The notes under the pieces were generated by a model. That model was not told where the DNA came from. It ran no database searches and saw only the letters and a program-made list of their open reading frames with translations. Position numbers and translations under genes: made by a program. This document shows, piece by piece, positions 1-64,000 of a stretch of 64,000 nt of DNA (within the stretch, counting starts at the first letter, position 1; the number at the start of each line of letters is the position of its first letter). Location: the IMG/VR virus record IMGVR_UViG_3300001097_000002, positions 1 through 64,000 of that record; one strand, 5' to 3'. The stretch is from a virus.

Positions 1-300
1 ACAAGTAAGGGCAAGCCCATTGCTAAGTACGGGCAACGCTTCAACGTATGGGATATGAATACAGAGCTATCTAGTAAAAACAGATTACACCCTGCGCCAT
101 TTCCTGAACATTTAGCAAACGACCATATACTATCATGGTCAAATGAAGGTGATACTGTGTTTGATTGCTTTATGGGTAGTGGTACAACTGGAAAAATGGC
201 TGTTCTTAATAACCGAAAGTTTATCGGGATAGAGTTAGATACTGATTACTTCGAAATAGGTAAGAAACGCATTGAAGAACACGTATTGCCTAATAAATAA
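1..300 (+). CDS. N4-C/N6-A DNA methyltransferase, C-terminal part (runs off left edge)
   Basis: Frame is open from base 1 (…QRFNVWDM…). Contains HPAPFP and the SAM-binding motif DCFMGSGTTG, followed by FIGIELD. Confidence 0.9.
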   Translation, partial: TSKGKPIAKYGQRFNVWDMNTELSSKNRLHPAPFPEHLANDHILSWSNEGDTVFDCFMGSGTTGKMAVLNNRKFIGIELDTDYFEIGKKRIEEHVLPNK

Positions 301-364
301 AACAAAAAGGGAATTATTAAATGTTTAGTAAAATACTAAGGTTTTTCCGTTGTGAAAAAAGAGA

Positions 365-411
365 TAAACAAAGAAGAATACCAATCTGTTCTTGGTATTC
401 TTCTTTGTTTA
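365..411. repeat. Perfect 20-bp inverted repeat (hairpin, 7-nt loop)
   Basis: TAAACAAAGAAGAATACCAA-tctgttc-TTGGTATTCTTCTTTGTTTA. Confidence 0.9.
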
Positions 412-507
412 GGGTAGGCTTGGTACTCTAAGGACTAACTTAACCTACAGACTAATCATTGTATATACATTAAATAACGACATATAAACATTTTTGAGAT
501 AACCGAT

Positions 508-2388
508 ATGGCGGGATATAAACAGACAGTTAAAGACTTAAAACCACTATGCTTTTTAACGTTTGATGGTGACACGTTATACAATAGTGGTAATGGCGAA
601 TTAATTTACAAACATATAACTGACGAAAGCAACAACGGTCACCATGGTATATTGCAAACAAATGATGATTTGAAAAAAAGTTATCTAATGGGTCAACCGT
701 CATTAATTGAGCGCGAAAATCATGCGGGTCAAGCAAGTATAACATTTGCGCCTTTTGGTTATGATTTAGATGATAGAGTAAACTTCCCATATGAGAAATC
801 AATGGTTGAAGTATTACACGCTGATGCACTATTGTTGCCTACTGATTATACTTTAATGTTTAACTTCAACAAATATAGCAATGATAACTACTTGCGTAGC
901 ATCATGTGGGACGAAGCAACTAGTTCATACCTAAAGCGCAATTACTCAAATTCATCAACCTTTAAACGTACACTGATACGCAAAGGTCCACATATTGAAG
1001 TGGTATATGAGGATAGATATTACAGTAACAACAACGTATTAACCTTTACGTTTCCTGGGTACAAATACGAAATTGACATCGATAACATTATAGGTACCAA
1101 CGGTAGTCATTCTAATTTTTACAATCACGTTTGGCATGTTGCTGTTACTCATAAAGTAATACGCCATAGTGGTAACTTATCACAGAACAGGTATAGGGTA
1201 TATATTAGTGGTATTCTCATACACGAACATTTCACTGACAAGAGATTCAAAGCTTTCAGCGCAGAAAACGTAAGTCCTATAGAAATTGGTGGTAATAGAG
1301 ATGCAAGTGACCCAAACTATCTAAACGATAGACAAACCACACCATTAAACATGGACCAAATATCTTTATTTGATAATGCGCTGTCATCATTCCAAGTAAT
1401 GGATTGCTTTAAGAAAACTGTTAGTTACATTAAACTTATTGATAAGAGTGAGCCAACATTATATATACCATTTGATGATACAGAAGCAACCAACAATAAT
1501 AATATGAGAATATTAGTTGGTAACAGTAGTTATTGGCGCTCAACATACAGTAATAATTATCCGTTTGTGCAGAAAGGAAAAATACTAAGTTCTAATAGAA
1601 TTGGTACTGAGCGTGGAGTAGAATTTTTTAATGCAAACGCAAAAGTACAAGACACTAGATACAATTCTAATATCATAAACGCCAGTGGTGATTTTACAGT
1701 TGAGTTTTGGTGTAGTTTTACTGATATTGAGAGAAGTGTTCTAGTATCATGTCAAAGTAACGTAGCACCATTTAAGGGGTTATTAGTAGAGGGTAATCGT
1801 TATTTCAACGAAGATAGACCTGGTATGATACAAATTAGACTTGATGATACTAATTTTTTAACGTGCCCGTTATACAATGCCAAAGGTGGTAATTCATCTT
1901 ACAATGATGGTGTGATTAGGCACTACGCTATTGTTAGACGCGGTACAGACTTTATGTTGTATATTGATGGCGTGGTTGTTAATACAGTAAGCGTACCAAG
2001 TGAAACATTAGTGCCTAACTTTGGTGTGCTGTATTTTATGGGTATGGGTCCAGGTGATACTAATTCAAATGGCGTCATGGGTCAATTTGTATTTTATACT
2101 AGAGCACTTGGCGCACATGAGGTATCAGCACGTAGCTTTTTTAACGTTAAGATGATTATCAAAGGGCGTGTAACATTACAGGGCACACCATATAAATGTG
2201 ATATACGTATCTATCAACATGGTACTGGAGAACTGTTATACGAATATGAAAGCGATACAAACGGTGACTATGCAATTAACGTATACACCAATAACTTTGT
2301 TGATATCATTTTCTTAGACAAAGAAGATACAAGTATCCAAATGCGTGTTATAGGTCCAATTATCGCACACGAATATATTGACTATTGA
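508..2388 (+). CDS. Virion structural protein with two LamG/concanavalin-A-like domains (tail/baseplate-associated)
   Basis: LamG-type motifs: WHVAVT…YISG, FTVEFW, RHYAIVRRG…LYIDG, FYTRAL. TAAATA late-promoter-like site at about 471. Confidence 0.65.
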   Translation: MAGYKQTVKDLKPLCFLTFDGDTLYNSGNGELIYKHITDESNNGHHGILQTNDDLKKSYLMGQPSLIERENHAGQASITFAPFGYDLDDRVNFPYEKSMVEVLHADALLLPTDYTLMFNFNKYSNDNYLRSIMWDEATSSYLKRNYSNSSTFKRTLIRKGPHIEVVYEDRYYSNNNVLTFTFPGYKYEIDIDNIIGTNGSHSNFYNHVWHVAVTHKVIRHSGNLSQNRYRVYISGILIHEHFTDKRFKAFSAENVSPIEIGGNRDASDPNYLNDRQTTPLNMDQISLFDNALSSFQVMDCFKKTVSYIKLIDKSEPTLYIPFDDTEATNNNNMRILVGNSSYWRSTYSNNYPFVQKGKILSSNRIGTERGVEFFNANAKVQDTRYNSNIINASGDFTVEFWCSFTDIERSVLVSCQSNVAPFKGLLVEGNRYFNEDRPGMIQIRLDDTNFLTCPLYNAKGGNSSYNDGVIRHYAIVRRGTDFMLYIDGVVVNTVSVPSETLVPNFGVLYFMGMGPGDTNSNGVMGQFVFYTRALGAHEVSARSFFNVKMIIKGRVTLQGTPYKCDIRIYQHGTGELLYEYESDTNGDYAINVYTNNFVDIIFLDKEDTSIQMRVIGPIIAHEYIDY

Positions 2389-2787
2389 TAAGGGTTATCA
2401 TGTATATTAGTATGAAAGAAACAACATACGAAAAAATTAAACAGTATATCGAAAGTTTTAATTATATTGATTATGATGAAACACGACTGTTTACTGATAG
2501 AACAGTAAGCTACCATAGCGATATCAAATTTCTACAAGGTGATTTTGCAAGTCAAATACAAACCATTACTGGTGAGAGGTTAGCATGCAAAAATATACAA
2601 CTAATCGAACAATTTAAATACTTGCATGAAATTTATGCTAATTTTGAAGAACATGCATTAAGTGACCTACATGACTTGCGTGGACTTGATGTTTATAGTA
2701 TAATCGACTATGTACTATATAGAATGAATATTAAAAATATTGATACGTTAACTTTAAATATGTTTGGTATAAGGAAATTAACACTTA

Positions 2788-3075
2788 ATGAATATTAGTT
2801 TATTATTGAATGATATGTCAAGTGTCACAGGTGCGTTATTTTTGATTTTTGCTTATTGGAAAGTATCCACTGATAGATGGAGCAGTAACGATAAAAAGTT
2901 CTATATCGTTAACTTCATCGGTGCTGTATTTGCATTGATAGGTGTAATATATCGTTTTAATTTGAGCGTTATTATACTAGAAATAGTGTTTGGTTTTTTG
3001 AGCTTGCAAGGTTGGTTACGTGTTCGCAAACTTGAAACGGAACAATCGACATTGGTTGCTAAAAATAGTAATTGA
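2788..3075 (+). CDS. Small multi-pass membrane protein
   Basis: Three hydrophobic segments in 95 aa. Confidence 0.6.
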   Translation: MNISLLLNDMSSVTGALFLIFAYWKVSTDRWSSNDKKFYIVNFIGAVFALIGVIYRFNLSVIILEIVFGFLSLQGWLRVRKLETEQSTLVAKNSN

Positions 3076-3747
3076 CCGTACAACATAATGGTGTATAATC
3101 AAACTTGTATTAATAACTAATACAAGTTTTTTTATTGGAGACATTTTATGAACCTTATCAATGTTGGCGGATATGATTTTATAATGTTATACACCAACAA
3201 TGGGAAACGTGATAACTTTCTATATGAAGTACCTTATGACATTAGACAATCAGTATTAGACTTTTTTTACGCTGACATAAACGGAGAACTATTATGATTG
3301 AAGTATATATTTGCCCAAAAAACCACTATGTATCATTCTTAAAAGATAAGCTTACTGGTGATGTTGTAGTTTATCCAGAAATTGAAGTTGCATATTATGA
3401 CTGGCATACATTCTACATGAACGAGAAGGATAAATTCACGACCGTAGTTACACAGTCAAGTGAATTTATTAAATTTTTGCGCACATGTAAAATTGAGTGT
3501 AAGGTTAATATGCTACAGGACAGTGACATGCTCGTAGACTCATTTACAGAAGTCAGTTTAAAAGAAGCGTCAATGGCACTGTTGGGTTGTTATGAGATGC
3601 TATCATTTCAGAGTAAAATATTTGATTAACATTACACGATGCATGTATAACTAACATAAAGGTTTACACTAGTACCAGTAGAAGTAATATAGTATTATAC
3701 ATACAGTATATCAAATATACTGTTTTAAGTTCAACGTCATTTATATA

Positions 3748-4347
3748 ATGGAGCACAAAATGAGTAACGACAGGAAACTTGTACTAGAAGTAAACCATGC
3801 ATACCCAATTGGTTTATTGGTAACAGATAATGCGGACATATTGTTGACAACCAACAATAATGCATATGAATTATATGACCACACTATTATCAATATCAAC
3901 AAAACGAAATACCTAACCGTATACCTGGACGATAGTAAAACCGCACACTTTTTATACCCTATTCCAAACAGTGAAACGATGTTACCCATCGTTACTGAAT
4001 ACCTAAACGTATGGAACAAAAAAGCATTACTAGAAATTAAAAATAAACGTGAACGCGATTTCCTTAATAATATTGATTTCACGCTACGCTTTATTCGTAA
4101 GAACATTGATAACAAAAAGTACGAAACGCGTTTTAAAATATACCCGATTGAACAACCTGGTAATGAACGCCCAATCATACAGTTTGAAATAAACATGAAT
4201 GCTCAGTATGATAAGTCTTTAAACCACAAGCGCTATTTTGACCTAAAGGATAAGTGGTTGAGTGAATACGTAGACGTATTCCCACAAGAATCATATTTCC
4301 TTAAAAATATTAACGTTGTATTCAAGCAAAATGAAGTCGCGTTATGA
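3748..4347 (+). CDS. Hypothetical protein, paralog of 4804..5427
   Basis: Shared C-terminal block DFT..F.R.N…I.FE..M…R.F.L.DKWL.EY.D. Confidence 0.7.
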   Translation: MEHKMSNDRKLVLEVNHAYPIGLLVTDNADILLTTNNNAYELYDHTIININKTKYLTVYLDDSKTAHFLYPIPNSETMLPIVTEYLNVWNKKALLEIKNKRERDFLNNIDFTLRFIRKNIDNKKYETRFKIYPIEQPGNERPIIQFEINMNAQYDKSLNHKRYFDLKDKWLSEYVDVFPQESYFLKNINVVFKQNEVAL

Positions 4348-4803
4348 TAGACGACAAACAACTAAGCAATACCAACTGAGAAATATTATGAGAAATTTAA
4401 TACTAAAAACAATAGGAACTGTATTTTTAAAAGAAGGTAACGATTATAGAAACTTAAGATGTAGGTTTGAAAACGTTTACATTGACGAGTACGGTAATAC
4501 TTTTACTGATGACTGGAAAATGCATTGCGAAATACGTGATACACGTTATGATATTGGACAACTTCGCTTGCCCGGAAATCAGATAACTATAGACCAAGAT
4601 TTCAGTCAAGAATCAGAATTTACAAAAGAAGTGTCATCAGAGATTATTGAGTTTATGAATCTCAATAACATAGAAAAAATATCAGAAGTATTTGTTATTA
4701 TGCATAATGAGTCAGAATACACTTTTTACTCTCAGAGCGCTGTAAAGGCATTTATCCTAGGTCTCAATTTAGGAAATGGTTACAATCTTTAATCTCATGA
4801 CTA

Positions 4804-5427
4804 ATGTATACCACGAACAAACGGAGCCAAACGATGCAAGATGATACACGAAAATGTACACTGGAAACATTAGACACGGAAAGTCAAAGTGAGATTTATC
4901 TATATGTGATTGATGATGGTTACGTTGTGTTTCGCACGCCAGAAAATTCATATAAAGTAGTGGTTAATCACGTTACCATTTCTGACGGTATGCCAGCACT
5001 TTATATATACGCTTGCGACGGTAGCAAGTCACCTTTTACATATGAACTTAGTGTTGAAGTTGTGCAAACTGTACGCGAATACTTTATCTATTGGTCAGAT
5101 AACGCACTTGGTATTGTTAAGCAACAAAAGTTACAGAATTTCTTAGATTTCTGGGACTTCACTATTAATTTTGTACGTGATAATGTTGACGTAGAAACAC
5201 TTAAACCAACGTATGAATTATATGCAAGTGACTATAGAGAATATGAGGGTGACTTAACGATACATTTTGAGGTTGCTATGGGTGGTAAGTATGTTGACAG
5301 TAACGGCGAACTTGATTATTATAGGTGTTTTGCGCTAAATGATAAGTGGCTGGATGAATACTTAGATTTAGCATTTCACAACGATTATAATCTGTTTGGT
5401 AAAATATTTATAGCATTTAGACCATAG
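4804..5427 (+). CDS. Hypothetical protein, paralog of 3748..4347
   Basis: Same C-terminal block (DFTINFVRDN…IHFEVAM…RCFALNDKWLDEYLD). Confidence 0.7.
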   Translation: MYTTNKRSQTMQDDTRKCTLETLDTESQSEIYLYVIDDGYVVFRTPENSYKVVVNHVTISDGMPALYIYACDGSKSPFTYELSVEVVQTVREYFIYWSDNALGIVKQQKLQNFLDFWDFTINFVRDNVDVETLKPTYELYASDYREYEGDLTIHFEVAMGGKYVDSNGELDYYRCFALNDKWLDEYLDLAFHNDYNLFGKIFIAFRP

Positions 5428-5954
5428 GATATTATGAGAACTTTTTTAATACACAAAAAAGATAACGAGATAGAAGTACATCATTCAAGCAACAGTCATA
5501 CGCGTGTATTGGCGTGTGCTGGTTCGTTTGATTACTTTGGTAGTGATGTACCACAATTGGAGTTTGAAACGGTAGAGCCAACGTTTATACGTGTTGGTGC
5601 CACCGATTACATGACGATTGATGGTATGACCCCTAAAGGTACTAGAATTAATAAAGTAGGACATGGATACGAGGCAGAGGTGGGTTATGTTGCCATGCCA
5701 GGTAGTGTTTTGCGCATGGTGATAGGCGATTATGAACTTCAATCGGACGATATTAGACGTAAAAATACTGAACTTACTAAAAGTAAAAACAATTTAACTA
5801 AAGTATTGAACGAGAGTGTAACCGAAATACATTCATTAAAATATGATAACAACAAATTAAAAGCAGAGGTAAATCATATGAACGAATTGCTTGTTTATTA
5901 TGATACTGGTTTGTTAAGTCGCATAAAACGTTTTTTAATTAAATAGGTAATATT

Positions 5955-7559
5955 ATGGAAAGTATATACACACAACTTGATGATGACATACACAATATAC
6001 CTAACGTGTATAAAAAGAACGGTGCATATAATGGTTCCGCTCTTAACAGTAAAAAGAACAAACATATCATTGATAATGTTAAAGAAGTCACTGATTTCTT
6101 AAAAGACACTGTTAAGTTGGCTGAACGTATATATTGCATTGTCAATAAACTATACGAATATCCAACGTGTGCATGTGGTGGTAAAATTACACTATTCTAT
6201 AACGAAGGTGGACGCAAAGAATATGCTGATTATTGTTCGCGCGGTTGCCCTGCTAAACGTTCAAATAGCGCTGAATATGCTACTGGTCGCACACCAACAC
6301 AAGCGTCTAAAGATAAGCAAAAAGAAACAATACTTGAACGCTATGGGGTTGACAATTATTTTAAAGCGCCAGATTTTATCAAGGATAATTATAATGATGA
6401 ACTAGTAGCTAAGCGCGACGCTAATAGAAAAATAGCAGTACAAGAAAAATACGGAGTGGATAATGTATTCATGCTCGATAATGTTAAGGAAAAAATAAAA
6501 GACACCAATATAGACAAGTACGGTTTTCCTAACTACGCACAAATTAATATGAGTGATGATACACTTGAAAAAATTAATTCATATGACTATACGAGTGGAG
6601 TTAATAAACTATATAATCCTAGTCATATAGGACGTATGTTAAGCGTGCATAGTACAACTGTAATGGCGTATTACGAGCGTCTCGATATTGTACCAATAAA
6701 ACACAACGAAACAGCGTGTGAAGTGGTTATACGTGAGATATTAGATGCTTGTGGTGTATTATATGAGCAAAACTATACTAAGCTTTTAGGTGGTCGTAAA
6801 CACGTTGACTTCTACATACCGTCTCACAAACTAGCAATTGAATGTAATGGTTTATATTGGCATAGTGAAGCCATTCGCACCGATGTTAATTTCCATCAAG
6901 AAAAATATGAATTATGCACACAACAAGGTATACAACTTATACAATTTTGGGAACATGATATATACAATAACACTGACGTCATAGCATCATTTATCAAGAA
7001 TAAACTTGGATACAGTAAAAAAATATATGGTAGAAAATGTAAGACTATAAAGATTGACGCCAATACAGCATCGTTGTTTGTTATTGCCAATCACTTGCAA
7101 CCGTTAAAAACCAATAGTATTCATCAAGCATACGGTTTATATTATAATGACGAACTATGTTCGGTTATGACGTTTAATAATACAAACAAGCCCATATTAA
7201 GTAGATTTTGCACTAAGAAAAATCATGTTGTTGTCGGTGGTTTTAGTAAACTATTAAAACATGTAATATCCACAAACAACTTCAATACAATCACCAGTTA
7301 TAGTGACTGTATGTATAGCACCGGTAACATATACCATAATACTGGTTTCATTGATGTGACAAATAATGCAAGTGTATCTTATTACTATACTGATAACTTT
7401 ACTAGTTTAGTTAATAAACGCGTGTTTAGAAAAGACAATATTAAAAAAATGTATCCAATGACGTATTCACCTAATAAAACAGAGCGTGAAATGACCGCGG
7501 AGCTAGGTTTTACTCGAGTTAACGGTTGTATAATTAAAACGTGGGTGCTTGAACTGTAA
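5955..7559 (+). CDS. Hef-like free-standing homing endonuclease (Vsr/PD-(D/E)xK-type) with YGVDN repeats
   Basis: DFYIPSHKLAIECNGLYWHS…QLIQFWEHD nuclease block, C-terminal RFC…GGFSKLL domain, N-terminal Cys cluster and YGV(D/N) repeats. Confidence 0.75.
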   Translation: MESIYTQLDDDIHNIPNVYKKNGAYNGSALNSKKNKHIIDNVKEVTDFLKDTVKLAERIYCIVNKLYEYPTCACGGKITLFYNEGGRKEYADYCSRGCPAKRSNSAEYATGRTPTQASKDKQKETILERYGVDNYFKAPDFIKDNYNDELVAKRDANRKIAVQEKYGVDNVFMLDNVKEKIKDTNIDKYGFPNYAQINMSDDTLEKINSYDYTSGVNKLYNPSHIGRMLSVHSTTVMAYYERLDIVPIKHNETACEVVIREILDACGVLYEQNYTKLLGGRKHVDFYIPSHKLAIECNGLYWHSEAIRTDVNFHQEKYELCTQQGIQLIQFWEHDIYNNTDVIASFIKNKLGYSKKIYGRKCKTIKIDANTASLFVIANHLQPLKTNSIHQAYGLYYNDELCSVMTFNNTNKPILSRFCTKKNHVVVGGFSKLLKHVISTNNFNTITSYSDCMYSTGNIYHNTGFIDVTNNASVSYYYTDNFTSLVNKRVFRKDNIKKMYPMTYSPNKTEREMTAELGFTRVNGCIIKTWVLEL

Positions 7560-7668
7560 AGCGTAGTATAAAAAACCGTAATATATTCACCACATATTTT
7601 GTGTTAAAACTCTTGTATTATTACTCTAAATAACATATGATACGGTATTGTGTTGCTTTATATAAAAT

Positions 7669-9279
7669 TTGAGGTTGTATATGAACAGAGTTGAAATTAC
7701 TGCATTTATAAAAAATAATGCATATACTAGCAATGGTAGATTACGGCCAAATTATTTAGATAAACACCCATCTATAAAGACTGTGATATATGATGCGTTG
7801 CCTTTTATGCCGACAAGTGCTTATCAAAGCGATTATATAAAAGCATACATTAGTGAACTAGACACAACTAATAACATTGTGCTTGAATTATACGATACTA
7901 AGATAAAACCAAAACAAATAGCCAAAAAAACAAAAATAGATGATGAAGTGGTGTACGCAACATTAAAATACCACAATATAATTAAAGGTTTTAGTTTAAA
8001 CTATGTTAGTAGCGAGCAAAAAGTCGTTGATTTGTATGATAGTGGGTTATCAATATATGATATTGCGAAACGTGTAGGTACTAGTGTTTCGCCAGTAAGA
8101 CGTATATTAAAAGAAAATAATATCAATATGCGATTAACAAAAATGATAATTGATGAAGAAGCTGTTTTGTTAGAGTATGTTACCAACAAAAACACTATCG
8201 CTTATATATCTAAACTATTTGACTGTTCCGTTACAGTAATAAATAAGATTCTTATAGAAAACGAGGTACTTAAAAATAACCACCTATTAGATGCATCTGT
8301 CATGAACGAAGCCATTTTAGAATATTTAAGCGGTGTCACTGGAACATACGTAGCACTCAAATATAATGTATCAACAACTGCAATATATAAAGAAATGGAA
8401 CAACGAGGTATGACTAGACGTTCTAGTACATATTACTCGGACACAGACATTGAGTTGATAATTAAAGATATACTCGATAAACACAACGTACATTATGTAA
8501 AAAATGATAGGGAACAGATAGGACCAAAAGAGTTAGATTTTTATCTACCTGAATATAATCTTGCTATCGAATGTAACGGGTTATATTGGCATTCATCTCA
8601 TAATATGACCTCTGTTGATTGTCACTATCAAAAGTTTAAAATGTGCGATGATAAAAATATACAGCTCTTACAATTTTGGTGTAATGACATTAAGCAGAAG
8701 TATAATATTGTTGAGTCTATAATAAAAAATAAAATAGGTTTATCAAATAGAGTATTTGCTAGGAAGTGTGAAGTAAAGGATGTTGACGGTACAATGACCA
8801 GACAATTCTTAGTCAATAATCATATACAAGGGTACGCTACAAGCTCAATTAATAAAGGTTTGTACTACAACGATGAATTAGTAATGATTATGACTGTTAG
8901 TAAAAGCAGATTCGACAAAGGTTCTTATGAGTTAATACGAGTAGCAACTAAACTTGGCTTAGTAGTGGTTGGTGGGTTTAGTAGACTATTGGTTAATATA
9001 AGGCGTTGCGTTAACAGTGCTATCTTAACCTATTGTAATCTAATGTATGGTAATGGGAATGCATATTTAAAAAATGGTTTTAGGTATATTGAGGATACCT
9101 CAGTTGGATATTTTTATCATAACACTACCAACATCATTATTAGTAGGTATAAACTACAAAGTAAAAAGTTTAAAGACTCAATAGAATATGACTACAATAT
9201 CAACGAGAAAGATAATATGTTAAATGCTGGTTATTACATGTGTAATGACGCAGGAAATAGAAAATATATTTTTGAATGA
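7669..9279 (+). CDS. Hef-like free-standing homing endonuclease with tandem HTH repeats
   Basis: ELDFYLPEYNLAIECNGLYWHS…GGFSRLL; N-terminal HTH-like repeats (GLSIYDIAKRVGTS). Paralog of 5955..7559. Confidence 0.75.
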   Translation: MRLYMNRVEITAFIKNNAYTSNGRLRPNYLDKHPSIKTVIYDALPFMPTSAYQSDYIKAYISELDTTNNIVLELYDTKIKPKQIAKKTKIDDEVVYATLKYHNIIKGFSLNYVSSEQKVVDLYDSGLSIYDIAKRVGTSVSPVRRILKENNINMRLTKMIIDEEAVLLEYVTNKNTIAYISKLFDCSVTVINKILIENEVLKNNHLLDASVMNEAILEYLSGVTGTYVALKYNVSTTAIYKEMEQRGMTRRSSTYYSDTDIELIIKDILDKHNVHYVKNDREQIGPKELDFYLPEYNLAIECNGLYWHSSHNMTSVDCHYQKFKMCDDKNIQLLQFWCNDIKQKYNIVESIIKNKIGLSNRVFARKCEVKDVDGTMTRQFLVNNHIQGYATSSINKGLYYNDELVMIMTVSKSRFDKGSYELIRVATKLGLVVVGGFSRLLVNIRRCVNSAILTYCNLMYGNGNAYLKNGFRYIEDTSVGYFYHNTTNIIISRYKLQSKKFKDSIEYDYNINEKDNMLNAGYYMCNDAGNRKYIFE

Positions 9280-9299
9280 TAAACATTCACTTGCCAGTA

Positions 9300-9330
9300 A
9301 AAAAGCCGTAATGTAATTTACGGCTTTTTG
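9300..9330. terminator. Bidirectional intrinsic terminator between convergent endonuclease genes
   Basis: AAAAAAGCCGTAA-tgtaat-TTACGGCTTTTT. Confidence 0.75.
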
Positions 9331-9347
9331 TTGAATAATGATTTATA

Positions 9348-10319
9348 TTACAATTTAGCCTTACGTATATTAACCTTATCAGTAAGGCGCTGTATATCAA
9401 AGTCGTGTTCTACTTGACCACTAACACCATTAACAACTTCATCAATAGACATGGTTGTTATTTGTGCATCTGACAACTTGTTCATGTATCGTGTAGCTAG
9501 CCTATTACCTGTTGATTTTTTAGCGTTTAGTGACATCTGTTCGCGTGTATGTGTATGACTACAATGTGCTTTCATAGATAAACTAATCTGTTTTCTAGCA
9601 TCATCATTCTCAAAACGCCTTTTGTTGGCAGCGCTTATCTTATCACGATATTCTTGGGTTGTGACACTCGCAGTATGATTGGCTTTATATTCTTCATTCT
9701 CAAATAATTCTATTGTTTTATTACTAGCAGCTTTTTTATATTCTGGTGTATTGTGAGCGTCTTTAAGTTTTTGTCTATAGTCATCACACGCATAACGCTC
9801 TTTTGCTGCCGCTGATATCTTATCACCGCTTTTACTTGCGCCTACTAAGCGTGCTTCATAATCACGTTGTTCTTGTTCTGGTGTTCTGTTTGCAATGTAT
9901 CGGTTTCTACTATCAGACAGTTTTTCATTTCTTGCTACTTTTTGCTCAATACTCATTTCACTATGCCATTCAGTTACAGCACTTGATATAATAGAACTTC
10001 TTTGTTCGTGCGATAAATCCCATAATCCGCTTATTACTTGATTTAACCAGTTATCATTATTGGCAACATCTAAGCGCGTTAATACATTTTTTTCCCATGT
10101 AACAGCATCTAGTGAATTATCAAATACTTTTCGGACTTCGATAATATCAGGCTCTCCGTGCTCATTTCTATACTGTTCTACTATTCTGGATGAAGTGTAA
10201 TAGTTAGTCCATAGGTCTGTTGGATTACAACCAATAGCGTATTTTACACCATAGTAATGTTTGTTTATTTTTGACCAGGCAATGTGATACGTGAATGGGA
10301 TTGTGTTTGGAGTAGACAT
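9348..10319 (-). CDS. Seg-like GIY-YIG homing endonuclease with helical DNA-binding repeats
   Basis: FTYHI…HYYGVKY…YYTSS…WE…WLN catalytic domain; repeated (Y)R.K.S…K helices. Confidence 0.8.
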   Translation of the reverse strand: MSTPNTIPFTYHIAWSKINKHYYGVKYAIGCNPTDLWTNYYTSSRIVEQYRNEHGEPDIIEVRKVFDNSLDAVTWEKNVLTRLDVANNDNWLNQVISGLWDLSHEQRSSIISSAVTEWHSEMSIEQKVARNEKLSDSRNRYIANRTPEQEQRDYEARLVGASKSGDKISAAAKERYACDDYRQKLKDAHNTPEYKKAASNKTIELFENEEYKANHTASVTTQEYRDKISAANKRRFENDDARKQISLSMKAHCSHTHTREQMSLNAKKSTGNRLATRYMNKLSDAQITTMSIDEVVNGVSGQVEHDFDIQRLTDKVNIRKAKL

Positions 10320-10367
10320 AAAAAATCCTAGTAAGCTAAATTGTATTAGTATTTACTAGGATTTTTT
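10320..10367 (-). promoter_or_regulatory. Late promoter inside an RBS-sequestering hairpin
   Basis: Minus strand reads AAAAATCCTAGTAAATA…TTACTAGGATTTTTT-ATG. TAAATA is in the 5' arm/loop and the AGGA RBS is in the 3' arm. Confidence 0.7.
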
Positions 10368-10420
10368 GGAGATTACGCGAGCTAGTTGCTGTTATTGTTT
10401 AAAGAGTAAACAAATGTTGA

Positions 10421-10861
10421 CTAACATGTTGCCCTTGAAATTTTTAACTGATTTTGTAATATTCGTGGAGCCCCGTCTCCAGCACTTACTGGTTTTGATG
10501 TACCAATATTACCTACCCATAACATATTACCGCCAGTAGCAGCATCATATAAGCATACTGATGTAATTGTACCCCACGATGCGGAACCTGGAACATTAAA
10601 TGTCAATTCTTTTAAGTTGCTGTATTCTAAGTTAACACCTGATGGTGTTGACCAATCGCTTGAACTTTGTGGGATAGCCACGCGAGCGTAGTTCGTGCTG
10701 CCATTGATTGTAACTTCTGTCCCGCCAGTACCGTCTAGGCTAGGAGAGCCGTTTGTGAACAAGGCTAAGTACAATGTTGTGGGTGGTGTCCATGCAACAC
10801 CTTTTAATACGTTGTCTAAGATTTTAGTCTGCAAATAATTACTAGTCGTGGCTGATGCCAT
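10421..10861 (-). CDS. Phage tail-fibre/baseplate-associated structural protein
   Basis: SNYLQTKILD…YLALFT…GTEV…YARV…WGTIT…YDAATGGNML pattern typical of this phage tail family. Confidence 0.7.
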   Translation of the reverse strand: MASATTSNYLQTKILDNVLKGVAWTPPTTLYLALFTNGSPSLDGTGGTEVTINGSTNYARVAIPQSSSDWSTPSGVNLEYSNLKELTFNVPGSASWGTITSVCLYDAATGGNMLWVGNIGTSKPVSAGDGAPRILQNQLKISRATC

Positions 10862-11163
10862 TGTTAAGCACTCCTTAAATATTGTTTGATTATATTAACA
10901 AATGAGCCATCAAGTATTTGATTTTCCCATAATGTTAAAGGCTGTATCCTTATTATATTTGTATTTACTTACTAATTATGATACAAAGTACAGTTGTTAA
11001 GTTTGATATGAAAGCATAACGTTTACTGCCTAGGGTGACAATAATAATGTAATTACTGCTAGTATTAAAGTCGGCGGTTCTAGGTACATATTGTAACCTT
11101 TTGATAATATTTTATTTACTTACAATAAACATTTGAGGTATTAAATTATGATTGGTTGCATAT

Positions 11164-11352
11164 TTATATTATGTAAAAATTCACACAGTTAATTACCAGT
11201 GTAAGAATACAAAGTATAATGGATGTCATCAGAACATACTTATATTCATCATTATCTTTTAAACTAGTGTGTTTTACAGTTACTCTTAACCATGTTGTTA
11301 ATAATAGAACTATTAACGTTGGTATTATTGTCATAATTTCAATTATTTGCAT
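11164..11352 (-). CDS. Small two-TM membrane protein
   Basis: Two hydrophobic helices; GTAAATA and an AAAGG RBS upstream. Confidence 0.5.
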   Translation of the reverse strand: MQIIEIMTIIPTLIVLLLTTWLRVTVKHTSLKDNDEYKYVLMTSIILCILTLVINCVNFYII

Positions 11353-11440
11353 ATTGTAACCTTTTGATAATATTTTTATTTACTTACTATATATTTTTAT
11401 GCTAGTATTAACTTACAATAAACATTTGAGGTATTAAATT

Positions 11441-11593
11441 ATGATTGGTGCAATATTTAAATTCTTTATGAACATGATTATCACGTTTATCGGTATTATA
11501 TTCTTACTGTTTTTCTTTGCGGCAGTATGGGTCGAGGAACAAGAAGCAAAAAAACATACTGATGAAACTAGTGTTATAGTGGATAATGAGTAA
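11441..11593 (+). CDS. 50-aa single-TM protein (not in ORF track)
   Basis: GAGG RBS; MIGAIFKFFMNMIITFIGIIFLLFFFAAVWVEEQEAKK…. Confidence 0.6.
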   Translation: MIGAIFKFFMNMIITFIGIIFLLFFFAAVWVEEQEAKKHTDETSVIVDNE

Positions 11594-11620
11594 TATTAAA
11601 CTAGATGTATTAAGTAATAA

Positions 11621-11900
11621 TTCGACGCGAGCGTCTTCATCTTGCTTCGCATATCTAACTGCTGTCATATTAACTAACCAACTAACTAACTAACCAACTA
11701 TTGGCACTTAACATTTGAGAGTGACCATACTTCTATACTATAAAACATTATACTATTTGGTTATGCTAGATACTTATATTATCAAACACACATAACATAT
11801 ATATATCCCGGAGGCATAGGGTATAGAGAATTTCTTAAGCATATTGTATAAATGATAGAATAACACCCCTGTCAAGCATTGTCAAGTAAAGATTTGTAAT
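11621..11900 (-). repeat. Copy A of long dispersed inverted repeat (partner at 51525..51846)
   Basis: 11794-11900 is the reverse complement of 51525-51631 with 1 mismatch. 11699-11766 is the exact reverse complement of 51662-51729. Both share a distal GCGAAGC…ATGAAGA-hairpin-CGAAT motif. Confidence 0.95.
11774..11842 (-). CDS. Putative 22-aa micropeptide MLKKFSIPYASGIYICYVCLII
   Basis: Aligned differences from the copy at 51583 are synonymous or conservative apart from the last 1-2 residues. No SD sequence; lies just downstream of a sigma70-like promoter. Confidence 0.4.
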   Translation of the reverse strand: MLKKFSIPYASGIYICYVCLII

Positions 11901-12472
11901 TAAATTATTATCAACTATTTTATTATATTTTCTTTACATCATATGATTTGTTTGCTATAGTTAAGAAGTAAAGCAATATCGCATTACATTTATTTTATTA
12001 TTGGAGTTAAAAATATGAGCGTTTATGAAGTGGTTAATAACTATAATGGCTTTATACAAGAACTATTTAAAAACGGGTTTTATCCTTTTACTAACATGTC
12101 GAAAGATAAAATTGATGATAAACATTTTTACCGATTTGGAGCGGTTGGCTTTATTGAGCGTGATAACGAACTTTATTCAGTATATATTTCCTTGCATAAC
12201 AGTACGGTTACTGGTGAGCCAGACTCAGTATTCATGTTTGAATATCCTGTTAATCAATATGGTCCTAGTCGTAAAGTACGTAAGGCTCATGTTAATCATT
12301 TAGGCCAATTAGCAAGTGAAGTTGTAAAAATGTTTGACCTCGTTAAATTAAATGTCGGGTTTAATAATATGGAGTTCATTACTTTTGAGCGCGTTGATAG
12401 TGCCATATTCAAAGATGATTATGGTGTATTACACAACAAACCGATTATGTATTGTGAACAAGAAATAACTCA

Positions 12473-12979
12473 TTAAGTTTTAGCATTATCCTTATTCCAA
12501 ATAGTTACTGTGTCATCATCTTTATAGCGCGGGACTATGTGGACATGTAAATGGAATACGGTCTGGTCAGCATCCGCGCCTTTATTAACAATTAAATTAT
12601 AGTGTTTATAACCAGTTTCGTCTGCAATGGTTGATGCTAATTCAAACGCCACACCTGTTATGTGAGATTCTGTGCTTGCATCGTCAACGTGTATTACTGG
12701 TATAACAAGTAAGTGACCTGGTGTAATAGGGTCAAGTGGTGTGAAAGATAAAAAGTCAATACCTTTTAGTTTGTGTTTTTCGATGTTACTTGCTTCTATT
12801 TTTGAGTGGTCGCAAAACACACAATCCTTTTTTACAGGCGCTGCCTTTACTTCATCAACTGTTAAGAACTTTTTATTATATTCAGATTTGACCATATCGT
12901 CAAATATCTTGATACCACCTCCATCAAAAAGACCAGTACCTTTTTTCTCATTTAGAAACTCGTTAAAATTCATCATCAT
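12473..12979 (-). CDS. HIT-family nucleotide hydrolase with N-terminal capsid-targeting-like tag
   Basis: CVFC, PGHLLVIP and QTVFHLHVHIVPR (histidine triad). N-terminus MNFNEFLNE. Confidence 0.9.
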   Translation of the reverse strand: MMMNFNEFLNEKKGTGLFDGGGIKIFDDMVKSEYNKKFLTVDEVKAAPVKKDCVFCDHSKIEASNIEKHKLKGIDFLSFTPLDPITPGHLLVIPVIHVDDASTESHITGVAFELASTIADETGYKHYNLIVNKGADADQTVFHLHVHIVPRYKDDDTVTIWNKDNAKT

Positions 12980-13371
12980 TTGCTCTCATTTATTATGATT
13001 TGTTCAAACCAAAACGCTACTGGTTCGTCTGTTACTTCTACTTGATTGTATCGCTCAGCGAACTTAAAACACGTTGAGTTCTCACGTAACGATTTTATGC
13101 GGGCCGCTATTCTTTTTCTAAAATCTTCTATGGTTGAAGTGCTTTTATATATATTACAACTCGGACAGGATGGTGTCATATTCTCAAATGTGTCATTTTG
13201 CGGGTTTTTACTTTTACCTACGTCTATGCTAGTCAGCTTACCATCAACAACCTTAAACTCACACAGTCTATGTAAAGGCTTCATATGGTCAGCATGCCAA
13301 CCTTTTTGTAAATCTGTACCGCAATACGTACATTTACCACTGTACTCACGCTGTTTTTTAGATAATGCCAT
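12976..13371 (-). CDS. HNH endonuclease
   Basis: CTYCG…WHADH…NMTPSCPSCNIYKS. Confidence 0.85.
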   Translation of the reverse strand: MALSKKQREYSGKCTYCGTDLQKGWHADHMKPLHRLCEFKVVDGKLTSIDVGKSKNPQNDTFENMTPSCPSCNIYKSTSTIEDFRKRIAARIKSLRENSTCFKFAERYNQVEVTDEPVAFWFEQIIINESK

Positions 13372-13380
13372 TGTTACATC

Positions 13381-14184
13381 CTAGTTTAATTTAATAAGTG
13401 ATGCTTTGTGTGTAGATACACCACCACTTTTATATAGTGCTGAGGAACCACAGGTATTTGAAAATGAGCTACCTGTTTTTATTTTTGTTGTGCTACCAAC
13501 TTTCACACTGTAATTTTTACCAATAGTAACGTCCATGTTACCACCAACTTCCAACGTATAGTTACCTGCTATGTACTCTCTAACGTTACCACCAACCCAA
13601 ATACTTTGATTATCCGCAACAATCTCGTAGTCGTCTTTAACTGATTTACGTACAAAGTCACCGTCAGGGTAAAACTGATAGTATGTGCCGCTTTTATGTC
13701 TTACGTGAATACGTTCTGCGCCAGGTGTATCATCAATTTCTATAGTGTGGTTTGCGGTTGTTTTGGTTACTTTGTTATTTGGATATTCAGCACCATACGG
13801 ACTACCTGGCTCATAACCAATAGCGTTATTTTTGATAGTATTGGTGCCTCTACTCAATTCACTAACATCTAATTTGTCGTCAGTCTTAGCAGGGAAACTA
13901 AACAGCACCATTGGCACGTTGTTAGCTTTACCATCAACAAAAAATCCAACAATTTGACTACCAACCACGAGCGCGTGCGGAAGTGTACCAAGTTCACTTG
14001 TACTTGCGCTGTCAGTAGAGTTTGCTACAATAGCCCAAGGTAGTTTTTCTTTATTCACTGTCCCTTCAGCAGAATGCTTCCCAAACACTTGTACTTTTAC
14101 ACGACCTGATTCTAAAGGGTCCATTATATCAACAACTTCACCCATAAACCAGTGAAATTGTCCAAAACCAAATTCGTTATTCAT
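13381..14184 (-). CDS. gp5: Baseplate central spike (gp5-like), no lysozyme domain
   Basis: OB-fold WFMGEVVD.MDPL..GRVKV, YP.NKV…HTIEIDDTPGAERIH..H.SG, and VGGN beta-helix repeats. Confidence 0.9.
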   Translation of the reverse strand: MNNEFGFGQFHWFMGEVVDIMDPLESGRVKVQVFGKHSAEGTVNKEKLPWAIVANSTDSASTSELGTLPHALVVGSQIVGFFVDGKANNVPMVLFSFPAKTDDKLDVSELSRGTNTIKNNAIGYEPGSPYGAEYPNNKVTKTTANHTIEIDDTPGAERIHVRHKSGTYYQFYPDGDFVRKSVKDDYEIVADNQSIWVGGNVREYIAGNYTLEVGGNMDVTIGKNYSVKVGSTTKIKTGSSFSNTCGSSALYKSGGVSTHKASLIKLN

Positions 14185-14258
14185 ATATAGATTTCTCTTG
14201 TAAAGTGTGTATGTATCATATATAATATTTACTAACGTAAACTATTGGAGTAATTATT

Positions 14259-14552
14259 ATGAAAGATATATTAACAGAGCATTGCATAAGTCAAGATAGT
14301 TCTATTACTATTAAAGGCACAGACTGTTTAACAATATATATGTTCGTGGTGCACGGGTATGATGATACGTCATCATTAAAAATTGTTATTCATGATGCTT
14401 CATATGACACGGATATATACGACGAAATTGTTAGTGATAATGTTAAAGACATTCGCGATTTTATGAATAAATCATATCCACTAACATTAAAAGAAATTAT
14501 TAAGGCATCAGTTGTTTCTTTAAAAACAATGATTATACGTAAGCCTTTATAA
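14259..14552 (+). CDS. Hypothetical protein, paralog of 15393..15689
   Basis: Shared YDE..S.N…IRDFMNK.YPL…VVSLK.M. Confidence 0.7.
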   Translation: MKDILTEHCISQDSSITIKGTDCLTIYMFVVHGYDDTSSLKIVIHDASYDTDIYDEIVSDNVKDIRDFMNKSYPLTLKEIIKASVVSLKTMIIRKPL

Positions 14553-15392
14553 CTGGAATAAAAGTATGAGTGACTTTATGTTAAGCGGAACAGTAAAAAG
14601 TAAAAAACTTAGAACGTTTAGAGTAACAACCAATGATGATTGCGAAGGTAAAACATCAAAACATATTGGTTATTTTAAAGCGTTTAGTTTAGAACAGATA
14701 GCAGAATACATTGTGGAAAACGATATACAATATACCTATGATTATTACATTGACACAGTAGACGTAATTGACGTATCACACAATGAAGTAATATATGTTG
14801 CATCAGCAGTCCGCGGACGATATGGTAGAATAGATGTTGTGATACGTGAGAGTTTAAAAAAAGAATACCAAGCCACTAAAGGTTTAGCAAAATTAACAGT
14901 GGACGAGAAAAAGGCGCTGGGTCTTTAGTATTGTTTGCAATATACGTGTATATGTGTTACTATTATATCAGTTAGTTAAATTTACTTAAACTATTGGAGT
15001 TATTATGTCGTATTCAATTCATCAGTTAGAAAATATGGACAACCTTGAGTTATTAACTTTAAGCGAGCATAACCCTGATGATAAAAATATTCAGAAGGCT
15101 ATTGCTTATAAGTTTGCTGAGTTAGTCAATAACCAACGTGACTCAGTACCTTTACCTCATTTAAAGTATCTTTAACTCGTGGTAAAATCACAATTCCCAG
15201 CAGAAGACTTTTTAGAGGACACGATGTCAATCACTAGACTGTTGACAGATAAATCAACATTAAAAAAAGATATGGTTGTTTATGCAGAGGGGTTAAGGGA
15301 TGCCTTGAGAAGTATACAGGATGAGCAAGTAGGGTCAACCGAATATGCTTACGAAGTGGCTAATAATGTTGAAAACTATTAAGGTATAACTA

Positions 15393-15689
15393 ATGAAAAA
15401 CAATATCAAAAGCGAGAACAACAATACCCGTTTTAATTCATTATCTATTGGATGTGAGGATACGTTGCAACTTGATATGTATGTCACACACGAGCATGAT
15501 AATGAAAGTAATTTTCAAATTCAAATATACGATAAAGTGTATCAGGATATTTTATATGATGAAATGTTATCAGAAAACGCACGTAATATCCGTGATTTTA
15601 TGAATAAGGCATATCCACTATCGTTTCGCGAAGTTGTAGGTGTAGCAGTCGTTTCACTAAAATCAATGGTTGCGCTGAGGGGTTTATAA
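15393..15689 (+). CDS. Hypothetical protein, paralog of 14259..14552
   Basis: IRDFMNKAYPL block shared with 14259..14552. Confidence 0.7.
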   Translation: MKNNIKSENNNTRFNSLSIGCEDTLQLDMYVTHEHDNESNFQIQIYDKVYQDILYDEMLSENARNIRDFMNKAYPLSFREVVGVAVVSLKSMVALRGL

Positions 15690-17113
15690 TGAGTCTTTTT
15701 GAAGAAAGTAACAAGGTATTCTGCCTCTCGGAACCATTGATTTTTGGCATGCGTAAGGAAACCATATCAACAGAAGGCTTACTATGAAACATTTTTTTAT
15801 AACTACTAAAATAGAGGGTAATGTCAGTATTGAGGAACACGGACGATATGAATTTTATGGCAACAAGGACGTAAAATACACACTAAACAGCGCTAAAAAA
15901 GAATACTTAACTCGATTAAAAACACTGTCAAATGAGCTAATTCAAGCCATAGACTACATTGAGAACGATGAAGGTGCATACATACCACCGGTACTATTAA
16001 AGTCGCAACATGGCTGTAATAACCAGGATATTGATGATATGTGTAACACAACGACCTTTAGCGAAATAGGATAATAGTATGTCAAATGTAAGAGATAGTA
16101 TAGTAACCGATATTGACCACGATTTATATATATTAAGAGACAAGTTAAAGCAGGAAGACGATAATGATTATATTGCATTCATGCGTGGTAAATAGCAGCG
16201 CTTGATACTTTACGCACAAATATATTAAACGAATATTAAAGGACAAAACATGTACACTGAATCGGATTTTTTATTATTGGATATCGAACATCAACTATCA
16301 ATAGTACATAATTTATTACAAGAAGAAGAAGATGTAGTACGAATTTCATTTTTGCGAGGTAGATTGGACGCATATGAACAGATGCAACGCACGGTGTTAC
16401 GCAAATATCAAGTTTAATTTGACAACTTTATAGTATACAGTTACAGTTACTACCTATTAAGACATTTAACTACCGAAATCATTGGAGTTATTATGAAAAA
16501 TACAATTACTAATATTATGGACCCGTACTATACTTGTGCTGATGGTTTAGCTATACTTTTAAAAATTAGAGATGAATTAAGCGGTATGTATAATAGTGTT
16601 AACTCTGCTAAGATTTGGCAAAATGTAGAAAACCGCATTATAGAAACCGTATCAGAAGACGAATGGTTTATTATTGGTTGTCTATTGTTTAATGATGACC
16701 TAACCGACGATGAATTGTATAATGAATTTTTTAATACGGGTCATTACAACGGTATGGTAGAATTTATCGCCAATCCTGACGTTGTAATGGAACAAGTTTT
16801 TAATATTGTCGGTCACGGATAATTATTGGAGTTTATTATGAAATTTTTAGAAAGTTACTTTGTTATCGTCACTGGTTCAGAAGACGAGCGTTACGTCATT
16901 GTTGACAACAATGGACATTATGATTTATGTTCGCTCATACCTTGTGATTTAAGGTTTGAAAAGTTGAGTGACGCATATAAGTTATTACTTGATATTAATA
17001 ATTCTAACATGTTCGATTTTACAACATTAAGAATTGTACAAGTATCATCAAATATTGTACCATTATAGATTGCTGCCAGTGTTTAGTATCAATGGTAACT
17101 ATAAGGATTTAAC

Positions 17114-17518
17114 ATGAAACATGCAGTATGTGTATTAATTGTAGATGATAACGGCGAAGTGTTATGCGTCTCACGTAAAGATGATTTGATGGATTGGGGT
17201 TTGCCTGGTGGTAAACTTGATGATGGTGAAATGTCAGTCGTAGGAGCCATTAGAGAAACTGCTGAAGAAACTGGTCACAAAATAGTCATTGATAATATCG
17301 ATGAGTATTTTATTGGACGCTGTGGTGATTATAATGTTATAACATATAGAGCAAGCATAGTTGAATATGACTTCATTAAAATCTCACAAAAAGAAACTGG
17401 TGCAGTTGCGTTTCTTGACCCAAGTTATTTATTAAATGGCTCTTTTCGTAAATATAACGAATATTGCTTGTCATTTTTTAATGTTAAAACAAAAGAGGTA
17501 TATGATGAAACAGATTGA
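17114..17518 (+). CDS. Nudix hydrolase
   Basis: Nudix box WGLPGGKLDDGEMSVVGAIRETAEETG. Confidence 0.92.
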   Translation: MKHAVCVLIVDDNGEVLCVSRKDDLMDWGLPGGKLDDGEMSVVGAIRETAEETGHKIVIDNIDEYFIGRCGDYNVITYRASIVEYDFIKISQKETGAVAFLDPSYLLNGSFRKYNEYCLSFFNVKTKEVYDETD

Positions 17519-17676
17519 CACTAATCCAGTTAAGCGTAATATGGACAAAATGCATAAACCAGTTGAGCATAGAGATAAGAAAAAAGATGCTAAACGAGGT
17601 TATATTAAGAATCAAAAGTAGTAATAGTTAAGTGTTTTTATGTTATACTAAATACATATTCAAACACTACTAGGAT

Positions 17677-18156
17677 ATGACAATGATTACATTTAGAGAG
17701 TTTTTAAACGAGGGTACTGATAACCACCCATTTTTCATGCATGATGTTTTGATTCCACATAAAGCTAAATATGATATAATCAAGGCGGATGGTACACTTA
17801 CTAACCCTAAAGATTTGGGATGGGGTAGTCCCAATTTGACTGCTAGTGACATGCCTTATTACATTGGTACTATTGGATACCGAGTTGTCGGAAAAGAGGT
17901 AGGATACGAGTTATTCGAATTAAATGATTATGACAAAAAAGAATTTGGTAGTAGTAATGTATTTATGGTGTCTGGTGAAAGAATGATACATCAAACCCGC
18001 ACTATTGTTAAAATCAAAGGTCAAAAAATATATTTCATCGACAATGAAGCTTATGAGAATGGTGAAATAAAGTTTGAAAGTAGAGGTAATAATATTGTTC
18101 GTATTAGACTTAAAAACGAGAAGTATAATAAAAAAATCGCTGATATGGTAAGTTAA
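17677..18156 (+). CDS. Putative internal head protein (capsid-targeting tag)
   Basis: MITFREFLNE N-terminus; ACTAAATA late-type promoter at about 17647. Confidence 0.6.
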   Translation: MTMITFREFLNEGTDNHPFFMHDVLIPHKAKYDIIKADGTLTNPKDLGWGSPNLTASDMPYYIGTIGYRVVGKEVGYELFELNDYDKKEFGSSNVFMVSGERMIHQTRTIVKIKGQKIYFIDNEAYENGEIKFESRGNNIVRIRLKNEKYNKKIADMVS

Positions 18157-18177
18157 CAGTACAGTTACAATTACAAC

Positions 18178-18300
18178 TTGACCTTACCTATGTATGTTGC
18201 TATAATGTTTATGTAGGTTGGGAAAAGAGGTGTTTATTGCCACTCAACAAACAAACAAACAAACAAACAAACAATTAATTATATTATTGGAGTTTATGTT
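18178..18300 (+). promoter_or_regulatory. Early sigma70-like promoter cassette with GTAGGTTGGGA leader and (AAAC)n tract; inverted homolog at 32170..32270
   Basis: TTGACC-17-TATAAT with TG extension. About 39 nt (TTGCTATAAT…GGTGTTTA) are identical to the minus-strand copy. Ends in the TATTGGAG RBS. Confidence 0.8.
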
Positions 18301-18800
18301 ATGAATATGTCAGAAATGAATTCAACACCATTTTTTAACTATGCATTACGTCCGGATATTGAGCCAGAAGCGCTCAGTTCAGACCACGAGAAAGCAGACG
18401 CGCTTAAAAAACTAGTACGTAAGCAAAAATCGGTTTTCTGTTTTGTTGGTGATAGTGAAAAGCTTGTAATAATTGTTGGTTGTAAGAACAGAACTAGTAA
18501 CGATGACATTGACCTTTTTACTAGTAAAGATGACGATGGTTGGACAGTTAATCAACTTCAGCCTATCATTGAGTAATTAATAGGAGGTCATATAAGCGTT
18601 GGTAAAAGTTGTATTGTTTCTGATGCAATATATGATTGGTTTAACAATAAACGCGAGTATTATATTTTTAACTAATTATAACAGGATTTATATTATAATT
18701 TTACTTTATTATTAAGTCTAAGTAACGATATACCTGCACCAATCAAGTGCAATGAAGAATATCCTGAAACATGGTTTAATCATACACTTGTTAAATACTC

Positions 18801-18903
18801 GAGGCTGGTAGCATGGTTTAAAGAACATGCTGTGTTAATTGATAGTAACTTTGAAAATGACGGTGAATGTCATTTGGGGTTCGACTCCCACGCAAGCCGC
18901 CCA
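18801..18903 (+). pseudogene. Degenerate tRNA-like element (long variable arm, Ser/Leu-type)
   Basis: T-arm TGGGGTTCGACTCCCA, variable arm AATGAC…GTCATT and 3' CCA. Acceptor stem mismatched and anticodon loop irregular. Confidence 0.5.
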
Positions 18904-19160
18904 TATTTAAGTTGTAATATAGTTGACAAGGTATATTATTTTTGTTATACTATTTTAGTAAGTTAGAAGTTTAGCAGTTAATTATATTATTGGGAGTTTA
19001 TTATGTCAAAAGAAATAACGTACGGTTACTTTTTTCTACTTGGTGGATTGACTAATCCTAAATGTAGTACACGGTCTGTTTATAATGGCGATGTGTATAT
19101 GTACAGAAGATATTTTAAAATGTTTGATATTATTGCGTAAATACAATTAAAAAAAATCAT

Positions 19161-19238
19161 GTGCCCTTAGTTTAGCGGTCTAAAACACACAGCTCATAAC
19201 TGTCGAGAGCGTGAGTTCAAATCTCACAGGGCGCACCA
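19161..19238 (+). tRNA. tRNA with CAT anticodon (Met or lysidine-Ile2)
   Basis: Acceptor GTGCCCT/AGGGCGC, anticodon loop CTCATAA, GTTCAAATC, encoded CCA. Confidence 0.9.
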
Positions 19239-19598
19239 TATATTTATATTATTGGAGTTACTAATGAAAGATTTATTATTAGAAGTAATGAAGCTCAATA
19301 AAAATAACAAACACTGGACTAAAGTGTTTACAACAGAACATCCTATGTTGTATCTATTCTCACAAAACTATTACATTAAGGTTTATGAGAAAGATAGTGA
19401 TACCGCGATACTTGGCGCTATAAGTACAATTAACGATAAGTTGTTAGACACTATACATTGCCATACGGATGTAGACGCTGTAAATACAACTATAACAGTG
19501 CTTGTACATAGACAAAAAAGTATGTTATGATAAGCATATCAATTAGATGTTAAATTAATTTTTATATATTATAGTAAGTACAAGTAAAAAAAGAATAT

Positions 19599-19686
19599 GG
19601 AAGTCAGGCGAATACGGTTTGTCGCACCGGACTGTAAATCCGGCACTCACCATAGTATTTGGGTTCGAATCCCAAGGCTTCCACCA
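19599..19686 (+). tRNA. tRNA-Tyr(GTA)
   Basis: CCGGA-CTGTAAA-TCCGG anticodon arm, long variable arm, GGTTCGAATCC, CCA. Confidence 0.88.
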
Positions 19687-19690
19687 TTTA

Positions 19691-19765
19691 CGGGTCTAGC
19701 TTAATTGAATAAAGCGGCATACTATGGTGTATGTAGACATTGGTTTGATTCCAGTTACCCGACCA
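19691..19765 (+). pseudogene. Degenerate tRNA (probably Pro TGG)
   Basis: CGGGT…ACCCG-A-CCA acceptor and GGTTTGATTCC T-loop. Anticodon loop is only 6 nt (TATGGT). Confidence 0.5.
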
Positions 19766-19794
19766 CTTTTAATAATAGTAGGAGATATACAATA

Positions 19795-20162
19795 ATGAAA
19801 ACGTTTGAAGAGTATTTACAAGAAAGTAGTTCACGTGATGGGTATTTTGGTGTCCTGCCACACCAGGTGAAATACCGTTACTTGATGTTGTTCAACGCGT
19901 ATTGAGTCAAAAGAATATTGATTTTACAGTTTTTCCATCGCGTGGTCTTGGTGATACTTTTATTACAGTTGAATACACACAATATAATGAAGCGTTAGGT
20001 ATTGTTGATAAAAAACTTGCTAATTTTGAACATTTAGGTAATAAAGGTCGTGTTATTGATACCGTGGTAGTTCGCACATCGCAAGACTCACGTATTACTA
20101 ATGCTGTTTCATACACTGCTAAAAGTTCTGGTAAAGGTGTTACTAAAAAAGTAACTAAGTAA
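19795..20162 (+). pseudogene. Capsid-tagged protein gene split by a frameshift
   Basis: MKTFEEYLQE ORF stops at 19905. The -1 frame is open from about 19839 to 20162. Confidence 0.45.
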
Positions 20163-20229
20163 ATGTTTAATACGGTCATGTAGGTTAAGACTAAAGTTGC
20201 AATTGATACTTAAAATCCTACCCTAATAC

Positions 20230-20305
20230 ACTTCCATAGCTCAGTTGGTAGAGCAGTAGCCCGATAAGCTATTTGTCCCTGGTTCAAGTCCAGGTGGAAG
20301 TACCA
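20230..20305 (+). tRNA. tRNA-Ile(GAT)
   Basis: ACTTCCA/TGGAAGT acceptor, TAGC-CCGATAA-GCTA, GGTTCAAGTCC, CCA. Confidence 0.93.
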
Positions 20306-20312
20306 CTTTACA

Positions 20313-20510
20313 TAGATGTTTTAGGGATGCGTTAGTATAAGAAATCATAGTATGCGGAATAATTAACCATTACATACTAGGATTGGATATTAGGCGTTAA
20401 TGTCTGTCTGTTGTACACCAGAAACACATTAAACTTGAGCTTATTACAACATTACTATGATGGTAGTGGAGATGTTCCAATATGACGGGCACGCATCCTT
20501 AAAACATTTA
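20313..20510 (+). ncRNA. Unassigned structured RNA of about 200 nt
   Basis: 20-bp closing stem (20313-20332 / 20491-20510, two G-U pairs) enclosing several nested hairpins; directly follows tRNA-Ile. Confidence 0.6.
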
Positions 20511-20814
20511 CTTTTTATATTATTGGAGTTATATATGATTTATGTTCTACTAGTTATTTTTATTGGATTTTGTATTGCGTGTTTGGTAACTTTTATGCGT
20601 AGTGAAAGACCCTCAAAAGTTATGTGTAAAAAACATATCAGCAAACAGATTGCTAAGGTTTTGAAAAAAGAACAGAAGTTTGCCAATGCTGCTAAACGCG
20701 CTAAAAATAAAGGAGATTTTAATTTAGTAGCAGTTCATCGCTTGAATGAAAGTATCTTCTTTAAAAAGCGTAGAGAGTTAGAAAAAGATTTAGATTCAAT
20801 GATGTAACAATTAT

Positions 20815-20900
20815 GGAAGGTAAACCAACGAGGTGTTGGAGCCGCCTGCTAAGCGTACTGTCTGTAACCGGATACATTTCGATTATGTTGCCTTCCTCCA
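20815..20900 (+). tRNA. tRNA-Ser(GCT)
   Basis: GGAAGGT/GCCTTCC acceptor, CTGCTAA loop, long variable arm, CCA. T-arm somewhat atypical. Confidence 0.8.
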
Positions 20901-21148
20901 TATTTAGGATTATATTATGAACGCTCTATTGTTACACGTTAAAAAACTTGTAAATACTATCAAAAAGCGCTATGATAAAAGAATGTATTGCGTTATTACT
21001 ACGCCATTAAATACTTATAGAGGCGTTGATTATAGTTCATTACGTGTTACAGTTGATACTTTGCAATTTGACTATTACGGTGCTACTGTATACGTAAGTA
21101 ATGACACCGTTAAGATTAGTTTAATACACAACCAAAGGAAATAATATA

Positions 21149-21391
21149 ATGCTATCGTTTGAAGAATATATCAATGAAAGTAAAAGTGCAAAACTAGGTC
21201 AGGCTGACAAACTGTCAAAGGCAAATGAGTTTAAAGATGAAGTTCGTTATACTGCCACTGTTGGTGATGATGAATATGAAGTATTTGTCGCTAAGTCAAC
21301 AAGTCTTGATAAAAGTGAAACTCTAGCTACACTTAAAACTAAGAAAGTTGCTGTTAATCGCACAACAAAGAACAATATTACAGTTCGATAA
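21149..21391 (+). CDS. Putative internal head protein (capsid-targeting tag)
   Basis: MLSFEEYINE N-terminus followed by a small basic body. Confidence 0.6.
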   Translation: MLSFEEYINESKSAKLGQADKLSKANEFKDEVRYTATVGDDEYEVFVAKSTSLDKSETLATLKTKKVAVNRTTKNNITVR

Positions 21392-21398
21392 TTAATAA

Positions 21399-21474
21399 TG
21401 CTTAGTAGCTCAGTTGGTAGAGCAGTAGACTGTTAATCTATTGGTCGCAGGTTCGAGCCCTGCCTAAGCAGCCA
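21399..21474 (+). tRNA. tRNA-Asn(GTT)
   Basis: TGCTTAG/CTAAGCA acceptor, TAGA-CTGTTAA-TCTA, GGTTCGAGCCC, CCA. Confidence 0.95.
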
Positions 21475-21572
21475 TTTTAAAATTAGCTTTAGGTAACGAT
21501 GTGTATTATGTTTTAAGGCACACCCTAAGGACAATGGTTCTACTAGTCCCATGTCTCAATACTAGTAATTAC

Positions 21573-21648
21573 GCTGGAATAGCTCAGTTGGTAGAGCAGG
21601 GAACTTGTAATTCTCAGGTCGTGAGTTCAAATCTTACTTTCAGCACCA
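21573..21648 (+). tRNA. tRNA-Thr(TGT)
   Basis: GCTGGAA/TTTCAGC acceptor, CTTGTAA loop, GAGTTCAAATC, CCA. Confidence 0.93.
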
Positions 21649-21980
21649 CATATTTATATTATTGGAGATACATTATGAAATATGCAATCGAAATTGTTAA
21701 TGCTTTTATACAAGAGAAAAAAGCAACGTTGAGTGATATTAAAAAACACCCAATGTATAACAGAGGTAATCACGATGTTAGTATTACCTTAACCGTCAAT
21801 GTACGAGAAATTGAAAGTCAAATCAAAGTTTTACAGGACGTTAAAAAGCAAATGCAATTGACTGATAAAGTATCCGAGTAAAGGCGTAACCTTAGGTGTC
21901 GTGGCACGGAGTTGATGCGCCTTGCTAGTCAAGGAGAAAGAGAGTTCCTAACCTATAGTAAAGTGAACTACGCACTGAAC

Positions 21981-22013
21981 ACCGCTTATACTTAATGGTA
22001 TAAGCGGTTTTTT
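21981..22013 (+). terminator. Intrinsic terminator after the tRNA cluster
   Basis: ACCGCTTATAC-ttaatg-GTATAAGCGGT-TTTTT. Confidence 0.85.
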
Positions 22014-22679
22014 ATTGGTTATTTTTAAAACTAATTGACAAGCGTGTCATATATTGTTATAGTTAGTACGCAGGTTAGGAGATAGGCACTTAAATTATAT
22101 TATTGGAGTAATTATTATGTCAAACATTAAAAAAGTTCACTTCGCAGAATTCGTTTTAAATATTTTAGACGTAGAGTTCAATACAGCTGATATCAACATT
22201 GATAAAGATGGTAGAGTTATTGACATTGATATTAATGATATGAGTATCCTAATGTTGTTCTCAAGTGATATGAAAATCGTTAGACAATTCCACGTTATGC
22301 AAAATGGAGAGACATTTTACAAAAAACGTAATAGTCCAGTTAGTGCATTACTAAAAGACATTGACGAAATTCATTCTGTATTGAATATTGCGTAGCATTG
22401 TTTACTTTGACACATCTAGTCTATTAAACTAGTTTTTTATATAAGGATTATAATATGGCAAGCGAGAGATATTTCCACGTTGCATTTACTACTGATAACA
22501 CACGTGGAGCAATACAATTTAAAACGGACAACTACCAATACGTTAACCTAAAAGTATTGACCAAACATATAGAAACTGATTTTTTTAAACATGGTATGCA
22601 AGGTATGTTAGTTATAACAAATATATTGGAGTTAGATAAAAGCGATTATATGGACTTTATGCGTTAATAGGAGTAAAAA

Positions 22680-23111
22680 ATGAGTAATGAAATTATTGAT
22701 AAGTTAGTTATCACTGATGATGACCAGAATAAAATGGTAGTAGAAAACCGCGTGATTGAAAGTGAAGATTTATTAGTTATTAATGTTGGCAGCCAATCAA
22801 TTTATCTAAGTGAAGATGCTGATATTATTGCAATTATTCGATATGCGGCAAAACACTTAACAGTAAGTGAACCCGTACATACATGCAATAAAACGTCACA
22901 ATATTCATATCCAGCAACGTTCCAACAAGAAAATGGTGTATTTGCGGTAACGTTTCGTGATGTTCCAAGCGCTATAACACAAGGCGATACGTTTATAGAA
23001 GCTGTTGATATGGCACAAGACGCGCTGTTAGTAATGTTGATTGGCAAGACTGATATGCCGCGTCCTAGTATCCCAATCAATGGCGATGTCGTTATTACTA
23101 TTACATTATAA
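22680..23111 (+). CDS. Protein with C-terminal HicB-like antitoxin domain
   Basis: YSYPATF…FAVTFRDVPSAITQGDTFIEAVDMAQDAL. Confidence 0.8.
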   Translation: MSNEIIDKLVITDDDQNKMVVENRVIESEDLLVINVGSQSIYLSEDADIIAIIRYAAKHLTVSEPVHTCNKTSQYSYPATFQQENGVFAVTFRDVPSAITQGDTFIEAVDMAQDALLVMLIGKTDMPRPSIPINGDVVITITL

Positions 23112-23573
23112 GGGCGCGGCATGCGTATATTTTGGGCGGTGCTTTACATTGCAATATATACATGCTAGTATTAAACAATAAATTAAATCATTTGGAGTAT
23201 TATGAATACGTATATTAGCATTTACCGTACCGATGCGCAAAAACAGGATAACAAACACGTGCAACTAACAACAATACGCGAAGAATATAAAGACCATATC
23301 CTAGAGCTAAAACTTGTCATTAATGGTATTGTACAATTGAGCGGATATGCCAATTCAAGTGACACTATTTTGACAGTCCAATATGACAGTGCTCACTTTA
23401 GAAATCACGGACTAGTATCAAAGGTTGCACCTCATTTCTATATGAAAGATGAAGACCCGTATCAACATTATATTAATATTGCTGATATACCAAAACCATT
23501 AAAAATATATGTTGCTAACTGGCGCACTGATAAAACATCAAAACTTATATACGAAGATAAAGAGGATTTCTAA

Positions 23574-24776
23574 ATGCGTCAAACACTAACTTGCAAATAT
23601 TTAGGGGATAACATGCTAAACGATAAAGTTATATATTCAATATCAAAAACAGGTAAGTTACTAGTGTGGTCGGCTAGTCTTTCACAGACACCAAACGTTG
23701 ACGGATACTTAGAAATTGAAGTAACATCTGGTCAAGATACGGGTAAGAAAGTTAATAAAGTCCGTCATGTAAAAGGGGGCAAGAACATTGGTCGCAGTAA
23801 TGAGACTACACTACATGAACAAGCGTATATTGAACTAGAACGTTTATACACTAAACAGCATGAAAAAGGATACGTTGACAACAGAGAAAAAGTATCAATG
23901 GATAAGAAAGTAGGTGATGTACCAAAACCTACGTTGGCTGATAAGTATCCTGATAAGGCGCATCGTTTACCAACTAATACTGACCATATTGTAACACAAC
24001 CAAAGATTGATGGTGTACGCTGTTTTATCACTAAAATGGAAGATGGTAGTTTGCGCTTTACAAGCCGTAGTGGTAAGCCAATCCCTAGCGTTGACGTAAT
24101 TGTAAACGATGTTAAGGATGTTCTACCTGTAGGTCATATTATGGACGGTGAGCTTTACATTAAAGGTTATGAATTACAAGATATTGTTAGTGTAATTGCA
24201 CCAACCAAAAATAGAAAATTAGATGAATTAGAGCGTGTTGAATTATACTGGTATGATTATATCCCGTTAAACGGCGAATATTTAACATATGTAGAACGAT
24301 TCTTAGATAACAAATTGACATTTGCAGATAGTTTAGTGATTAAAAAACTTGAAAGTGACGCATACGACGTATCTACGCTTGAATATAACTTTGAGAAATA
24401 CCTAGCCGAGGGGTACGAAGGTTTGATGATACGCGATATTATGGCGCCATACCATTTTGGCAGACGTTCTGCGTCATTATTAAAGTACAAGAAAATGCAT
24501 ACTGACGAATTCCGAATTGTTGATATCATTGAATCCACACAAGATGATACTCCACGGGTCGTTTGTGACTTGCGTAACGCCAAGACTGTTACAGTGCGTA
24601 TGATGGGCGACAAAGAACATAACTTGGAATATCTCAACAACAAAAAATTATACATTGGTAAGTGGTTAACTATCAAGTATCAGACGTGGACTAAAACAGG
24701 CTCATTACAGTTTCCAGTAGGAGAAGGTATACGTGCCGGTGAAGTTGTTGATGGTGCGTTTATACCGTCACTATAG
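23574..24776 (+). CDS. ATP-dependent DNA ligase (likely start 23613)
   Basis: Motif I QPKIDGVRC, SRSGK, MDGELY, EGYEGLMIR, LLKYKK and OB-fold QFPV. Confidence 0.93.
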   Translation: MRQTLTCKYLGDNMLNDKVIYSISKTGKLLVWSASLSQTPNVDGYLEIEVTSGQDTGKKVNKVRHVKGGKNIGRSNETTLHEQAYIELERLYTKQHEKGYVDNREKVSMDKKVGDVPKPTLADKYPDKAHRLPTNTDHIVTQPKIDGVRCFITKMEDGSLRFTSRSGKPIPSVDVIVNDVKDVLPVGHIMDGELYIKGYELQDIVSVIAPTKNRKLDELERVELYWYDYIPLNGEYLTYVERFLDNKLTFADSLVIKKLESDAYDVSTLEYNFEKYLAEGYEGLMIRDIMAPYHFGRRSASLLKYKKMHTDEFRIVDIIESTQDDTPRVVCDLRNAKTVTVRMMGDKEHNLEYLNNKKLYIGKWLTIKYQTWTKTGSLQFPVGEGIRAGEVVDGAFIPSL

Positions 24777-26440
24777 GAGTATTTTATGCGTGCACATACC
24801 TTTTTGATTAGCGATTAAATATATAAAATATATGAACAAACTACAATCAGGAGAGTATTATGAACGAAACAACTATTGCGTCGATGTTAGTTATTTTTGC
24901 GGCTTTTTAATGTCGCCATCAAAAACAGTGTCTGAGTTTTGCATTGATGACGTCACATACGTTACTACACTTTCTGGTATTACTGCTAAGCTAGACAGTA
25001 AAACTAGTAAAATTATTAAATGTACTGGTGATAACTAATATGAAAATATTTTTATACTTGTTTGTGTCGCTCATTTTAATATCGTGTTTAAAATTACCAA
25101 CGGTAAAAGATGGTACTAATGACGATTTTGGTTTTGCTGAGGCGTGCTATGATGGCGTAGTGTATTTGAGTAATACATTATTTGAAAGTAGCACAGTTAA
25201 GTTTAATCATAATGGATTAGTGGCAACAACGACAAGTGACGGAAAAGTTTGCAAACCACATTAAAGTAGTCTATAATACTAAGTATAAGTTAATTTAATT
25301 ATTGGAGTTGTTATGATTAGTGTAAGTGATTGGGTTTATTATGTTTCACCTAGTAATGGTGTTACGTTGGAATATGTGCTTGTACGAGGTGATGGTGCGT
25401 TCCAGTTAGAGTATGATTCTACAGGTGTTGTTTTTGATGATGATGGATATATTAATATCAGTGATTTATTACCGTCTTTCATCCTATCAACTGTTGATAA
25501 TTACCATACTCTTGTTAAACTATATGGCGATAATGTTGTGCCTAAACCTATGGTTAAGCTTAACAATAGAGAATTTATAGAACATTTATGTTTTACTAGA
25601 AATCACGGTGTTAGATGTCTTAATAATGATACTAATGAAATAGTTAAAATATTCTCAGTTATCGTCGATGTTGCAGTATCGAATAACCATAATTACACAT
25701 TGGACAAATTGACACCAGTAGACGATAACAACGTACCGATTAAAAGTGTAACCAAACAATATGGAGGTGTGTAATATGTTACTGTCTAATGCATTAAATT
25801 CAACCAACGTATACGAAGCATATATAGAATATATTAAAGGTTTCGTTGCGTGTTTTAACCTAAACACTAATAACGTTAAGTTGACACACGATATACACAT
25901 GTTTAAAATATCAGCAATTGACGGTAAATCTTTTATCAATTGCAATATGCCAAAAACTGATAATGATAATGGTTTTTACAAGATTAAAATTTATCGTGAA
26001 CTTAACGGTTTAGATGAATCAACAACGCTTCGCGTTAAGTCAATGTCACACTTCTTTACTATGATTGACTTACGCGCATACTTACACCATGCTTACATAT
26101 TATCATTAGTTAAAGACATGGTACACGTTTAATTATTGGAGAATATTATGAAATTTGACGATGCAAGATTTATCACTCAATATGTAAGAAGTGCTTGTAT
26201 ATATCACGGGTATACGATTCTACAGGACGGTAAAATTATTGACCCAAAAAATATTGTTGTTGATGACGAAGGTATACGTATTGTTGATGACAATATAACT
26301 CACGTCCTGTTTGTTAATGACGCTGATGAAGACGAAGGTTTGTATTGTCATAAGGATGTATGGGTTAATAGAACCTTTGTTGAGGACAGGTCATTTGTAA
26401 AAAATGTTGATATTAAAGATATGATAAAAGGATTAGTATA

Positions 26441-26472
26441 AAAAGCCCTTCTAAATTGAAGGGCTTTTTTTA
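26441..26472. terminator. Bidirectional intrinsic terminator
   Basis: AAAAGCCCTTC-taaatt-GAAGGGCTTTTTTT between convergent genes. Confidence 0.8.
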
Positions 26473-26484
26473 TTGAAAGTGTTA

Positions 26485-27222
26485 TTAGTATGTGCGGTTA
26501 ATACGCTGTGAACTTTCCAATGATAAGAAATACCTATAGTTGAACGTTACGTTGATTGTCAGTAAGTTATTAGTATTACCATACGATAACTCAACAGGTG
26601 ATAGATTAGTAGGGTATGCTTGTATAAGCTTAATACCATGAACATCCTCACCTTCATCATTAATAATGTATAAGTTAACGTCACTAGTATATTCGTCGTA
26701 ATAATTAACAGTGTTATCACTATAGTTCATGATAGCAGCTTGCCATGTCTCAAAATATTTTAAGCTGTCCATTGTTGCGTCTGCGTAAAAACTAAACGTT
26801 ACTGGCTCATATGTTATACCGTAAGGAACTTTAAACTTAATATTATTTTGAGTTACTTCAAACGTACTAAAACCTCTACTCGGGATAGACATGGTATGGC
26901 ATTTTATTGATACCGAATCCTTAGCGTTTAAATCACGTTCAACACCCCTAATGCTACCCGCACGGCTGTTAGCGTCAACCATGTTACCCACAGCGCCTCT
27001 TGGGAGCGACATTTCTATTCTGTACTTTGTTGGTTTAGCTACACCGTTCTCAAATGCTGATATAAATGACCATATATCAGCATTTGATTCACGTTTAATC
27101 AGTTCGTTAGTCTCGCCCGTAAAATTGCTAAAATTAACACCGTCACGCCCGATTATATTGGACACTAGGTTATATAGCGATATACCATTTGACACCAAAT
27201 TTGATGAATTAATATTTATCAT
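26485..27222 (-). CDS. gp54: Baseplate tail-tube initiator (gp54-like, tube-protein fold)
   Basis: TFSFYAD…YFETWQ…NYYDEY…AYPTNLSPVELSYG…VTFNYR; adjacent to gp2. Confidence 0.75.
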   Translation of the reverse strand: MININSSNLVSNGISLYNLVSNIIGRDGVNFSNFTGETNELIKRESNADIWSFISAFENGVAKPTKYRIEMSLPRGAVGNMVDANSRAGSIRGVERDLNAKDSVSIKCHTMSIPSRGFSTFEVTQNNIKFKVPYGITYEPVTFSFYADATMDSLKYFETWQAAIMNYSDNTVNYYDEYTSDVNLYIINDEGEDVHGIKLIQAYPTNLSPVELSYGNTNNLLTINVTFNYRYFLSLESSQRINRTY

Positions 27223-27225
27223 ATA

Positions 27226-27834
27226 CTACTTCCGTTTATTTTTGACACCAAAAACCTTATCCCATTTCTTACGCGCTTTTTTAACCTTTGTACCTTGTGC
27301 ATCATTCCAAACTTGCTGCTGGCTTGCTTTCTTAAAGTCTTGTAGTGGTAACCGACCTACAGTAGTCCAAAAAGATGGTTTAATGATAGCGAACTTACTT
27401 CTAACGTGACTTGTCAAATAATGCTTGTACGTATGTCCAAACAGTGATGAATCGCCATAAGCGACTAACAAAGGCATAACCTTTTTAATATATGCCTTTT
27501 CGTCATCGCCAGCATCCTTTTTCATTTTGACCATTTCTTTAATAAGTTTTTTTCGTATTGGTGGTGGAATGTAATGCAGATTAATGCCAAAAAAGTTTTC
27601 ACCATTCTCAATCTTGACCATTAGCACAAGTGGATTAACGTCATAATAAGGCAGCACGTTATCATCATCTTTCCATTTAGGGTCGTACTTAAACAGTGCT
27701 ATCTCACCAATTGGTGGATATTTTTTAGTTGATACGTCAACCATACCGTCAGGTATTTTACTAGCTATTTTCTTAACGGCACCTTTAAACCACTCGACAG
27801 CTTTATTATCGTCTAATACACTCATATGTTGCAT
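27226..27834 (-). CDS. gp2: DNA end protector protein
   Basis: FKYDPKWK…LPYYD..PLV…GINLHYIPP..R…KHYL..HVRS. Confidence 0.88.
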   Translation of the reverse strand: MQHMSVLDDNKAVEWFKGAVKKIASKIPDGMVDVSTKKYPPIGEIALFKYDPKWKDDDNVLPYYDVNPLVLMVKIENGENFFGINLHYIPPPIRKKLIKEMVKMKKDAGDDEKAYIKKVMPLLVAYGDSSLFGHTYKHYLTSHVRSKFAIIKPSFWTTVGRLPLQDFKKASQQQVWNDAQGTKVKKARKKWDKVFGVKNKRK

Positions 27835-28867
27835 TGCCTATTATGTTGTGTTACTATTATTTAACAAGTTATTTATCACCTTATATTCATTGGAGTTTAT
27901 TATGGAAATCAATATTACAAATATACGTACACACGTTGACACTTCAATCTTACCTAATAACAGTATTACTCACTTTGAGTATGGTAATTACACAGATGAT
28001 AATTACGTTGCATTTTTCTTATGTAAAAGTAATGATGGTGTGCTTAGTGGTGAGAATAGTCCAGCTGACGCGGTCAGAGACGATGATGCGCAATATATCA
28101 CACCCGATAATATTGGTTATAACAGCCCATCAAAAGACGTTATAAACAAGTATAATGAAAGCACAAATAAATGGGAATATGTGGTTAATGATGTTTATGC
28201 ATACTACAGAATATTTAAACTACTATCCTTTAATCACAAACACACTTTTATAATTAAACTTATTAATACTGACATATCGGGTTTTGTTACATTAGACGAT
28301 ATACCATCAAATATTGTTACTAATTCATATCATAGTTTTAAAACCTTCACTGAGCTTAGCTTTTACTTGAACGAAATTAAAAATAACGCTCAACTTGATT
28401 ATATCCGCTTAACACACAAATTGTATACTTTGCGCAGTCAGTAATGTACGTTTAAATGTTGCGTGTGGGGTGTTACTATATAATGGACTGTACTATGCCA
28501 CAGCCCGCCAAATAATTGCAATGCTGACCCATAAGGGCTATGAACAACATGAACTATAAAGATGATAACGATATTAAAATTGTTGATTACCTACATTCTG
28601 TATGGGATACACAAATTACATCAGAGGAAAATAAAGCATGGTATTCGCAGTTTAAAGATGAATTTAAAAAGAGAAACGTGGCATTCATTGATACTATACG
28701 AGAATGTGGTTCATTTATGTTCGTGTTTAATAGCGCGTTAGAGGTAGATAGTATACAACTGTATGAATATCGTTGCAAACCTAAAAAATATTATTGCAAC
28801 GATATCGAAATAACAGTAGAACATCTTATACACATAGCACATCTAGAAATAACTGGTATGTTATCGT

Positions 28868-30037
28868 CTACCCCTCAAACTCGCGTTTAACCAATTCTAA
28901 ATTTGCAACAAACATCTGCTTATTGAGAATAAAACCAATAGCAGTGACTAAATGTCTACCGCTTCTTTTTGGGTCCATTTGTGACCTATCAAAGTAATCC
29001 TGTTTAGGTATTTCTACCATAATGGATTTACCTAACAAATCAGCAAATTCCATATTACCACTGGTTTGTATCAGTAGCTTTTCTTGCTCTAGTTTAAAAA
29101 TAGATGAACGCCTACTTGGTAGCCAAGTGTTATAATCATTTAGTTCGCTATCACCGTCATCCATTATATTATGATGCATCGGTTGGAATATTGCGTGCGC
29201 GCTTGTATCCTCAGTATAATCCTCACCGTCACTTAACTTTTGCTTGTCCTCTGTGTTAGTGTATGTTTTATTTGTCCATTTCTTATTAGTGTAATCATAT
29301 GTTGATACGTTATTCCCATAAAAACCACTAGCTAAGTTGAGCGCACCATCATAGTGCTCTACTTCATACTTGTTTATTAGGTATGGATAATGCAATGACT
29401 CGCCAACAGCAGCAGGTAAATACTTAAATTTAATATCAACCGTATCATCATACATATCAGCAATACTTTTAACAGCAAATTCAGTGTTGCTTGTTTGTAC
29501 TAACAAATAATCCGCAACATTATTTTTATGGCATGATTTTAATAACTGCCCAAATGTATTAAATGCCGAATTAGCAGATGACATAAAATTAACTTGCCCA
29601 TTACTGCCGTCAGTAGTGCACGTGTACCCACTAAACACTTCACCGAACATATCAGCAATTAATTGTGAAGGCTCACCAACAAGACTACGACTAAAACGTT
29701 TGGTTATGTTTTTTAACATTGGCTCCATAGCAAGATATAACGTGTAGCCAATGCTGTGTTGCGTGAAGTGAACTTTATCACCTATTTTATACAGTACAAA
29801 GTTAAAATCCTTACTTTCCTTTTGCAAGAATTTATTACTGGTTTCTATCGTTATCATCACCTTAGCGTTTTTTTTCATTGGTAACGTGTTTATTAAGTCG
29901 ACACTATCAAGAAGAGAAACTTTGGCACTCCAACAGGGGTTGGTTATGTCCAAGTACACCTCAGCAATTGTAACTCCTTCTGTGATATCCTTACCATCAA
30001 CTGTTACCTTAAAGTTACTATATCCAAAATTACGCAT
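28868..30037 (-). CDS. Baseplate hub protein (gp27-like)
   Basis: Downstream of gp48-gp53 in a late operon; size about 390 aa and C-terminal D.KRSGRHLVTAI. Confidence 0.6.
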   Translation of the reverse strand: MRNFGYSNFKVTVDGKDITEGVTIAEVYLDITNPCWSAKVSLLDSVDLINTLPMKKNAKVMITIETSNKFLQKESKDFNFVLYKIGDKVHFTQHSIGYTLYLAMEPMLKNITKRFSRSLVGEPSQLIADMFGEVFSGYTCTTDGSNGQVNFMSSANSAFNTFGQLLKSCHKNNVADYLLVQTSNTEFAVKSIADMYDDTVDIKFKYLPAAVGESLHYPYLINKYEVEHYDGALNLASGFYGNNVSTYDYTNKKWTNKTYTNTEDKQKLSDGEDYTEDTSAHAIFQPMHHNIMDDGDSELNDYNTWLPSRRSSIFKLEQEKLLIQTSGNMEFADLLGKSIMVEIPKQDYFDRSQMDPKRSGRHLVTAIGFILNKQMFVANLELVKREFEG

Positions 30038-30555
30038 TATAAGTATTTCAACCTTTCGTTGTATATGTTGATGAATTCCAATATCTTTTCTTCTTTGATG
30101 GTATAAATGACTTTCTTTTCCTCATTTAATTCCGCTTCATATTCGTAATTGGTTTTAAATGTTATCTCTGCGGGTAGCTTCATCCCTTGGTCATACAAGT
30201 ATTGCATATCCTTTGACAGTTTATGCGGAACGTATTCGCGTGTGCTGACATAGTAGAAACTTTGTGGCGCATCAGGGTTATCGTGCTTAAAGTCTGCGTA
30301 TCTACGCAATTGTGATGGTGCCATATACCAATCTTGATATGGATTAACAACATCGTTCAACAAGTACAATATCCAATAGTATTCGCTTGTATCATACAGC
30401 GCTAAACTTGCTTCTTGTGCGCTTTCACCTGATAGTGCGTAGCGCTTTAAATACTCTGTTTTTATATCAGTGATATCAACATGTACAAGGATATTAGTAA
30501 CATCCATATCCAGTTTATCAATAGTGTAATTTATGGTATTCTTTTTATATTTCAT
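30037..30555 (-). CDS. gp53: Baseplate wedge subunit
   Basis: LYDTSEYYWILYLLNDVVNPYQDW…NYEYEAELNEEK. Confidence 0.88.
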   Translation of the reverse strand: MKYKKNTINYTIDKLDMDVTNILVHVDITDIKTEYLKRYALSGESAQEASLALYDTSEYYWILYLLNDVVNPYQDWYMAPSQLRRYADFKHDNPDAPQSFYYVSTREYVPHKLSKDMQYLYDQGMKLPAEITFKTNYEYEAELNEEKKVIYTIKEEKILEFINIYNERLKYL

Positions 30556-30557
30556 TA

Positions 30558-31343
30558 TTAAAATCCTTCATCAACGTCACCTCTTACAACTAATTCTAAT
30601 TCACTCCAGGATGTTGTTACAACTATTTGACTTGGAAAACCATTTCTTAGTGTAGTGAAACTTCCAGTACCAGTGTAGTTAACATCAATTTTTGTACAAG
30701 CGGCCTTTTTAAATTTATTGAGCCATTGATTTGGTCCACCTTTCCACATGTATTTTATACTACATTCGTATGGATATGATAGATATGCGCCGTGTGTCTT
30801 ATATGCTGGTAATGCCATTCTACGCATTTCAGATATAATAGTATCAATCAAAACACAATCAGCTTCACTCATTGGTGTGAAACGGAATACAAAGTCAAAG
30901 TTACGAAAGTTGACACCTCGGAAAATAGCTGTCACATAAGGGTTTGGTATTTTACCTGCTACACTACCCATTAAACCCTCAGAGCTTGCTCCACCACCCA
31001 ATCCTTTGTTAGCGACTTCGCCAGCGTTAAAAATCATAGCATTACCAACACGCGCCTTTACAGCTTCTGTCATGCTATCAATACTTTGTGATTCTGTGTC
31101 ACTACCGATAAACTTACGGATGCCTTGTCGCATCAAATCACCAGCCATACCAAACTTCTCGTTATCCCAACTAACAGTAGACGGTTGTGAAATACCTTCT
31201 GGCATCATAAGTGATATATTAGTCTCTGGAAATAATGACCCTAAGTCGTTTTTGTAGAACTGGAAGTTAATGTAAGCTGGATTTAGGTCTCTATTTACTA
31301 AATTACTTGGAAATATTAAGTGCTTAGCCATATTATATACCAT
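30558..31343 (-). CDS. gp48: Baseplate tail-tube cap
   Basis: NPYVTAIFRGVNFRNFDFVFRFTP.SE…IDVNYT…G.P…SELE. Confidence 0.85.
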   Translation of the reverse strand: MVYNMAKHLIFPSNLVNRDLNPAYINFQFYKNDLGSLFPETNISLMMPEGISQPSTVSWDNEKFGMAGDLMRQGIRKFIGSDTESQSIDSMTEAVKARVGNAMIFNAGEVANKGLGGGASSEGLMGSVAGKIPNPYVTAIFRGVNFRNFDFVFRFTPMSEADCVLIDTIISEMRRMALPAYKTHGAYLSYPYECSIKYMWKGGPNQWLNKFKKAACTKIDVNYTGTGSFTTLRNGFPSQIVVTTSWSELELVVRGDVDEGF

Positions 31344-32169
31344 TTTATTTGTATTTAAGCAATAAAAAATCTCCCTACGTTAATAGAGAGATTTTAAAAA
31401 GTGGTTATTAAGTGGGTTAGAAATAACATACATCGCAATCCTGTGATACAAATATATCGTGTATGTCTGTATTGGTGAATAAATCAATAAGACTAATGTC
31501 GTCAACTCTATGTATTAGTGCATTAGTGCCACTCATTCTAATATCAAACATTTCTACATACAAATACTTGTCACTCATTTGTAAATTAATGTGGTAGTTG
31601 TCTAATGTAATTTGTACCAAGTCAAGTTTAGAATTATAGTTCTTACGTAATACACGCTCTAAGATGTAATGATGGTTTAATACTAAATCACTTATAACAT
31701 CTAATGCAATAACCTTATCATCGTTAGATAATTTTTTCATAATAATCTCCAATAGTGTATCATTAATTTATAGTAGCGTGGACTGACAATATGACAGTCC
31801 CGTTATTCTTATTGAGTAATATAAGGTGAGTTCTCAGTAGTAAGGATATAATACATTACTTGATGTGTCTCTTAACGTTATCGACATGCATCAATATATC
31901 TATAAAAGTAACACACTCAACTGAGAACAAAGTAGTAATATCACAGCTATCTATATTTGAACCATTGTCAAAAACACCAAAGTATAAAATTTCTTGCAAC
32001 GAAAAGTTAAATTCGATTTCTATGTTTACACCATGTTTGATATTTTTAACAAATACAGTGTTAGACATTGCGTCTACTTCAAACTTAATAGTATCATCGC
32101 AAATATCAACGCCAAAGTTATGCATGATTGACTTGGCTAATACTTCTGCTTTATATTCATTTGACATAA

Positions 32170-32270
32170 TATGTAACTCCAATAATATAAATAATTGTTT
32201 GTTGAGTGACGGTAAACACCTCTTTTCCCAACCTACATAAACATTATAGCAAGTATAACCACATCTGTCA
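32170..32270 (-). promoter_or_regulatory. Early promoter cassette, inverted homolog of 18178..18300
   Basis: Minus strand TTGACA-17-TATAAT-GTTTATGTAGGTTGGGAAAAGAGGTGTTTA…CACTCAACAAACAATT…TATTGGAG. Confidence 0.8.
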
Positions 32271-32391
32271 AATAGTAATTGTAAGTGAATGTAATCAGTC
32301 CTCGTGGTCATCGCGTTACTAACTTCGCAATCCTTATAGACTTCAAAAGTATAATAGTAAGTAATGTTATAAACAACTAAGGTACTATAAC

Positions 32392-32847
32392 ATGTGGACA
32401 TATAAAGGCAAAGAATTCAAAAGTGAAGACATTGATAAAGCATTCGGTTTCATCTATATTATCACTGATACAGAAAGTGGTAAGAAATACATTGGTCAAA
32501 AACATTTCTGGTCAAAAAAGACAGTGCAAAAGAACAAGATTAAAAAGAAAGTAAAATGCGAAAGCGATTGGAAGAGATATACATCAAGTAGTGAAATACT
32601 AAAAAAACAGGACAAGGTTAAGCTAAAAAAAGAGATACTATTTCTTTGTATCAGTAAAGGCCAAATGAACTATGTAGAAACATTAGTTCAAATGGACTTA
32701 CGTGTTTTGGAAGACCAAGCGACTTGGTTAAATGGTATTGTGAATATGAGGTGTCATCATACACACCACAAAATTGAGAAAATTATTGATAGGGATGATG
32801 ATGCATTAAAGACACTGTATGCAGAACACTATATTCCGTTTGTTTAA
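32392..32847 (+). CDS. GIY-YIG nuclease (single domain)
   Basis: GFIYIITD…KKYIGQK…ESDWKRY.SSS…E…WLN. Confidence 0.85.
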   Translation: MWTYKGKEFKSEDIDKAFGFIYIITDTESGKKYIGQKHFWSKKTVQKNKIKKKVKCESDWKRYTSSSEILKKQDKVKLKKEILFLCISKGQMNYVETLVQMDLRVLEDQATWLNGIVNMRCHHTHHKIEKIIDRDDDALKTLYAEHYIPFV

Positions 32848-33551
32848 TCGCGGTTAATGTAATAAGACAGGTTACTATGTACATAAATATTAAAGGATTC
32901 CCCTTCACCTTTCTTATCAACAAACGTACGACTAGAATCTAATGTATCAAGTACCATACGAAGTGTTCCATAAGTCAGTTTAATTTCACCACTTGAATTA
33001 TAATTATCGTCACGCATTCGGTAATCATGGCTAATATTGTCAAAGTCACCAGATGCGATAATTTTACGCGCTTGGGATTTGGTTACCTTGTCTTTATTTG
33101 CAACGCTACCAACCGATTTGAAGTTCTTTAACATGGCTGGATTAAAGCATGCAACAGACATATTCTTCGAGGTTGATAATCGAACATCCTCAATAACACC
33201 AGTATCAACTAAGCGTTCTGCTGTTTCTACAATACCATCAATACTAGTAAGCGCATCAAAAAAACCACCATCAGCTTCTGCTTCTTTGCTTATACTAATA
33301 CGGTGCACATTGCCGTTACCTGCTTTACCATATTTTGAAGTATCGACCACATATAATGCGCGGTTACGTCTATCACGTTTAAATGACCACTTACCGTCAG
33401 TTGTATAGCAATCACCGCCACCTATTCTATACCATTCTTTAAATTCTGATAATGTACCAACCATATGTGTATCACCATCAACCTTAAAACTAACAGCTTC
33501 AAGTAATGGTTGAGCAACACCTTCGTTTAAATATTCTGAGAAAGAAATCAT
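32844..33551 (-). CDS. Putative internal head protein (capsid-targeting tag); true start probably 33551
   Basis: GAGG RBS then MISFSEYLNEGVAQPLLEA; GTAAATA about 35 nt upstream. Confidence 0.6.
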   Translation of the reverse strand: MISFSEYLNEGVAQPLLEAVSFKVDGDTHMVGTLSEFKEWYRIGGGDCYTTDGKWSFKRDRRNRALYVVDTSKYGKAGNGNVHRISISKEAEADGGFFDALTSIDGIVETAERLVDTGVIEDVRLSTSKNMSVACFNPAMLKNFKSVGSVANKDKVTKSQARKIIASGDFDNISHDYRMRDDNYNSSGEIKLTYGTLRMVLDTLDSSRTFVDKKGEGESFNIYVHSNLSYYINRD

Positions 33552-34530
33552 GTGTACCTCTATTAAATTATATTGTGTATCGTATTTACTGTACATGATA
33601 ATCATAAATCCCATTGGATAAAACATTTGACATATAAACAGCAACATTGAACTTCAACTCGCTCATTGTAACGTTAAACATAAAAACCCCAATAATATAA
33701 TTAGTAAACTACCTATCTCCCAACCTACGTACTAATTATAGCAATATTGGAGCCACCAGTCAAGAAAAACCGTATCCACCATCAATGCGTTCGATGGCTT
33801 CATCATAATTGTCAAAAACGTAATAGTCCCAATTTTCAAATTCATCATCTACGATAATATTCTTAAGACGATTAACATTCATATCCTGACCTTTATAATC
33901 ATTACTTATTTTGTCACGCTCGACTATATAAGAACCTTCAATGGCTCCATGACCATATCTAACTTCTTTACGTAAACGCACTAACCAAACATCATTTACG
34001 TCCGGTGTAATAAACACACTGACATAGCCATTATTCTCGTACTCGCTATTATTAGTGAATGCGTATGTTGTAACGTTTGTTGTTTTTGCGAATTCAAATT
34101 TCATAATAAACTCCAATAATTTAAATTAATTTATCGTACTTGATAATTATATCAATTTACCACTACAAAGTCAACAACTAAAACAAAAAAAGTGGACACA
34201 CGTTACATGCATCCACTTCGTTAATAAGCTATTTACTATTAAGAGTTAAGTGTTTTACATCTGTTCCAATCTGTTCTTCTGTTAAGCTCTCTGTTTGTTG
34301 GTGGTAATGCTTCTTTGTATATATCAAATTGAATGTCGCCTCCATACTTTAGCACGCGCTCATAAAAGGCTTTGTTGATTCTAATTGGATAAAAACTCCA
34401 GTCGTTATCCATGCCATCAAAAGCATATGAACCGTTATTAATAGCGTCATTATATGTGGACATATGAGATGTACCAACACCTAAAATAATGTTTTGTTTT
34501 TTATCTAAAATGCAATAATGTAATGCCATA

Positions 34531-35073
34531 TTATGCTGCCTTGATAAATTCATTTAAGTTATAGAGTCTGTGGTCGCAATCAATACCAACATTAAAACGA
34601 TTCTCCATCATGTTTGGGCCATAGTTATGAGTATGCCCATGCAAGTGTATTGCTCCGTGGTGCTTGCAATCCCATGTCTCAATAGGATAATGGAATAATA
34701 CTAATTTGACTTTGTTTACTCTAAACGAATCATAATGTCCAATAACCTCATGTGGTGTCCCTTTGCATATACTACGAAGTTGTTCCATCTTGTCATGATT
34801 ACCAATGATGAATTTCCACTTACCGTTTAGCTGCGAGACAATTTCTTCAACATCCGCATATTTAGTTTTCTTGCCACATGTTAAATCGCCTAGATGCCAA
34901 ACAGTATCATTTTGCTTAACTGGTTTGTTTACAATATTATTAATCCAATCGTTATGGTCGGCAATCTTACATGGCCTGTTACAGTGTTCAATAATATTAT
35001 CATGATTATAGTGTAAGTCGCTTGTAACATAAATATTATTCATAACCATTATCCTCTTCATCGCTTTTACCAT
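34531..35073 (-). CDS. Calcineurin-like metallophosphoesterase
   Basis: SDLHYNH, HLGD, GNHD, HYP and HGHTH motifs. Confidence 0.9.
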   Translation of the reverse strand: MVKAMKRIMVMNNIYVTSDLHYNHDNIIEHCNRPCKIADHNDWINNIVNKPVKQNDTVWHLGDLTCGKKTKYADVEEIVSQLNGKWKFIIGNHDKMEQLRSICKGTPHEVIGHYDSFRVNKVKLVLFHYPIETWDCKHHGAIHLHGHTHNYGPNMMENRFNVGIDCDHRLYNLNEFIKAA

Positions 35074-36447
35074 AAGTGGCAGTTCTTAACAACGTGCATC
35101 TATAGCATCCACCCATGCCATCATAATCATCTAATCCATATGCGGCATTGTGTAGGTTGGTATCACTACAACTTGTTCGGTCATGTTGTGGCGCAATCAT
35201 GTTAACGTAGTTTATTCTTAATTCTTCTTCATCATTGCGTTCTACTGATAAGTTGTCAACCAACGGAAATTTAACTATCAATTTATCACGTAGTTCAATC
35301 ATTTGCGCATCACTACATTGTACACTCATACCATATGATGGACCCCAATTTAACGACACGCTGTTGAAGTTGTCAGTATACATAATAGAGATATTATTCT
35401 TATTAGCACTTTTGATAATATCATATGCATATACATGTGACATTGTTTCCATAATATCAGTCTTCACATTATTAATAAATATGTAATAATCGTCTACGCT
35501 TAATGAATCCGTTTGGTGTCTATTTCTAAGTTTCCATTCATCGTTTGCGCTTACAAGTGCTTGCGCATACGTCATAATGCGGTCATCAGTTTCTAGTTCT
35601 TCTGTAGTAAATCCACATGTTAATGCTAGTTTAGTTAGACTGTCTGTTACAACTACTGGTTTCATTAGACCACCTCAATAAATACTTCAACATCAATAGT
35701 ATAAACGCATTTTATAGTGACTTGTGTTGGATACGTTGTAGGTAACGGTGTTTCAATGTTAAACATAATTTCCTGTATATCTACTTCACCGTTTGATAAG
35801 TGATAATATAACCCCATACTGCCTAATTGCCTATAAACAAGATTGATTAATTCTTCTATACTATTAACGGTTAGGATTGTGCTATTAGTTTCACTCATAA
35901 TGATGCTCCTTTTAATGCATACTTATTTTCACATAATGTAAACAAGAACTCTGTAACATCATCAAACTCGTCTTGCAATACTGCTAGTTTTATCTCCTCG
36001 TCATATAATAAATGATACAACATGCATAAAGGTAAATGCGAAGCGAATAAATGCTCAGAACTACGAATTACAGACTTATATTCAGGTAAGAATTCAAGCT
36101 CATATACTTCTAGTAACTGACTAACATTAATACAGTCTTTAGCAATTTCATTTATACCCTTGTTAATGATACGCGCTTTCATATCAGGCGACTGGTTATA
36201 ATCTAAAACAAAGTTTTGACCTGTGAATAAAGTGTTCATAATATGCCTCATGATTTAAATGAAAAATTAGTGTACAGGTTCATTATACACTAATTGTTAG
36301 ACTTGTAAAGTATTATTTCATAATACGTTTTAGTTATTTGTCCATACTTCGATTGAAGTGCATGTAATATAACACAATAAATACACATATCAACTATTAT
36401 TTTTGTTTAAGTACAAGTAATCCAAACTATAACTATAAAGTGATATT

Positions 36448-36924
36448 ATGCAAACAGAACACATAACCGCGGAAAATTATCAATATAAGTTACCATTTGA
36501 CAATAAAGAAGGCAAAGACGTTTTTCGGTACATACCGCATGCACCAGAGATTGAGGATGTTGACGAGGATTTTAAAGAAAAGAACTGCTATAAGAACGAT
36601 ACTTTTATTAGGGGTGCGTATGTCAGTTACCCATACACTAAAGAACATCTTGATGAAATGAAACGTTGCAAAGACGATTCTTTTTACTTTATCCAAAATT
36701 ACGTAAGAATTAACACGCTTGATTATGGTGTACGGTTATTTGACCCTTTCCAGTATCAGAAAAATATGATTAAGATGATGGACGAAAATCGTTTTACAAT
36801 ATTTACAACTTCACGCCAAGCGGGTAAATGCGTGCACGGTACTACTGAAATAACAGTGCGTAATAAAACCACTGGCTTGATAGAAACAGTTGAGATAGAA
36901 GATTTCTTTTCGCGTTTTGAGTAA
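36448..36924 (+). CDS. gp17: Terminase large subunit N-terminal fragment fused to split-intein N-half
   Basis: EMKRCKDD..YFIQNYV…FQYQ…SRQAGK (TerL Walker A), then CVHGTTEITVR…IEDFF (intein block A) and a stop. Confidence 0.88.
   Translation: MQTEHITAENYQYKLPFDNKEGKDVFRYIPHAPEIEDVDEDFKEKNCYKNDTFIRGAYVSYPYTKEHLDEMKRCKDDSFYFIQNYVRINTLDYGVRLFDPFQYQKNMIKMMDENRFTIFTTSRQAGKCVHGTTEITVRNKTTGLIETVEIEDFFSRFE
36829..36921 (+). mobile_element. Atypically short split-intein N fragment (31 aa)
   Basis: Cys1 directly after the Walker A Lys; CVHGTT.I.V…VEIEDFF pattern; no intein C-terminus follows. Confidence 0.8.
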
Positions 36925-36973
36925 CCACAAAAAAGGAGTGTAAACACACTCCCAAATAACGTAGCGTTAACTA

Positions 36974-37207
36974 CTAGGCAACCTCACCATACAGTGATAC
37001 AACCAAATCTTTTAATGCTTTAAGTCGGTAATCATATGCTGGATAATATCCCAATTTAACTTTTCCATACGTTGAACGCGCCATACCAACTTCATCTGCA
37101 ATTTCATCACCGATGAAATCTTTATTAATTATGTGGTGTAAAGCAACAAAGCGTTTATTGTTAGTGCTTGCTGAATGTTGGTCACGAACGTTACAGGTTG
37201 GTTTCAT
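36974..37207 (-). CDS. Small HTH protein, paralog of 38182..38544
   Basis: NKRFVALH…IADEVGMARSTYGKVKLGYY. Confidence 0.6.
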   Translation of the reverse strand: MKPTCNVRDQHSASTNNKRFVALHHIINKDFIGDEIADEVGMARSTYGKVKLGYYPAYDYRLKALKDLVVSLYGEVA

Positions 37208-37305
37208 ATAAATATTCCAATTATTAAAAGTTGTTGTGTTAACTAAATCCTACAAAACTAATTATACACGATTATTTAGGGTTGTCAATTACAAAGGTGG
37301 ATTAA

Positions 37306-37872
37306 ATGTTTTTAAAGTATAGCGTAATGCTCAATATTATTTTAGTTATGTTATCAGTGACTTTATTTTACAAGTACGACAAAACAGTAAAAGAAGTAGA
37401 ACTGGTTAAACTTAATTGCGAATTATCAATAACCGAATCTAACAATGATATTATTAAGGATAACATAATAGAACTTACACGTATTAAAGCATTACAAGAT
37501 AAACAACATCAAAAATTCTTAGAGGTCAACGATGAACTTATTAACACGCAACAAAAATTCAATGCTGACATTAGCGCTGTTAACGCTACTAATGAGCGGT
37601 TGCTCATTGATGCACAAGAAGCAAGAAGTAAAGCCTTTACCACAGATATCAAATCTGACAACCGTTCAGAAGCCTTACGTGAATATGCAACTATTAGAGA
37701 AGGATTACATGATGAATGTAAATATTCACTTATTGAGGTCTCAGAAGATGCTACAAGACTTCAGCAAAAAGTATTAGAATTTGATAAAAAATGGGATATC
37801 CAAAGTGATACTATACTAGGATTATCAGCCAATAAAAAAGCCGACACTAGTGACTTAGTACCGGCTCAGTAG
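37306..37872 (+). CDS. Inner-membrane spanin (Rz-like)
   Basis: N-terminal TM helix followed by a long coiled coil, with a lipoprotein gene nested in the +1 frame. Confidence 0.8.
   Translation: MFLKYSVMLNIILVMLSVTLFYKYDKTVKEVELVKLNCELSITESNNDIIKDNIIELTRIKALQDKQHQKFLEVNDELINTQQKFNADISAVNATNERLLIDAQEARSKAFTTDIKSDNRSEALREYATIREGLHDECKYSLIEVSEDATRLQQKVLEFDKKWDIQSDTILGLSANKKADTSDLVPAQ
37562..37777 (+). CDS. Outer-membrane spanin lipoprotein (Rz1-like), fully embedded
   Basis: MLTLALLTLLMSG-C lipobox (start may be 37532), nested within the i-spanin gene. Confidence 0.78.
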   Translation: MLTLALLTLLMSGCSLMHKKQEVKPLPQISNLTTVQKPYVNMQLLEKDYMMNVNIHLLRSQKMLQDFSKKY

Positions 37873-38181
37873 CAATTAAAACATTTTCTATGCTGCTAAC
37901 TCTTTAAGTTTTACCACACGTAGCGAAGTACCTCTGTGGTTTTTAAGGACTTTCAAAGCCATTGACGAATCAAGTTCAGTAACTGTCTTTTTAAGACGTG
38001 TAAGTTTTTTCTTGTTAGAAATAACCCACGCTTTAGAATTAACTTGGGTAATACCATCATAACTATAAATGCGGTTACACGACATACGATTAAGGTCTAA
38101 TGCGGCACGTATAACTGTGGTAGTGTCGTGTGTTTGGCGATTACTCATAATGTTTCCTTTGATAATTGATTTAAGATTGTA

Positions 38182-38544
38182 TTACTTAACGTTGATTGTA
38201 ATATCACCAACAAAGTTCAATGGGATATTAACAACAACTGACTTCTTCTTAGCGGCTGATTTCTTAACAGTAGTAGACTCTCCTAATACCGATTTACCAT
38301 GCATTTTAACTTCTTTGATATCTAAAATAGATGGACGAACTTCACTTTTAACTAACCGACTCATTGATTGCAAAATATCAGCATCAGCATAGAAGTATCC
38401 CAACTTGATTTTTGAAAATGATGAAGTTGGGATACTAAGTTTATTTGCAATAACACCATCACGATATTTCGATGATAATGTTTCGTGTAGTTTAACGAAT
38501 TTTTTGTTACATCTGGTGTGGTTGTACTGACCGCGAAATGCCAT
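38182..38544 (-). CDS. HTH protein, paralog of 36974..37207
   Basis: NKKFVKLH…IANKLSIPTSSFSKIKLGYF. Confidence 0.6.
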   Translation of the reverse strand: MAFRGQYNHTRCNKKFVKLHETLSSKYRDGVIANKLSIPTSSFSKIKLGYFYADADILQSMSRLVKSEVRPSILDIKEVKMHGKSVLGESTTVKKSAAKKKSVVVNIPLNFVGDITINVK

Positions 38545-38617
38545 AAAATATCCTGTTTGATATAAATTGTTACTTGATTGTGTTGTTAAGTATAAACACT
38601 TTTAATATTAATGCAAG

Positions 38618-38893
38618 CTATTTTTTAACATTACGTTTATTACGCTTTCTGATAAGCGCCATTTGAATTTTATCAACAACCATCATAACAAGTTTAAAAA
38701 CGAATACTAATAATACGCAGGCGATAAGAATTACAAACAATAATAAGAACGGTCCCCAAATTGGTGAAAGCACCATTAACCAACTCATGTCACTAAAATT
38801 AAAAACTTTGGCTGCTGCAAATATCGCTGTCAACATAACAAAGATACTCGTGCCACCAACATATACTGGTGATGTTGAACTTTCTTTACGCAT
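38618..38893 (-). CDS. Membrane protein
   Basis: LTAIF…SWLMVLSPIW and two TM helices. Confidence 0.7.
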   Translation of the reverse strand: MRKESSTSPVYVGGTSIFVMLTAIFAAAKVFNFSDMSWLMVLSPIWGPFLLLFVILIACVLLVFVFKLVMMVVDKIQMALIRKRNKRNVKK

Positions 38894-38952
38894 GATACTC
38901 CTTAACTGATTAATTAATAATAACTAAATAACTATACACGTATAACTATGAG

Positions 38953-39429
38953 ATGTCAATAACTATTATGGCTGGATATCCTAAACCAAAAAGGTTCAAA
39001 CCCGAAAACCCGAAAAAATATGTTGGTAAAGTAAATGACATTATCAGTCGTAGCAGTTGGGAAACAAAAATGTTCCATTGGTGTGACAACAACCCTAGCG
39101 TGGTACGTTGGAACAGCGAGGATGTTATTATACCATACTTTAGCAATGCTGACGGTAAAATGCGCAAATACCATATTGATGTTTACGCTGCTATTAAAAT
39201 GAAAGACGGCAGCGTAAAACAATACATTATAGAAATAAAACCTTACGAGCAAACGATTAAACCAAAAATGCGCGGACGTAAGAAAAAAGAAACATATCTA
39301 AAAGAATGCTATACATTCCAAGTTAATACTGACAAGTGGCAACATGCAACGGCATGGGCTAAGCAAAACGATATGGAATTTATCATAATGGATGAATATT
39401 CACTTGGTCTAAAAAAGAGAAAACCATAA
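38953..39429 (+). CDS. gp4: Head completion nuclease
   Basis: FKPENPKKYVG…RSSWE…WCD.NP…WNSE…IEIKP…N..KW; ACTAAATA upstream. Confidence 0.93.
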   Translation: MSITIMAGYPKPKRFKPENPKKYVGKVNDIISRSSWETKMFHWCDNNPSVVRWNSEDVIIPYFSNADGKMRKYHIDVYAAIKMKDGSVKQYIIEIKPYEQTIKPKMRGRKKKETYLKECYTFQVNTDKWQHATAWAKQNDMEFIIMDEYSLGLKKRKP

Positions 39430-40570
39430 TGCTAAGTGACAAATTAAAAATACATAACCTTTGCTAATGCATCCATCGAATATCTGTCTAATCTCATAGT
39501 GTTTTTCTCGGTTGAGTAAACCGTTTCTTTAACAATAATTTTTTGGTGTATATTTCTCTGTATATATGTAAACACTTTATCGTTAGATTCTAGTATAAAT
39601 ACGTCCTTAATTGGCTTGCCATGTTTATCTAAGCAAATCATGCCAATACGGTCCGCATTCATATTAGAACGCTCAAAATCAAAATTCTCATTAACGTGTG
39701 ACATAGTTAACTCCAGTCATCATAACAATACTTGCATAGGTTGTCAAGTAACTATCTTCTTTTATTCCATTGTAGTTCACTCCATTCAGTAGTGCTATCA
39801 TGATGACCTAGTTTATCTGTCGATACCAACCCATTTTTGATAGTAATGCGAATATGTCGACCATCATCAGCAAATAGTAAATCACTTTCATCAACTTGTA
39901 TAAGGTCAGTAATATATCCCACTGCTATACTTTTATTAACACCACCGTTTCCGTAGTGCTTACTATAAGGGGCGTATATGCCGTCATCAAAATAAAATAC
40001 TGGATACAGTGAATGTGTTACATTAGGTCCAAGATGAACACGCTCTAGCTTGATATATTTTAGCATGTTGTTGGTACTATGTACATTAATAAAAAAATCA
40101 TCTACTATTCTACGCCTACGAAAAATAGTATTAAAATAAAAACGTGCAATGTTCATTGCTGCAATGAAATTCAGTGCAGCAAATACAGCACCAACAACGC
40201 AAGCAAAAAGAAATCCTACAGATAAACAAAATATTATAAAATCCATGACCATAATTCTTAACCCTCATAATCTATTTGGTTGTTTTAAGTGTAAACGTAA
40301 CAGTATCTTCTTGTTGATTGCACGCGCTAATTCACAGCGTTTAATTATACCATAATATAATAGTCAATTAATATTGTTTATATTAACACTCTTCTCACAT
40401 ATTGTACATATAAAAAAAGCCTAACACATTACGCATCAGGCTTTTTTGTTACGATAGTATTTATTTCTGACTTATTAGTTTAATCAGTTTACGCCACACG
40501 TACATAGTTGTGTTTGGCAAGTGTAGTATTACTAAAATAATAACAATTGTTGCTATAATTATATAAGTAT

Positions 40571-41680
40571 TCACTCGTCATTACCTAAAAAATCATCGCC
40601 ACCATCCCAATCATCGCCACCACCTAACATAGTTTCATTAGTATCAACTTCGTCGTGAATTAGTTTACCACTGCTAATTTGATACATAGTTTCCACGTCT
40701 GAATGGAATTTCTCTTCTGCAAACAAAGGACCCCAGAATTTAGAACTATTGGTATCTTTGGCGCGCCACTTCTGGTCTTCTTGTACACCTTCAATAACTC
40801 GACTATACCAACCATTTGATGGTTTTTTAATATAACCTACATTCATGCCCACTTCTAGCATACCAGTATACTTATTCATACCACCGTCAAAACGCATTTC
40901 GATTGGAAACTTAGATTTCTCTTTACAGTAACGACTTTTCTCAACGTTCATAATCAAGTTAAATCCAGTAATTTCTTTACCTTCTTTTTCTTGTTGTCGT
41001 CCCATAATGAACACTTGGTCACTTGAATACATGATACCTGAACCACCAGAAACAACAGCTTTTGAAAACAGTTCCATTGTTTGATATACATGCGCTACCC
41101 CAACCATAACAATTTTCATGATACGCAAGTAAGGTGTGACAATACGTGTTAATGATTTTAGTTCTTTAGCACGTGTCATATCAGCTTTGGCTTTACCTTC
41201 TAGTGCATCCTCTGCTTCTTTCTTACTTGCTAAGTTACCTAAGCTGTCAATATAGATAAACACTTTCGCACCTGGATATTCTTTCTTAATCATATCAAGT
41301 TGTTTAACAAGGTCAAACTTCAAGTTTTCAATGTTAAGAAGTGGCATATGCAAGATACGTGAAGTATCAATATCCAAACTGTCAAAATATGATTTAGGTG
41401 TACCGAACTCACTGTCATAAAATAACATGATAGCATCAGGATACTTGGTCATATACGCTTTCGCGCACACGTTAGACAGTACACTCTTACCATGTTTACT
41501 AGGACCCGCAAACAATGTCAAACCAGGTTTTAGTCCACGTCTTAAACTACCAGAGAACGCTAAATTCATTAGCGGAATATCAAGTAGAACATCCTCTTCG
41601 TCAAAAAATACACTGTTATCCAAACCATCAGTGCCTTCAATAATACTGTTTTTCTTTAACGCTTTTAGCATACTACTCAT
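40571..41680 (-). CDS. uvsX: RecA-like recombinase
   Basis: AGPSKHGKS, FYDSEFG, DSLGNLASKKE, DMTRAK, VSGGSG. Confidence 0.96.
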   Translation of the reverse strand: MSSMLKALKKNSIIEGTDGLDNSVFFDEEDVLLDIPLMNLAFSGSLRRGLKPGLTLFAGPSKHGKSVLSNVCAKAYMTKYPDAIMLFYDSEFGTPKSYFDSLDIDTSRILHMPLLNIENLKFDLVKQLDMIKKEYPGAKVFIYIDSLGNLASKKEAEDALEGKAKADMTRAKELKSLTRIVTPYLRIMKIVMVGVAHVYQTMELFSKAVVSGGSGIMYSSDQVFIMGRQQEKEGKEITGFNLIMNVEKSRYCKEKSKFPIEMRFDGGMNKYTGMLEVGMNVGYIKKPSNGWYSRVIEGVQEDQKWRAKDTNSSKFWGPLFAEEKFHSDVETMYQISSGKLIHDEVDTNETMLGGGDDWDGGDDFLGNDE

Positions 41681-41689
41681 ATAATTCCC

Positions 41690-43181
41690 TTAAAAGAATG
41701 TTTTTCTGTTATGTGATTTCTTCTTGCCTACGCTTGTATCCTCAGTGGTTACATTAGCGCTTGCAACTAGACCATTATCAATATTTTCTCCATCACCAAA
41801 CTTAAATATTGAACCTGAATGACGAATGTTATAATTTAATAGTTTAGTAAATGATTCAAGCGGACGCATAAACGTCACTTCAAACATATTTTTTCTGTCT
41901 ATGTAATTGTCAAGATTAAACTCCTTTGGTAATTCATCAGGATAACCAATTACAGTTGAGTTAAGTGGATTTCCGTCTACTAGGTCAAGGTACTTAATTT
42001 TACTGCCGCTTTTGATTATGGGGTGGTTCTTAGTATGGATATCACTACTTCTAACAAAGTTGTTATATGTTATAGCAGCGCGTACATGTTTAGGACAACG
42101 CTTGATAGGTTGATTGTTTTCGTCACTCCATTTCTCAATCCCGTTAACACCTTTTGGATATGCAATTTTATTAGGATGTAGGTTTTTATAATCATTTCTA
42201 AATCCCTTAACATACTTGCGCAAACCGTCCTCGTCGCGTGTAACCATATATTTAATACATTCTGTTAGGCTGTTACGTATGACCGCAGGTGTAGAAGTCC
42301 TATTGGTTTCAATACCAAGCATTTTAAGTTTAGGCTCTGTATAACGTACGTGCTCCATATCATATACGTTTAATATATAGTTCTTTTTAGCTCGGAAAAT
42401 AGCACAATCACAAATTGCCTCGCGTTTCATTATCAATCTGTTTTCCATACCGTTTAAGTATTCTGATAACTCACCGTAAGATTTTTCTATAAATGGTTCA
42501 ATATTATCATGTACGTATTCGTCAATTATTGTTATTACTTCATTAGTATCAGTATTGACTGGTAAACTGTCAACCAATGGTGCAACTGTAAAATATAGAC
42601 TATCAGTGTCACCATAAATTGTATAGTCTATATTATTAGTTTTAAATTGTTCATTTAAAAAACCATTAAGCTTTTTCTCCATATATTTAATTGCCAATTG
42701 ACCTGTAGACGTAACAGCTTCTGCTATCTCACGTTTGAAATAACGAAAGCCTTCATTTCCAATCGCACCATAACCCAAGATATTAATTCTGAACCGATAA
42801 CTAACCTCAGAATAAAAGTATTTTACTACTTTTGCAACATGTCACCATGTTGATTAGACTATATCATGACCCATTCTCCAGGGCCCTCACCGTTTCCAAT
42901 ACTCTTGTATTGTACTCTACTAACTGCGATTAAGCGCTTTCGATAGTCGTTGCACGCATCCCGTAGGACTTTGTACATGATTGTCTTATTGTGGCTCAAT
43001 AAGAGTTCCCATGTTTAGATGAGTTATTCACTTACACATTACCATGTAAGGCAGCAGTCTTGTTTTACTTGCTTTTACTGTTTGCAAGAATCTTGTAGGC
43101 GTATTGTAGTGCGTCTTCTCTGCTAACATCGTTCTCTAATTCAGCTATGCGTTTATTAATAGACGCAATATCTTTATACAT
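41690..43181 (-). CDS. gp43: DNA polymerase B, C-terminal subunit (motifs B, C, thumb); exons 43181-43077 and 42775-41690
   Basis: Exon 1 MYKDIASINKRIAELE…QYAYKILANS plus exon 2 GYGAIGNEGFRY…YGDTDS…KKNY rebuilds motif B as KILANSGYG. Confidence 0.9.
42776..43076 (-). ncRNA. Group I self-splicing intron (ORF-less, 301 nt) in polymerase motif B
   Basis: 5' exon ends in U and the intron ends in G. Core elements present: AACATGGGAA (P), CAATCATG (Q), GCAACGACTA (R), GATATAGTCT (S). IGS ACTGCTG pairs with both exons. Confidence 0.9.
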
Positions 43182-43290
43182 ACTTTAAATATTCCTTATC
43201 TTTTGATACGATTGGATTATCGTAATTAAATATGTAACGTTTATCAGTATATTGTTGATACATAATAAACTTAATATCACTTAATTCCAT
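43174..43290 (-). CDS. 38-aa ORF wedged between polymerase subunit genes
   Basis: MELSDIKFIMYQQYTDKRYIFNYDNPIVSKDKEYLKYV; overlaps the upstream stop and the downstream start. Confidence 0.4.
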   Translation of the reverse strand: MELSDIKFIMYQQYTDKRYIFNYDNPIVSKDKEYLKYV

Positions 43291-43999
43291 CTTTAATCAT
43301 ATCCTCTCTGAGAGCATATAACTTTTGTAACTCTCTTTCGCTGTCTTTCATACCACTCTTAATAACACTACGAGTATCAAACAAGTTTTCCATAGTGGCT
43401 GCAATAACACCAATTTTGTCTTTTGAATACAATGTACCATTAGCAGCAAGGCAATAATCTTTTTCGTGTGCTATTTTGGTACTATATTTCATATCTATCA
43501 TACTGTTTAATATATCGTCTACGTGCTCCTTTGATTTCATCACAAGAGTTTCAGCGCTCATGTTTAGCATCATTATGATAGATGGATACAAGCTTTTTAA
43601 ATCGCCACTAACAACCCAGTCAGTGCGTCCTAATACAGGTTCTTTAACGTGACCACCCATATAACTTTCACCGCCCTCAGCGTATACTTTAGGAGGTATG
43701 ACAATGCTATCTCTATCAAGTCTAGCGTAAATCATATTGTCCCATGGTTGCACGGTTGCAAAAATATCACTTGGGTTACTACGGCTTACGTGTGCAAATG
43801 ATAACGCCACCTGAATAAAGTTTAGCTTGTTATCAAGTTTAGATATTAATACAGTATCAGTCTCGTTATAGTCAATAAATGTGTTGAAGCTGTCCTGTTT
43901 AACTTTTTGGTTAACATCATCATATAATTTCTTAAGCTGTTCAAAACTCAACTTGTCAAGATGGTTCTCGACAAGCATTTCATACTTTTTTAAATTCAT
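43277..43999 (-). CDS. gp43: DNA polymerase B, middle subunit (ExoIII, motif A, first fingers helix)
   Basis: FIDYNETD (ExoIII), YMGGHVKEP, DLKSLYPSII (motif A), AANG..Y.K…G.I. Confidence 0.92.
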   Translation of the reverse strand: MNLKKYEMLVENHLDKLSFEQLKKLYDDVNQKVKQDSFNTFIDYNETDTVLISKLDNKLNFIQVALSFAHVSRSNPSDIFATVQPWDNMIYARLDRDSIVIPPKVYAEGGESYMGGHVKEPVLGRTDWVVSGDLKSLYPSIIMMLNMSAETLVMKSKEHVDDILNSMIDMKYSTKIAHEKDYCLAANGTLYSKDKIGVIAATMENLFDTRSVIKSGMKDSERELQKLYALREDMIKDGIK

Positions 44000-44377
44000 A
44001 TATCACCAATGTTAGATGTTAAAAAAGGGCACCTAATTATTATAGGCGCCCATTAGTATAACATAAAATTTTATAATAGCAAGATATAATTAGATTTGCA
44101 ATTTCAATTTATTAGCAGCACAATACGCACGCATAGCTTCATCAAGCAAAAGTTTATTATAACCAATCTCTATTGAATACATGTCATTTACTAGCACCAG
44201 CGGCACTAAATTACCTTTCATATCAACATTAACCTTTGCGATAGGTTTTATATTAGTATCAAAAGTTGTCTTAGTTATATATTTCATATCATGGTTTTTA
44301 TCAAAATGATATAGAATGATAAAATCATCTGCGTTTGGTTTGTAGCTCATATAATACTCCAAATAATAAATTAGTTT

Positions 44378-44992
44378 TTATAGATAGTCTACGATAGTAT
44401 TACCTGGCGTTCCGAACATAATTTTCGTATGTTGACCACCACCAAGTTCACGACTGTAAAAATACTCTGCTAGCTCTGGATACTTCTTAGGATAAGCCGG
44501 GTCGACATGTTCAGTGTTCAGTTTCTTACCTAGAATATCGCGTGCGTCATCAACTGTCTGTGCATACTTAATCGCTTCTGACATACCAATTGAGCGCACA
44601 ACAAATTTGAGCATACCGGCACTAGTTTCACCCATTGAACGGTCAAATTCATTAGATACCAAATCAGCCAACGCAATCGCGCCTTGCTTTGTTTGGTTTG
44701 TGAAACTAGCTACTGACTTACGACCATTTTTGTCTTTGTACAACTTACCGGCAATGATTTCACCGTTTTTTCGAATCAGTTTCCAAAACGTAATATTAAG
44801 CATATCTTCAGGACTATCAAAACCAGACCCTTTAATACCACCAATCTTAGCATATGAGCGTTGAACTAAGTCCCATACTACTAACTTGTGTTTTTCTTTC
44901 TTCTCGTTATCACCAATGATATTAATGTAACGTTCGTTAAGGTCGTTACCACTATCGCGTTCATGTAAGTAATCTTCAAATGCAACTGTCAT
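44378..44992 (-). CDS. Putative internal head protein (capsid-targeting tag)
   Basis: MTVAFEDYLHE…DLNE N-terminus. Confidence 0.55.
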   Translation of the reverse strand: MTVAFEDYLHERDSGNDLNERYINIIGDNEKKEKHKLVVWDLVQRSYAKIGGIKGSGFDSPEDMLNITFWKLIRKNGEIIAGKLYKDKNGRKSVASFTNQTKQGAIALADLVSNEFDRSMGETSAGMLKFVVRSIGMSEAIKYAQTVDDARDILGKKLNTEHVDPAYPKKYPELAEYFYSRELGGGQHTKIMFGTPGNTIVDYL

Positions 44993-45014
44993 TATTTATT
45001 CCTTTCTTAGTTTA

Positions 45015-45539
45015 TCAAGATAATACTGGATATTTATACTTTCCGACGTCCTGAATCCCATCAATTATATCAGGGGTCCGGCAAATACGATGGTGTCCAT
45101 TGTCAAAGTATTTAACGTCATAGTTATCAGGGAAGTTATCAAATACGGCTTTAACTCCATTGTAATCAATGACTTCATCATCTTTCTCAACCAATACAGC
45201 AACATCTGCCTTACTTGGAATGAATTTAGTATTGTCATCGCAAATCTCAGGACGGTTCAATGTTGGGTTAATACAAGGACTAATCAATACCGCATTATGT
45301 CCATATTTTACACTCATTGCGTTTGCAATGTAAGCGCCCATACTGTGACCAACAACAATAACGTCTTCATAATCACTCAAATCTTCAACCGCTTTACTAG
45401 CAATTGCGAGGGCGTTCTCCAAGCCATCATCATAGTCGATTGCAACAGCAACCTTATTAGTGAAAATGATATTAGTGAATTTGTCAGTATTAACACTACT
45501 GCCATATCCGTGAAAAAACAAAATGATAGAATCTTTCAT
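45015..45539 (-). CDS. YqiA/YcfP-like alpha/beta hydrolase (esterase)
   Basis: FHGYGSS, GHSMG nucleophile elbow, DEVID, GHH. Confidence 0.85.
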   Translation of the reverse strand: MKDSIILFFHGYGSSVNTDKFTNIIFTNKVAVAIDYDDGLENALAIASKAVEDLSDYEDVIVVGHSMGAYIANAMSVKYGHNAVLISPCINPTLNRPEICDDNTKFIPSKADVAVLVEKDDEVIDYNGVKAVFDNFPDNYDVKYFDNGHHRICRTPDIIDGIQDVGKYKYPVLS

Positions 45540-46115
45540 TAACTTATCTCCTTAAAGATTTATTATAACATAATATATACTATGGCACAACCGTAGAACC
45601 CTTACAATTGCGCGTATGTGAAATCATCAAGTTCATCAATAACACATTGTAAACCATTATCTTTGAAACGGTTGTAAAAGTAATTAACTTCCTTTGAACT
45701 CAAATTATACCCTATGGATAAATCATGAAGAAACTTAGAAGTTAGTTTTGATTTCTTGGAATTATACTCGCACACGGCCGCTTTAAAGTCATCTTCAGCA
45801 ACGACAACTTCGCGCACTGAATAATCAATAACAGTTTCGCGGACAATGGCTTTTTTAACGCCTAACATATCATAGTAAACATATGCACCTTCAACCGTTT
45901 CGCGCATGCCTACAACTCGACCTAACTTGTAATAGTAGATGGTTGTGAACATTGACTGTGTTGGTACTGGTGTATCGTTCATTGTATATTTATCTAAGTT
46001 ATTCATAATAATTCTCCTATCATTTAAACTGTTTCTCAAAACTACCACTAAATTATATAACAGCCACAAAAAAGTGTAAAGCTATATTACATAACTTTAC
46101 ACTCAATGATTTAAA

Positions 46116-46547
46116 TTAAATTGTTTCGACTGATTGATAATCAATAACAGTAATAGGTACAGGTTTAACTTCAAAGTATTCAGTACCGTCAGTATCAAAT
46201 CCGTAATAACTTTCGTAATACCCGTGACATAACAGATATCTACCACTAGGCATATGTTTTACTACTTGTTCCCAATGGTCACCGTCGCCTTCTCCGCCTT
46301 GACGCCTAACAATTTCGTATAACGTTTTTTCATCAAACGCACGTAACTTGTCTTCTAGCGCATCAGTACGTTCTCGCATTTCTACTCTATCGTCACCGTT
46401 AGTTTCAACAAAATCACTAAATTGATACATAAATTCGTCTGCAAAAAATACTCTAAGCTCATTCATAACATCTTTAAAAGTTTCAAATGATAATTCTTTA
46501 CCATGTACCATTTCTTCAAGTGTGCTGATAACGTCTTCGAATTCCAT
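46116..46547 (-). CDS. Hypothetical protein, local paralog family (C-terminal EV.P…Y)
   Basis: …GYYESYYG…YFEVKPVPITVIDY. Confidence 0.6.
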   Translation of the reverse strand: MEFEDVISTLEEMVHGKELSFETFKDVMNELRVFFADEFMYQFSDFVETNGDDRVEMRERTDALEDKLRAFDEKTLYEIVRRQGGEGDGDHWEQVVKHMPSGRYLLCHGYYESYYGFDTDGTEYFEVKPVPITVIDYQSVETI

Positions 46548-46602
46548 AGTGTTTTCCTTTTTGATAAAATTATATGTTACTAGTTTTTAACTACATTGTC
46601 AA

Positions 46603-46950
46603 TTATAATATATAGCAATCTGCACTATCAAGATGATACTTATTAACCATTACTTTTTCCTGTATTACTTTATCCCATTTATCATGTACCCACATTTCAC
46701 TATACAGTTCTTCAAAGCGCGATTGTTGATAATACTCGCCACTGACTTTATCAACATATATGTTAAAGTCAAAATAACTGCCGTGTTCAAATGACTCTAC
46801 ATATTCCATGCGCTCGTCAAACGCATTGACATCATCCATGAGCAAATAGCAAACAGTTACATCATATGCAAACTTTGTGCGTAATACCAGTAAGACTTCT
46901 TGTGGTAGCATATATTCACGGTTAATAAAACGATTATATAATTCTCTCAT
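46603..46950 (-). CDS. Hypothetical protein, same local family
   Basis: SGEYYQ…WDKVIQEKVMVNKY. Confidence 0.5.
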   Translation of the reverse strand: MRELYNRFINREYMLPQEVLLVLRTKFAYDVTVCYLLMDDVNAFDERMEYVESFEHGSYFDFNIYVDKVSGEYYQQSRFEELYSEMWVHDKWDKVIQEKVMVNKYHLDSADCYIL

Positions 46951-47489
46951 AACATAAGCCTAAATGTTGGTGTATTGGGTAACAGTAACTTCAGCGGTTT
47001 CGTATTGATATAATTGCACCAAATCAATGCAACAACCATCCATCAACACAAATAACATATCATCACGTGCTAGTTCTTTGTTGTTTAAGAAATCGTTAAT
47101 TAAGTTTTTCATAATGTTCGACACTCGTATTGTACATTTACAAGCTCTACTTTATCCCAATACTCCCAGTTTTCTGCTGTGCCATTAAGTCTATATAAGA
47201 AACCAAATGATTTAATGATAATATAGTTATAAGGCCCTTCCATTGATACGTCAATAATTTCAATGGTGTCAAGTGAAATAACATGATGCATATATTTACA
47301 TGCGTCTGTCATCAATTTCTTATCTCTTACATCAAACAGAACATTATTGTTTAAAAATTCAGCACCACTAAACTATGTTCAACAGACATTCTGGCGCACA
47401 CGATGTGACGTTGTTCTTTTGATAATCCTGCTAATTCATAACTACTCATAATCATTCTCCAATAATAAAATTTATATTAAACAGTATTG

Positions 47490-47861
47490 CTAGTACGGAG
47501 TATATACTGTTATTGTTTTTTCATGCGGCATAACTCTAGTCCAATTACCTATTTCGTATGATAGTGTATCGTATATCCTGTTAGGATACGTAAACATATA
47601 ATATACATCAGTATGTATACATTGCACAACTAAACAATCCTCTTCATCATCATCGCTACCTATAGACTCATATTCAAACATATTCCAAAATGCTTCATAT
47701 AGTAACGAATGGTTAACAATAATATCATCAACGATTACCGTCTCAATTGTATCAGCATCATTTAAATCAATTTTTACAAGCGTGTTTAACAAATCAAGCA
47801 AGTCAATATTTTGCATTCTTTCATTTGCTAAAAACAAACCTAGTCTATCTAAAATATTCAT
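47490..47861 (-). CDS. Hypothetical protein, same local family
   Basis: TDVYY…WTRVMPHEKTITVY. Confidence 0.5.
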   Translation of the reverse strand: MNILDRLGLFLANERMQNIDLLDLLNTLVKIDLNDADTIETVIVDDIIVNHSLLYEAFWNMFEYESIGSDDDEEDCLVVQCIHTDVYYMFTYPNRIYDTLSYEIGNWTRVMPHEKTITVYTPY

Positions 47862-48769
47862 AATGAAAACTCCAATGATAAAATTTTACGATAATAGAAC
47901 GGGTCAAATGCATCAATAATATCTGAGTAATTATCAATAGCAAACGCTCTAAAGAAACCACTTGCTAAGTCAGTACATACACGCATCAATGCCCACATAA
48001 AAGAGCTTCTAGCGTAATATTCTTTACTGTCATTTACTAGTTTTGGAATGATGCATCGTTCACTAGCAATCACGTAACACTCTTCTAATACAGTTTGCAC
48101 TTTTTCTAATTGTGTGAACTTATTCCATAAATGCTTGTAACATAACACTTCTCCGTTCTTCTGCATTTTATTATACATGGGTTTATCATTATGTGCAAAC
48201 ACTTCATGCAAATAATCATGTTCGATATATTTCTTAACACCATCATCAAAAAAATGTTCTTTAGTAACATTTAGTTTAGGCAACTTTTGCGCACCAAGTC
48301 GCAAGTCTGTATCAATTCTTTGCGTTCTGATTAACTCGCTCACTGTGTATGCGCTTGTTCCATATTGTTCATCATCAGTTAAACCACGTACTCGGTTTAA
48401 CTGTACGAGGTCACTCATATGCTTATCCCATTTACGCATACGTTGGTGGATATGACCACGTTTGATAATGTATAGCATAGTTGTATCAGCAAGGCTAATA
48501 GGCGCCCTGTAATAGGCGTTATATAGCTCTGCTAGTGTATTATCATATGCTACCAATAGTTCAATACGCTGCTCACCATCATTAAATGGGATAATGCTGT
48601 CTTTAGATATCTTATCCCTAAAACGATACGGAATGTCTTTTGGCATAACCACAACATCCAAATCAGCTTTTGTTCTATCATCAAGAACAGTAATCGCTTG
48701 GCTACCAACAACAATACCGTTATAAATACCGTTACTATGTAACAGCGCTTTTATATCATGAATATTCAT
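47858..48769 (-). CDS. Putative nucleotidyltransferase-fold protein
   Basis: N-terminal VGS.A…ADLDVV (Pol-beta-like GS/DxD); C-terminal HDYLHE.FAH…PMY…EECYVIASER…GFFR. Confidence 0.7.
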   Translation of the reverse strand: MNIHDIKALLHSNGIYNGIVVGSQAITVLDDRTKADLDVVVMPKDIPYRFRDKISKDSIIPFNDGEQRIELLVAYDNTLAELYNAYYRAPISLADTTMLYIIKRGHIHQRMRKWDKHMSDLVQLNRVRGLTDDEQYGTSAYTVSELIRTQRIDTDLRLGAQKLPKLNVTKEHFFDDGVKKYIEHDYLHEVFAHNDKPMYNKMQKNGEVLCYKHLWNKFTQLEKVQTVLEECYVIASERCIIPKLVNDSKEYYARSSFMWALMRVCTDLASGFFRAFAIDNYSDIIDAFDPFYYRKILSLEFSL

Positions 48770-49037
48770 AAATCACCCTTGTTACTGGTTTAACTTCATA
48801 CCATTCTTGTTCGTTGAATATGATGTGTGTACCATTGCGTGTATGTTGATAATAGCCGTTTTGTCGATAATGTTTACCATCATATGTGATAATCATATAC
48901 GCTTGACTATCAGTCAATATTTCTATAGCCGTACATTCAGCGCGTTCAACCATGGTATCATTAATCATGACACCATATTCAACGCTTGCGTGAACTAGAT
49001 GTTTATTGAGTTTATCCAAAAATTCGTCCTGTAACAT
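48756..49037 (-). CDS. Hypothetical protein, same local family
   Basis: DGKHYRQNGYY…WYEVKPVTRVIYEY. Confidence 0.55.
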   Translation of the reverse strand: MLQDEFLDKLNKHLVHASVEYGVMINDTMVERAECTAIEILTDSQAYMIITYDGKHYRQNGYYQHTRNGTHIIFNEQEWYEVKPVTRVIYEYS

Positions 49038-49509
49038 AATCCCTCCAATAAAAAAGTGACATACGAAATCATCTTATGCCACAATTATAACAAATTATTG
49101 ATGCGCTGTAAAGGTCTAAAACAAATCAACTATATTCTCAGAAAGTATTCTTGCGAAATCACCATCTAACGGTTTTGAGTTATACACCATATTGTGCTTG
49201 ATTTCAGCAATTGACAATCCTGACGGTTTAGATAGTTCTACTGCTAATGCGTTAACATTTCGCAGCGCAACATCATTAATTATATTATCCTCGTTTTCTG
49301 CGCAATACTCCCATAATGTCATCAGTAATTCAGTAGTCATCATTTCAGCATATGCTAAGTTTTTAAACTGATAAGACATAACAATTGCTCTGGCGGTTGG
49401 CCTATACATTGTAACCGATACACCACTAAAATTTGATAATTGCATCGCCACTTCTATTTGATATTGTAGGCTAACAATCAAGTCGCCATCATCAAACTTA
49501 ACAATTTCT

Positions 49510-50709
49510 TTAAATGTCATTGTTCTCCTCCAACATCATATCAAGTCTTGTGGCAACCATAGTTCTAATCCTTGCCCATCGGTCTTTTTCTGGTAGTTCT
49601 TCAATGTTTGTTTCTTCTGGTAGTTCTTCAATGTTTGTTTCTTCTGGTATATCATACACACCACAATACAAGTTCATTAGACTGTCTTTGTATTCGCTAT
49701 AATTTACTTTTTTCTCGCCAAGCTCAACATCAGAAATATGGTCAAGTGTATATCGTTCTTGCTTAGCCTTTGCGTACTGTTTATATAATGCCATATAGTC
49801 TAAATGAGTAAGACCAAAGATATTATATTCTAATGATGGTGCTCGCTTGTTTTCTTTAATAACGTTCTTACCGTATGCACTAAATGGACTTAGTTTATTA
49901 GTAACAGCGTTACCTACAATCTTTCTAGCGCGAGTTACAAGATATGGTATATCAAATAACACACCAAACCAACTAGTGATAAAGTCAAACTGTTCGTCTA
50001 CAAAAACGTTGATAAATGCCGTAATCAGTTCTTTCTCATTTCTACATTGTAGATACTCAATATCCGATTTTCCAGTATACCCTTTTAATCCAAGTCCGCC
50101 TGTTTTAACAATGTTATGTCCAACGATAACTTGATAGGTGATACTAAGAATTTCAGCAATTGCATCCTCGGGTTTCGGAAAGCCGATGTTCTGGTCAGCA
50201 TACGTAGAGTCTTTATACCAAACCATTTTTTTATAGAACGGGTCCATCACTTTAATATCAGCAAGATTATCGAAGTTTTTAATTTGTTTGTAAAATGCTT
50301 CTTTAGTTGGACCCTTACCTTCTTTATATACAACGGTGTCGAAATTCGTATATGTAAAACCATCACCATGATTAACTTCAATATCAAAGGATATCGTTTT
50401 ATACAAAGGTTCGTCCACGCTTACTTCTTCATACTCCTTTGATATAAATTGCTGTATAGGTGAAGTGTTTCCGAATATATTTTCCATTTGGTTGTTGTGT
50501 ACGAAATCATTAAGCTTATATATAGTATCAAATTCGATACGTTTTAACTTGTCACCATACAAACTAATATAGTCTCCACTTATACTTTTTGTGAATAGTT
50601 CATATGGATAGTTTTTTACAATCTCAATATGACGTTCACCATCTTGTATATAACGATGAAACAGCGTGTCGCCCATTGTTCCCACGAACGTATAATACCG
50701 CTTACTCAT
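49510..50709 (-). CDS. gp43: DNA polymerase B, N-terminal subunit (N-domain, ExoI, ExoII)
   Basis: SFDIEV (ExoI), ITSW…FDIPYL (ExoII), LDYMALYK…YTLDHIS..ELGEKK. Ends before ExoIII with a non-polymerase tail. Confidence 0.92.
   Translation of the reverse strand: MSKRYYTFVGTMGDTLFHRYIQDGERHIEIVKNYPYELFTKSISGDYISLYGDKLKRIEFDTIYKLNDFVHNNQMENIFGNTSPIQQFISKEYEEVSVDEPLYKTISFDIEVNHGDGFTYTNFDTVVYKEGKGPTKEAFYKQIKNFDNLADIKVMDPFYKKMVWYKDSTYADQNIGFPKPEDAIAEILSITYQVIVGHNIVKTGGLGLKGYTGKSDIEYLQCRNEKELITAFINVFVDEQFDFITSWFGVLFDIPYLVTRARKIVGNAVTNKLSPFSAYGKNVIKENKRAPSLEYNIFGLTHLDYMALYKQYAKAKQERYTLDHISDVELGEKKVNYSEYKDSLMNLYCGVYDIPEETNIEELPEETNIEELPEKDRWARIRTMVATRLDMMLEENNDI
49588..49649 (-). repeat. In-frame 27-bp tandem duplication (EETNIEELP x2)
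   Basis: TTCTGGTAGTTCTTCAATGTTTGTTTC twice plus a partial third copy. Confidence 0.95.
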
Positions 50710-50747
50710 TTATAATCCTTAATAGTTAACAGATATACAATTATCAT

Positions 50748-51248
50748 TTAGTCGAACAGATTCTCATTCCATTCACGATGCCCTTCCCTAAATGCCATAT
50801 TCGATTGTGTTTCTCGAACAGAAACTCTATAGCACCACACATTTTTAGCAACTTCTTTACCAAACGCTTCTTCGATAAAAATACCGTTAATGTACTTGTA
50901 CACGAAGTCAGCGATTGATTCACAACCAGTATGCTCAACTTCAGTAATTTTAGCAATACCTAGTTCACCTAATGCTTTAATTTGGTTGTACATTGGGTCA
51001 TCACTACTTAGCAATAAAGTATGGTCAAACCATTCCTCCAACTTTTCTTTAAGTGGTTTCAAACCACCGTATTCTACTTGTCCCCAATTACGTGTATCTA
51101 ATTCATTTGAACCAAAATATAATTTAAAACTAAAACTATATCCATGTATTTTATTACAGTGTGAATCGGCCCTCCATTGTCTGTATGCACACGGAAAAGC
51201 ATCGACATATTCTTTCGTGACTGTGTATTTGTAATTTATGTTATTCAC
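50748..51248 (-). CDS. queD: 6-carboxy-tetrahydropterin synthase (QueD/PTPS family)
   Basis: SHCNKIHGYS, FDHTLL, TGCESIA, VSVRET. Confidence 0.85.
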   Translation of the reverse strand: MNNINYKYTVTKEYVDAFPCAYRQWRADSHCNKIHGYSFSFKLYFGSNELDTRNWGQVEYGGLKPLKEKLEEWFDHTLLLSSDDPMYNQIKALGELGIAKITEVEHTGCESIADFVYKYINGIFIEEAFGKEVAKNVWCYRVSVRETQSNMAFREGHREWNENLFD

Positions 51249-51524
51249 TTATTATCTCCCATTCTGTTAGTTTTTTATCGTTAACTTTTTTCATAATTTG
51301 ATATCTGTTAATATTAGTTGCCTGTACACATTCACTTGTTGACACACAAACCAATATGGTGTTTTTACCTTTATGCCTGTTGTTGGTGCTATACCTTTTA
51401 CAAACTCACCATTATTATACACTGTTTTGTATCATATTTTCACACCTTTTAATTGATTAGTTAATGCTTATATATAGTAATGCAAAACACGCCTAATGTA
51501 AAGTAAACGTATATCATTAAAACT

Positions 51525-51846
51525 ATTACAAATCTTTACTTGACAATGCTTGACAGGGGTGTTATTCTATCATTTATACAATATGCTTAAGAAATTCTCT
51601 ATACCCTATGCCTCTGGGATATATATATGTTTTATATGCATTCGATAATAATAGTAATGATGCATAACCAAATAGTATAATGTTTTATAGTATAGAAGTA
51701 TGGTCACTCTCAAATGTTAAGTGCCAATAATTGATAATACGCTTTATTTGAGTGATTAGCTACAAAAACAAGCTATAATAAGCTATATTTGAGTGATTAG
51801 CTATATAGTATAACGCGAAGCTAATGAAGATGCGAAAGCATCGAAT
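51525..51846 (+). repeat. Copy B of long dispersed inverted repeat (partner at 11621..11900)
   Basis: See copy A. Includes TTGACA(51540)-17-TATTCT with TG extension, TTTGAGTGATTAGCTA x2, GCGAAGC (51815) and GATGC-GAAA-GCATC (51829). Confidence 0.95.
51583..51648 (+). CDS. Putative 21-aa micropeptide MLKKFSIPYASGIYICFICIR
   Basis: Paralog of 11774..11842 with synonymous and conservative changes. Confidence 0.4.
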   Translation: MLKKFSIPYASGIYICFICIR

Positions 51847-51868
51847 ATAAGTTGACAACACATAATAT

Positions 51869-52288
51869 TATTGTTATAGTTATTGAGTAGTTCGGAAAGG
51901 CAGTTTAAACAAATTTATATTATTGGAGTCTAAAATGAGTATTATCAAATTGGTTAGTAAATGTCTAAATGAGTATGGTCTACTATTCACATATAAGCAC
52001 ACAGGCTTACATACAATAACAATTAGTGATGGTATAACTTTACGTATCAATAATGATGGGAAATATATTGCATTTTATTACTATGGTTTAAGAGAAGAAC
52101 AAAGAAAAAACGAAACTGGTATTACTAAAGAAGATATACAATTTATACTTGATGATGCAATGCGCGTTAAACGCATTTATGAAGATTTTGTAAGTTAGTG
52201 TAATAATCACTTGACCTGTTCGTCATATATTGTTATAGTTATTGAGTAGTTCGGAAAGGCAGTTTAAACAAATTTACATTATTGGAGT
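51869..52288 (+). repeat. 61-bp direct repeats (51869-51929, 52228-52288) of early promoter and RBS flanking one ORF
   Basis: TATTGTTATAGTTATTGAGTAGTTCGGAAAGGCAGTTTAAACAAATTTA(T/C)ATTATTGGAGT, one mismatch. Confidence 0.92.
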
Positions 52289-52610
52289 AATTATTATGAG
52301 AGCATATCCACTAGTAAGAAACGTTATCATTGTAAACGAAGAAATTAACGGACTTGATACGGTAAAGGTTGATTTCACTCTAAGTTATGATTGTAATCCG
52401 TTTGATGCAGAAATGGTTGGTACTAATGTTAATACTGACGGAGCAGGATTTATTGAATTCAATAACTTTATAATTGATGATGTTGATAGCGTCAGTGAGG
52501 AGGACGAAGCCATTATCTTTAAAATATTACGTAAAGAAATCATGCAAGCGTTCACAGTCACATAAAGCTTGTTATGAGACATGCTAATTTGACAACAAGG
52601 AAAAACGGTT

Positions 52611-53036
52611 ATGACTAGTTTAAAGGCGCAATTGCCTATAAAACCAAAGTTCTCGCAAGTGTCAGAGAAAACTGGTAAAGTGTTTAATGATATGACTAAG
52701 GATATCAGTAAGAAAAACTTAAGAACTTTTGACAGTACCACTATTGGTAGTGACGGTGAAAAAGTATATATGTACACCAAGGGCGACTCTATCATGCAAG
52801 CGGCACATTCACGTGGTGGGGTTATTATAGAAGTCCGGTTTCCAACTGCTAATGCGGTTGATAGAGTAAGTGGATGGAATAAACATGCAAAGCGGAAATT
52901 CATGGTTGTTTATGATAATAGTAAACCTTACGCTGTTATCGGTTCTGGTAATAATGTTGATAGTATTTCCCATGTAGAACTTGATAAAGATGCTTGGTAC
53001 ACAGTTGATGAATTAGTATCGCGATGTAAAATGTAA
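52611..53036 (+). CDS. Hypothetical protein, untagged paralog of 53161..53613
   Basis: Shared QLP…S.VS.K.G.VF…FDST.I…GE.VYM…AVDR..GWN…KPYAV.GS…HVEL.K..WY…CKM. Confidence 0.75.
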   Translation: MTSLKAQLPIKPKFSQVSEKTGKVFNDMTKDISKKNLRTFDSTTIGSDGEKVYMYTKGDSIMQAAHSRGGVIIEVRFPTANAVDRVSGWNKHAKRKFMVVYDNSKPYAVIGSGNNVDSISHVELDKDAWYTVDELVSRCKM

Positions 53037-53160
53037 TAAGGTAACTATAGTATGGTAGATGATATATATCCGCGCTTAATTATAAAACATAGTTAAGCGC
53101 TTTTTGTTGGTTGTAAATATATTATCTATGCTGTATAATACAGTTATAGACAAAGGATAT

Positions 53161-53613
53161 ATGATGATTAACACTTTTGAGCAATATTTGAATGAGGCTA
53201 AGCAGTTGCCAAACCATACTGCTCCATCAGAAGTTTCTAAAAAAGCAGGTAATGTTTTTGATTCTATGGCAAACGGTATTTATAAGAAAACTGTTGCTAA
53301 ATTTGACAGTACAGTAATTGAAGACCGTGGCGAAATTGTTTATATGTTTGCTAATAGAAAACCTATCATGGCGGCATATAAATCAGAAACTGGTGCCAGT
53401 GTTGAATTTTGCTTTTCTAGCTCAACTGCCGTTGATAGATGTGCAGGTTGGAATTTGTGGAATGGTCGTGAATTTGAGGTTGTATATTCAAACGGCAAAC
53501 CATATGCGGTAGTGGGTAGCGACTATAACAAACCAGAGTTATTAACACACGTCGAGTTAAGTAAAACGAAGTGGTACGACGAAAGTACGTTAGAAGATAT
53601 CTGTAAAATGTAA
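53161..53613 (+). CDS. Putative internal head protein (capsid-targeting tag), paralog of 52611..53036
   Basis: AAGGA RBS, MMINTFEQYLNEAK, GTAAATA at about 53113. Confidence 0.7.
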   Translation: MMINTFEQYLNEAKQLPNHTAPSEVSKKAGNVFDSMANGIYKKTVAKFDSTVIEDRGEIVYMFANRKPIMAAYKSETGASVEFCFSSSTAVDRCAGWNLWNGREFEVVYSNGKPYAVVGSDYNKPELLTHVELSKTKWYDESTLEDICKM

Positions 53614-53802
53614 CATTAAATAAGTATAAAACTAAAAGCGATATAGCTTATGTTATATCGCTTTTCGGGTTGACTAATTTTTGGTTATATGTTAAATTAC
53701 TATGTAAATACGCACATAATCAATTACTATGAATGCCTTTGTCAATTCAACCCAAACTATAAAAATATTTCTTTTAGTAAATACAATAAAAAGGAATATA
53801 AA

Positions 53803-54792
53803 ATGGTTTACTACACTTACGAGATACAGTGCAATACAACAAACAAGCGTTATATAGGTTCGCGCATTACTGCAAACAGAGTTGATATTTTAGACGGGTA
53901 CTACACATCATCAAAAGTAGTTGCGCTATTAATAGAAAAACATGGCATTGATAATTTTAGTGTGATAGGAACTAAACTACACGACACACAAAAAGAAGCG
54001 ATTAAATATGAAAATATCCTGTTACTGAACGCTAAAAACAATAGGCATAAGTACTTAAATATTAATTTTAGCAGTAGTGTTAATGGAGCAGTAATTAAAA
54101 CACAAAGCCATATAAAGATTACTAATACGAAAACAAACGAATGTATATACTACCCTAAAAATGTTTCGCTGCCAAAAGGGTGGATAAAAGGTACTAACTG
54201 CAAACCACCTTCGAGAAAAGGGTTTAAGACGTATTATAATACTGAAACAGGTATTACACAGATACTTGGGCCACATGATGATAAAGTTGGTTACGTGCAA
54301 ATTACAGCTTATAAAAAGCTATTAAAAAATAAAATGAAATCTCAAAGGGGTATACGATGCGTATGGATAACAAATGGTACCAGTAACACTAAAATATACA
54401 AAGATGAGAAACCAAGAAAAGAATGGTGGTTTGGTAAAACGTCTAAGGCAACAAAGCATATTATAACAAACGGATATGAATCTAAGTGGACCAAACGTAC
54501 TGATGAAATTCCAGATGGATGGAAGAAAGGAAAACATTATAAAACGTTTAGTACTAAAGGTATGATTAGAATAACTGACGGATTATCAAACAAAATGATA
54601 AACTCCAGTGAAAAAGTACCGGAAGGATGGTTTAAGGGCAAAGCAAGTAAAAAAATATACATATATGATAATGTCACGTTTTTAAACAGAAAATTATTAC
54701 TAGAGTATCTTAATATATCTGCCAACACGTTTAACTACAATCAATTAAAAAATAAATACGATGGTATACTAGTCGTCAAGGAAAATATATGA
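53803..54792 (+). CDS. Seg-like GIY-YIG homing endonuclease with repeated ITNG…P.GW modules
   Basis: YYTYEI…KRYIGSR…YYTSSK…E…YLN. Start re-assigned to 53803 (AAGGA RBS in a hairpin with GTAAATA). Confidence 0.82.
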   Translation: MVYYTYEIQCNTTNKRYIGSRITANRVDILDGYYTSSKVVALLIEKHGIDNFSVIGTKLHDTQKEAIKYENILLLNAKNNRHKYLNINFSSSVNGAVIKTQSHIKITNTKTNECIYYPKNVSLPKGWIKGTNCKPPSRKGFKTYYNTETGITQILGPHDDKVGYVQITAYKKLLKNKMKSQRGIRCVWITNGTSNTKIYKDEKPRKEWWFGKTSKATKHIITNGYESKWTKRTDEIPDGWKKGKHYKTFSTKGMIRITDGLSNKMINSSEKVPEGWFKGKASKKIYIYDNVTFLNRKLLLEYLNISANTFNYNQLKNKYDGILVVKENI

Positions 54793-56564
54793 ATATAAAG
54801 ATACACTACTATAATGAAATATATATGCGTATTGAAACTGAACGTAGCATTGAATATGAATTGCGTGATGAATTTTCATTTTTCGCAAACGGTTATATGT
54901 ATAATAATAAGTTCAAGAGTGGACAATGGGATGGTAAAATACGCTTGTATAACGGGCGCGACAAAACGTTATACGTTGGTTTACTATTTGATTTATATAA
55001 GTTTGCTAAAAATAACGGCTATACAATCACTGTAAACGAGGATGATAAAAATCAATTCAAACCGTCCGTTGTACTTGATGACGCATGGATTGAGCGTTTT
55101 AATAATGGTATGTCTTTATATCCATTCAAAGAATATCAAGAAAAGGCTTTTATTCAGGCTATCAAATATAATAAAACGCTTATCCTAAGTCCAACAGGTA
55201 GTGGTAAGAGTTTCTTGTTATATGCTATCGTTCGTTACTTGATTGACTGTGGTCACGTGGGTGGTAAGAAGCGTATGCTCATTAACGTTCCAAATATTGG
55301 TTTAGTTACTCAATTACTATCGGACTTTAAAGAATACACCACTGATGGTTTTGATATCGAGAACTACATTACCCAAGCGGGTGGTGATAACGTTGAAGAT
55401 GATAGCAAACCAATTGTTATCAGTACGTGGCAGACTTCTATGCGTAAACCACAAGAATATTTTGAGAGTTTTACCGCATACGCGCTCGATGAAGCACACC
55501 AAGCAACTGCTAAAGAAATCACCAACATTATTGACAAACTTGAATTTTGCAAGTTTAAAATCGGTATGACTGGCACACTTGACGGCACCTCAATGCACGA
55601 ATTAGAAATGAGAGCGCGGTTTGGTAAACTGTATAGAGCCGCAACTACTAAGCAATTGATGGATAGTGGTGACCTTGCTAAGCTTGCAATTGATGCTAGA
55701 GTTATAATGTATGGCGAGGACGATATCAAAGCGCTACACAAGGAGATACGTGGCAAAACAGCGGTATTAAAGTATAAGGCTGAGATTGATTATATCGTTG
55801 AACACGAAGGTCGTAACAAATATTTAATGGATACTGCATTTGCCACTGATAAAAATACATTGATGCTTTTTAACTATGTTGATAAACACGGTAAGGTTTT
55901 ACTCGAGAAAATGATGCCTTTACAAGATGAACATTGCAAACGTGTATACTTCATATATGGTGGTGTTAAAGGCAACGAACGTGAAGAGATTCGACAATTG
56001 CTTGATAAAAAGCCTCCTGTATGGTACGACATTTATGTAAGCGACAATGAATTTATTCGCATTCGTGGGTCAAAAACTATTACATTAACAGATGGTAAAA
56101 CAGTAAGTGGTTACGATTTACAGCTTCACAAGAAATATGATATATGTAATGAATGGTTGAGGACTGTTATCGAGAACGAATTACATTACAATACCATTTC
56201 ATATAATGACGAAGTAAATTACAAATCCACAAAAACTGTTGTTAAACGCGGGTCATGCATTTTGTTAGCGTCATATGGTACACTGACCGTGGGTATTAAT
56301 ATTAAGAATTTACATACGTTATTATTATGTCACCCTGTTAAAGGTCAAATACGGTTATTACAAAGTATCGGGCGTATCCTACGTAAGACGAATGATAAAA
56401 ATGAGGTAACACTTATTGATGTTGTTGATAACTTAGAAAAGAAAACCGCTAAGAAAACAAGCAAAAATACGCTACTAAAACAGTTTTTAACACGTTTAGA
56501 AATATACGAAAAGCAAGAGTTTGATTACAATATTAGTAAAGTATCATTAGAAAATAACCAATAG
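54789..56564 (+). CDS. uvsW: UvsW SF2 DNA helicase
   Basis: WDGKIRL, SPTGSGKS, DEAH, GMTGT, ASYG…GINIKNLH, QSIGRILR; about 80-aa insertion in the second RecA domain. Confidence 0.95.
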   Translation: MNIKIHYYNEIYMRIETERSIEYELRDEFSFFANGYMYNNKFKSGQWDGKIRLYNGRDKTLYVGLLFDLYKFAKNNGYTITVNEDDKNQFKPSVVLDDAWIERFNNGMSLYPFKEYQEKAFIQAIKYNKTLILSPTGSGKSFLLYAIVRYLIDCGHVGGKKRMLINVPNIGLVTQLLSDFKEYTTDGFDIENYITQAGGDNVEDDSKPIVISTWQTSMRKPQEYFESFTAYALDEAHQATAKEITNIIDKLEFCKFKIGMTGTLDGTSMHELEMRARFGKLYRAATTKQLMDSGDLAKLAIDARVIMYGEDDIKALHKEIRGKTAVLKYKAEIDYIVEHEGRNKYLMDTAFATDKNTLMLFNYVDKHGKVLLEKMMPLQDEHCKRVYFIYGGVKGNEREEIRQLLDKKPPVWYDIYVSDNEFIRIRGSKTITLTDGKTVSGYDLQLHKKYDICNEWLRTVIENELHYNTISYNDEVNYKSTKTVVKRGSCILLASYGTLTVGINIKNLHTLLLCHPVKGQIRLLQSIGRILRKTNDKNEVTLIDVVDNLEKKTAKKTSKNTLLKQFLTRLEIYEKQEFDYNISKVSLENNQ

Positions 56565-56938
56565 GGCGTATATGAGTTTTAATATGGATAATTATAGTTT
56601 AGAAGACATCATTACTAATCTCTGGTGTGTGATTGATACTGTTACGGGTTTAACCCACATCGGTGTTTTAGTTAATGAGAGTGATAACACTACTATTGTG
56701 TTACACTGTCCGAGATGTGTTATTGAGAACGAAAAAACAAACCAAGTTGTGTTAACACAACCAATGTATATTGGGTCACCTAAAGGCGTTTTTAAGCTAA
56801 ATTGCAATACTGCGAATATACAGTTTAGTCCATGTGATGAAGTGGTTGAAGCTTATATTAAATCATTAATGCAAGCAGAAGAATCGCTTAGTTCTGATAT
56901 GTATACCATAGACGCAATACAATAAATGAGGTATTATT

Positions 56939-57448
56939 TTGACAGTTAAAAGTGAAGAAAGGATTAGTGAAGTTACCGGTAAAAATGTTGTTGATTATGT
57001 TGATAATGAAACGTTCACTGCTGCAATGCATGCATATGTTACCAGACAAAGTGAGCGTGAAGAAGCAGGTTTAACACGTGAAATGATACCTGATTACATT
57101 GGTGCATGCATTCTAAAGATTGTTAACGGTTTAGGGTCACGTCCAAATTTCCGGAACTACACGTATCTTCCGGAAATGAAAGGTGACGCTACGGTAGCAG
57201 CAGTAAAAGCAGTACATAAATTTGATATTGAGCGCTGCAAAACTGGTGCATTTGGCTTTATCACTTTCTGCGCTTGGCGCTTCATGGTAAACCGTATTAA
57301 GATTGAGCATAAACAGCAATCCATTAAAGAAAGCATGATTATTGACCCAACCTTTGAATTTTATGAAACTATGGGACATAATGATGATGCTGTTAGTATC
57401 GACAAAGAAAACAGCATTGATACATACTTCCAAGGAAAAATGAGATAA
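56939..57448 (+). CDS. gp55: Late-transcription sigma factor
   Basis: YVDNETF…IPDYIGACILKI..GL..RPNF.NYTY..EM..DA. Confidence 0.92.
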   Translation: MTVKSEERISEVTGKNVVDYVDNETFTAAMHAYVTRQSEREEAGLTREMIPDYIGACILKIVNGLGSRPNFRNYTYLPEMKGDATVAAVKAVHKFDIERCKTGAFGFITFCAWRFMVNRIKIEHKQQSIKESMIIDPTFEFYETMGHNDDAVSIDKENSIDTYFQGKMR

Positions 57449-59070
57449 ATTATGAATACAAATAAAATTGAAAATAACTTACAGAAAATCAAGGCTATTA
57501 CATTTATTAATTCAGTTATAGATATTAAATGCGTTATTGATTTAGAAGACGAGTGCGTATTAAGTTACACGCATAATATTAAATCACCTATTAGAGATAG
57601 TAATTTTGGGCATAGTAAACTGTTAGCATATGAAGGCGCCATTGAGTTGTTTCACAAGCTATATGGTAATAATGTACCAGTTGAGAATGAACGCGGTAAT
57701 GACAGCGAATATGCAATGTCTGACTTAATTTATAATTTTATTGAAACTAATACGTTTGATGTTAAAAAATTAACATCTCTTATTAACACCATATCAAGTA
57801 ACCTGAACATTACAGGCGCGTTAAATCGCTTAGCAGGTGAGTTTATTCCTAAATTAATGGCGGGTCGTGCAACAGGTCATACACATGCCATCAAACGCTT
57901 TATTGTCGATAACCCTAATTTACGAATAGGAGTTGTTGTAAGTGAGTATCAATTTAGAGATGATTTTAAAAAATATAAAAACGCATATATGATTAGAAAG
58001 TGTATTGCACCAATCGGTTTCGTTGATGATAGATTACACGGTGTTAAACTTGATTATATTATATATGATGTCATTGGTGATAATGGACTTGACATTAATG
58101 CACTTCAACGTGTTTTATATGTAAACACTCACGATAATACTAGACTTGTTGGTTTAGGTAACTAAATTTATATAATTGGAGTTGTTATGTTTGGTATTTC
58201 TATGTTACAATACAGTTTATAAAATTGCAGAATGGGAACTAAAGGTAATTTAATATGATGTGGACCTCTGGTGTTTTAGATATTTTTATAAAAACCGAAT
58301 ATTCATACTTAGTAAAAACAGGTATGCTTGAACATGCAATGTTTGAAGAAAATGAAAGGGATTGCCCATACTTGCTTGTTAATGATGTCGATGCGTATAT
58401 TGAAGAACTTATAGGTATTTGTAAATATAATGATTATGTTATTGGTATTATATGCAACAAATCGAGTGATTTTAAAAAATACAGTCGCATACCTCAGAGT
58501 TTTCGCGTATCAGAAAACAGTATACGTGGACGCTCACCAACACACTATATTGTTGACTTTGACTGTATAGATGCAAATATAAACATTGCACACGATGCAA
58601 TTATGCGCTCATGTAATTTTACAGACGCAAAATATTTTAAAACTAAATGTTTACTACCAAAAGAGATTGTATAATATGTTAGATAGCAATGATGACTTTG
58701 ACTTCATCGTAAAACAACAGAAGCGCAAAAAGCAAAGTAAATCAACTTCTGCTCTATATGAAGTTACATATACGAAAAACGAATTGGATAACGTTTATGA
58801 TGTACGCGCTAAAAATGAGGGTGAGGCATCACGTAAAGTAAAAAGTAAGTTTGGTAATGTATCAATATCAAATACAGTAGAAATTTCATAGTGTTTGATT
58901 ATGATTACGGTTTATTGTTGTTTACCATTACACTTCGTTGTAATGGAACAATTATTATTATTAGAGCGAAGTCAAAAAGTATACGCCTTGCTAGAATAGA
59001 TATTTTAAAACGTTTTAGTAACGCTGAAGTTGTCGACATTAAATTCATCGAATACGTAAGGTATTAAATT

Positions 59071-59658
59071 ATGAACACTGCTAAGAAAATAGAATTACCT
59101 GACTTAATTAATATGGTAGAAAATGTTAGTTATACAATCCTACCTGATAGTACAATTACGGTATGTAAAATTACATTAAAAAGTGGCTTTAAAGCTATTG
59201 GTTATAGTGTAACAGTTAACGAAGCTGATTTTAATGAACAAACAGGTCAACAGGTTTCGTACGATAATGCAATTGACACGCTATGGGAACTTGAAGGTTA
59301 TCACCGTATTGCCAAACAGTATGCTAGTGAACAAATAGATGAAGCTAACACTCACCTGTGGGAAAACAGCACACTTGGCGCTGATATTGAGTATGCACAA
59401 TTAGCACCACTTGCAGCCGATGTTATGTTGCAAGAAATTGTACAAGATAGAAAAGGTTACTTCGATTATTGTGACAAATATGCACCATCAACTGATGCGA
59501 ACAGTAACTATGTACTGCCAGAGCTTGGCGTAATTGAACAATATGTTAAAAAATCAAAAATGCCTGATTGTATAATGAACATATTAAAAGCAAATAAATT
59601 AACAGTTAGGGGTAGATACAAACAGACTAATCTTAAAGCACCTCACAGAGATAATTAA
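59071..59658 (+). CDS. N4 Gp49/Sf6 gp66-like family protein with C-terminal extension
   Basis: TVCKITLKSGF..IGYS..V…FNEQ.G…YDNA…LWELEGY. Confidence 0.7.
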   Translation: MNTAKKIELPDLINMVENVSYTILPDSTITVCKITLKSGFKAIGYSVTVNEADFNEQTGQQVSYDNAIDTLWELEGYHRIAKQYASEQIDEANTHLWENSTLGADIEYAQLAPLAADVMLQEIVQDRKGYFDYCDKYAPSTDANSNYVLPELGVIEQYVKKSKMPDCIMNILKANKLTVRGRYKQTNLKAPHRDN

Positions 59659-59870
59659 AACATAAGAATTATACTTGGAACAGCAAAACACTCCATATCA
59701 TAGACGTAGGTGTTAATTTAAATTCGCATTCATTGGTTGTTATATGTTATACTAAAACAATAGCAAAGACATAACAGCAGTTATATTAGCTGATATTTGA
59801 ATACAAATAGTAAATATGTATAATGCGTCCTTGCTTAATAGGATTCAACAATTAATTAAGGAGTAAAAAA

Positions 59871-60551
59871 ATGAGCGGTTTTAGACAATACCTAAGGGAA
59901 AATGCAGACAACAATGAACAGTCACTTAACGAATCATCAATTACAAGATTTTTAAGACACTTCCAAAAATATGATGCTGCTATTATTACAGCTTTCCGCG
60001 ATGGTTTTACAAAACGCGAAAACAAAGCGCGTAATAAAGAGTTATTCTCAGCACTTTATGCGGCTGGCTACTCAATTACTCGAGTGGATGGTAGCTACAT
60101 TGAGAACTTTGATACTAAAGACGCTGTCACAGTAGCAGAAGAATCTTACGTTGTTGTCAACTACAAAGAAAAATCAAACTTTCATGCCACTATCAAAAAA
60201 CTTGGTATCAAATACGAACAGGATAGTGTATTACTTATCCACAGTGGTGATAAACCGTCTGCCGAATTATTTGGCACTAACAGAGATTCAGTCTGGCCTG
60301 CGTACGGTACAGGTGAAAAGACTGGTAAATTATCATTATCAAGTGGAAATCAATTCTTTACGCGCCTACGTAACAAAGAATTTGCGTTTCTGACTGATGA
60401 AGACAAAGAGGAAAAGCGCAAGCGTAATAACGGAAAGGTTAATGAAAACAATTATATTGATGTAGGCGATATTGCACCAACTTCACGTCTAAGTAAACAA
60501 GGTTGTGTTACAGTAGGCAATCGCATTTTAAGCGAATTAGGTCAAATTTAA
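59871..60551 (+). CDS. Putative internal head protein (capsid-targeting tag)
   Basis: MSGFRQYLRE…SLNESS; GTAAATA at about 59810; followed by a terminator at about 60573. Confidence 0.6.
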   Translation: MSGFRQYLRENADNNEQSLNESSITRFLRHFQKYDAAIITAFRDGFTKRENKARNKELFSALYAAGYSITRVDGSYIENFDTKDAVTVAEESYVVVNYKEKSNFHATIKKLGIKYEQDSVLLIHSGDKPSAELFGTNRDSVWPAYGTGEKTGKLSLSSGNQFFTRLRNKEFAFLTDEDKEEKRKRNNGKVNENNYIDVGDIAPTSRLSKQGCVTVGNRILSELGQI

Positions 60552-61023
60552 TCTATTAAGAAGTATATGTTTAAGAGCCTCATTTATTGGGGCTTTTTTG
60601 CGCTTGTAATTATACGATAATTGTTATATAATAATTACTAATCAATTGGAGATGCTATGAACAAACTTAAACTTATTAATAAAAATAACGGTATAGAAGT
60701 AGATGATATTGGAATTATCAGTTTTTTCTTTACTGACAATAAAATACTAAGCATGTCAATTAATATTATAGATAATAAAATTAGTACTGACATGCTCCAT
60801 CAAGCCCATGCTGATTATTCGGGAATTCTACACGCGGTTATCGATAAACTAAACAGTGAGGTATTATCAGTCATGGTTGAAGATTGCAACCTGGAAAATA
60901 ATGCGGATGATTATTACCAAGCGGTTAATGCAATCAAAAAGTATTGTGCGGAGTCGTTATGACACCTGTGCCAGTATCAGATATACGCTCATTCAATAAT
61001 TGTAAACAAAAAGGAAAATAAAT

Positions 61024-62076
61024 ATGTTGATAGGTATTATAACCGATATTCATCTGGATTGCAGAGGTGGTAGTCAATACTTTTTAGACCAATATAAAAA
61101 GTTCTTTGATGAACAGTTCTTTCCATATTTAAAAGAACATAACATAACAACTGTTTTAATAGGTGGTGACACGTGGGAAAGCCGCAAGCACATTAACGTT
61201 AACACTATGTATCATGCCAAGCGTATGTTTTTTAGTCGTTTAAAGGAAAATAACATTGAGACCATTAGTATACTTGGCAACCACGATGTTGTGTACAAAA
61301 ATACAAATCAAGTTCATAGTATGGAGTTTGTTGAAGATACTTATAGTAATTTTCGCACTATTTATGATAGCGATGTTGTGGATTTTGATGGGTGTGCAAT
61401 TGGTCTTATTTCTTGGATAAACAAAGAAAACTTTGATGAACGCTTAAAATTTATTGAGACTGCTAAATGTGACTACTTGTTAGGTCACTTTGAAATTAAT
61501 GGTTTTGAAATGTCAAAAGGACATCCTTGCGAGAATGGTTTAAAGGCAAGTGTGTTTAAAAATTATACTGAAGTGTGGAGTGGTCATTTCCATATTAGAA
61601 GTAAGATTGATAATATTCGTTATTTAGGAAACCCATTCCAAACTACTCGTGGCGATATCGGTTACTCACGTGGCTTCCATGTTTTTGATACTGATGCGCG
61701 TGAACTGACTTTTATTGAGAATGAATTTAACATTTACGAAGCCGTATATTTTAATGATGATATCAATATAAAAGAATATGATTTTGACAAGTATACTAAT
61801 AAAATTGTTATAGTGTATGTGGATAATTTACTTAACGCCAATACTGACTTGCTTAATATTTTTATTGACAAACTCAACCACATATGCCACAAGGTTGAAG
61901 TAGAAGAAACTAGTCGTATGCAAGTTGATAACATTGCGGTAGATGATGCTGATGTTAAGTCGCACACAGAAATCATTGCTGATTATATTGATGGTGTTAT
62001 GGACGATGACGCTCAAAACAGTAAGGTTAAACAGATTATGATTGAACGTTATAATGAATGTATTAACGAGAGTTAA
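61024..62076 (+). CDS. gp47: Recombination nuclease subunit (Mre11/SbcD-like)
   Basis: TDIH, GGD, GNHD, GHFE, SGHFH, YLGNP. Confidence 0.95.
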   Translation: MLIGIITDIHLDCRGGSQYFLDQYKKFFDEQFFPYLKEHNITTVLIGGDTWESRKHINVNTMYHAKRMFFSRLKENNIETISILGNHDVVYKNTNQVHSMEFVEDTYSNFRTIYDSDVVDFDGCAIGLISWINKENFDERLKFIETAKCDYLLGHFEINGFEMSKGHPCENGLKASVFKNYTEVWSGHFHIRSKIDNIRYLGNPFQTTRGDIGYSRGFHVFDTDARELTFIENEFNIYEAVYFNDDINIKEYDFDKYTNKIVIVYVDNLLNANTDLLNIFIDKLNHICHKVEVEETSRMQVDNIAVDDADVKSHTEIIADYIDGVMDDDAQNSKVKQIMIERYNECINES

Positions 62077-62723
62077 AGTGTGTTATTATGCATATATAAA
62101 TTAAAGGATGTGAAGTATGTTTGAATTAATAAAAAAGTTTATGAACGCGCTAGGTAAAGACAAGAAAGCTCATATTCTAAAATGCGTAGAAGATGGCGAT
62201 GACGATGATAGAGAAGTTAAACTTTTTATTGCGTCGGTTTGTGAACACTTAAAAATTAACCGTTTTGATACAGGTATACAAAAAATAATTAGAAACAATA
62301 TCAGTAAACTATCTACTCACAAACCAGTAGTTACTAAGGTAAAAGTAGCTACCACGAAACCTAAACCTAAGACGATACCGCATACTGCTACCACATCAAC
62401 TGATAAAATACATAACAAGTCATTTGACGATAGTGGTACAAGGAAATCATTTTTTAACCTTTAAGGTATATTATTATGAACAATCTTAGTGGTCGTGATA
62501 AAATTTATAATATATTAACAGTCGTAATTGTTGAGCATCTCAATGTTTTTGCAAGTTTAGATTGGATGTTAGAATGTAGTTTAGATGAATTACGAGGTGG
62601 AGCAGAAGCTAATTTACTAGTAACCAAGGCAATTGAGAGGTTTACACATGATAAAGCTTCGTATGATGGGTATAGAGATGATATACTATTAATGATACCA
62701 GACATAATTGAGAAGGTTAACAA

Positions 62724-64000
62724 ATGAAGAAGTTAGAATTACAAAAAGTACGTTGGAAAAACTTCTTATCATATGGTGAGACGTGGAGTGAAATAGAATT
62801 TACTAGTCATAGATTTACAATTATAAACTCACCAAATGGTTTTGGAAAATCATCATTTATCGAAGCGACTTGTTTTGCATTGTTTGGTAAGACTATACGT
62901 AAAGTTCCAAAGTCAAATCTAGTCAATACTAAAAATCAAAAAGGTACATTAGTTGAATTAAAGTTTATTAGTAATGATAAAACATATTTAGTTAGGCGCG
63001 GTATCAAACCAGCTAAGTTTGAAATATACGAAGATAAGACATTAATAGCGCAAGACGCAAGTGTACGTGAATACCAGGAAAAACTTGATGCCATCATCGG
63101 TATTGACTATAACACTTTTATTCAAACTGTTATTATCAGTAAGACAAAATATGTACCATTTATGAAGCTAGATGCTGCCTCACGTAGAGAGTTCGTTGAG
63201 AACTTACTAACATTAACAGTGTTTGGTAACATGAATAAAAAACAAAAACTAATAATGTCAACTTTAAAAGAACAGTTGCAAACACTCAAAAGCCAATATA
63301 GTATAAATAAAAATAATATTGAGCAAGCAGAAAATAACGTTAAAAGTATCAATGAACTGTTACAACAGAACCTAACCGAAAAACGCGACTATATTAACAA
63401 TCGTATTGATGAACTAAAAGATACTAATGCAGAAATAAAAGAATCAGCTAAAAAATTAAAAGATACATTGTACGTTGATGAAGATGATACAATTAACGTA
63501 TGGGACGCAACGCAACGTTCAATTGTCGATTTAGTAGGTGAGGTAAAACATAGAGAACTTGTGTTAACAAAACTTAAAAATTCTTCTGATACGTGTGGCT
63601 CGTGTGGTCAGGAATTAACAGATGCGCATGTTGAGCACACGAATAAAAATATACGTGAGGAAGAGGATGACTTAGAAACGTGTAACATTAAATTGAAACG
63701 TGACCGCGAGCTATTATTAAAATTGCAACCTAAGTTTGATTTAATTATAGGAAACACTGAAACAGAACACGAAATAAAAAACATGGTACAAAAAATTAAA
63801 GGTAACATTAAGCAAATAGAAAATATTGAGCGTGAACGCGACAGTATTGTATTTGATGATAGTAATGATAAACTTGATGCCGCCAAAGAAAAGTTAATGC
63901 AATTCAGAAATGATTATGCTACAATAACGCAAGAACTTAAGGGTTGCAAAGAAGAGTACGAATATAATGCTATCGTTTATGATATGCTGAAGGATGGTGG
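62724..64000 (+). CDS. gp46: Recombination ATPase subunit (Rad50/SbcC-like), runs off right edge
   Basis: MKKLELQKVRWKNFLSYG…NGFGKSS…ALFGK, coiled coil, CGSCGQ zinc hook. Not in the ORF track because it has no stop in the window. Confidence 0.93.
   Translation, partial: MKKLELQKVRWKNFLSYGETWSEIEFTSHRFTIINSPNGFGKSSFIEATCFALFGKTIRKVPKSNLVNTKNQKGTLVELKFISNDKTYLVRRGIKPAKFEIYEDKTLIAQDASVREYQEKLDAIIGIDYNTFIQTVIISKTKYVPFMKLDAASRREFVENLLTLTVFGNMNKKQKLIMSTLKEQLQTLKSQYSINKNNIEQAENNVKSINELLQQNLTEKRDYINNRIDELKDTNAEIKESAKKLKDTLYVDEDDTINVWDATQRSIVDLVGEVKHRELVLTKLKNSSDTCGSCGQELTDAHVEHTNKNIREEEDDLETCNIKLKRDRELLLKLQPKFDLIIGNTETEHEIKNMVQKIKGNIKQIENIERERDSIVFDDSNDKLDAAKEKLMQFRNDYATITQELKGCKEEYEYNAIVYDMLKDG

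Follow-up and report, generated by a model that had tools for sequence, protein, structure and literature searches.

Dispersed, gene-less early-promoter units in a distant T4-like phage: candidate sources of non-coding RNA

Some bacterial small RNAs, such as OmrA/OmrB and Qrr1-5, exist in several copies whose ends are conserved and whose middle varies. To our knowledge, a role has been established for very few small RNAs of phages. Dispersed promoter sequences of T4-type phages include the promoter-early stem-loops (PeSLs), which are mobile regulatory cassettes (PMC2839356, Arbiol et al. 2010; PMC4122927, Comeau et al. 2014). PeSLs are short and end, on the 3' side, with a gene's Shine-Dalgarno sequence and start codon (PMC2839356; PMC4122927). 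Promoters are also part of the T4 replication origins: oriF and oriG combine a promoter with an AT-rich unwinding element, and oriE combines an early promoter with iterons (PMC3016281, Kreuzer & Brister 2010). The origins oriE, oriF (uvsY) and oriG (34) lie at points of transcriptional divergence, and the promoters of oriF and oriG are MotA-dependent middle promoters. The T4 origins share no sequence, and R-loop formation requires none (PMC3016281). Finally, d(GCGAAGC) and d(GCGAAAGC) form mini-hairpins that are found at the complementary-strand origin of G4 and in the virion-polymerase promoters of N4, where their roles (with primase and the N4 vRNAP) are on single-stranded DNA templates (Hirao review, PMC13037366).

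The window analyzed here is a stretch of 64,000 nt from a 96.9-kb IMG/VR fragment (~43% complete) of an uncultured, distant T4-like myovirus from a hypersaline (salt) lake. Relatives of this phage are known here as proteins, with polymerase identities of 41-81%. A second IMG/VR fragment (G001) was also used, and motif counts refer to 117 kb of sequence, or 235 kb of strand. A sequence-only reading of the window had described two similar elements in inverted orientation, here called A and B, and had proposed that they are replication origins, duplicated small-RNA loci or inversion arms. The features of the two elements are as follows.

11933..11961, plus strand: divergent early promoter TTTACA-17-TATAGT with TG, for gene 12015-12476; ~50 bp upstream of A, counterpart kept at B
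11857..11885, minus strand: A promoter TTGACA-17-TATTCT with extended -10 TGT; second TTGACA 10 bp downstream
11787..11900, minus strand: A block 1, comprising upstream box, promoter and first ~60 transcribed bases (repeat search, alignment)
11767..11786, minus strand: A variable stretch, apical part of the predicted long hairpin (alignment, consensus fold)
11695..11766, minus strand: A block 2; the consensus fold joins its 5' half to the 3' half of block 1
11671..11700, minus strand: A short repeats particular to this copy; units of TAACTAACCAACTA type as read on the plus strand, at 8-nt spacing
11644..11650, minus strand: A GCGAAGC motif
11624..11635, minus strand: A terminal 5-bp hairpin GACGC-TC-GCGTC without U-run; the convergent plus-strand gene 11441-11593 stops 31 nt before it
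51474..51502, minus strand: divergent promoter-like site TTTACA-17-TACTAT upstream of B, facing queD (50748-51248)
51540..51568, plus strand: B promoter, identical to the A promoter
51525..51638, plus strand: B block 1 (repeat search, alignment)
51639..51661, plus strand: B variable apical stretch (alignment, consensus fold)
51662..51733, plus strand: B block 2 (repeat search, consensus fold)
51734..51803, plus strand: B two 29-nt direct repeats, 93% alike, 41-nt spacing
51815..51821, plus strand: B GCGAAGC motif
51829..51842, plus strand: B terminal hairpin GATGC-GAAA-GCATC, containing GCGAAAGC, without U-run; directly precedes the next early promoter, as a 'stem-loop' would
51852..51880, plus strand: ordinary early promoter cassette TTGACA-17-TATAGT with leader and Shine-Dalgarno, for gene 51935-52198 (families D3, D7)

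The near-identical inverted elements are real. A repeat search of the window returned inverted arms of 114 nt at 96% identity (11787-11900 / 51525-51638) and of 72 nt at 99% identity (11695-11766 / 51662-51733), and the match within the genome has a blastn E of 2e-80. A match of ~200 bp at such identity is far beyond chance. In pairwise alignments, A and B are identical at 43/43 positions of the promoter segment, 61/62 of transcribed block 1, 20/29 of the variable part (with 3 gap columns) and 68/69 of block 2, which confirms the shared anatomy of promoter block, variable part, block 2 and a tail with GCGAAGC and a hairpin. The tails themselves cannot be aligned, except for a terminal module of GCGAAGC, then ATGAAGA, then the 5-bp hairpin. 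The compensatory change reported for this hairpin is there, as one compensated pair (GACGC/GCGTC in A, GATGC/GCATC in B). Copy-specific short repeats are present in both tails as described, but those of B are longer than had been noted, with two units of 29 nt (51734-51762 and 51775-51803, 93% alike); A has three 14-nt units at 8-nt spacing (11671-11700). On the upstream side, the homology continues for ~50 bp and there enters a TTTACA-N17-TAnnnT promoter of divergent orientation (plus strand, 11933-11961, at A; minus strand, 51474-51502, at B). All A/B junctions are covered by contigs of a public sequencing run, in which the shared 62-nt unitig has a depth of 24.8 compared to 14.7 for its flanks. 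The repeat is thus no assembly artefact, a concern that had been raised for the pair.

A and B are also not unique. Starting from a loose contig end in the public run, an exact match led to a third copy (C) in G001, outside the record, between a DnaB/gp41-like helicase gene and queC. The depth of G001 in this run is 14.3, compared to 14.7 for the record; cassette repeats are the only sequence that the two fragments share, and they carry the same cassette families. Across the promoter and block 1 (first ~60 transcribed bases), C is identical to A and B at 99-100 of 105 positions (94-95%), and all three substitutions in its promoter fall outside the -35, TG and -10 positions. Block 2 is less similar (34/43 and 16/26 identical, 62-79%), and the flanks are unalignable. 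C has no direct repeats. Its tail resembles a patchwork of promoter-cassette remnants and ends in GCGTAGC and a canonical intrinsic terminator. GCGNAGC therefore lies just upstream of a terminal hairpin in all three copies; it occurs 17 times in 235 kb of strand (117 kb), so that ~0.001-0.02 occurrences are expected by chance in the C tail. The elements are a dispersed family of at least three copies, and for this reason A and B should not be taken for a dedicated two-part device. Identity within the family is patchy: in the variable stretch, 16 identical nt are common to A and C while B differs, and block 2 is common to A and B. This mosaic points to gene conversion, which alone could account for the identity among three copies of which two are nearly identical.

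The third copy weakens the proposal that the A/B pair exists to flip the 39.6-kb interior and thereby switch something, because the repeats form a family rather than a dedicated pair. At 114 and 72 nt, the arms have sufficient length for homologous recombination, the phage encodes UvsX, and both units point outward, so that they would be unchanged by a flip. However, the interior contains core genes on both strands and its inversion would switch nothing obvious, and the assembly is unbroken through both arms, which hints that one orientation is dominant. In contrast to the Gin/Hin/Cin invertible segments, no recombinase gene lies beside the sites; the large proteins encoded near the elements (534-536 aa) are Vsr-like/HTH endonucleases. 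Serine and tyrosine recombinase domains (PF00239, PF00589) were absent from the 96.9-kb record, in a search whose positive controls matched, and any inversion would thus be a by-product of homologous recombination. We consider a dedicated inversion system very improbable. Nevertheless, inverted repeats of 100-200 bp that are 40 kb apart can blur the order of the interior in short-read assemblies, and caution is warranted.

Each copy adjoins a divergent promoter region and points outward. The proposed promoter, TTGACA-17-TGnTATTCT, stands: TTGACA-17-TATTCT with TG is found in all three copies and fits the phage's own early class (TTGACA-N14-TGn-TAnnnT). Over the 280-540 nt downstream, we found no ORF with a ribosome-binding site in A, B or C. 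An ordinary early promoter cassette follows on the 3' side of the unit in both B (51852-51880) and C (L012:2437-2465), and the unit thus occupies the place of the gene in the cassette array. Because gene 51935-52198 has its own cassette, it is independent of the B promoter.

In the consensus fold of the A/B/C alignment, block 1 pairs with block 2 through 41 pairs, with 96.7% of the cells paired. Three pairs are changed on both sides (among three sequences, two of them nearly identical), and where C has changes in block 1, its block 2 has matching ones. Because ten of the pairs are G-U, only the promoter's strand can adopt the fold (-15.9 kcal/mol for the sense strand versus -9.1 for the antisense strand). 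The folding statistics are not significant. The alignment fold does not differ significantly from column shuffles (z = -1.25), the observed covariation was reached by 22 out of 500 pair shuffles, and dinucleotide shuffles fold as well as the single sequences do (z = -0.71, +1.13, and 0.1 to 0.8). The minimum-energy fold of C differs from the consensus fold, and the Rfam covariance models gave no match for A, B or C at E values up to 5. The terminal hairpins of A and B, which have no U-run, may not terminate transcription.

A 20-22-codon ORF (MLKKFSIPYA...) begins 14 nt after the -10 box, and one may ask if a leader peptide is the product of the units or controls the fold of their RNA. The ORF is open in all three copies, with C-x-x-C near the end of each, and part of it coincides with the 5' arm of the predicted hairpin. 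However, it has no Shine-Dalgarno, whereas the genes of the phage carry TTGGAG, and we estimate that, at this base composition, chance alone leaves ~22% of 20-codon frames open. The protein collection contains no gene call for any small ORF inside the elements, these included. In addition, a 2-nt indel causes the same 16 nt (TTATGTGTGTTTGATA) to be read in different frames in A and C, and C-x-x-C is thus a by-product of a (TG)n run. A leader-peptide gene is, in our view, scarcely credible.

The units resemble PeSLs in several respects. They are dispersed, near-identical sigma70-type early promoters in intergenic plastic regions of a T4-like phage, they occur in three places (11.8 kb, 51.7 kb and G001), and their patchy identity fits recombination between copies. 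Like the stem-loop of a PeSL, the terminal hairpin of B immediately precedes an early promoter, that of the next cassette. Unlike PeSLs, the units have 170-500 nt of putatively transcribed, gene-less sequence that does not end in a Shine-Dalgarno and start codon, and a second conserved block 60-130 nt downstream of the start. No stem-loop precedes the unit's own promoter: in all three copies, the folding energy of the 60 nt before it is only -2.7 to -4.2 kcal/mol. Genuine PeSL-like cassettes (terminator, promoter, leader and Shine-Dalgarno) abound in this phage and reach -17 to -20 kcal/mol with a U-run.

Given this likeness, the units may be passive debris, in which a surplus early promoter and a former leader were spread and patch-homogenised in plastic regions by PeSL-type shuffling. 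The transcribed part would be functionless, and the unit would at most add an upstream promoter for downstream genes. The genome is rich in repeated promoter/leader cassettes (I3 at 18178-18300 and 32165-32271, with three more in G001; D3/D7), and true terminators stand in front of many of its early promoters, an arrangement known from PeSLs (PMC4122927). The cassette remnants in the C tail, the 293-bp tandem duplication with a decayed gene start to the left of A, and the non-significant fold statistics are also consistent with debris. On the other hand, all three copies have kept an intact promoter, nearly unchanged first 60 transcribed bases and the GCGNAGC and hairpin end, and in C the changes of block 1 have their match in block 2. 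We regard debris as unlikely, though by no means negligible.

The units could also be three or more transcription-primed (R-loop) origins, at which early-promoter RNA hybridised in the AT-rich (TA)n sequence would prime the leading strand and the repeats would be iterons. The analogy with T4 that was drawn for A and B, with a promoter and unwinding element and the iterons of oriE, is a fair one (PMC3016281). Much as in T4 origins, the promoter is followed by an AT-rich stretch that would melt easily, and A and B recall oriE in having direct repeats with an early promoter (three units at 8-nt spacing in A and two of 29 nt in B), although C has none. The cumulative GC skew has its minimum at B, which is also a divergence point beside the polymerase genes, and C is at a divergence point beside the gp41-like helicase gene, but no major strand switch coincides with A. 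The skew check that had been suggested is uninformative, since the turns follow gene orientation and thus give no independent origin signal. The least stable 40-100-bp windows of A and B are within the top 0.37-0.81% least stable of the genome, but numerous intergenic sites have even lower stability. The T4 origins have no mutual sequence likeness, whereas the units described here are 80-100% alike; because R-loops need no shared sequence, the origin reading leaves the 170-nt conservation unexplained. The G-U-rich pairing is strand-specific, as expected of RNA rather than duplex DNA. In contrast to oriF and oriG, the unit promoter is of the early type (-35 TTGACA); no MotA domain was found in the ~43%-complete record, and control genomes gave no signal either.

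The mini-hairpin motifs cited for origins are present, with GCGAAGC in A and B, GCGAAAGC at the tip of the B hairpin and GCGTAGC in C, but the precedents concern single-stranded DNA phages and N4 (PMC13037366). No such enzyme or context is evident in this phage, in which the motif occurs 17 times in 117 kb. The claim of two transcription-primed origins finds no specific support, given at least three copies, a skew that follows genes and a stability that is not extreme, and we think it quite unlikely that the units are origins. If anything less probable is a specific version with at least three sequence-related, early-promoter-primed origins at divergence points beside polymerase and helicase blocks, where the leader hairpin and the GCGNAGC mini-hairpin would set the end of the primer RNA or primosome loading.

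Our preferred reading, to which we assign a probability of roughly 0.4, is that A, B and C are gene-less early transcription units that have a kinship with the PeSL-type cassettes of this phage, specify a non-coding RNA or leader and are kept alike by recombination; their transcription, folding and function are what we infer. Each unit would consist of a host-sigma70-type early promoter, a ~170-nt non-coding leader (block 1, variable tip and block 2), a copy-specific tail, GCGNAGC and a terminal hairpin. Host RNA polymerase would start at the unit promoters right after infection and make a non-coding RNA of roughly 240-500 nt, whose conserved 5' domain would form a long imperfect sense-strand hairpin with the variable stretch at its tip. 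This RNA may be a small regulatory RNA, or it may work in cis as a leader. Homologous recombination of the phage would homogenise the copies in patches, as for PeSL-type promoter cassettes, and the inverted orientation of A and B would be incidental, with each copy placed at a divergent promoter region and transcribed outward.

Of the earlier proposals, duplicated small-RNA loci come closest to this reading: the gene-less, promoter-led units agree with it, but the fold is not significant. Like OmrA/OmrB and Qrr1-5, the units are paralogous and apparently non-coding. Each has a promoter of its own, a conserved domain in common with the others and a stretch specific to the copy, which could give it targets of its own. 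They differ in that the phage units are longer and two of the three copies have no canonical terminator, and the RNA is a candidate put forward on sequence grounds.

If the units are only debris, they would be a further example of recombination-driven cassette turnover. If they are a family of origins, they would be the first T4-like origins that share recognisable sequence and can be found by homology, and sequence-based origin finding in uncultured T4-like phages would be possible. If the RNA is real, the units would represent a family of non-coding RNAs that a T4-like phage carries in several copies and expresses early, whose conserved 5' domain and copy-specific tail invite a search for targets.

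The repeat is genuine, and at least three copies of the unit exist. Each consists of an early promoter, a first conserved block (block 1), a variable stretch and a second conserved block (block 2), followed by a tail that is specific to the copy. It belongs to a distant T4-like myovirus, whose genes include a split family-B polymerase, UvsX, ligase, gp5-like hub and tail proteins, and five tRNAs. The best relatives among GenBank phages have <40% amino-acid identity. The IMG/VR record is 96.9 kb long, with 43% completeness (CheckV), and its first 64 kb make up the window. Two copies, A and B, form inverted arms, recovered by a repeat search:

11787-11900 (A, minus strand) and 51525-51638 (B, plus strand): first pair of arms
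11695-11766 (A, minus strand) and 51662-51733 (B, plus strand): second pair of arms

The anatomy described in the sequence-only reading (inverted arms, identity blocks, and a tail motif with a hairpin) was recovered throughout. When A and B are aligned, 104 of 105 positions are identical in the promoter and block 1, and 68 of 69 in block 2, but only 20 of 29 in the ~30-nt stretch between the blocks. In the tails only GCGAAGC, ATGAAGA and a 5-bp hairpin, in which one pair is compensated, can be aligned. Homology also covers the upstream ~50 bp and reaches a divergent TTTACA-N17-TAnnnT promoter on the opposite strand, so both A and B are bidirectional promoter regions.

Further copies had been proposed as something to look for, and a third, C, was found by aligning the contigs of a public sequencing run to B. 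The run, a hypersaline lake metagenome, was the one DNA run found to contain the phage; no RNA run containing it was found among the public runs searched. One 11.4-kb contig ends inside the promoter block with two differences, and upstream it continues into sequence missing from the record. Its depth is 14.3, versus 14.7 for the phage. An exact search with the flank of this contig matched G001, a further IMG/VR fragment 20.6 kb long. All that G001 has in common with the record is short promoter/leader cassettes, so both most likely come from one phage genome. Coordinates around C are given as L012:

L012:2203-2741: copy C
L012:2705-2711: GCGTAGC in C, with a canonical terminator and its T7 run directly after

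The promoter of C has the double TTGACA of A and B, with three substitutions, all at non-consensus positions. Compared with A and B, identity is 94-95% in block 1, 79% in the first part of block 2 and 62% in its second part; the variable stretch has 16 identical nt in common with A. The tail is longer and holds remnants of other early promoters. Within it lie a second early promoter at L012:2437-2465, with a 17-nt core (ATGCTAGTCTTGCTATA) identical to promoters of the I3 cassette family in G001, and a further -10-like box (TGTTATAGT) at about L012:2540-2552. An apparent joint, 51635->51907, was rejected as a deleted form, as it consists of two local matches of the C-bearing contig; G001:18472-18503 matches 51907-51938 of the window. 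In A, B and C alike, the GCGNAGC motif adjoins the terminal hairpin. With 17 occurrences of the motif in 235 kb of strand, chance is an unlikely explanation for this placement.

A scan of 237 kb with a covariance model built on the 170-nt core found no copy beyond A, B and C. The unit had no match in GenBank phage DNA, exact patterns taken from block 1 and from block 2 had none in IMG/VR or JGI metagenomes, and a block-1 pattern had none across 185,579 prokaryote genomes. Searches with the I3-cassette pattern and with a codon-degenerate pattern of a small open frame inside the unit each returned G001 as the sole match. Relatives of the polymerase N-fragment are present in ENA and Logan at 81-41% identity. 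The loci reached by protein-guided search have at most 39% identity and are thus unfit for non-coding comparison.

The neighbourhoods of the three copies contain the following:

5955-7559 and 7669-9279 (plus strand): a pair of paralogues (534 and 536 aa) with matches to Vsr-like/PD-(D/E)XK endonuclease and HTH
11098-11175 and 11391-11468: 293-bp tandem duplication of promoter, leader and start-codon region
12473-14184 (minus strand): HIT-family protein, HNH endonuclease and short gp5-like baseplate hub protein, just inside A
50748-51248 (minus strand): queD, adjoining B
L012:2793-6401 (plus strand): queC, GATase, an unassigned 425-aa ORF (possibly DpdA-like) and queF, downstream of C

The first copy of the duplication is followed by a 14-codon stump, and the second heads a gene for a 50-aa membrane protein (11441-11593) that converges on A. 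Upstream of C, on the opposite strand, lies a DnaB/gp41-like helicase gene; the genes lying divergently upstream of A show no homology to those of C. Genes of the 7-deazaguanine pathway adjoin two of the three copies (B and C). The queC-queF stretch lies behind a strong terminator and has no clear promoter of its own. A preQ1-type riboswitch ahead of queC or queD was rejected for want of an Rfam match.

The proposal that the units are two transcription-primed replication origins is possible but not supported. The analogy to T4 origins is legitimate (PMC3016281), and transcription diverges at B and at C, both of which adjoin replication genes. However, GC skew, proposed as a check, follows gene orientation only and was rejected as an origin mark, the melting-prone stretch is not exceptional, and C has no direct repeats. 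Moreover, T4-type R-loop origins do not require a conserved sequence (PMC3016281), and the mini-hairpin precedent comes from single-stranded DNA phages and N4 (PMC13037366). As for arms that invert the interior, arms of 114 and 72 nt could plausibly undergo homologous recombination in a phage with UvsX, but no site-specific recombinase was found in the phage record, which argues against inversion as a function. The domain matches of the 534- and 536-aa paralogues (PHROG 'homing endonuclease') include no recombinase catalytic domain. Any flip would thus be a by-product of homologous recombination, silent for the units themselves; the public-run contigs were built with 31-nt words, to which it is invisible.

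An ORF of 20-22 codons with a C-x-x-C is open in all three copies. We rejected the micropeptide reading because no ribosome-binding site was found ahead of it, the small ORFs are missing from the protein collection, and the frames of A and C do not correspond. Owing to a 2-nt indel, the same 16 nt are read in different frames in A and C, and the shared C-x-x-C therefore derives from a (TG)n run.

At the RNA level, RNAalifold on the alignment of A, B and C predicts a hairpin in which the 3' half of block 1 is paired to the 5' half of block 2 and the variable stretch forms the tip. This hairpin has 41 pairs (96.7% of cells paired), three of them changed on both sides, and two of these are the only block-1 changes of C. 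Its ten G-U pairs make it possible on the promoter's strand only (fold energy -15.9 kcal/mol sense versus -9.1 antisense). If real, it would explain why a variable stretch lies between two conserved blocks. The hairpin is suggestive only: the covariation was equalled or exceeded in 22 of 500 pair shuffles, the alignment fold had z = -1.25 against column shuffles, single-sequence folds were no better than shuffles, and the minimum-energy fold of C differs from the consensus. Pairing of the unit's RNA with the multi-copy mRNA leaders of the phage was likewise no better than shuffles (z -1.9 to +1.6). An IscB/TnpB-type guide RNA was rejected, as the large nearby proteins are Vsr-like/HTH and not RuvC/HNH nucleases.

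The promoter of the unit is of the phage's own early class, TTGACA-N14-TGn-TAnnnT, which heads many small genes, often directly behind a true terminator. This is the layout of the PeSL (promoter-early stem-loop) cassettes of T4-type phages (PMC4122927), to which the small-gene cassettes of this phage conform. Several such cassettes are repeated, the D3/D7 families among them; copies of two families are located as follows:

18178-18300 (plus strand): I3 family, early promoter, ~70-nt leader and Shine-Dalgarno, core GTAGGTTGGGAAAAGAGGTGTTTA
32165-32271 (minus strand): I3 family
L012:8971-9100, 10282-10410 and 11051-11137: I3 family, three copies in G001
51852-51929, 52211-52288 and 22035-22065: second family, TTGAC[AC]-17-TATAGT and leader TATTGAGTAGTTCGGAAAGGCAGTTTAAAC...

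The I3 family thus has five copies, of which the window holds two and G001 three; the leader of one carries an (ACAA)n microsatellite (18240-18275). Members of the second family head the successive small genes that come directly after B, as well as a single gene at 22.1 kb. Unlike the PeSL-type cassettes of this phage, the unit has no stem-loop before its promoter and neither a Shine-Dalgarno sequence nor a gene behind it, and, 60-130 nt into its transcript, it has a second block that is conserved. The unit is followed in B and C by an ordinary early promoter cassette and therefore occupies the place of a gene in the cassette array. It is mainly for this reason that we read the unit as an RNA gene or leader. 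A regulatory or leader function of its RNA is putative. Judged from sequence, the units most likely form a family of early transcription units that lack a gene and are related to PeSL-type cassettes, with copies that recombination would homogenise in patches.

Follow-up and report, generated by a model that had tools for sequence, protein, structure and literature searches.

Introduction

Two-part DNA polymerases, gp43A and gp43B, are described for the T4-related phages 25, 31, 44RR, 65 and 133 (Petrov et al. 2006, 2010, as excerpted via PMC3061061 and PMC2988022), and the excerpted account of phage 25 gives its two chains as co-purifying and active (PMC2988022). In the Aeromonas phage Aeh1, the ribonucleotide reductase pieces NrdA-a and NrdA-b flank mobE as "genes in pieces", with a cut through the active site and neither RNA nor protein splicing (Crona et al. 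2010, PMC3045599). At their newly created C and N termini, these NrdA pieces have tails that unsplit homologues lack and that act as interaction domains (PMC3045599). In PhiKZ, DNAP-N and DNAP-C bind each other stably at a ratio of 1:1, and the complex is active both as polymerase and as exonuclease (Basu et al. 2026 preprint, PMC13648687).

Here we analyze the polymerase locus in a stretch of 64,000 nucleotides (the window) from an uncultured T4-like phage of a salt lake. An earlier note on this DNA had proposed a polymerase docked from three chains. With a probability of about 0.8, we consider that the locus encodes a replicative gp43-type family-B polymerase, made from three genes in four segments and non-covalently assembled into one enzyme.

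Results

A gp43-type polymerase in three genes and four coding segments

The four coding segments are collinear with RB69 gp43 and retain all the catalytic motifs (Table 1). Part 1 covers RB69 residues 2-306, with ExoI as FDIEV, ExoII as FDIPY and a Pfam match to PF03104 (1.6e-17). Part 2 covers residues 301-494, with ExoIII as YNETD and motif A as DLKSLYPS. The coordinates and motifs noted before for these two separate genes proved correct. The pieces match positions 7-304, 276-493 and 524-851 of PHROG 262, and both PF00136 and PF03104 scored above their Pfam cut-offs. The exonuclease motifs follow the patterns of gp43-type family B (ExoI DxE, ExoII (N)xxxFD, ExoIII YxxxD), and so do the polymerase motifs A (DxxSLYPS), B (KxxxNSxYG, here KILANS/GYG once an intron is removed) and C (YGDTDS). 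As the earlier note had anticipated, the alignment to RB69 gp43 runs in order through the whole protein. Its statement that the pieces do not overlap is only roughly true, because one short stretch of unsplit polymerases is matched twice, by the SLMNLY helix in part 1 and by the QLKKLY helix in part 2. Part 2 terminates at about RB69 residue 494, so that the second break falls between the two fingers helices as in gp43A/gp43B, and part 3 begins with an ATG and a ribosome-binding site of its own.

Table 1. Features of the polymerase locus (positions in the window; strand, minus or not assigned).
Feature	Position	Strand	Description
Part 1 gene	49510..50709	-	399 aa; N-terminal domain, ExoI (D109, E111), ExoII (D253), C-terminal tail
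In-frame insertion	50185..50367	-	~61 aa just after ExoI, residues ~115-175
Part 1 tail	49513..49692	-	Residues 340-399; SLMNLY helix, linker, basic helix KDRWARIRT...
Tandem duplication	49588..49649	.	Perfect 27-nt unit, 2.3 copies; doubles PEETNIEEL in the tail linker
Accessory region	44000..49509	-	~5.5 kb, 11 same-strand ORFs, among them one for a DUF7275 protein and one for a small alpha/beta hydrolase
Terminator-like hairpin	44027..44051	-	9 pairs, 6 G-C, then T6; 27 nt 5' of the part 2 ATG
Part 2 gene	43277..43999	-	240 aa; head helix (residues ~14-35), ExoIII (Y44, D48), motif A (D133), first fingers helix
Part 2/3 spacer (fingers-tip split)	43182..43276	-	95 nt; AAGGAA 10 nt 5' of ATG
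Part 3 exon 1	43077..43181	-	35 aa; second fingers helix, first motif B half, ends KILANS
Group I intron	42776..43076	-	301 nt, no ORF; 5' exon ends in U, intron ends in G
Part 3 exon 2	41690..42775	-	361 aa and stop; remainder of motif B (GYGAIGN), motif C (YGDTDS), thumb, C-terminal KKKSHNRKTFF tail

The pieces could instead be decaying remnants, the working polymerase being encoded in the remaining genome or supplied by the host. An intact gp43, which the earlier note had named as a refuting observation, was looked for and no second PolB was found on the 96.9-kb contig. This contig represents only about 43% of the genome, and in the subclade of the window the Asn of ExoII is changed to Phe, which could weaken proofreading. 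However, none of the catalytic carboxylates is lost, motifs A, B and C are intact, and relatives with as little as 32% identity retain the boundaries and open frames. The C-terminus is clamp-binding-like and conserved, and UvsX lies directly downstream of the polymerase, as in other T4-like replication modules. These data make decay very unlikely.

A group I intron interrupts motif B of part 3

Part 3 had been taken for one intact coding unit at 43181-41690. The homology to gp43 was confirmed, but this span of 1492 nt is neither a multiple of three nor a single ORF: a group I intron in motif B had been overlooked. The intron matched the full Rfam model RF00028 (positions 1-253) with 61.8 bits, above the curated cut-off of 50 (E 3e-15), and its fold z-score was -2.65. 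The exon-end U and intron-end G are those of group I introns, and splicing restores both the frame and the motif, giving KILANS/GYGAIGN exactly as in intron-less relatives (67-76% identical), whose sequence at the junction is KILANSGYGAIGN. The 301-nt element is predicted to be self-splicing. Since it lies within motif B, RNA splicing would be needed for part 3. A literature search found no description of a group I intron in gp43.

Two observations carry a lesson for annotation. The automated gene calls present exon 2 as a 362-aa protein without half of motif B, and a whole-window Rfam scan with default filters was blind to the intron.

The presence of a true group I intron in the same gene also raises the question of whether the chains are joined into a single polypeptide after transcription or translation, be it by an intron (large or trans-spliced), by a split intein or by ribosomal bypass. 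However, an Rfam scan of 43200-51000 gave no match at E <= 1, and the idea that one large intron separates parts 1 and 2 was dropped. The stop of part 1 falls inside the following gene: the first ORF of the gap starts at 49520 and has 11 nt in common with the end of part 1. Furthermore, in the relative L032 the corresponding genes of 335 and 604 aa abut, the first having its stop at 1182 and the second an open frame from 1183, which leaves no room for an intron. Pfam detected no intein family in any piece, in agreement with the earlier note, and no terminal His-Asn plus Cys/Ser/Thr junction is present; a split intein was rejected, since the 60-aa tail and the head of about 36 aa are each predicted to be helical and lack the terminal residues of inteins (an N-terminal Cys/Ser nucleophile, a C-terminal His-Asn before Cys/Ser/Thr). 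Bypass over the 95-nt spacer was likewise rejected: no frame-keeping match of take-off and landing codons was found, and part 3 has its ribosome-binding site and ATG. A joined polypeptide is thus highly improbable.

The ExoII/ExoIII break is shared by many phages

The earlier note had presented the split through the proofreading site as unfamiliar. Among 11 homologues of part 1 (32-81% identity, 327-399 aa), the C-terminal boundary is identical, and residues L372, D376, W378, R382 and T383 of the tail are invariant; the duplicated linker unit PEETNIEEL is present in one copy in relatives. A search of 1.84 billion representatives, in which proteins were classed as split or unsplit by alignment, yielded about 24 clusters with the ExoII/ExoIII split and a homologous basic tail helix, and 9 clusters in which the module is fused in frame. 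The break is therefore not an oddity of this phage.

The same distribution bears on the tail and head helices. They are missing from T4/RB69 and from ACP17, as had been noted for T4 gp43 and as expected of tails of genes in pieces, yet intact relatives of 1010 aa carry both fused in frame. The module, found in split and unsplit clusters alike, is thus a recurring one that was not invented in this phage, and the view of the extensions as lineage-specific additions had to be abandoned.

The survey of breakpoints in relatives gave a mixed answer, the ExoII/ExoIII boundary being common to the 11 homologues and the fingers split absent from the closest relatives. These relatives (67-76% identical) have two pieces, without the fingers split and without the intron, which indicates that both features are recent in this phage. 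Variovorax phage V45v66 (PV558790, an unverified and unannotated GenBank record) encodes pieces of 335 and 610 aa with the same tail and head, and its relative ACP17 has an intact polymerase from which the module is missing. In a FastTree phylogeny of 291 columns, in which many forks are weak, all six members of the window's clade are split (support 95), and elsewhere on the PolB tree the split forms are scattered, with unsplit sisters beside them at supported forks. In a megablast search, the 9-kb stretch matched no phage record, and a scan of viral contigs with exact peptides from two of the proteins found nothing.

Metagenomic origin raises the possibility that the arrangement is an assembly artefact, from a chimeric contig or a collapsed repeat. 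The stretch was found in a single sequencing run, of DNA, which is probably the source sample and hence not independent, and in no RNA run. The Logan contigs, produced from that run by an independent assembler, break at 44688-44710 and at the 27-nt repeat. However, they match the window at both breaks of the polymerase. One contig crosses the part 1 stop and continues 4.8 kb into the cargo genes, and another runs from the hairpin through part 2 and the spacer to part 3 with its intron, without differing letters and with an even depth of 13.5-17.8. Moreover, split proteins identical to those of the window are on record from four contigs, and the boundaries are common to relatives. The probability of an artefact is close to negligible.

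Modeling of the complex between parts 1 and 2

The pairing of the extensions, proposed before, was evaluated by modeling the complex of parts 1 and 2 from our own alignments. The model supported binding of part 1 to part 2, with the tail placed against the head, at an ipSAE of 0.87, the best of three controls reaching 0.00, although this score may partly reflect likeness to the solved single-chain RB69/T4 structures. The mark used for ipSAE was attained by 58 of 80 solved complexes and by 2 of 110 mismatched pairs. In three runs, at least 95% of the contacts agreed and the pLDDT of the partners was at least 79. Tail residues 381-385 contact head residues 25-30, and part 1 as a whole makes about 260 modeled contacts with part 2. 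Given these contacts and the N-terminal domain that part 1 carries as well, the enzyme probably depends on part 1 to fold and not just to edit.

The two genes are separated by the accessory region, and both this region and the hairpin upstream of part 2 are as previously noted. A promoter-like TTGCTA-16-TATACT precedes the hairpin and a ribosome-binding site, GGTGAT, follows it. With 5.5 kb, a hairpin and a promoter-like site between the genes, different expression is possible, and part 1 could be a dissociable, separately regulated proofreading subunit by which fidelity is tuned during infection. However, the N-terminal domain and the modeled contacts give part 1 the look of an obligate structural partner, and relatives carry the two genes next to each other or directly abutting, which shows that separate regulation is not general to the ExoII/ExoIII split. 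We regard such a tunable subunit as unlikely.

The proposal of a non-covalently docked polymerase is retained in a modified form. Intact motifs, a boundary and tail kept down to about 32% identity and the modeled contact of tail and head speak for it; its original version had to be amended in that part 3 needs splicing and the helices are not new. A multi-chain enzyme is the best reading of the sequence and model data, and we infer separate chains, splicing and activity from them.

A putative scar after ExoI and the probable origin of the break

The in-frame insertion after ExoI resembles the two tails flanking an HNH endonuclease gene (PF01844) at the same site in another phage, L020 (45% identity over 42 aa, E 3e-10). 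Three states of this site were found: without the insert (L014), with the HNH gene and its tails (L020), and fused, as in the window. On this comparison the insertion is read as the fused scar of a lost cassette.

At the ExoII/ExoIII break, no homing endonuclease family matched the 10 larger of the 11 gap ORFs, and none was found in the gap of V45v66 or L032, so that here the endonuclease gene expected between genes in pieces was not recognised. The case for a mobile origin therefore draws on the scattered tree and on the analogy with the ExoI cassette. The tail/head module occurs in many T4-like polymerases that are unrelated to one another, and its most likely source is therefore a mobile insertion at the break.

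Discussion

In the enzyme that we propose, chain 1 would contribute the N-terminal domain, ExoI and ExoII; chain 2, ExoIII, motif A and the first fingers helix; and chain 3, the second fingers helix, motifs B and C and the thumb, being translatable only once the motif B intron is spliced out. The proofreading site would be completed at the interface of chains 1 and 2, where the conserved tail helix of chain 1 is predicted to pack on the head helix of chain 2, and the polymerase site at the interface of chains 2 and 3. The tail/head module, having most likely arrived with the mobile insertion, would then have been inherited vertically in the window's clade, the 5.5 kb of accessory genes building up in the gap later. 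The fingers-tip split and the intron would be recent additions, and the scar after ExoI a further, older invasion.

A broader and more tentative reading, which we hold possible but rather doubtful, is that the ExoII/ExoIII tail and head and the separate ExoI pair travel as portable "clasp" modules on mobile endonuclease cassettes, which could thereby cut an essential polymerase through its active sites and yet leave it working. The gene would then record four independent invasions, seen as the fused ExoI scar, the ExoII/ExoIII split, the break in the fingers and the motif B intron, and the enzyme would be the first natural three-chain family-B replicase with both catalytic centres shared between chains. 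If true, such clasps could allow control or exchange of proofreading at the level of subunits. The locus offers a natural test case for the tolerance of a replicase to fragmentation, for mobile elements that neutralise their own damage and for the design of split polymerases.

Compared with the described systems, the locus shares with gp43A/gp43B, as excerpted, a T4-type PolB, a fingers-tip break between the fingers helices and a downstream piece with its own start, but the examples published so far are of two chains, whereas the window has an extra break in the exonuclease domain, making three chains, and the motif B intron. Like Aeh1 NrdA, it is an essential enzyme split at the active site, with tails not found in unsplit homologues and no RNA or protein splicing across the split; NrdA is, however, a different enzyme with mobE between its halves, whereas the gap here lacks an endonuclease and the role of the tails is a predicted one. 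The distant T4-like Rhodothermus phage RM378 also has an exonuclease piece (349 aa) and a polymerase piece (522 aa), 58 kb apart, but is cut after ExoIII (EYNAVD lies in the N piece), which leaves the proofreading site on one chain, whereas the window is cut between ExoII and ExoIII. In PhiKZ, too, PolB is split within a lineage-specific helical insertion that is folded jointly from both chains (PMC13648687), but the cut lies in the palm after motif A, the four exonuclease carboxylates are on one chain, and the insertion is unrelated to that of the window.

A literature search found no description of an ExoII/ExoIII split in a T4-type PolB, and in each published natural PolB split that was checked (at the fingers tip, in the Methanothermobacter palm, after ExoIII in RM378 and in the palm insertion of PhiKZ) the exonuclease site is on one chain. 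In the enzyme of the window, the proofreading site would be shared by two chains and the polymerase site by another pair. V45v66 and the approximately 24 metagenomic clusters have the same ExoII/ExoIII break with homologous tail and head, but their enzymes are of two chains, the genes lie next or nearly next to each other, and both the fingers split and the intron are missing. The ExoII/ExoIII cut with its conserved clasp-like helices is old and widespread in environmental T4-like phages.

A polymerase encoded by three genes, one of them interrupted by an intron

The gp43 homology of the window lies in three genes, all on the minus strand, and the pieces gave collinear coverage when aligned with RB69 gp43 and with an intact 1010-amino-acid relative. 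The RB69 alignments thus bear out what the earlier note had read from the sequence alone: gp43 homology spread over three genes, with the motifs it assigned to parts 1 and 2. The note had also taken the third region as one gene without interruption, which does not hold because its 1492 nt are not an open frame. In a 35-codon ORF from position 43181 the polymerase homology stops at KILANS, and the long frame picks it up at GYGAIGN. In a search confined to 700 nt, the stretch between these motifs matched the whole Rfam group I intron model (61.8 bits, cut-off 50; E 3e-15); a search of the entire window, run at gathering thresholds with default filters, missed it. The final nucleotide is U for the 5′ exon (AGU) and G for the intron (CUUG), which delimits the intron to 301 nt, and the splice junction was fixed by intron-less relatives (67-76% identical), which read KILANSGYGAIGNEGFRYF straight through without interruption. 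Spliced part 3 (396 amino acids) carries motif B, motif C (YGDTDS), the thumb and the conserved C-terminal ...KKK..NRKTFF. For exon 2, the gene called in the database (P0195, 362 amino acids, TTG start) is without half of motif B. The first observation is therefore real and, because the intron was missed, incomplete.

Features of the polymerase region and of other genes in the window
Feature	Position	Strand	Description
Part 1	49510-50709	-	399 aa; aligned to RB69 gp43 residues 2-306; ExoI FDIEV, ExoII FDIPY
ExoII stretch of part 1	49954-49977	-	residues about 245-252
Duplication in tail linker	49588-49649		27-nt tandem duplication
Part 2	43277-43999	-	240 aa; aligned to RB69 gp43 residues 301-494; ExoIII YNETD, motif A DLKSLYPS
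Part 3 region of the earlier note	43181-41690	-	1492 nt; not an open frame
Group I intron	43076-42776	-	301 nt, no ORF; Rfam match and exon borders
UvsX-like recombinase gene	40571-41680	-	starts 10 nt past the part 3 stop
DUF7275 gene	47858-48769	-	largest in the gap; PF23940, E 1.5e-47; phrog_2141
QueD-like gene	50748-51248	-	phrog_2389, E 4.7e-34; directly upstream of part 1
367-aa ORF	53689-54792	+	weak PHROG 'homing endonuclease' match, phrog_314, E 3.6e-9; no Pfam match
DNA helicase gene	54789-56564	+	start overlapped 4 nt by the 367-aa ORF
tRNA cluster	19161-21648	+	five to six genes: Met, Tyr, Ile, Asn, Thr and one weak extra Rfam match (19690-19763)

The source is a 96.9-kb IMG/VR viral contig from a hypersaline-lake metagenome, estimated to be ~43% complete, whose first 64 kb form the window; no second PolB was found on this contig, that is on ~43% of the genome. 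Mis-assembly, which the earlier note had wanted checked in reads, was addressed with Logan contigs. These come from an independent assembly and are identical to the window; the stretch occurs in a single run, probably the source sample. One contig starts inside the part 1 tail, crosses the stop codon and reaches 4.8 kb into the downstream genes, and another spans the hairpin, part 2, the spacer, the intron and part 3. The contigs break off within the tail linker, where a 27-nt stretch is perfectly duplicated in tandem. The exact part 1 protein is on record from four contigs, as is the exact part 2 protein.

ExoII of part 1 reads TSWFGVLFD and retains the catalytic Asp. In the part 1 alignment the five closest sequences have Phe in place of the usual ExoII Asn, two others have Ser or Ala, and the remainder keep Asn; proofreading strength could differ in the subclade with the Asn to Phe change.

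Two recent changes, the fingers-tip split and the intron

Among the relatives of part 3, the closest (P0196-P0200; 67-76% identical, 621-624 amino acids) are continuous from the part 2 head, its N-terminal helix, up to the C-terminus, with the fingers and motif B in between. Since these relatives are both continuous and intron-less, the split at the fingers tip and the intron are derived in the present phage. P0200 and the part 1 homologue P0005 both come from contigs of 37,686 nt, and P0199 and the part 1 homologue P0006 from contigs of 26,457 nt; from these shared contig sizes we infer that the two phages have two chains. The middle piece exists outside the present phage, since a 240-amino-acid homologue, 57% identical, has both ends as in part 2. 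Jumbo-phage contigs of 381 kb (L004, 10004-11938; L011, L012 and L013) encode a gp43A-type piece of 644-659 amino acids that ends at the fingers tip. The ORF following it is unlike a polymerase C-terminal piece, so that this piece must be elsewhere.

The ExoII/ExoIII break carries a recurring module

Eleven part 1 homologues (32-81% identity, 327-399 amino acids) share the same end point. Their tail has the form ...LMNLY.G.Y.I, a linker, then L..KDRW.RLRT..., with L372, D376, W378, R382 and T383 invariant. We then searched 1.84 billion representative proteins and sorted the matches by alignment. About 24 clusters are split at the break, stopping 59-69 residues past a conserved SYxLD anchor and ending in a homologous basic helix (for example RWCRMR, RYARLRT and KWCLMR); 118 unsplit clusters are devoid of the module and reach ExoIII directly after 20 residues; nine have an in-frame insertion of ~70-100 residues at the same site. 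Among these nine is the 1010-amino-acid enzyme of loci L014 and L018, whose insertion runs in the order tail, linker, head. In Variovorax phage V45v66 (GenBank PV558790, unverified and unannotated) a 335-amino-acid piece ending ...KDRWARMR... is followed ~280 bp further on by a 610-amino-acid piece beginning with a matching head, whereas in its relative, Acidovorax phage ACP17, the 854-amino-acid polymerase gene is intact and without the module. In the IMG/VR locus L032, genes for 335 and 604 amino acids abut. No endonuclease was seen at the ExoII/ExoIII site in any locus examined. The survey of related phages that the note had proposed thus recovered this breakpoint repeatedly, and the proposed docking helices are a recurring module, not one private to the present phage.

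A quick FastTree phylogeny (291 N-terminal columns, insert left out), in which many forks are weak, placed the present phage inside an all-split clade of six (support 95). Elsewhere split forms adjoin unsplit forms (support 96-100), and one supported trio has all three states. At least 20 changes of state are needed, a pattern that is better matched by a shared module gained or lost several times than by one origin.

Against 0.00 for the best of three controls, the complex of part 1 with part 2, modelled from alignments A1 and A2, had an ipSAE of 0.87, a mark that 58 of 80 solved complexes attained, as did 2 of 110 mismatched pairs. The runs showed at least 95% contact agreement and a partner pLDDT of at least 79. 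Solved structures exist for RB69 and T4 polymerases as single chains, and likeness to them may account for part of this result; the tail/head region has no counterpart in them. The best-defined contacts include those of residues 381, 382 and 385 in the tail with residues 25, 26, 29 and 30 in the head, and the remainder of the modelled interface is the exonuclease fold rebuilt. The non-covalent heterotrimer put forward earlier is well supported in outline. The helices, read then as docking zippers, do touch in the model, and what falls is their being an invention of this phage.

An insertion after ExoI resembles the ends of an HNH cassette

Loci L014 and L020 are near-identical phages differing by an HNH cassette with peptide tails directly after ExoI. 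The L020 polymerase gene (L020 2044-6153) consists of 137 amino acids, a 270-amino-acid HNH protein (PF01844) and 936 amino acids, with two new peptide ends flanking the HNH; the L014 polymerase (L014 10001-13033) is intact at 1010 amino acids, with two residues only at the cassette position. The two give a clean comparison of phages with and without a mobile 'genes in pieces' element. Part 1 has an in-frame insertion of ~61 amino acids at exactly that position. Its halves match the two ends in L020 (downstream half, 45% identity over 42 amino acids, E 3e-10), and it may be read as the cassette with the endonuclease lost and the ends fused.

Expression signals and neighbouring genes

Parts 1 and 2 are separated by 5.5 kb with 11 ORFs on the same strand. 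Pfam and PHROGs put a name to just two of the products, one a DUF7275 protein and the other a small alpha/beta hydrolase, and reveal no endonuclease among the ten larger ORFs. The first ORF starts inside part 1, sharing its last 11 nt, and has GGAGGAG in front. Upstream of part 2 we found the terminator-like hairpin noticed earlier, together with a promoter-like site and a GGTGAT ribosome-binding site; AAGGAA precedes the part 3 ATG by 10 nt. The polymerase-UvsX gene order is that of ACP17, in which QueD and GTP cyclohydrolase lie just downstream of these two genes; together with the QueD-like gene upstream of part 1, this hints that 7-deazaguanine chemistry is tied to the replication module. 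The 367-amino-acid ORF preceding the helicase gene may be another mobile-element footprint in this module.

Comparison with known split enzymes

In PhiKZ the PolB break lies within a palm insertion that follows motif A, and one chain has all exonuclease carboxylates (PMC13648687). In the RM378 sequence, ExoIII (EYNAVD) lies within a 349-amino-acid piece, the 522-amino-acid piece being 58 kb off. The present phage differs from these and from the other published natural splits compared (gp43A/B at the fingers tip, Methanothermobacter in the palm) in both its ExoII/ExoIII cut and its three chains. The closest mechanistic precedent is the NrdA of Aeh1, a fragmented enzyme that needs insertion-derived tails for activity (PMC3045599), and the three-chain state with its intron is a new form of the known 'genes in pieces' theme.
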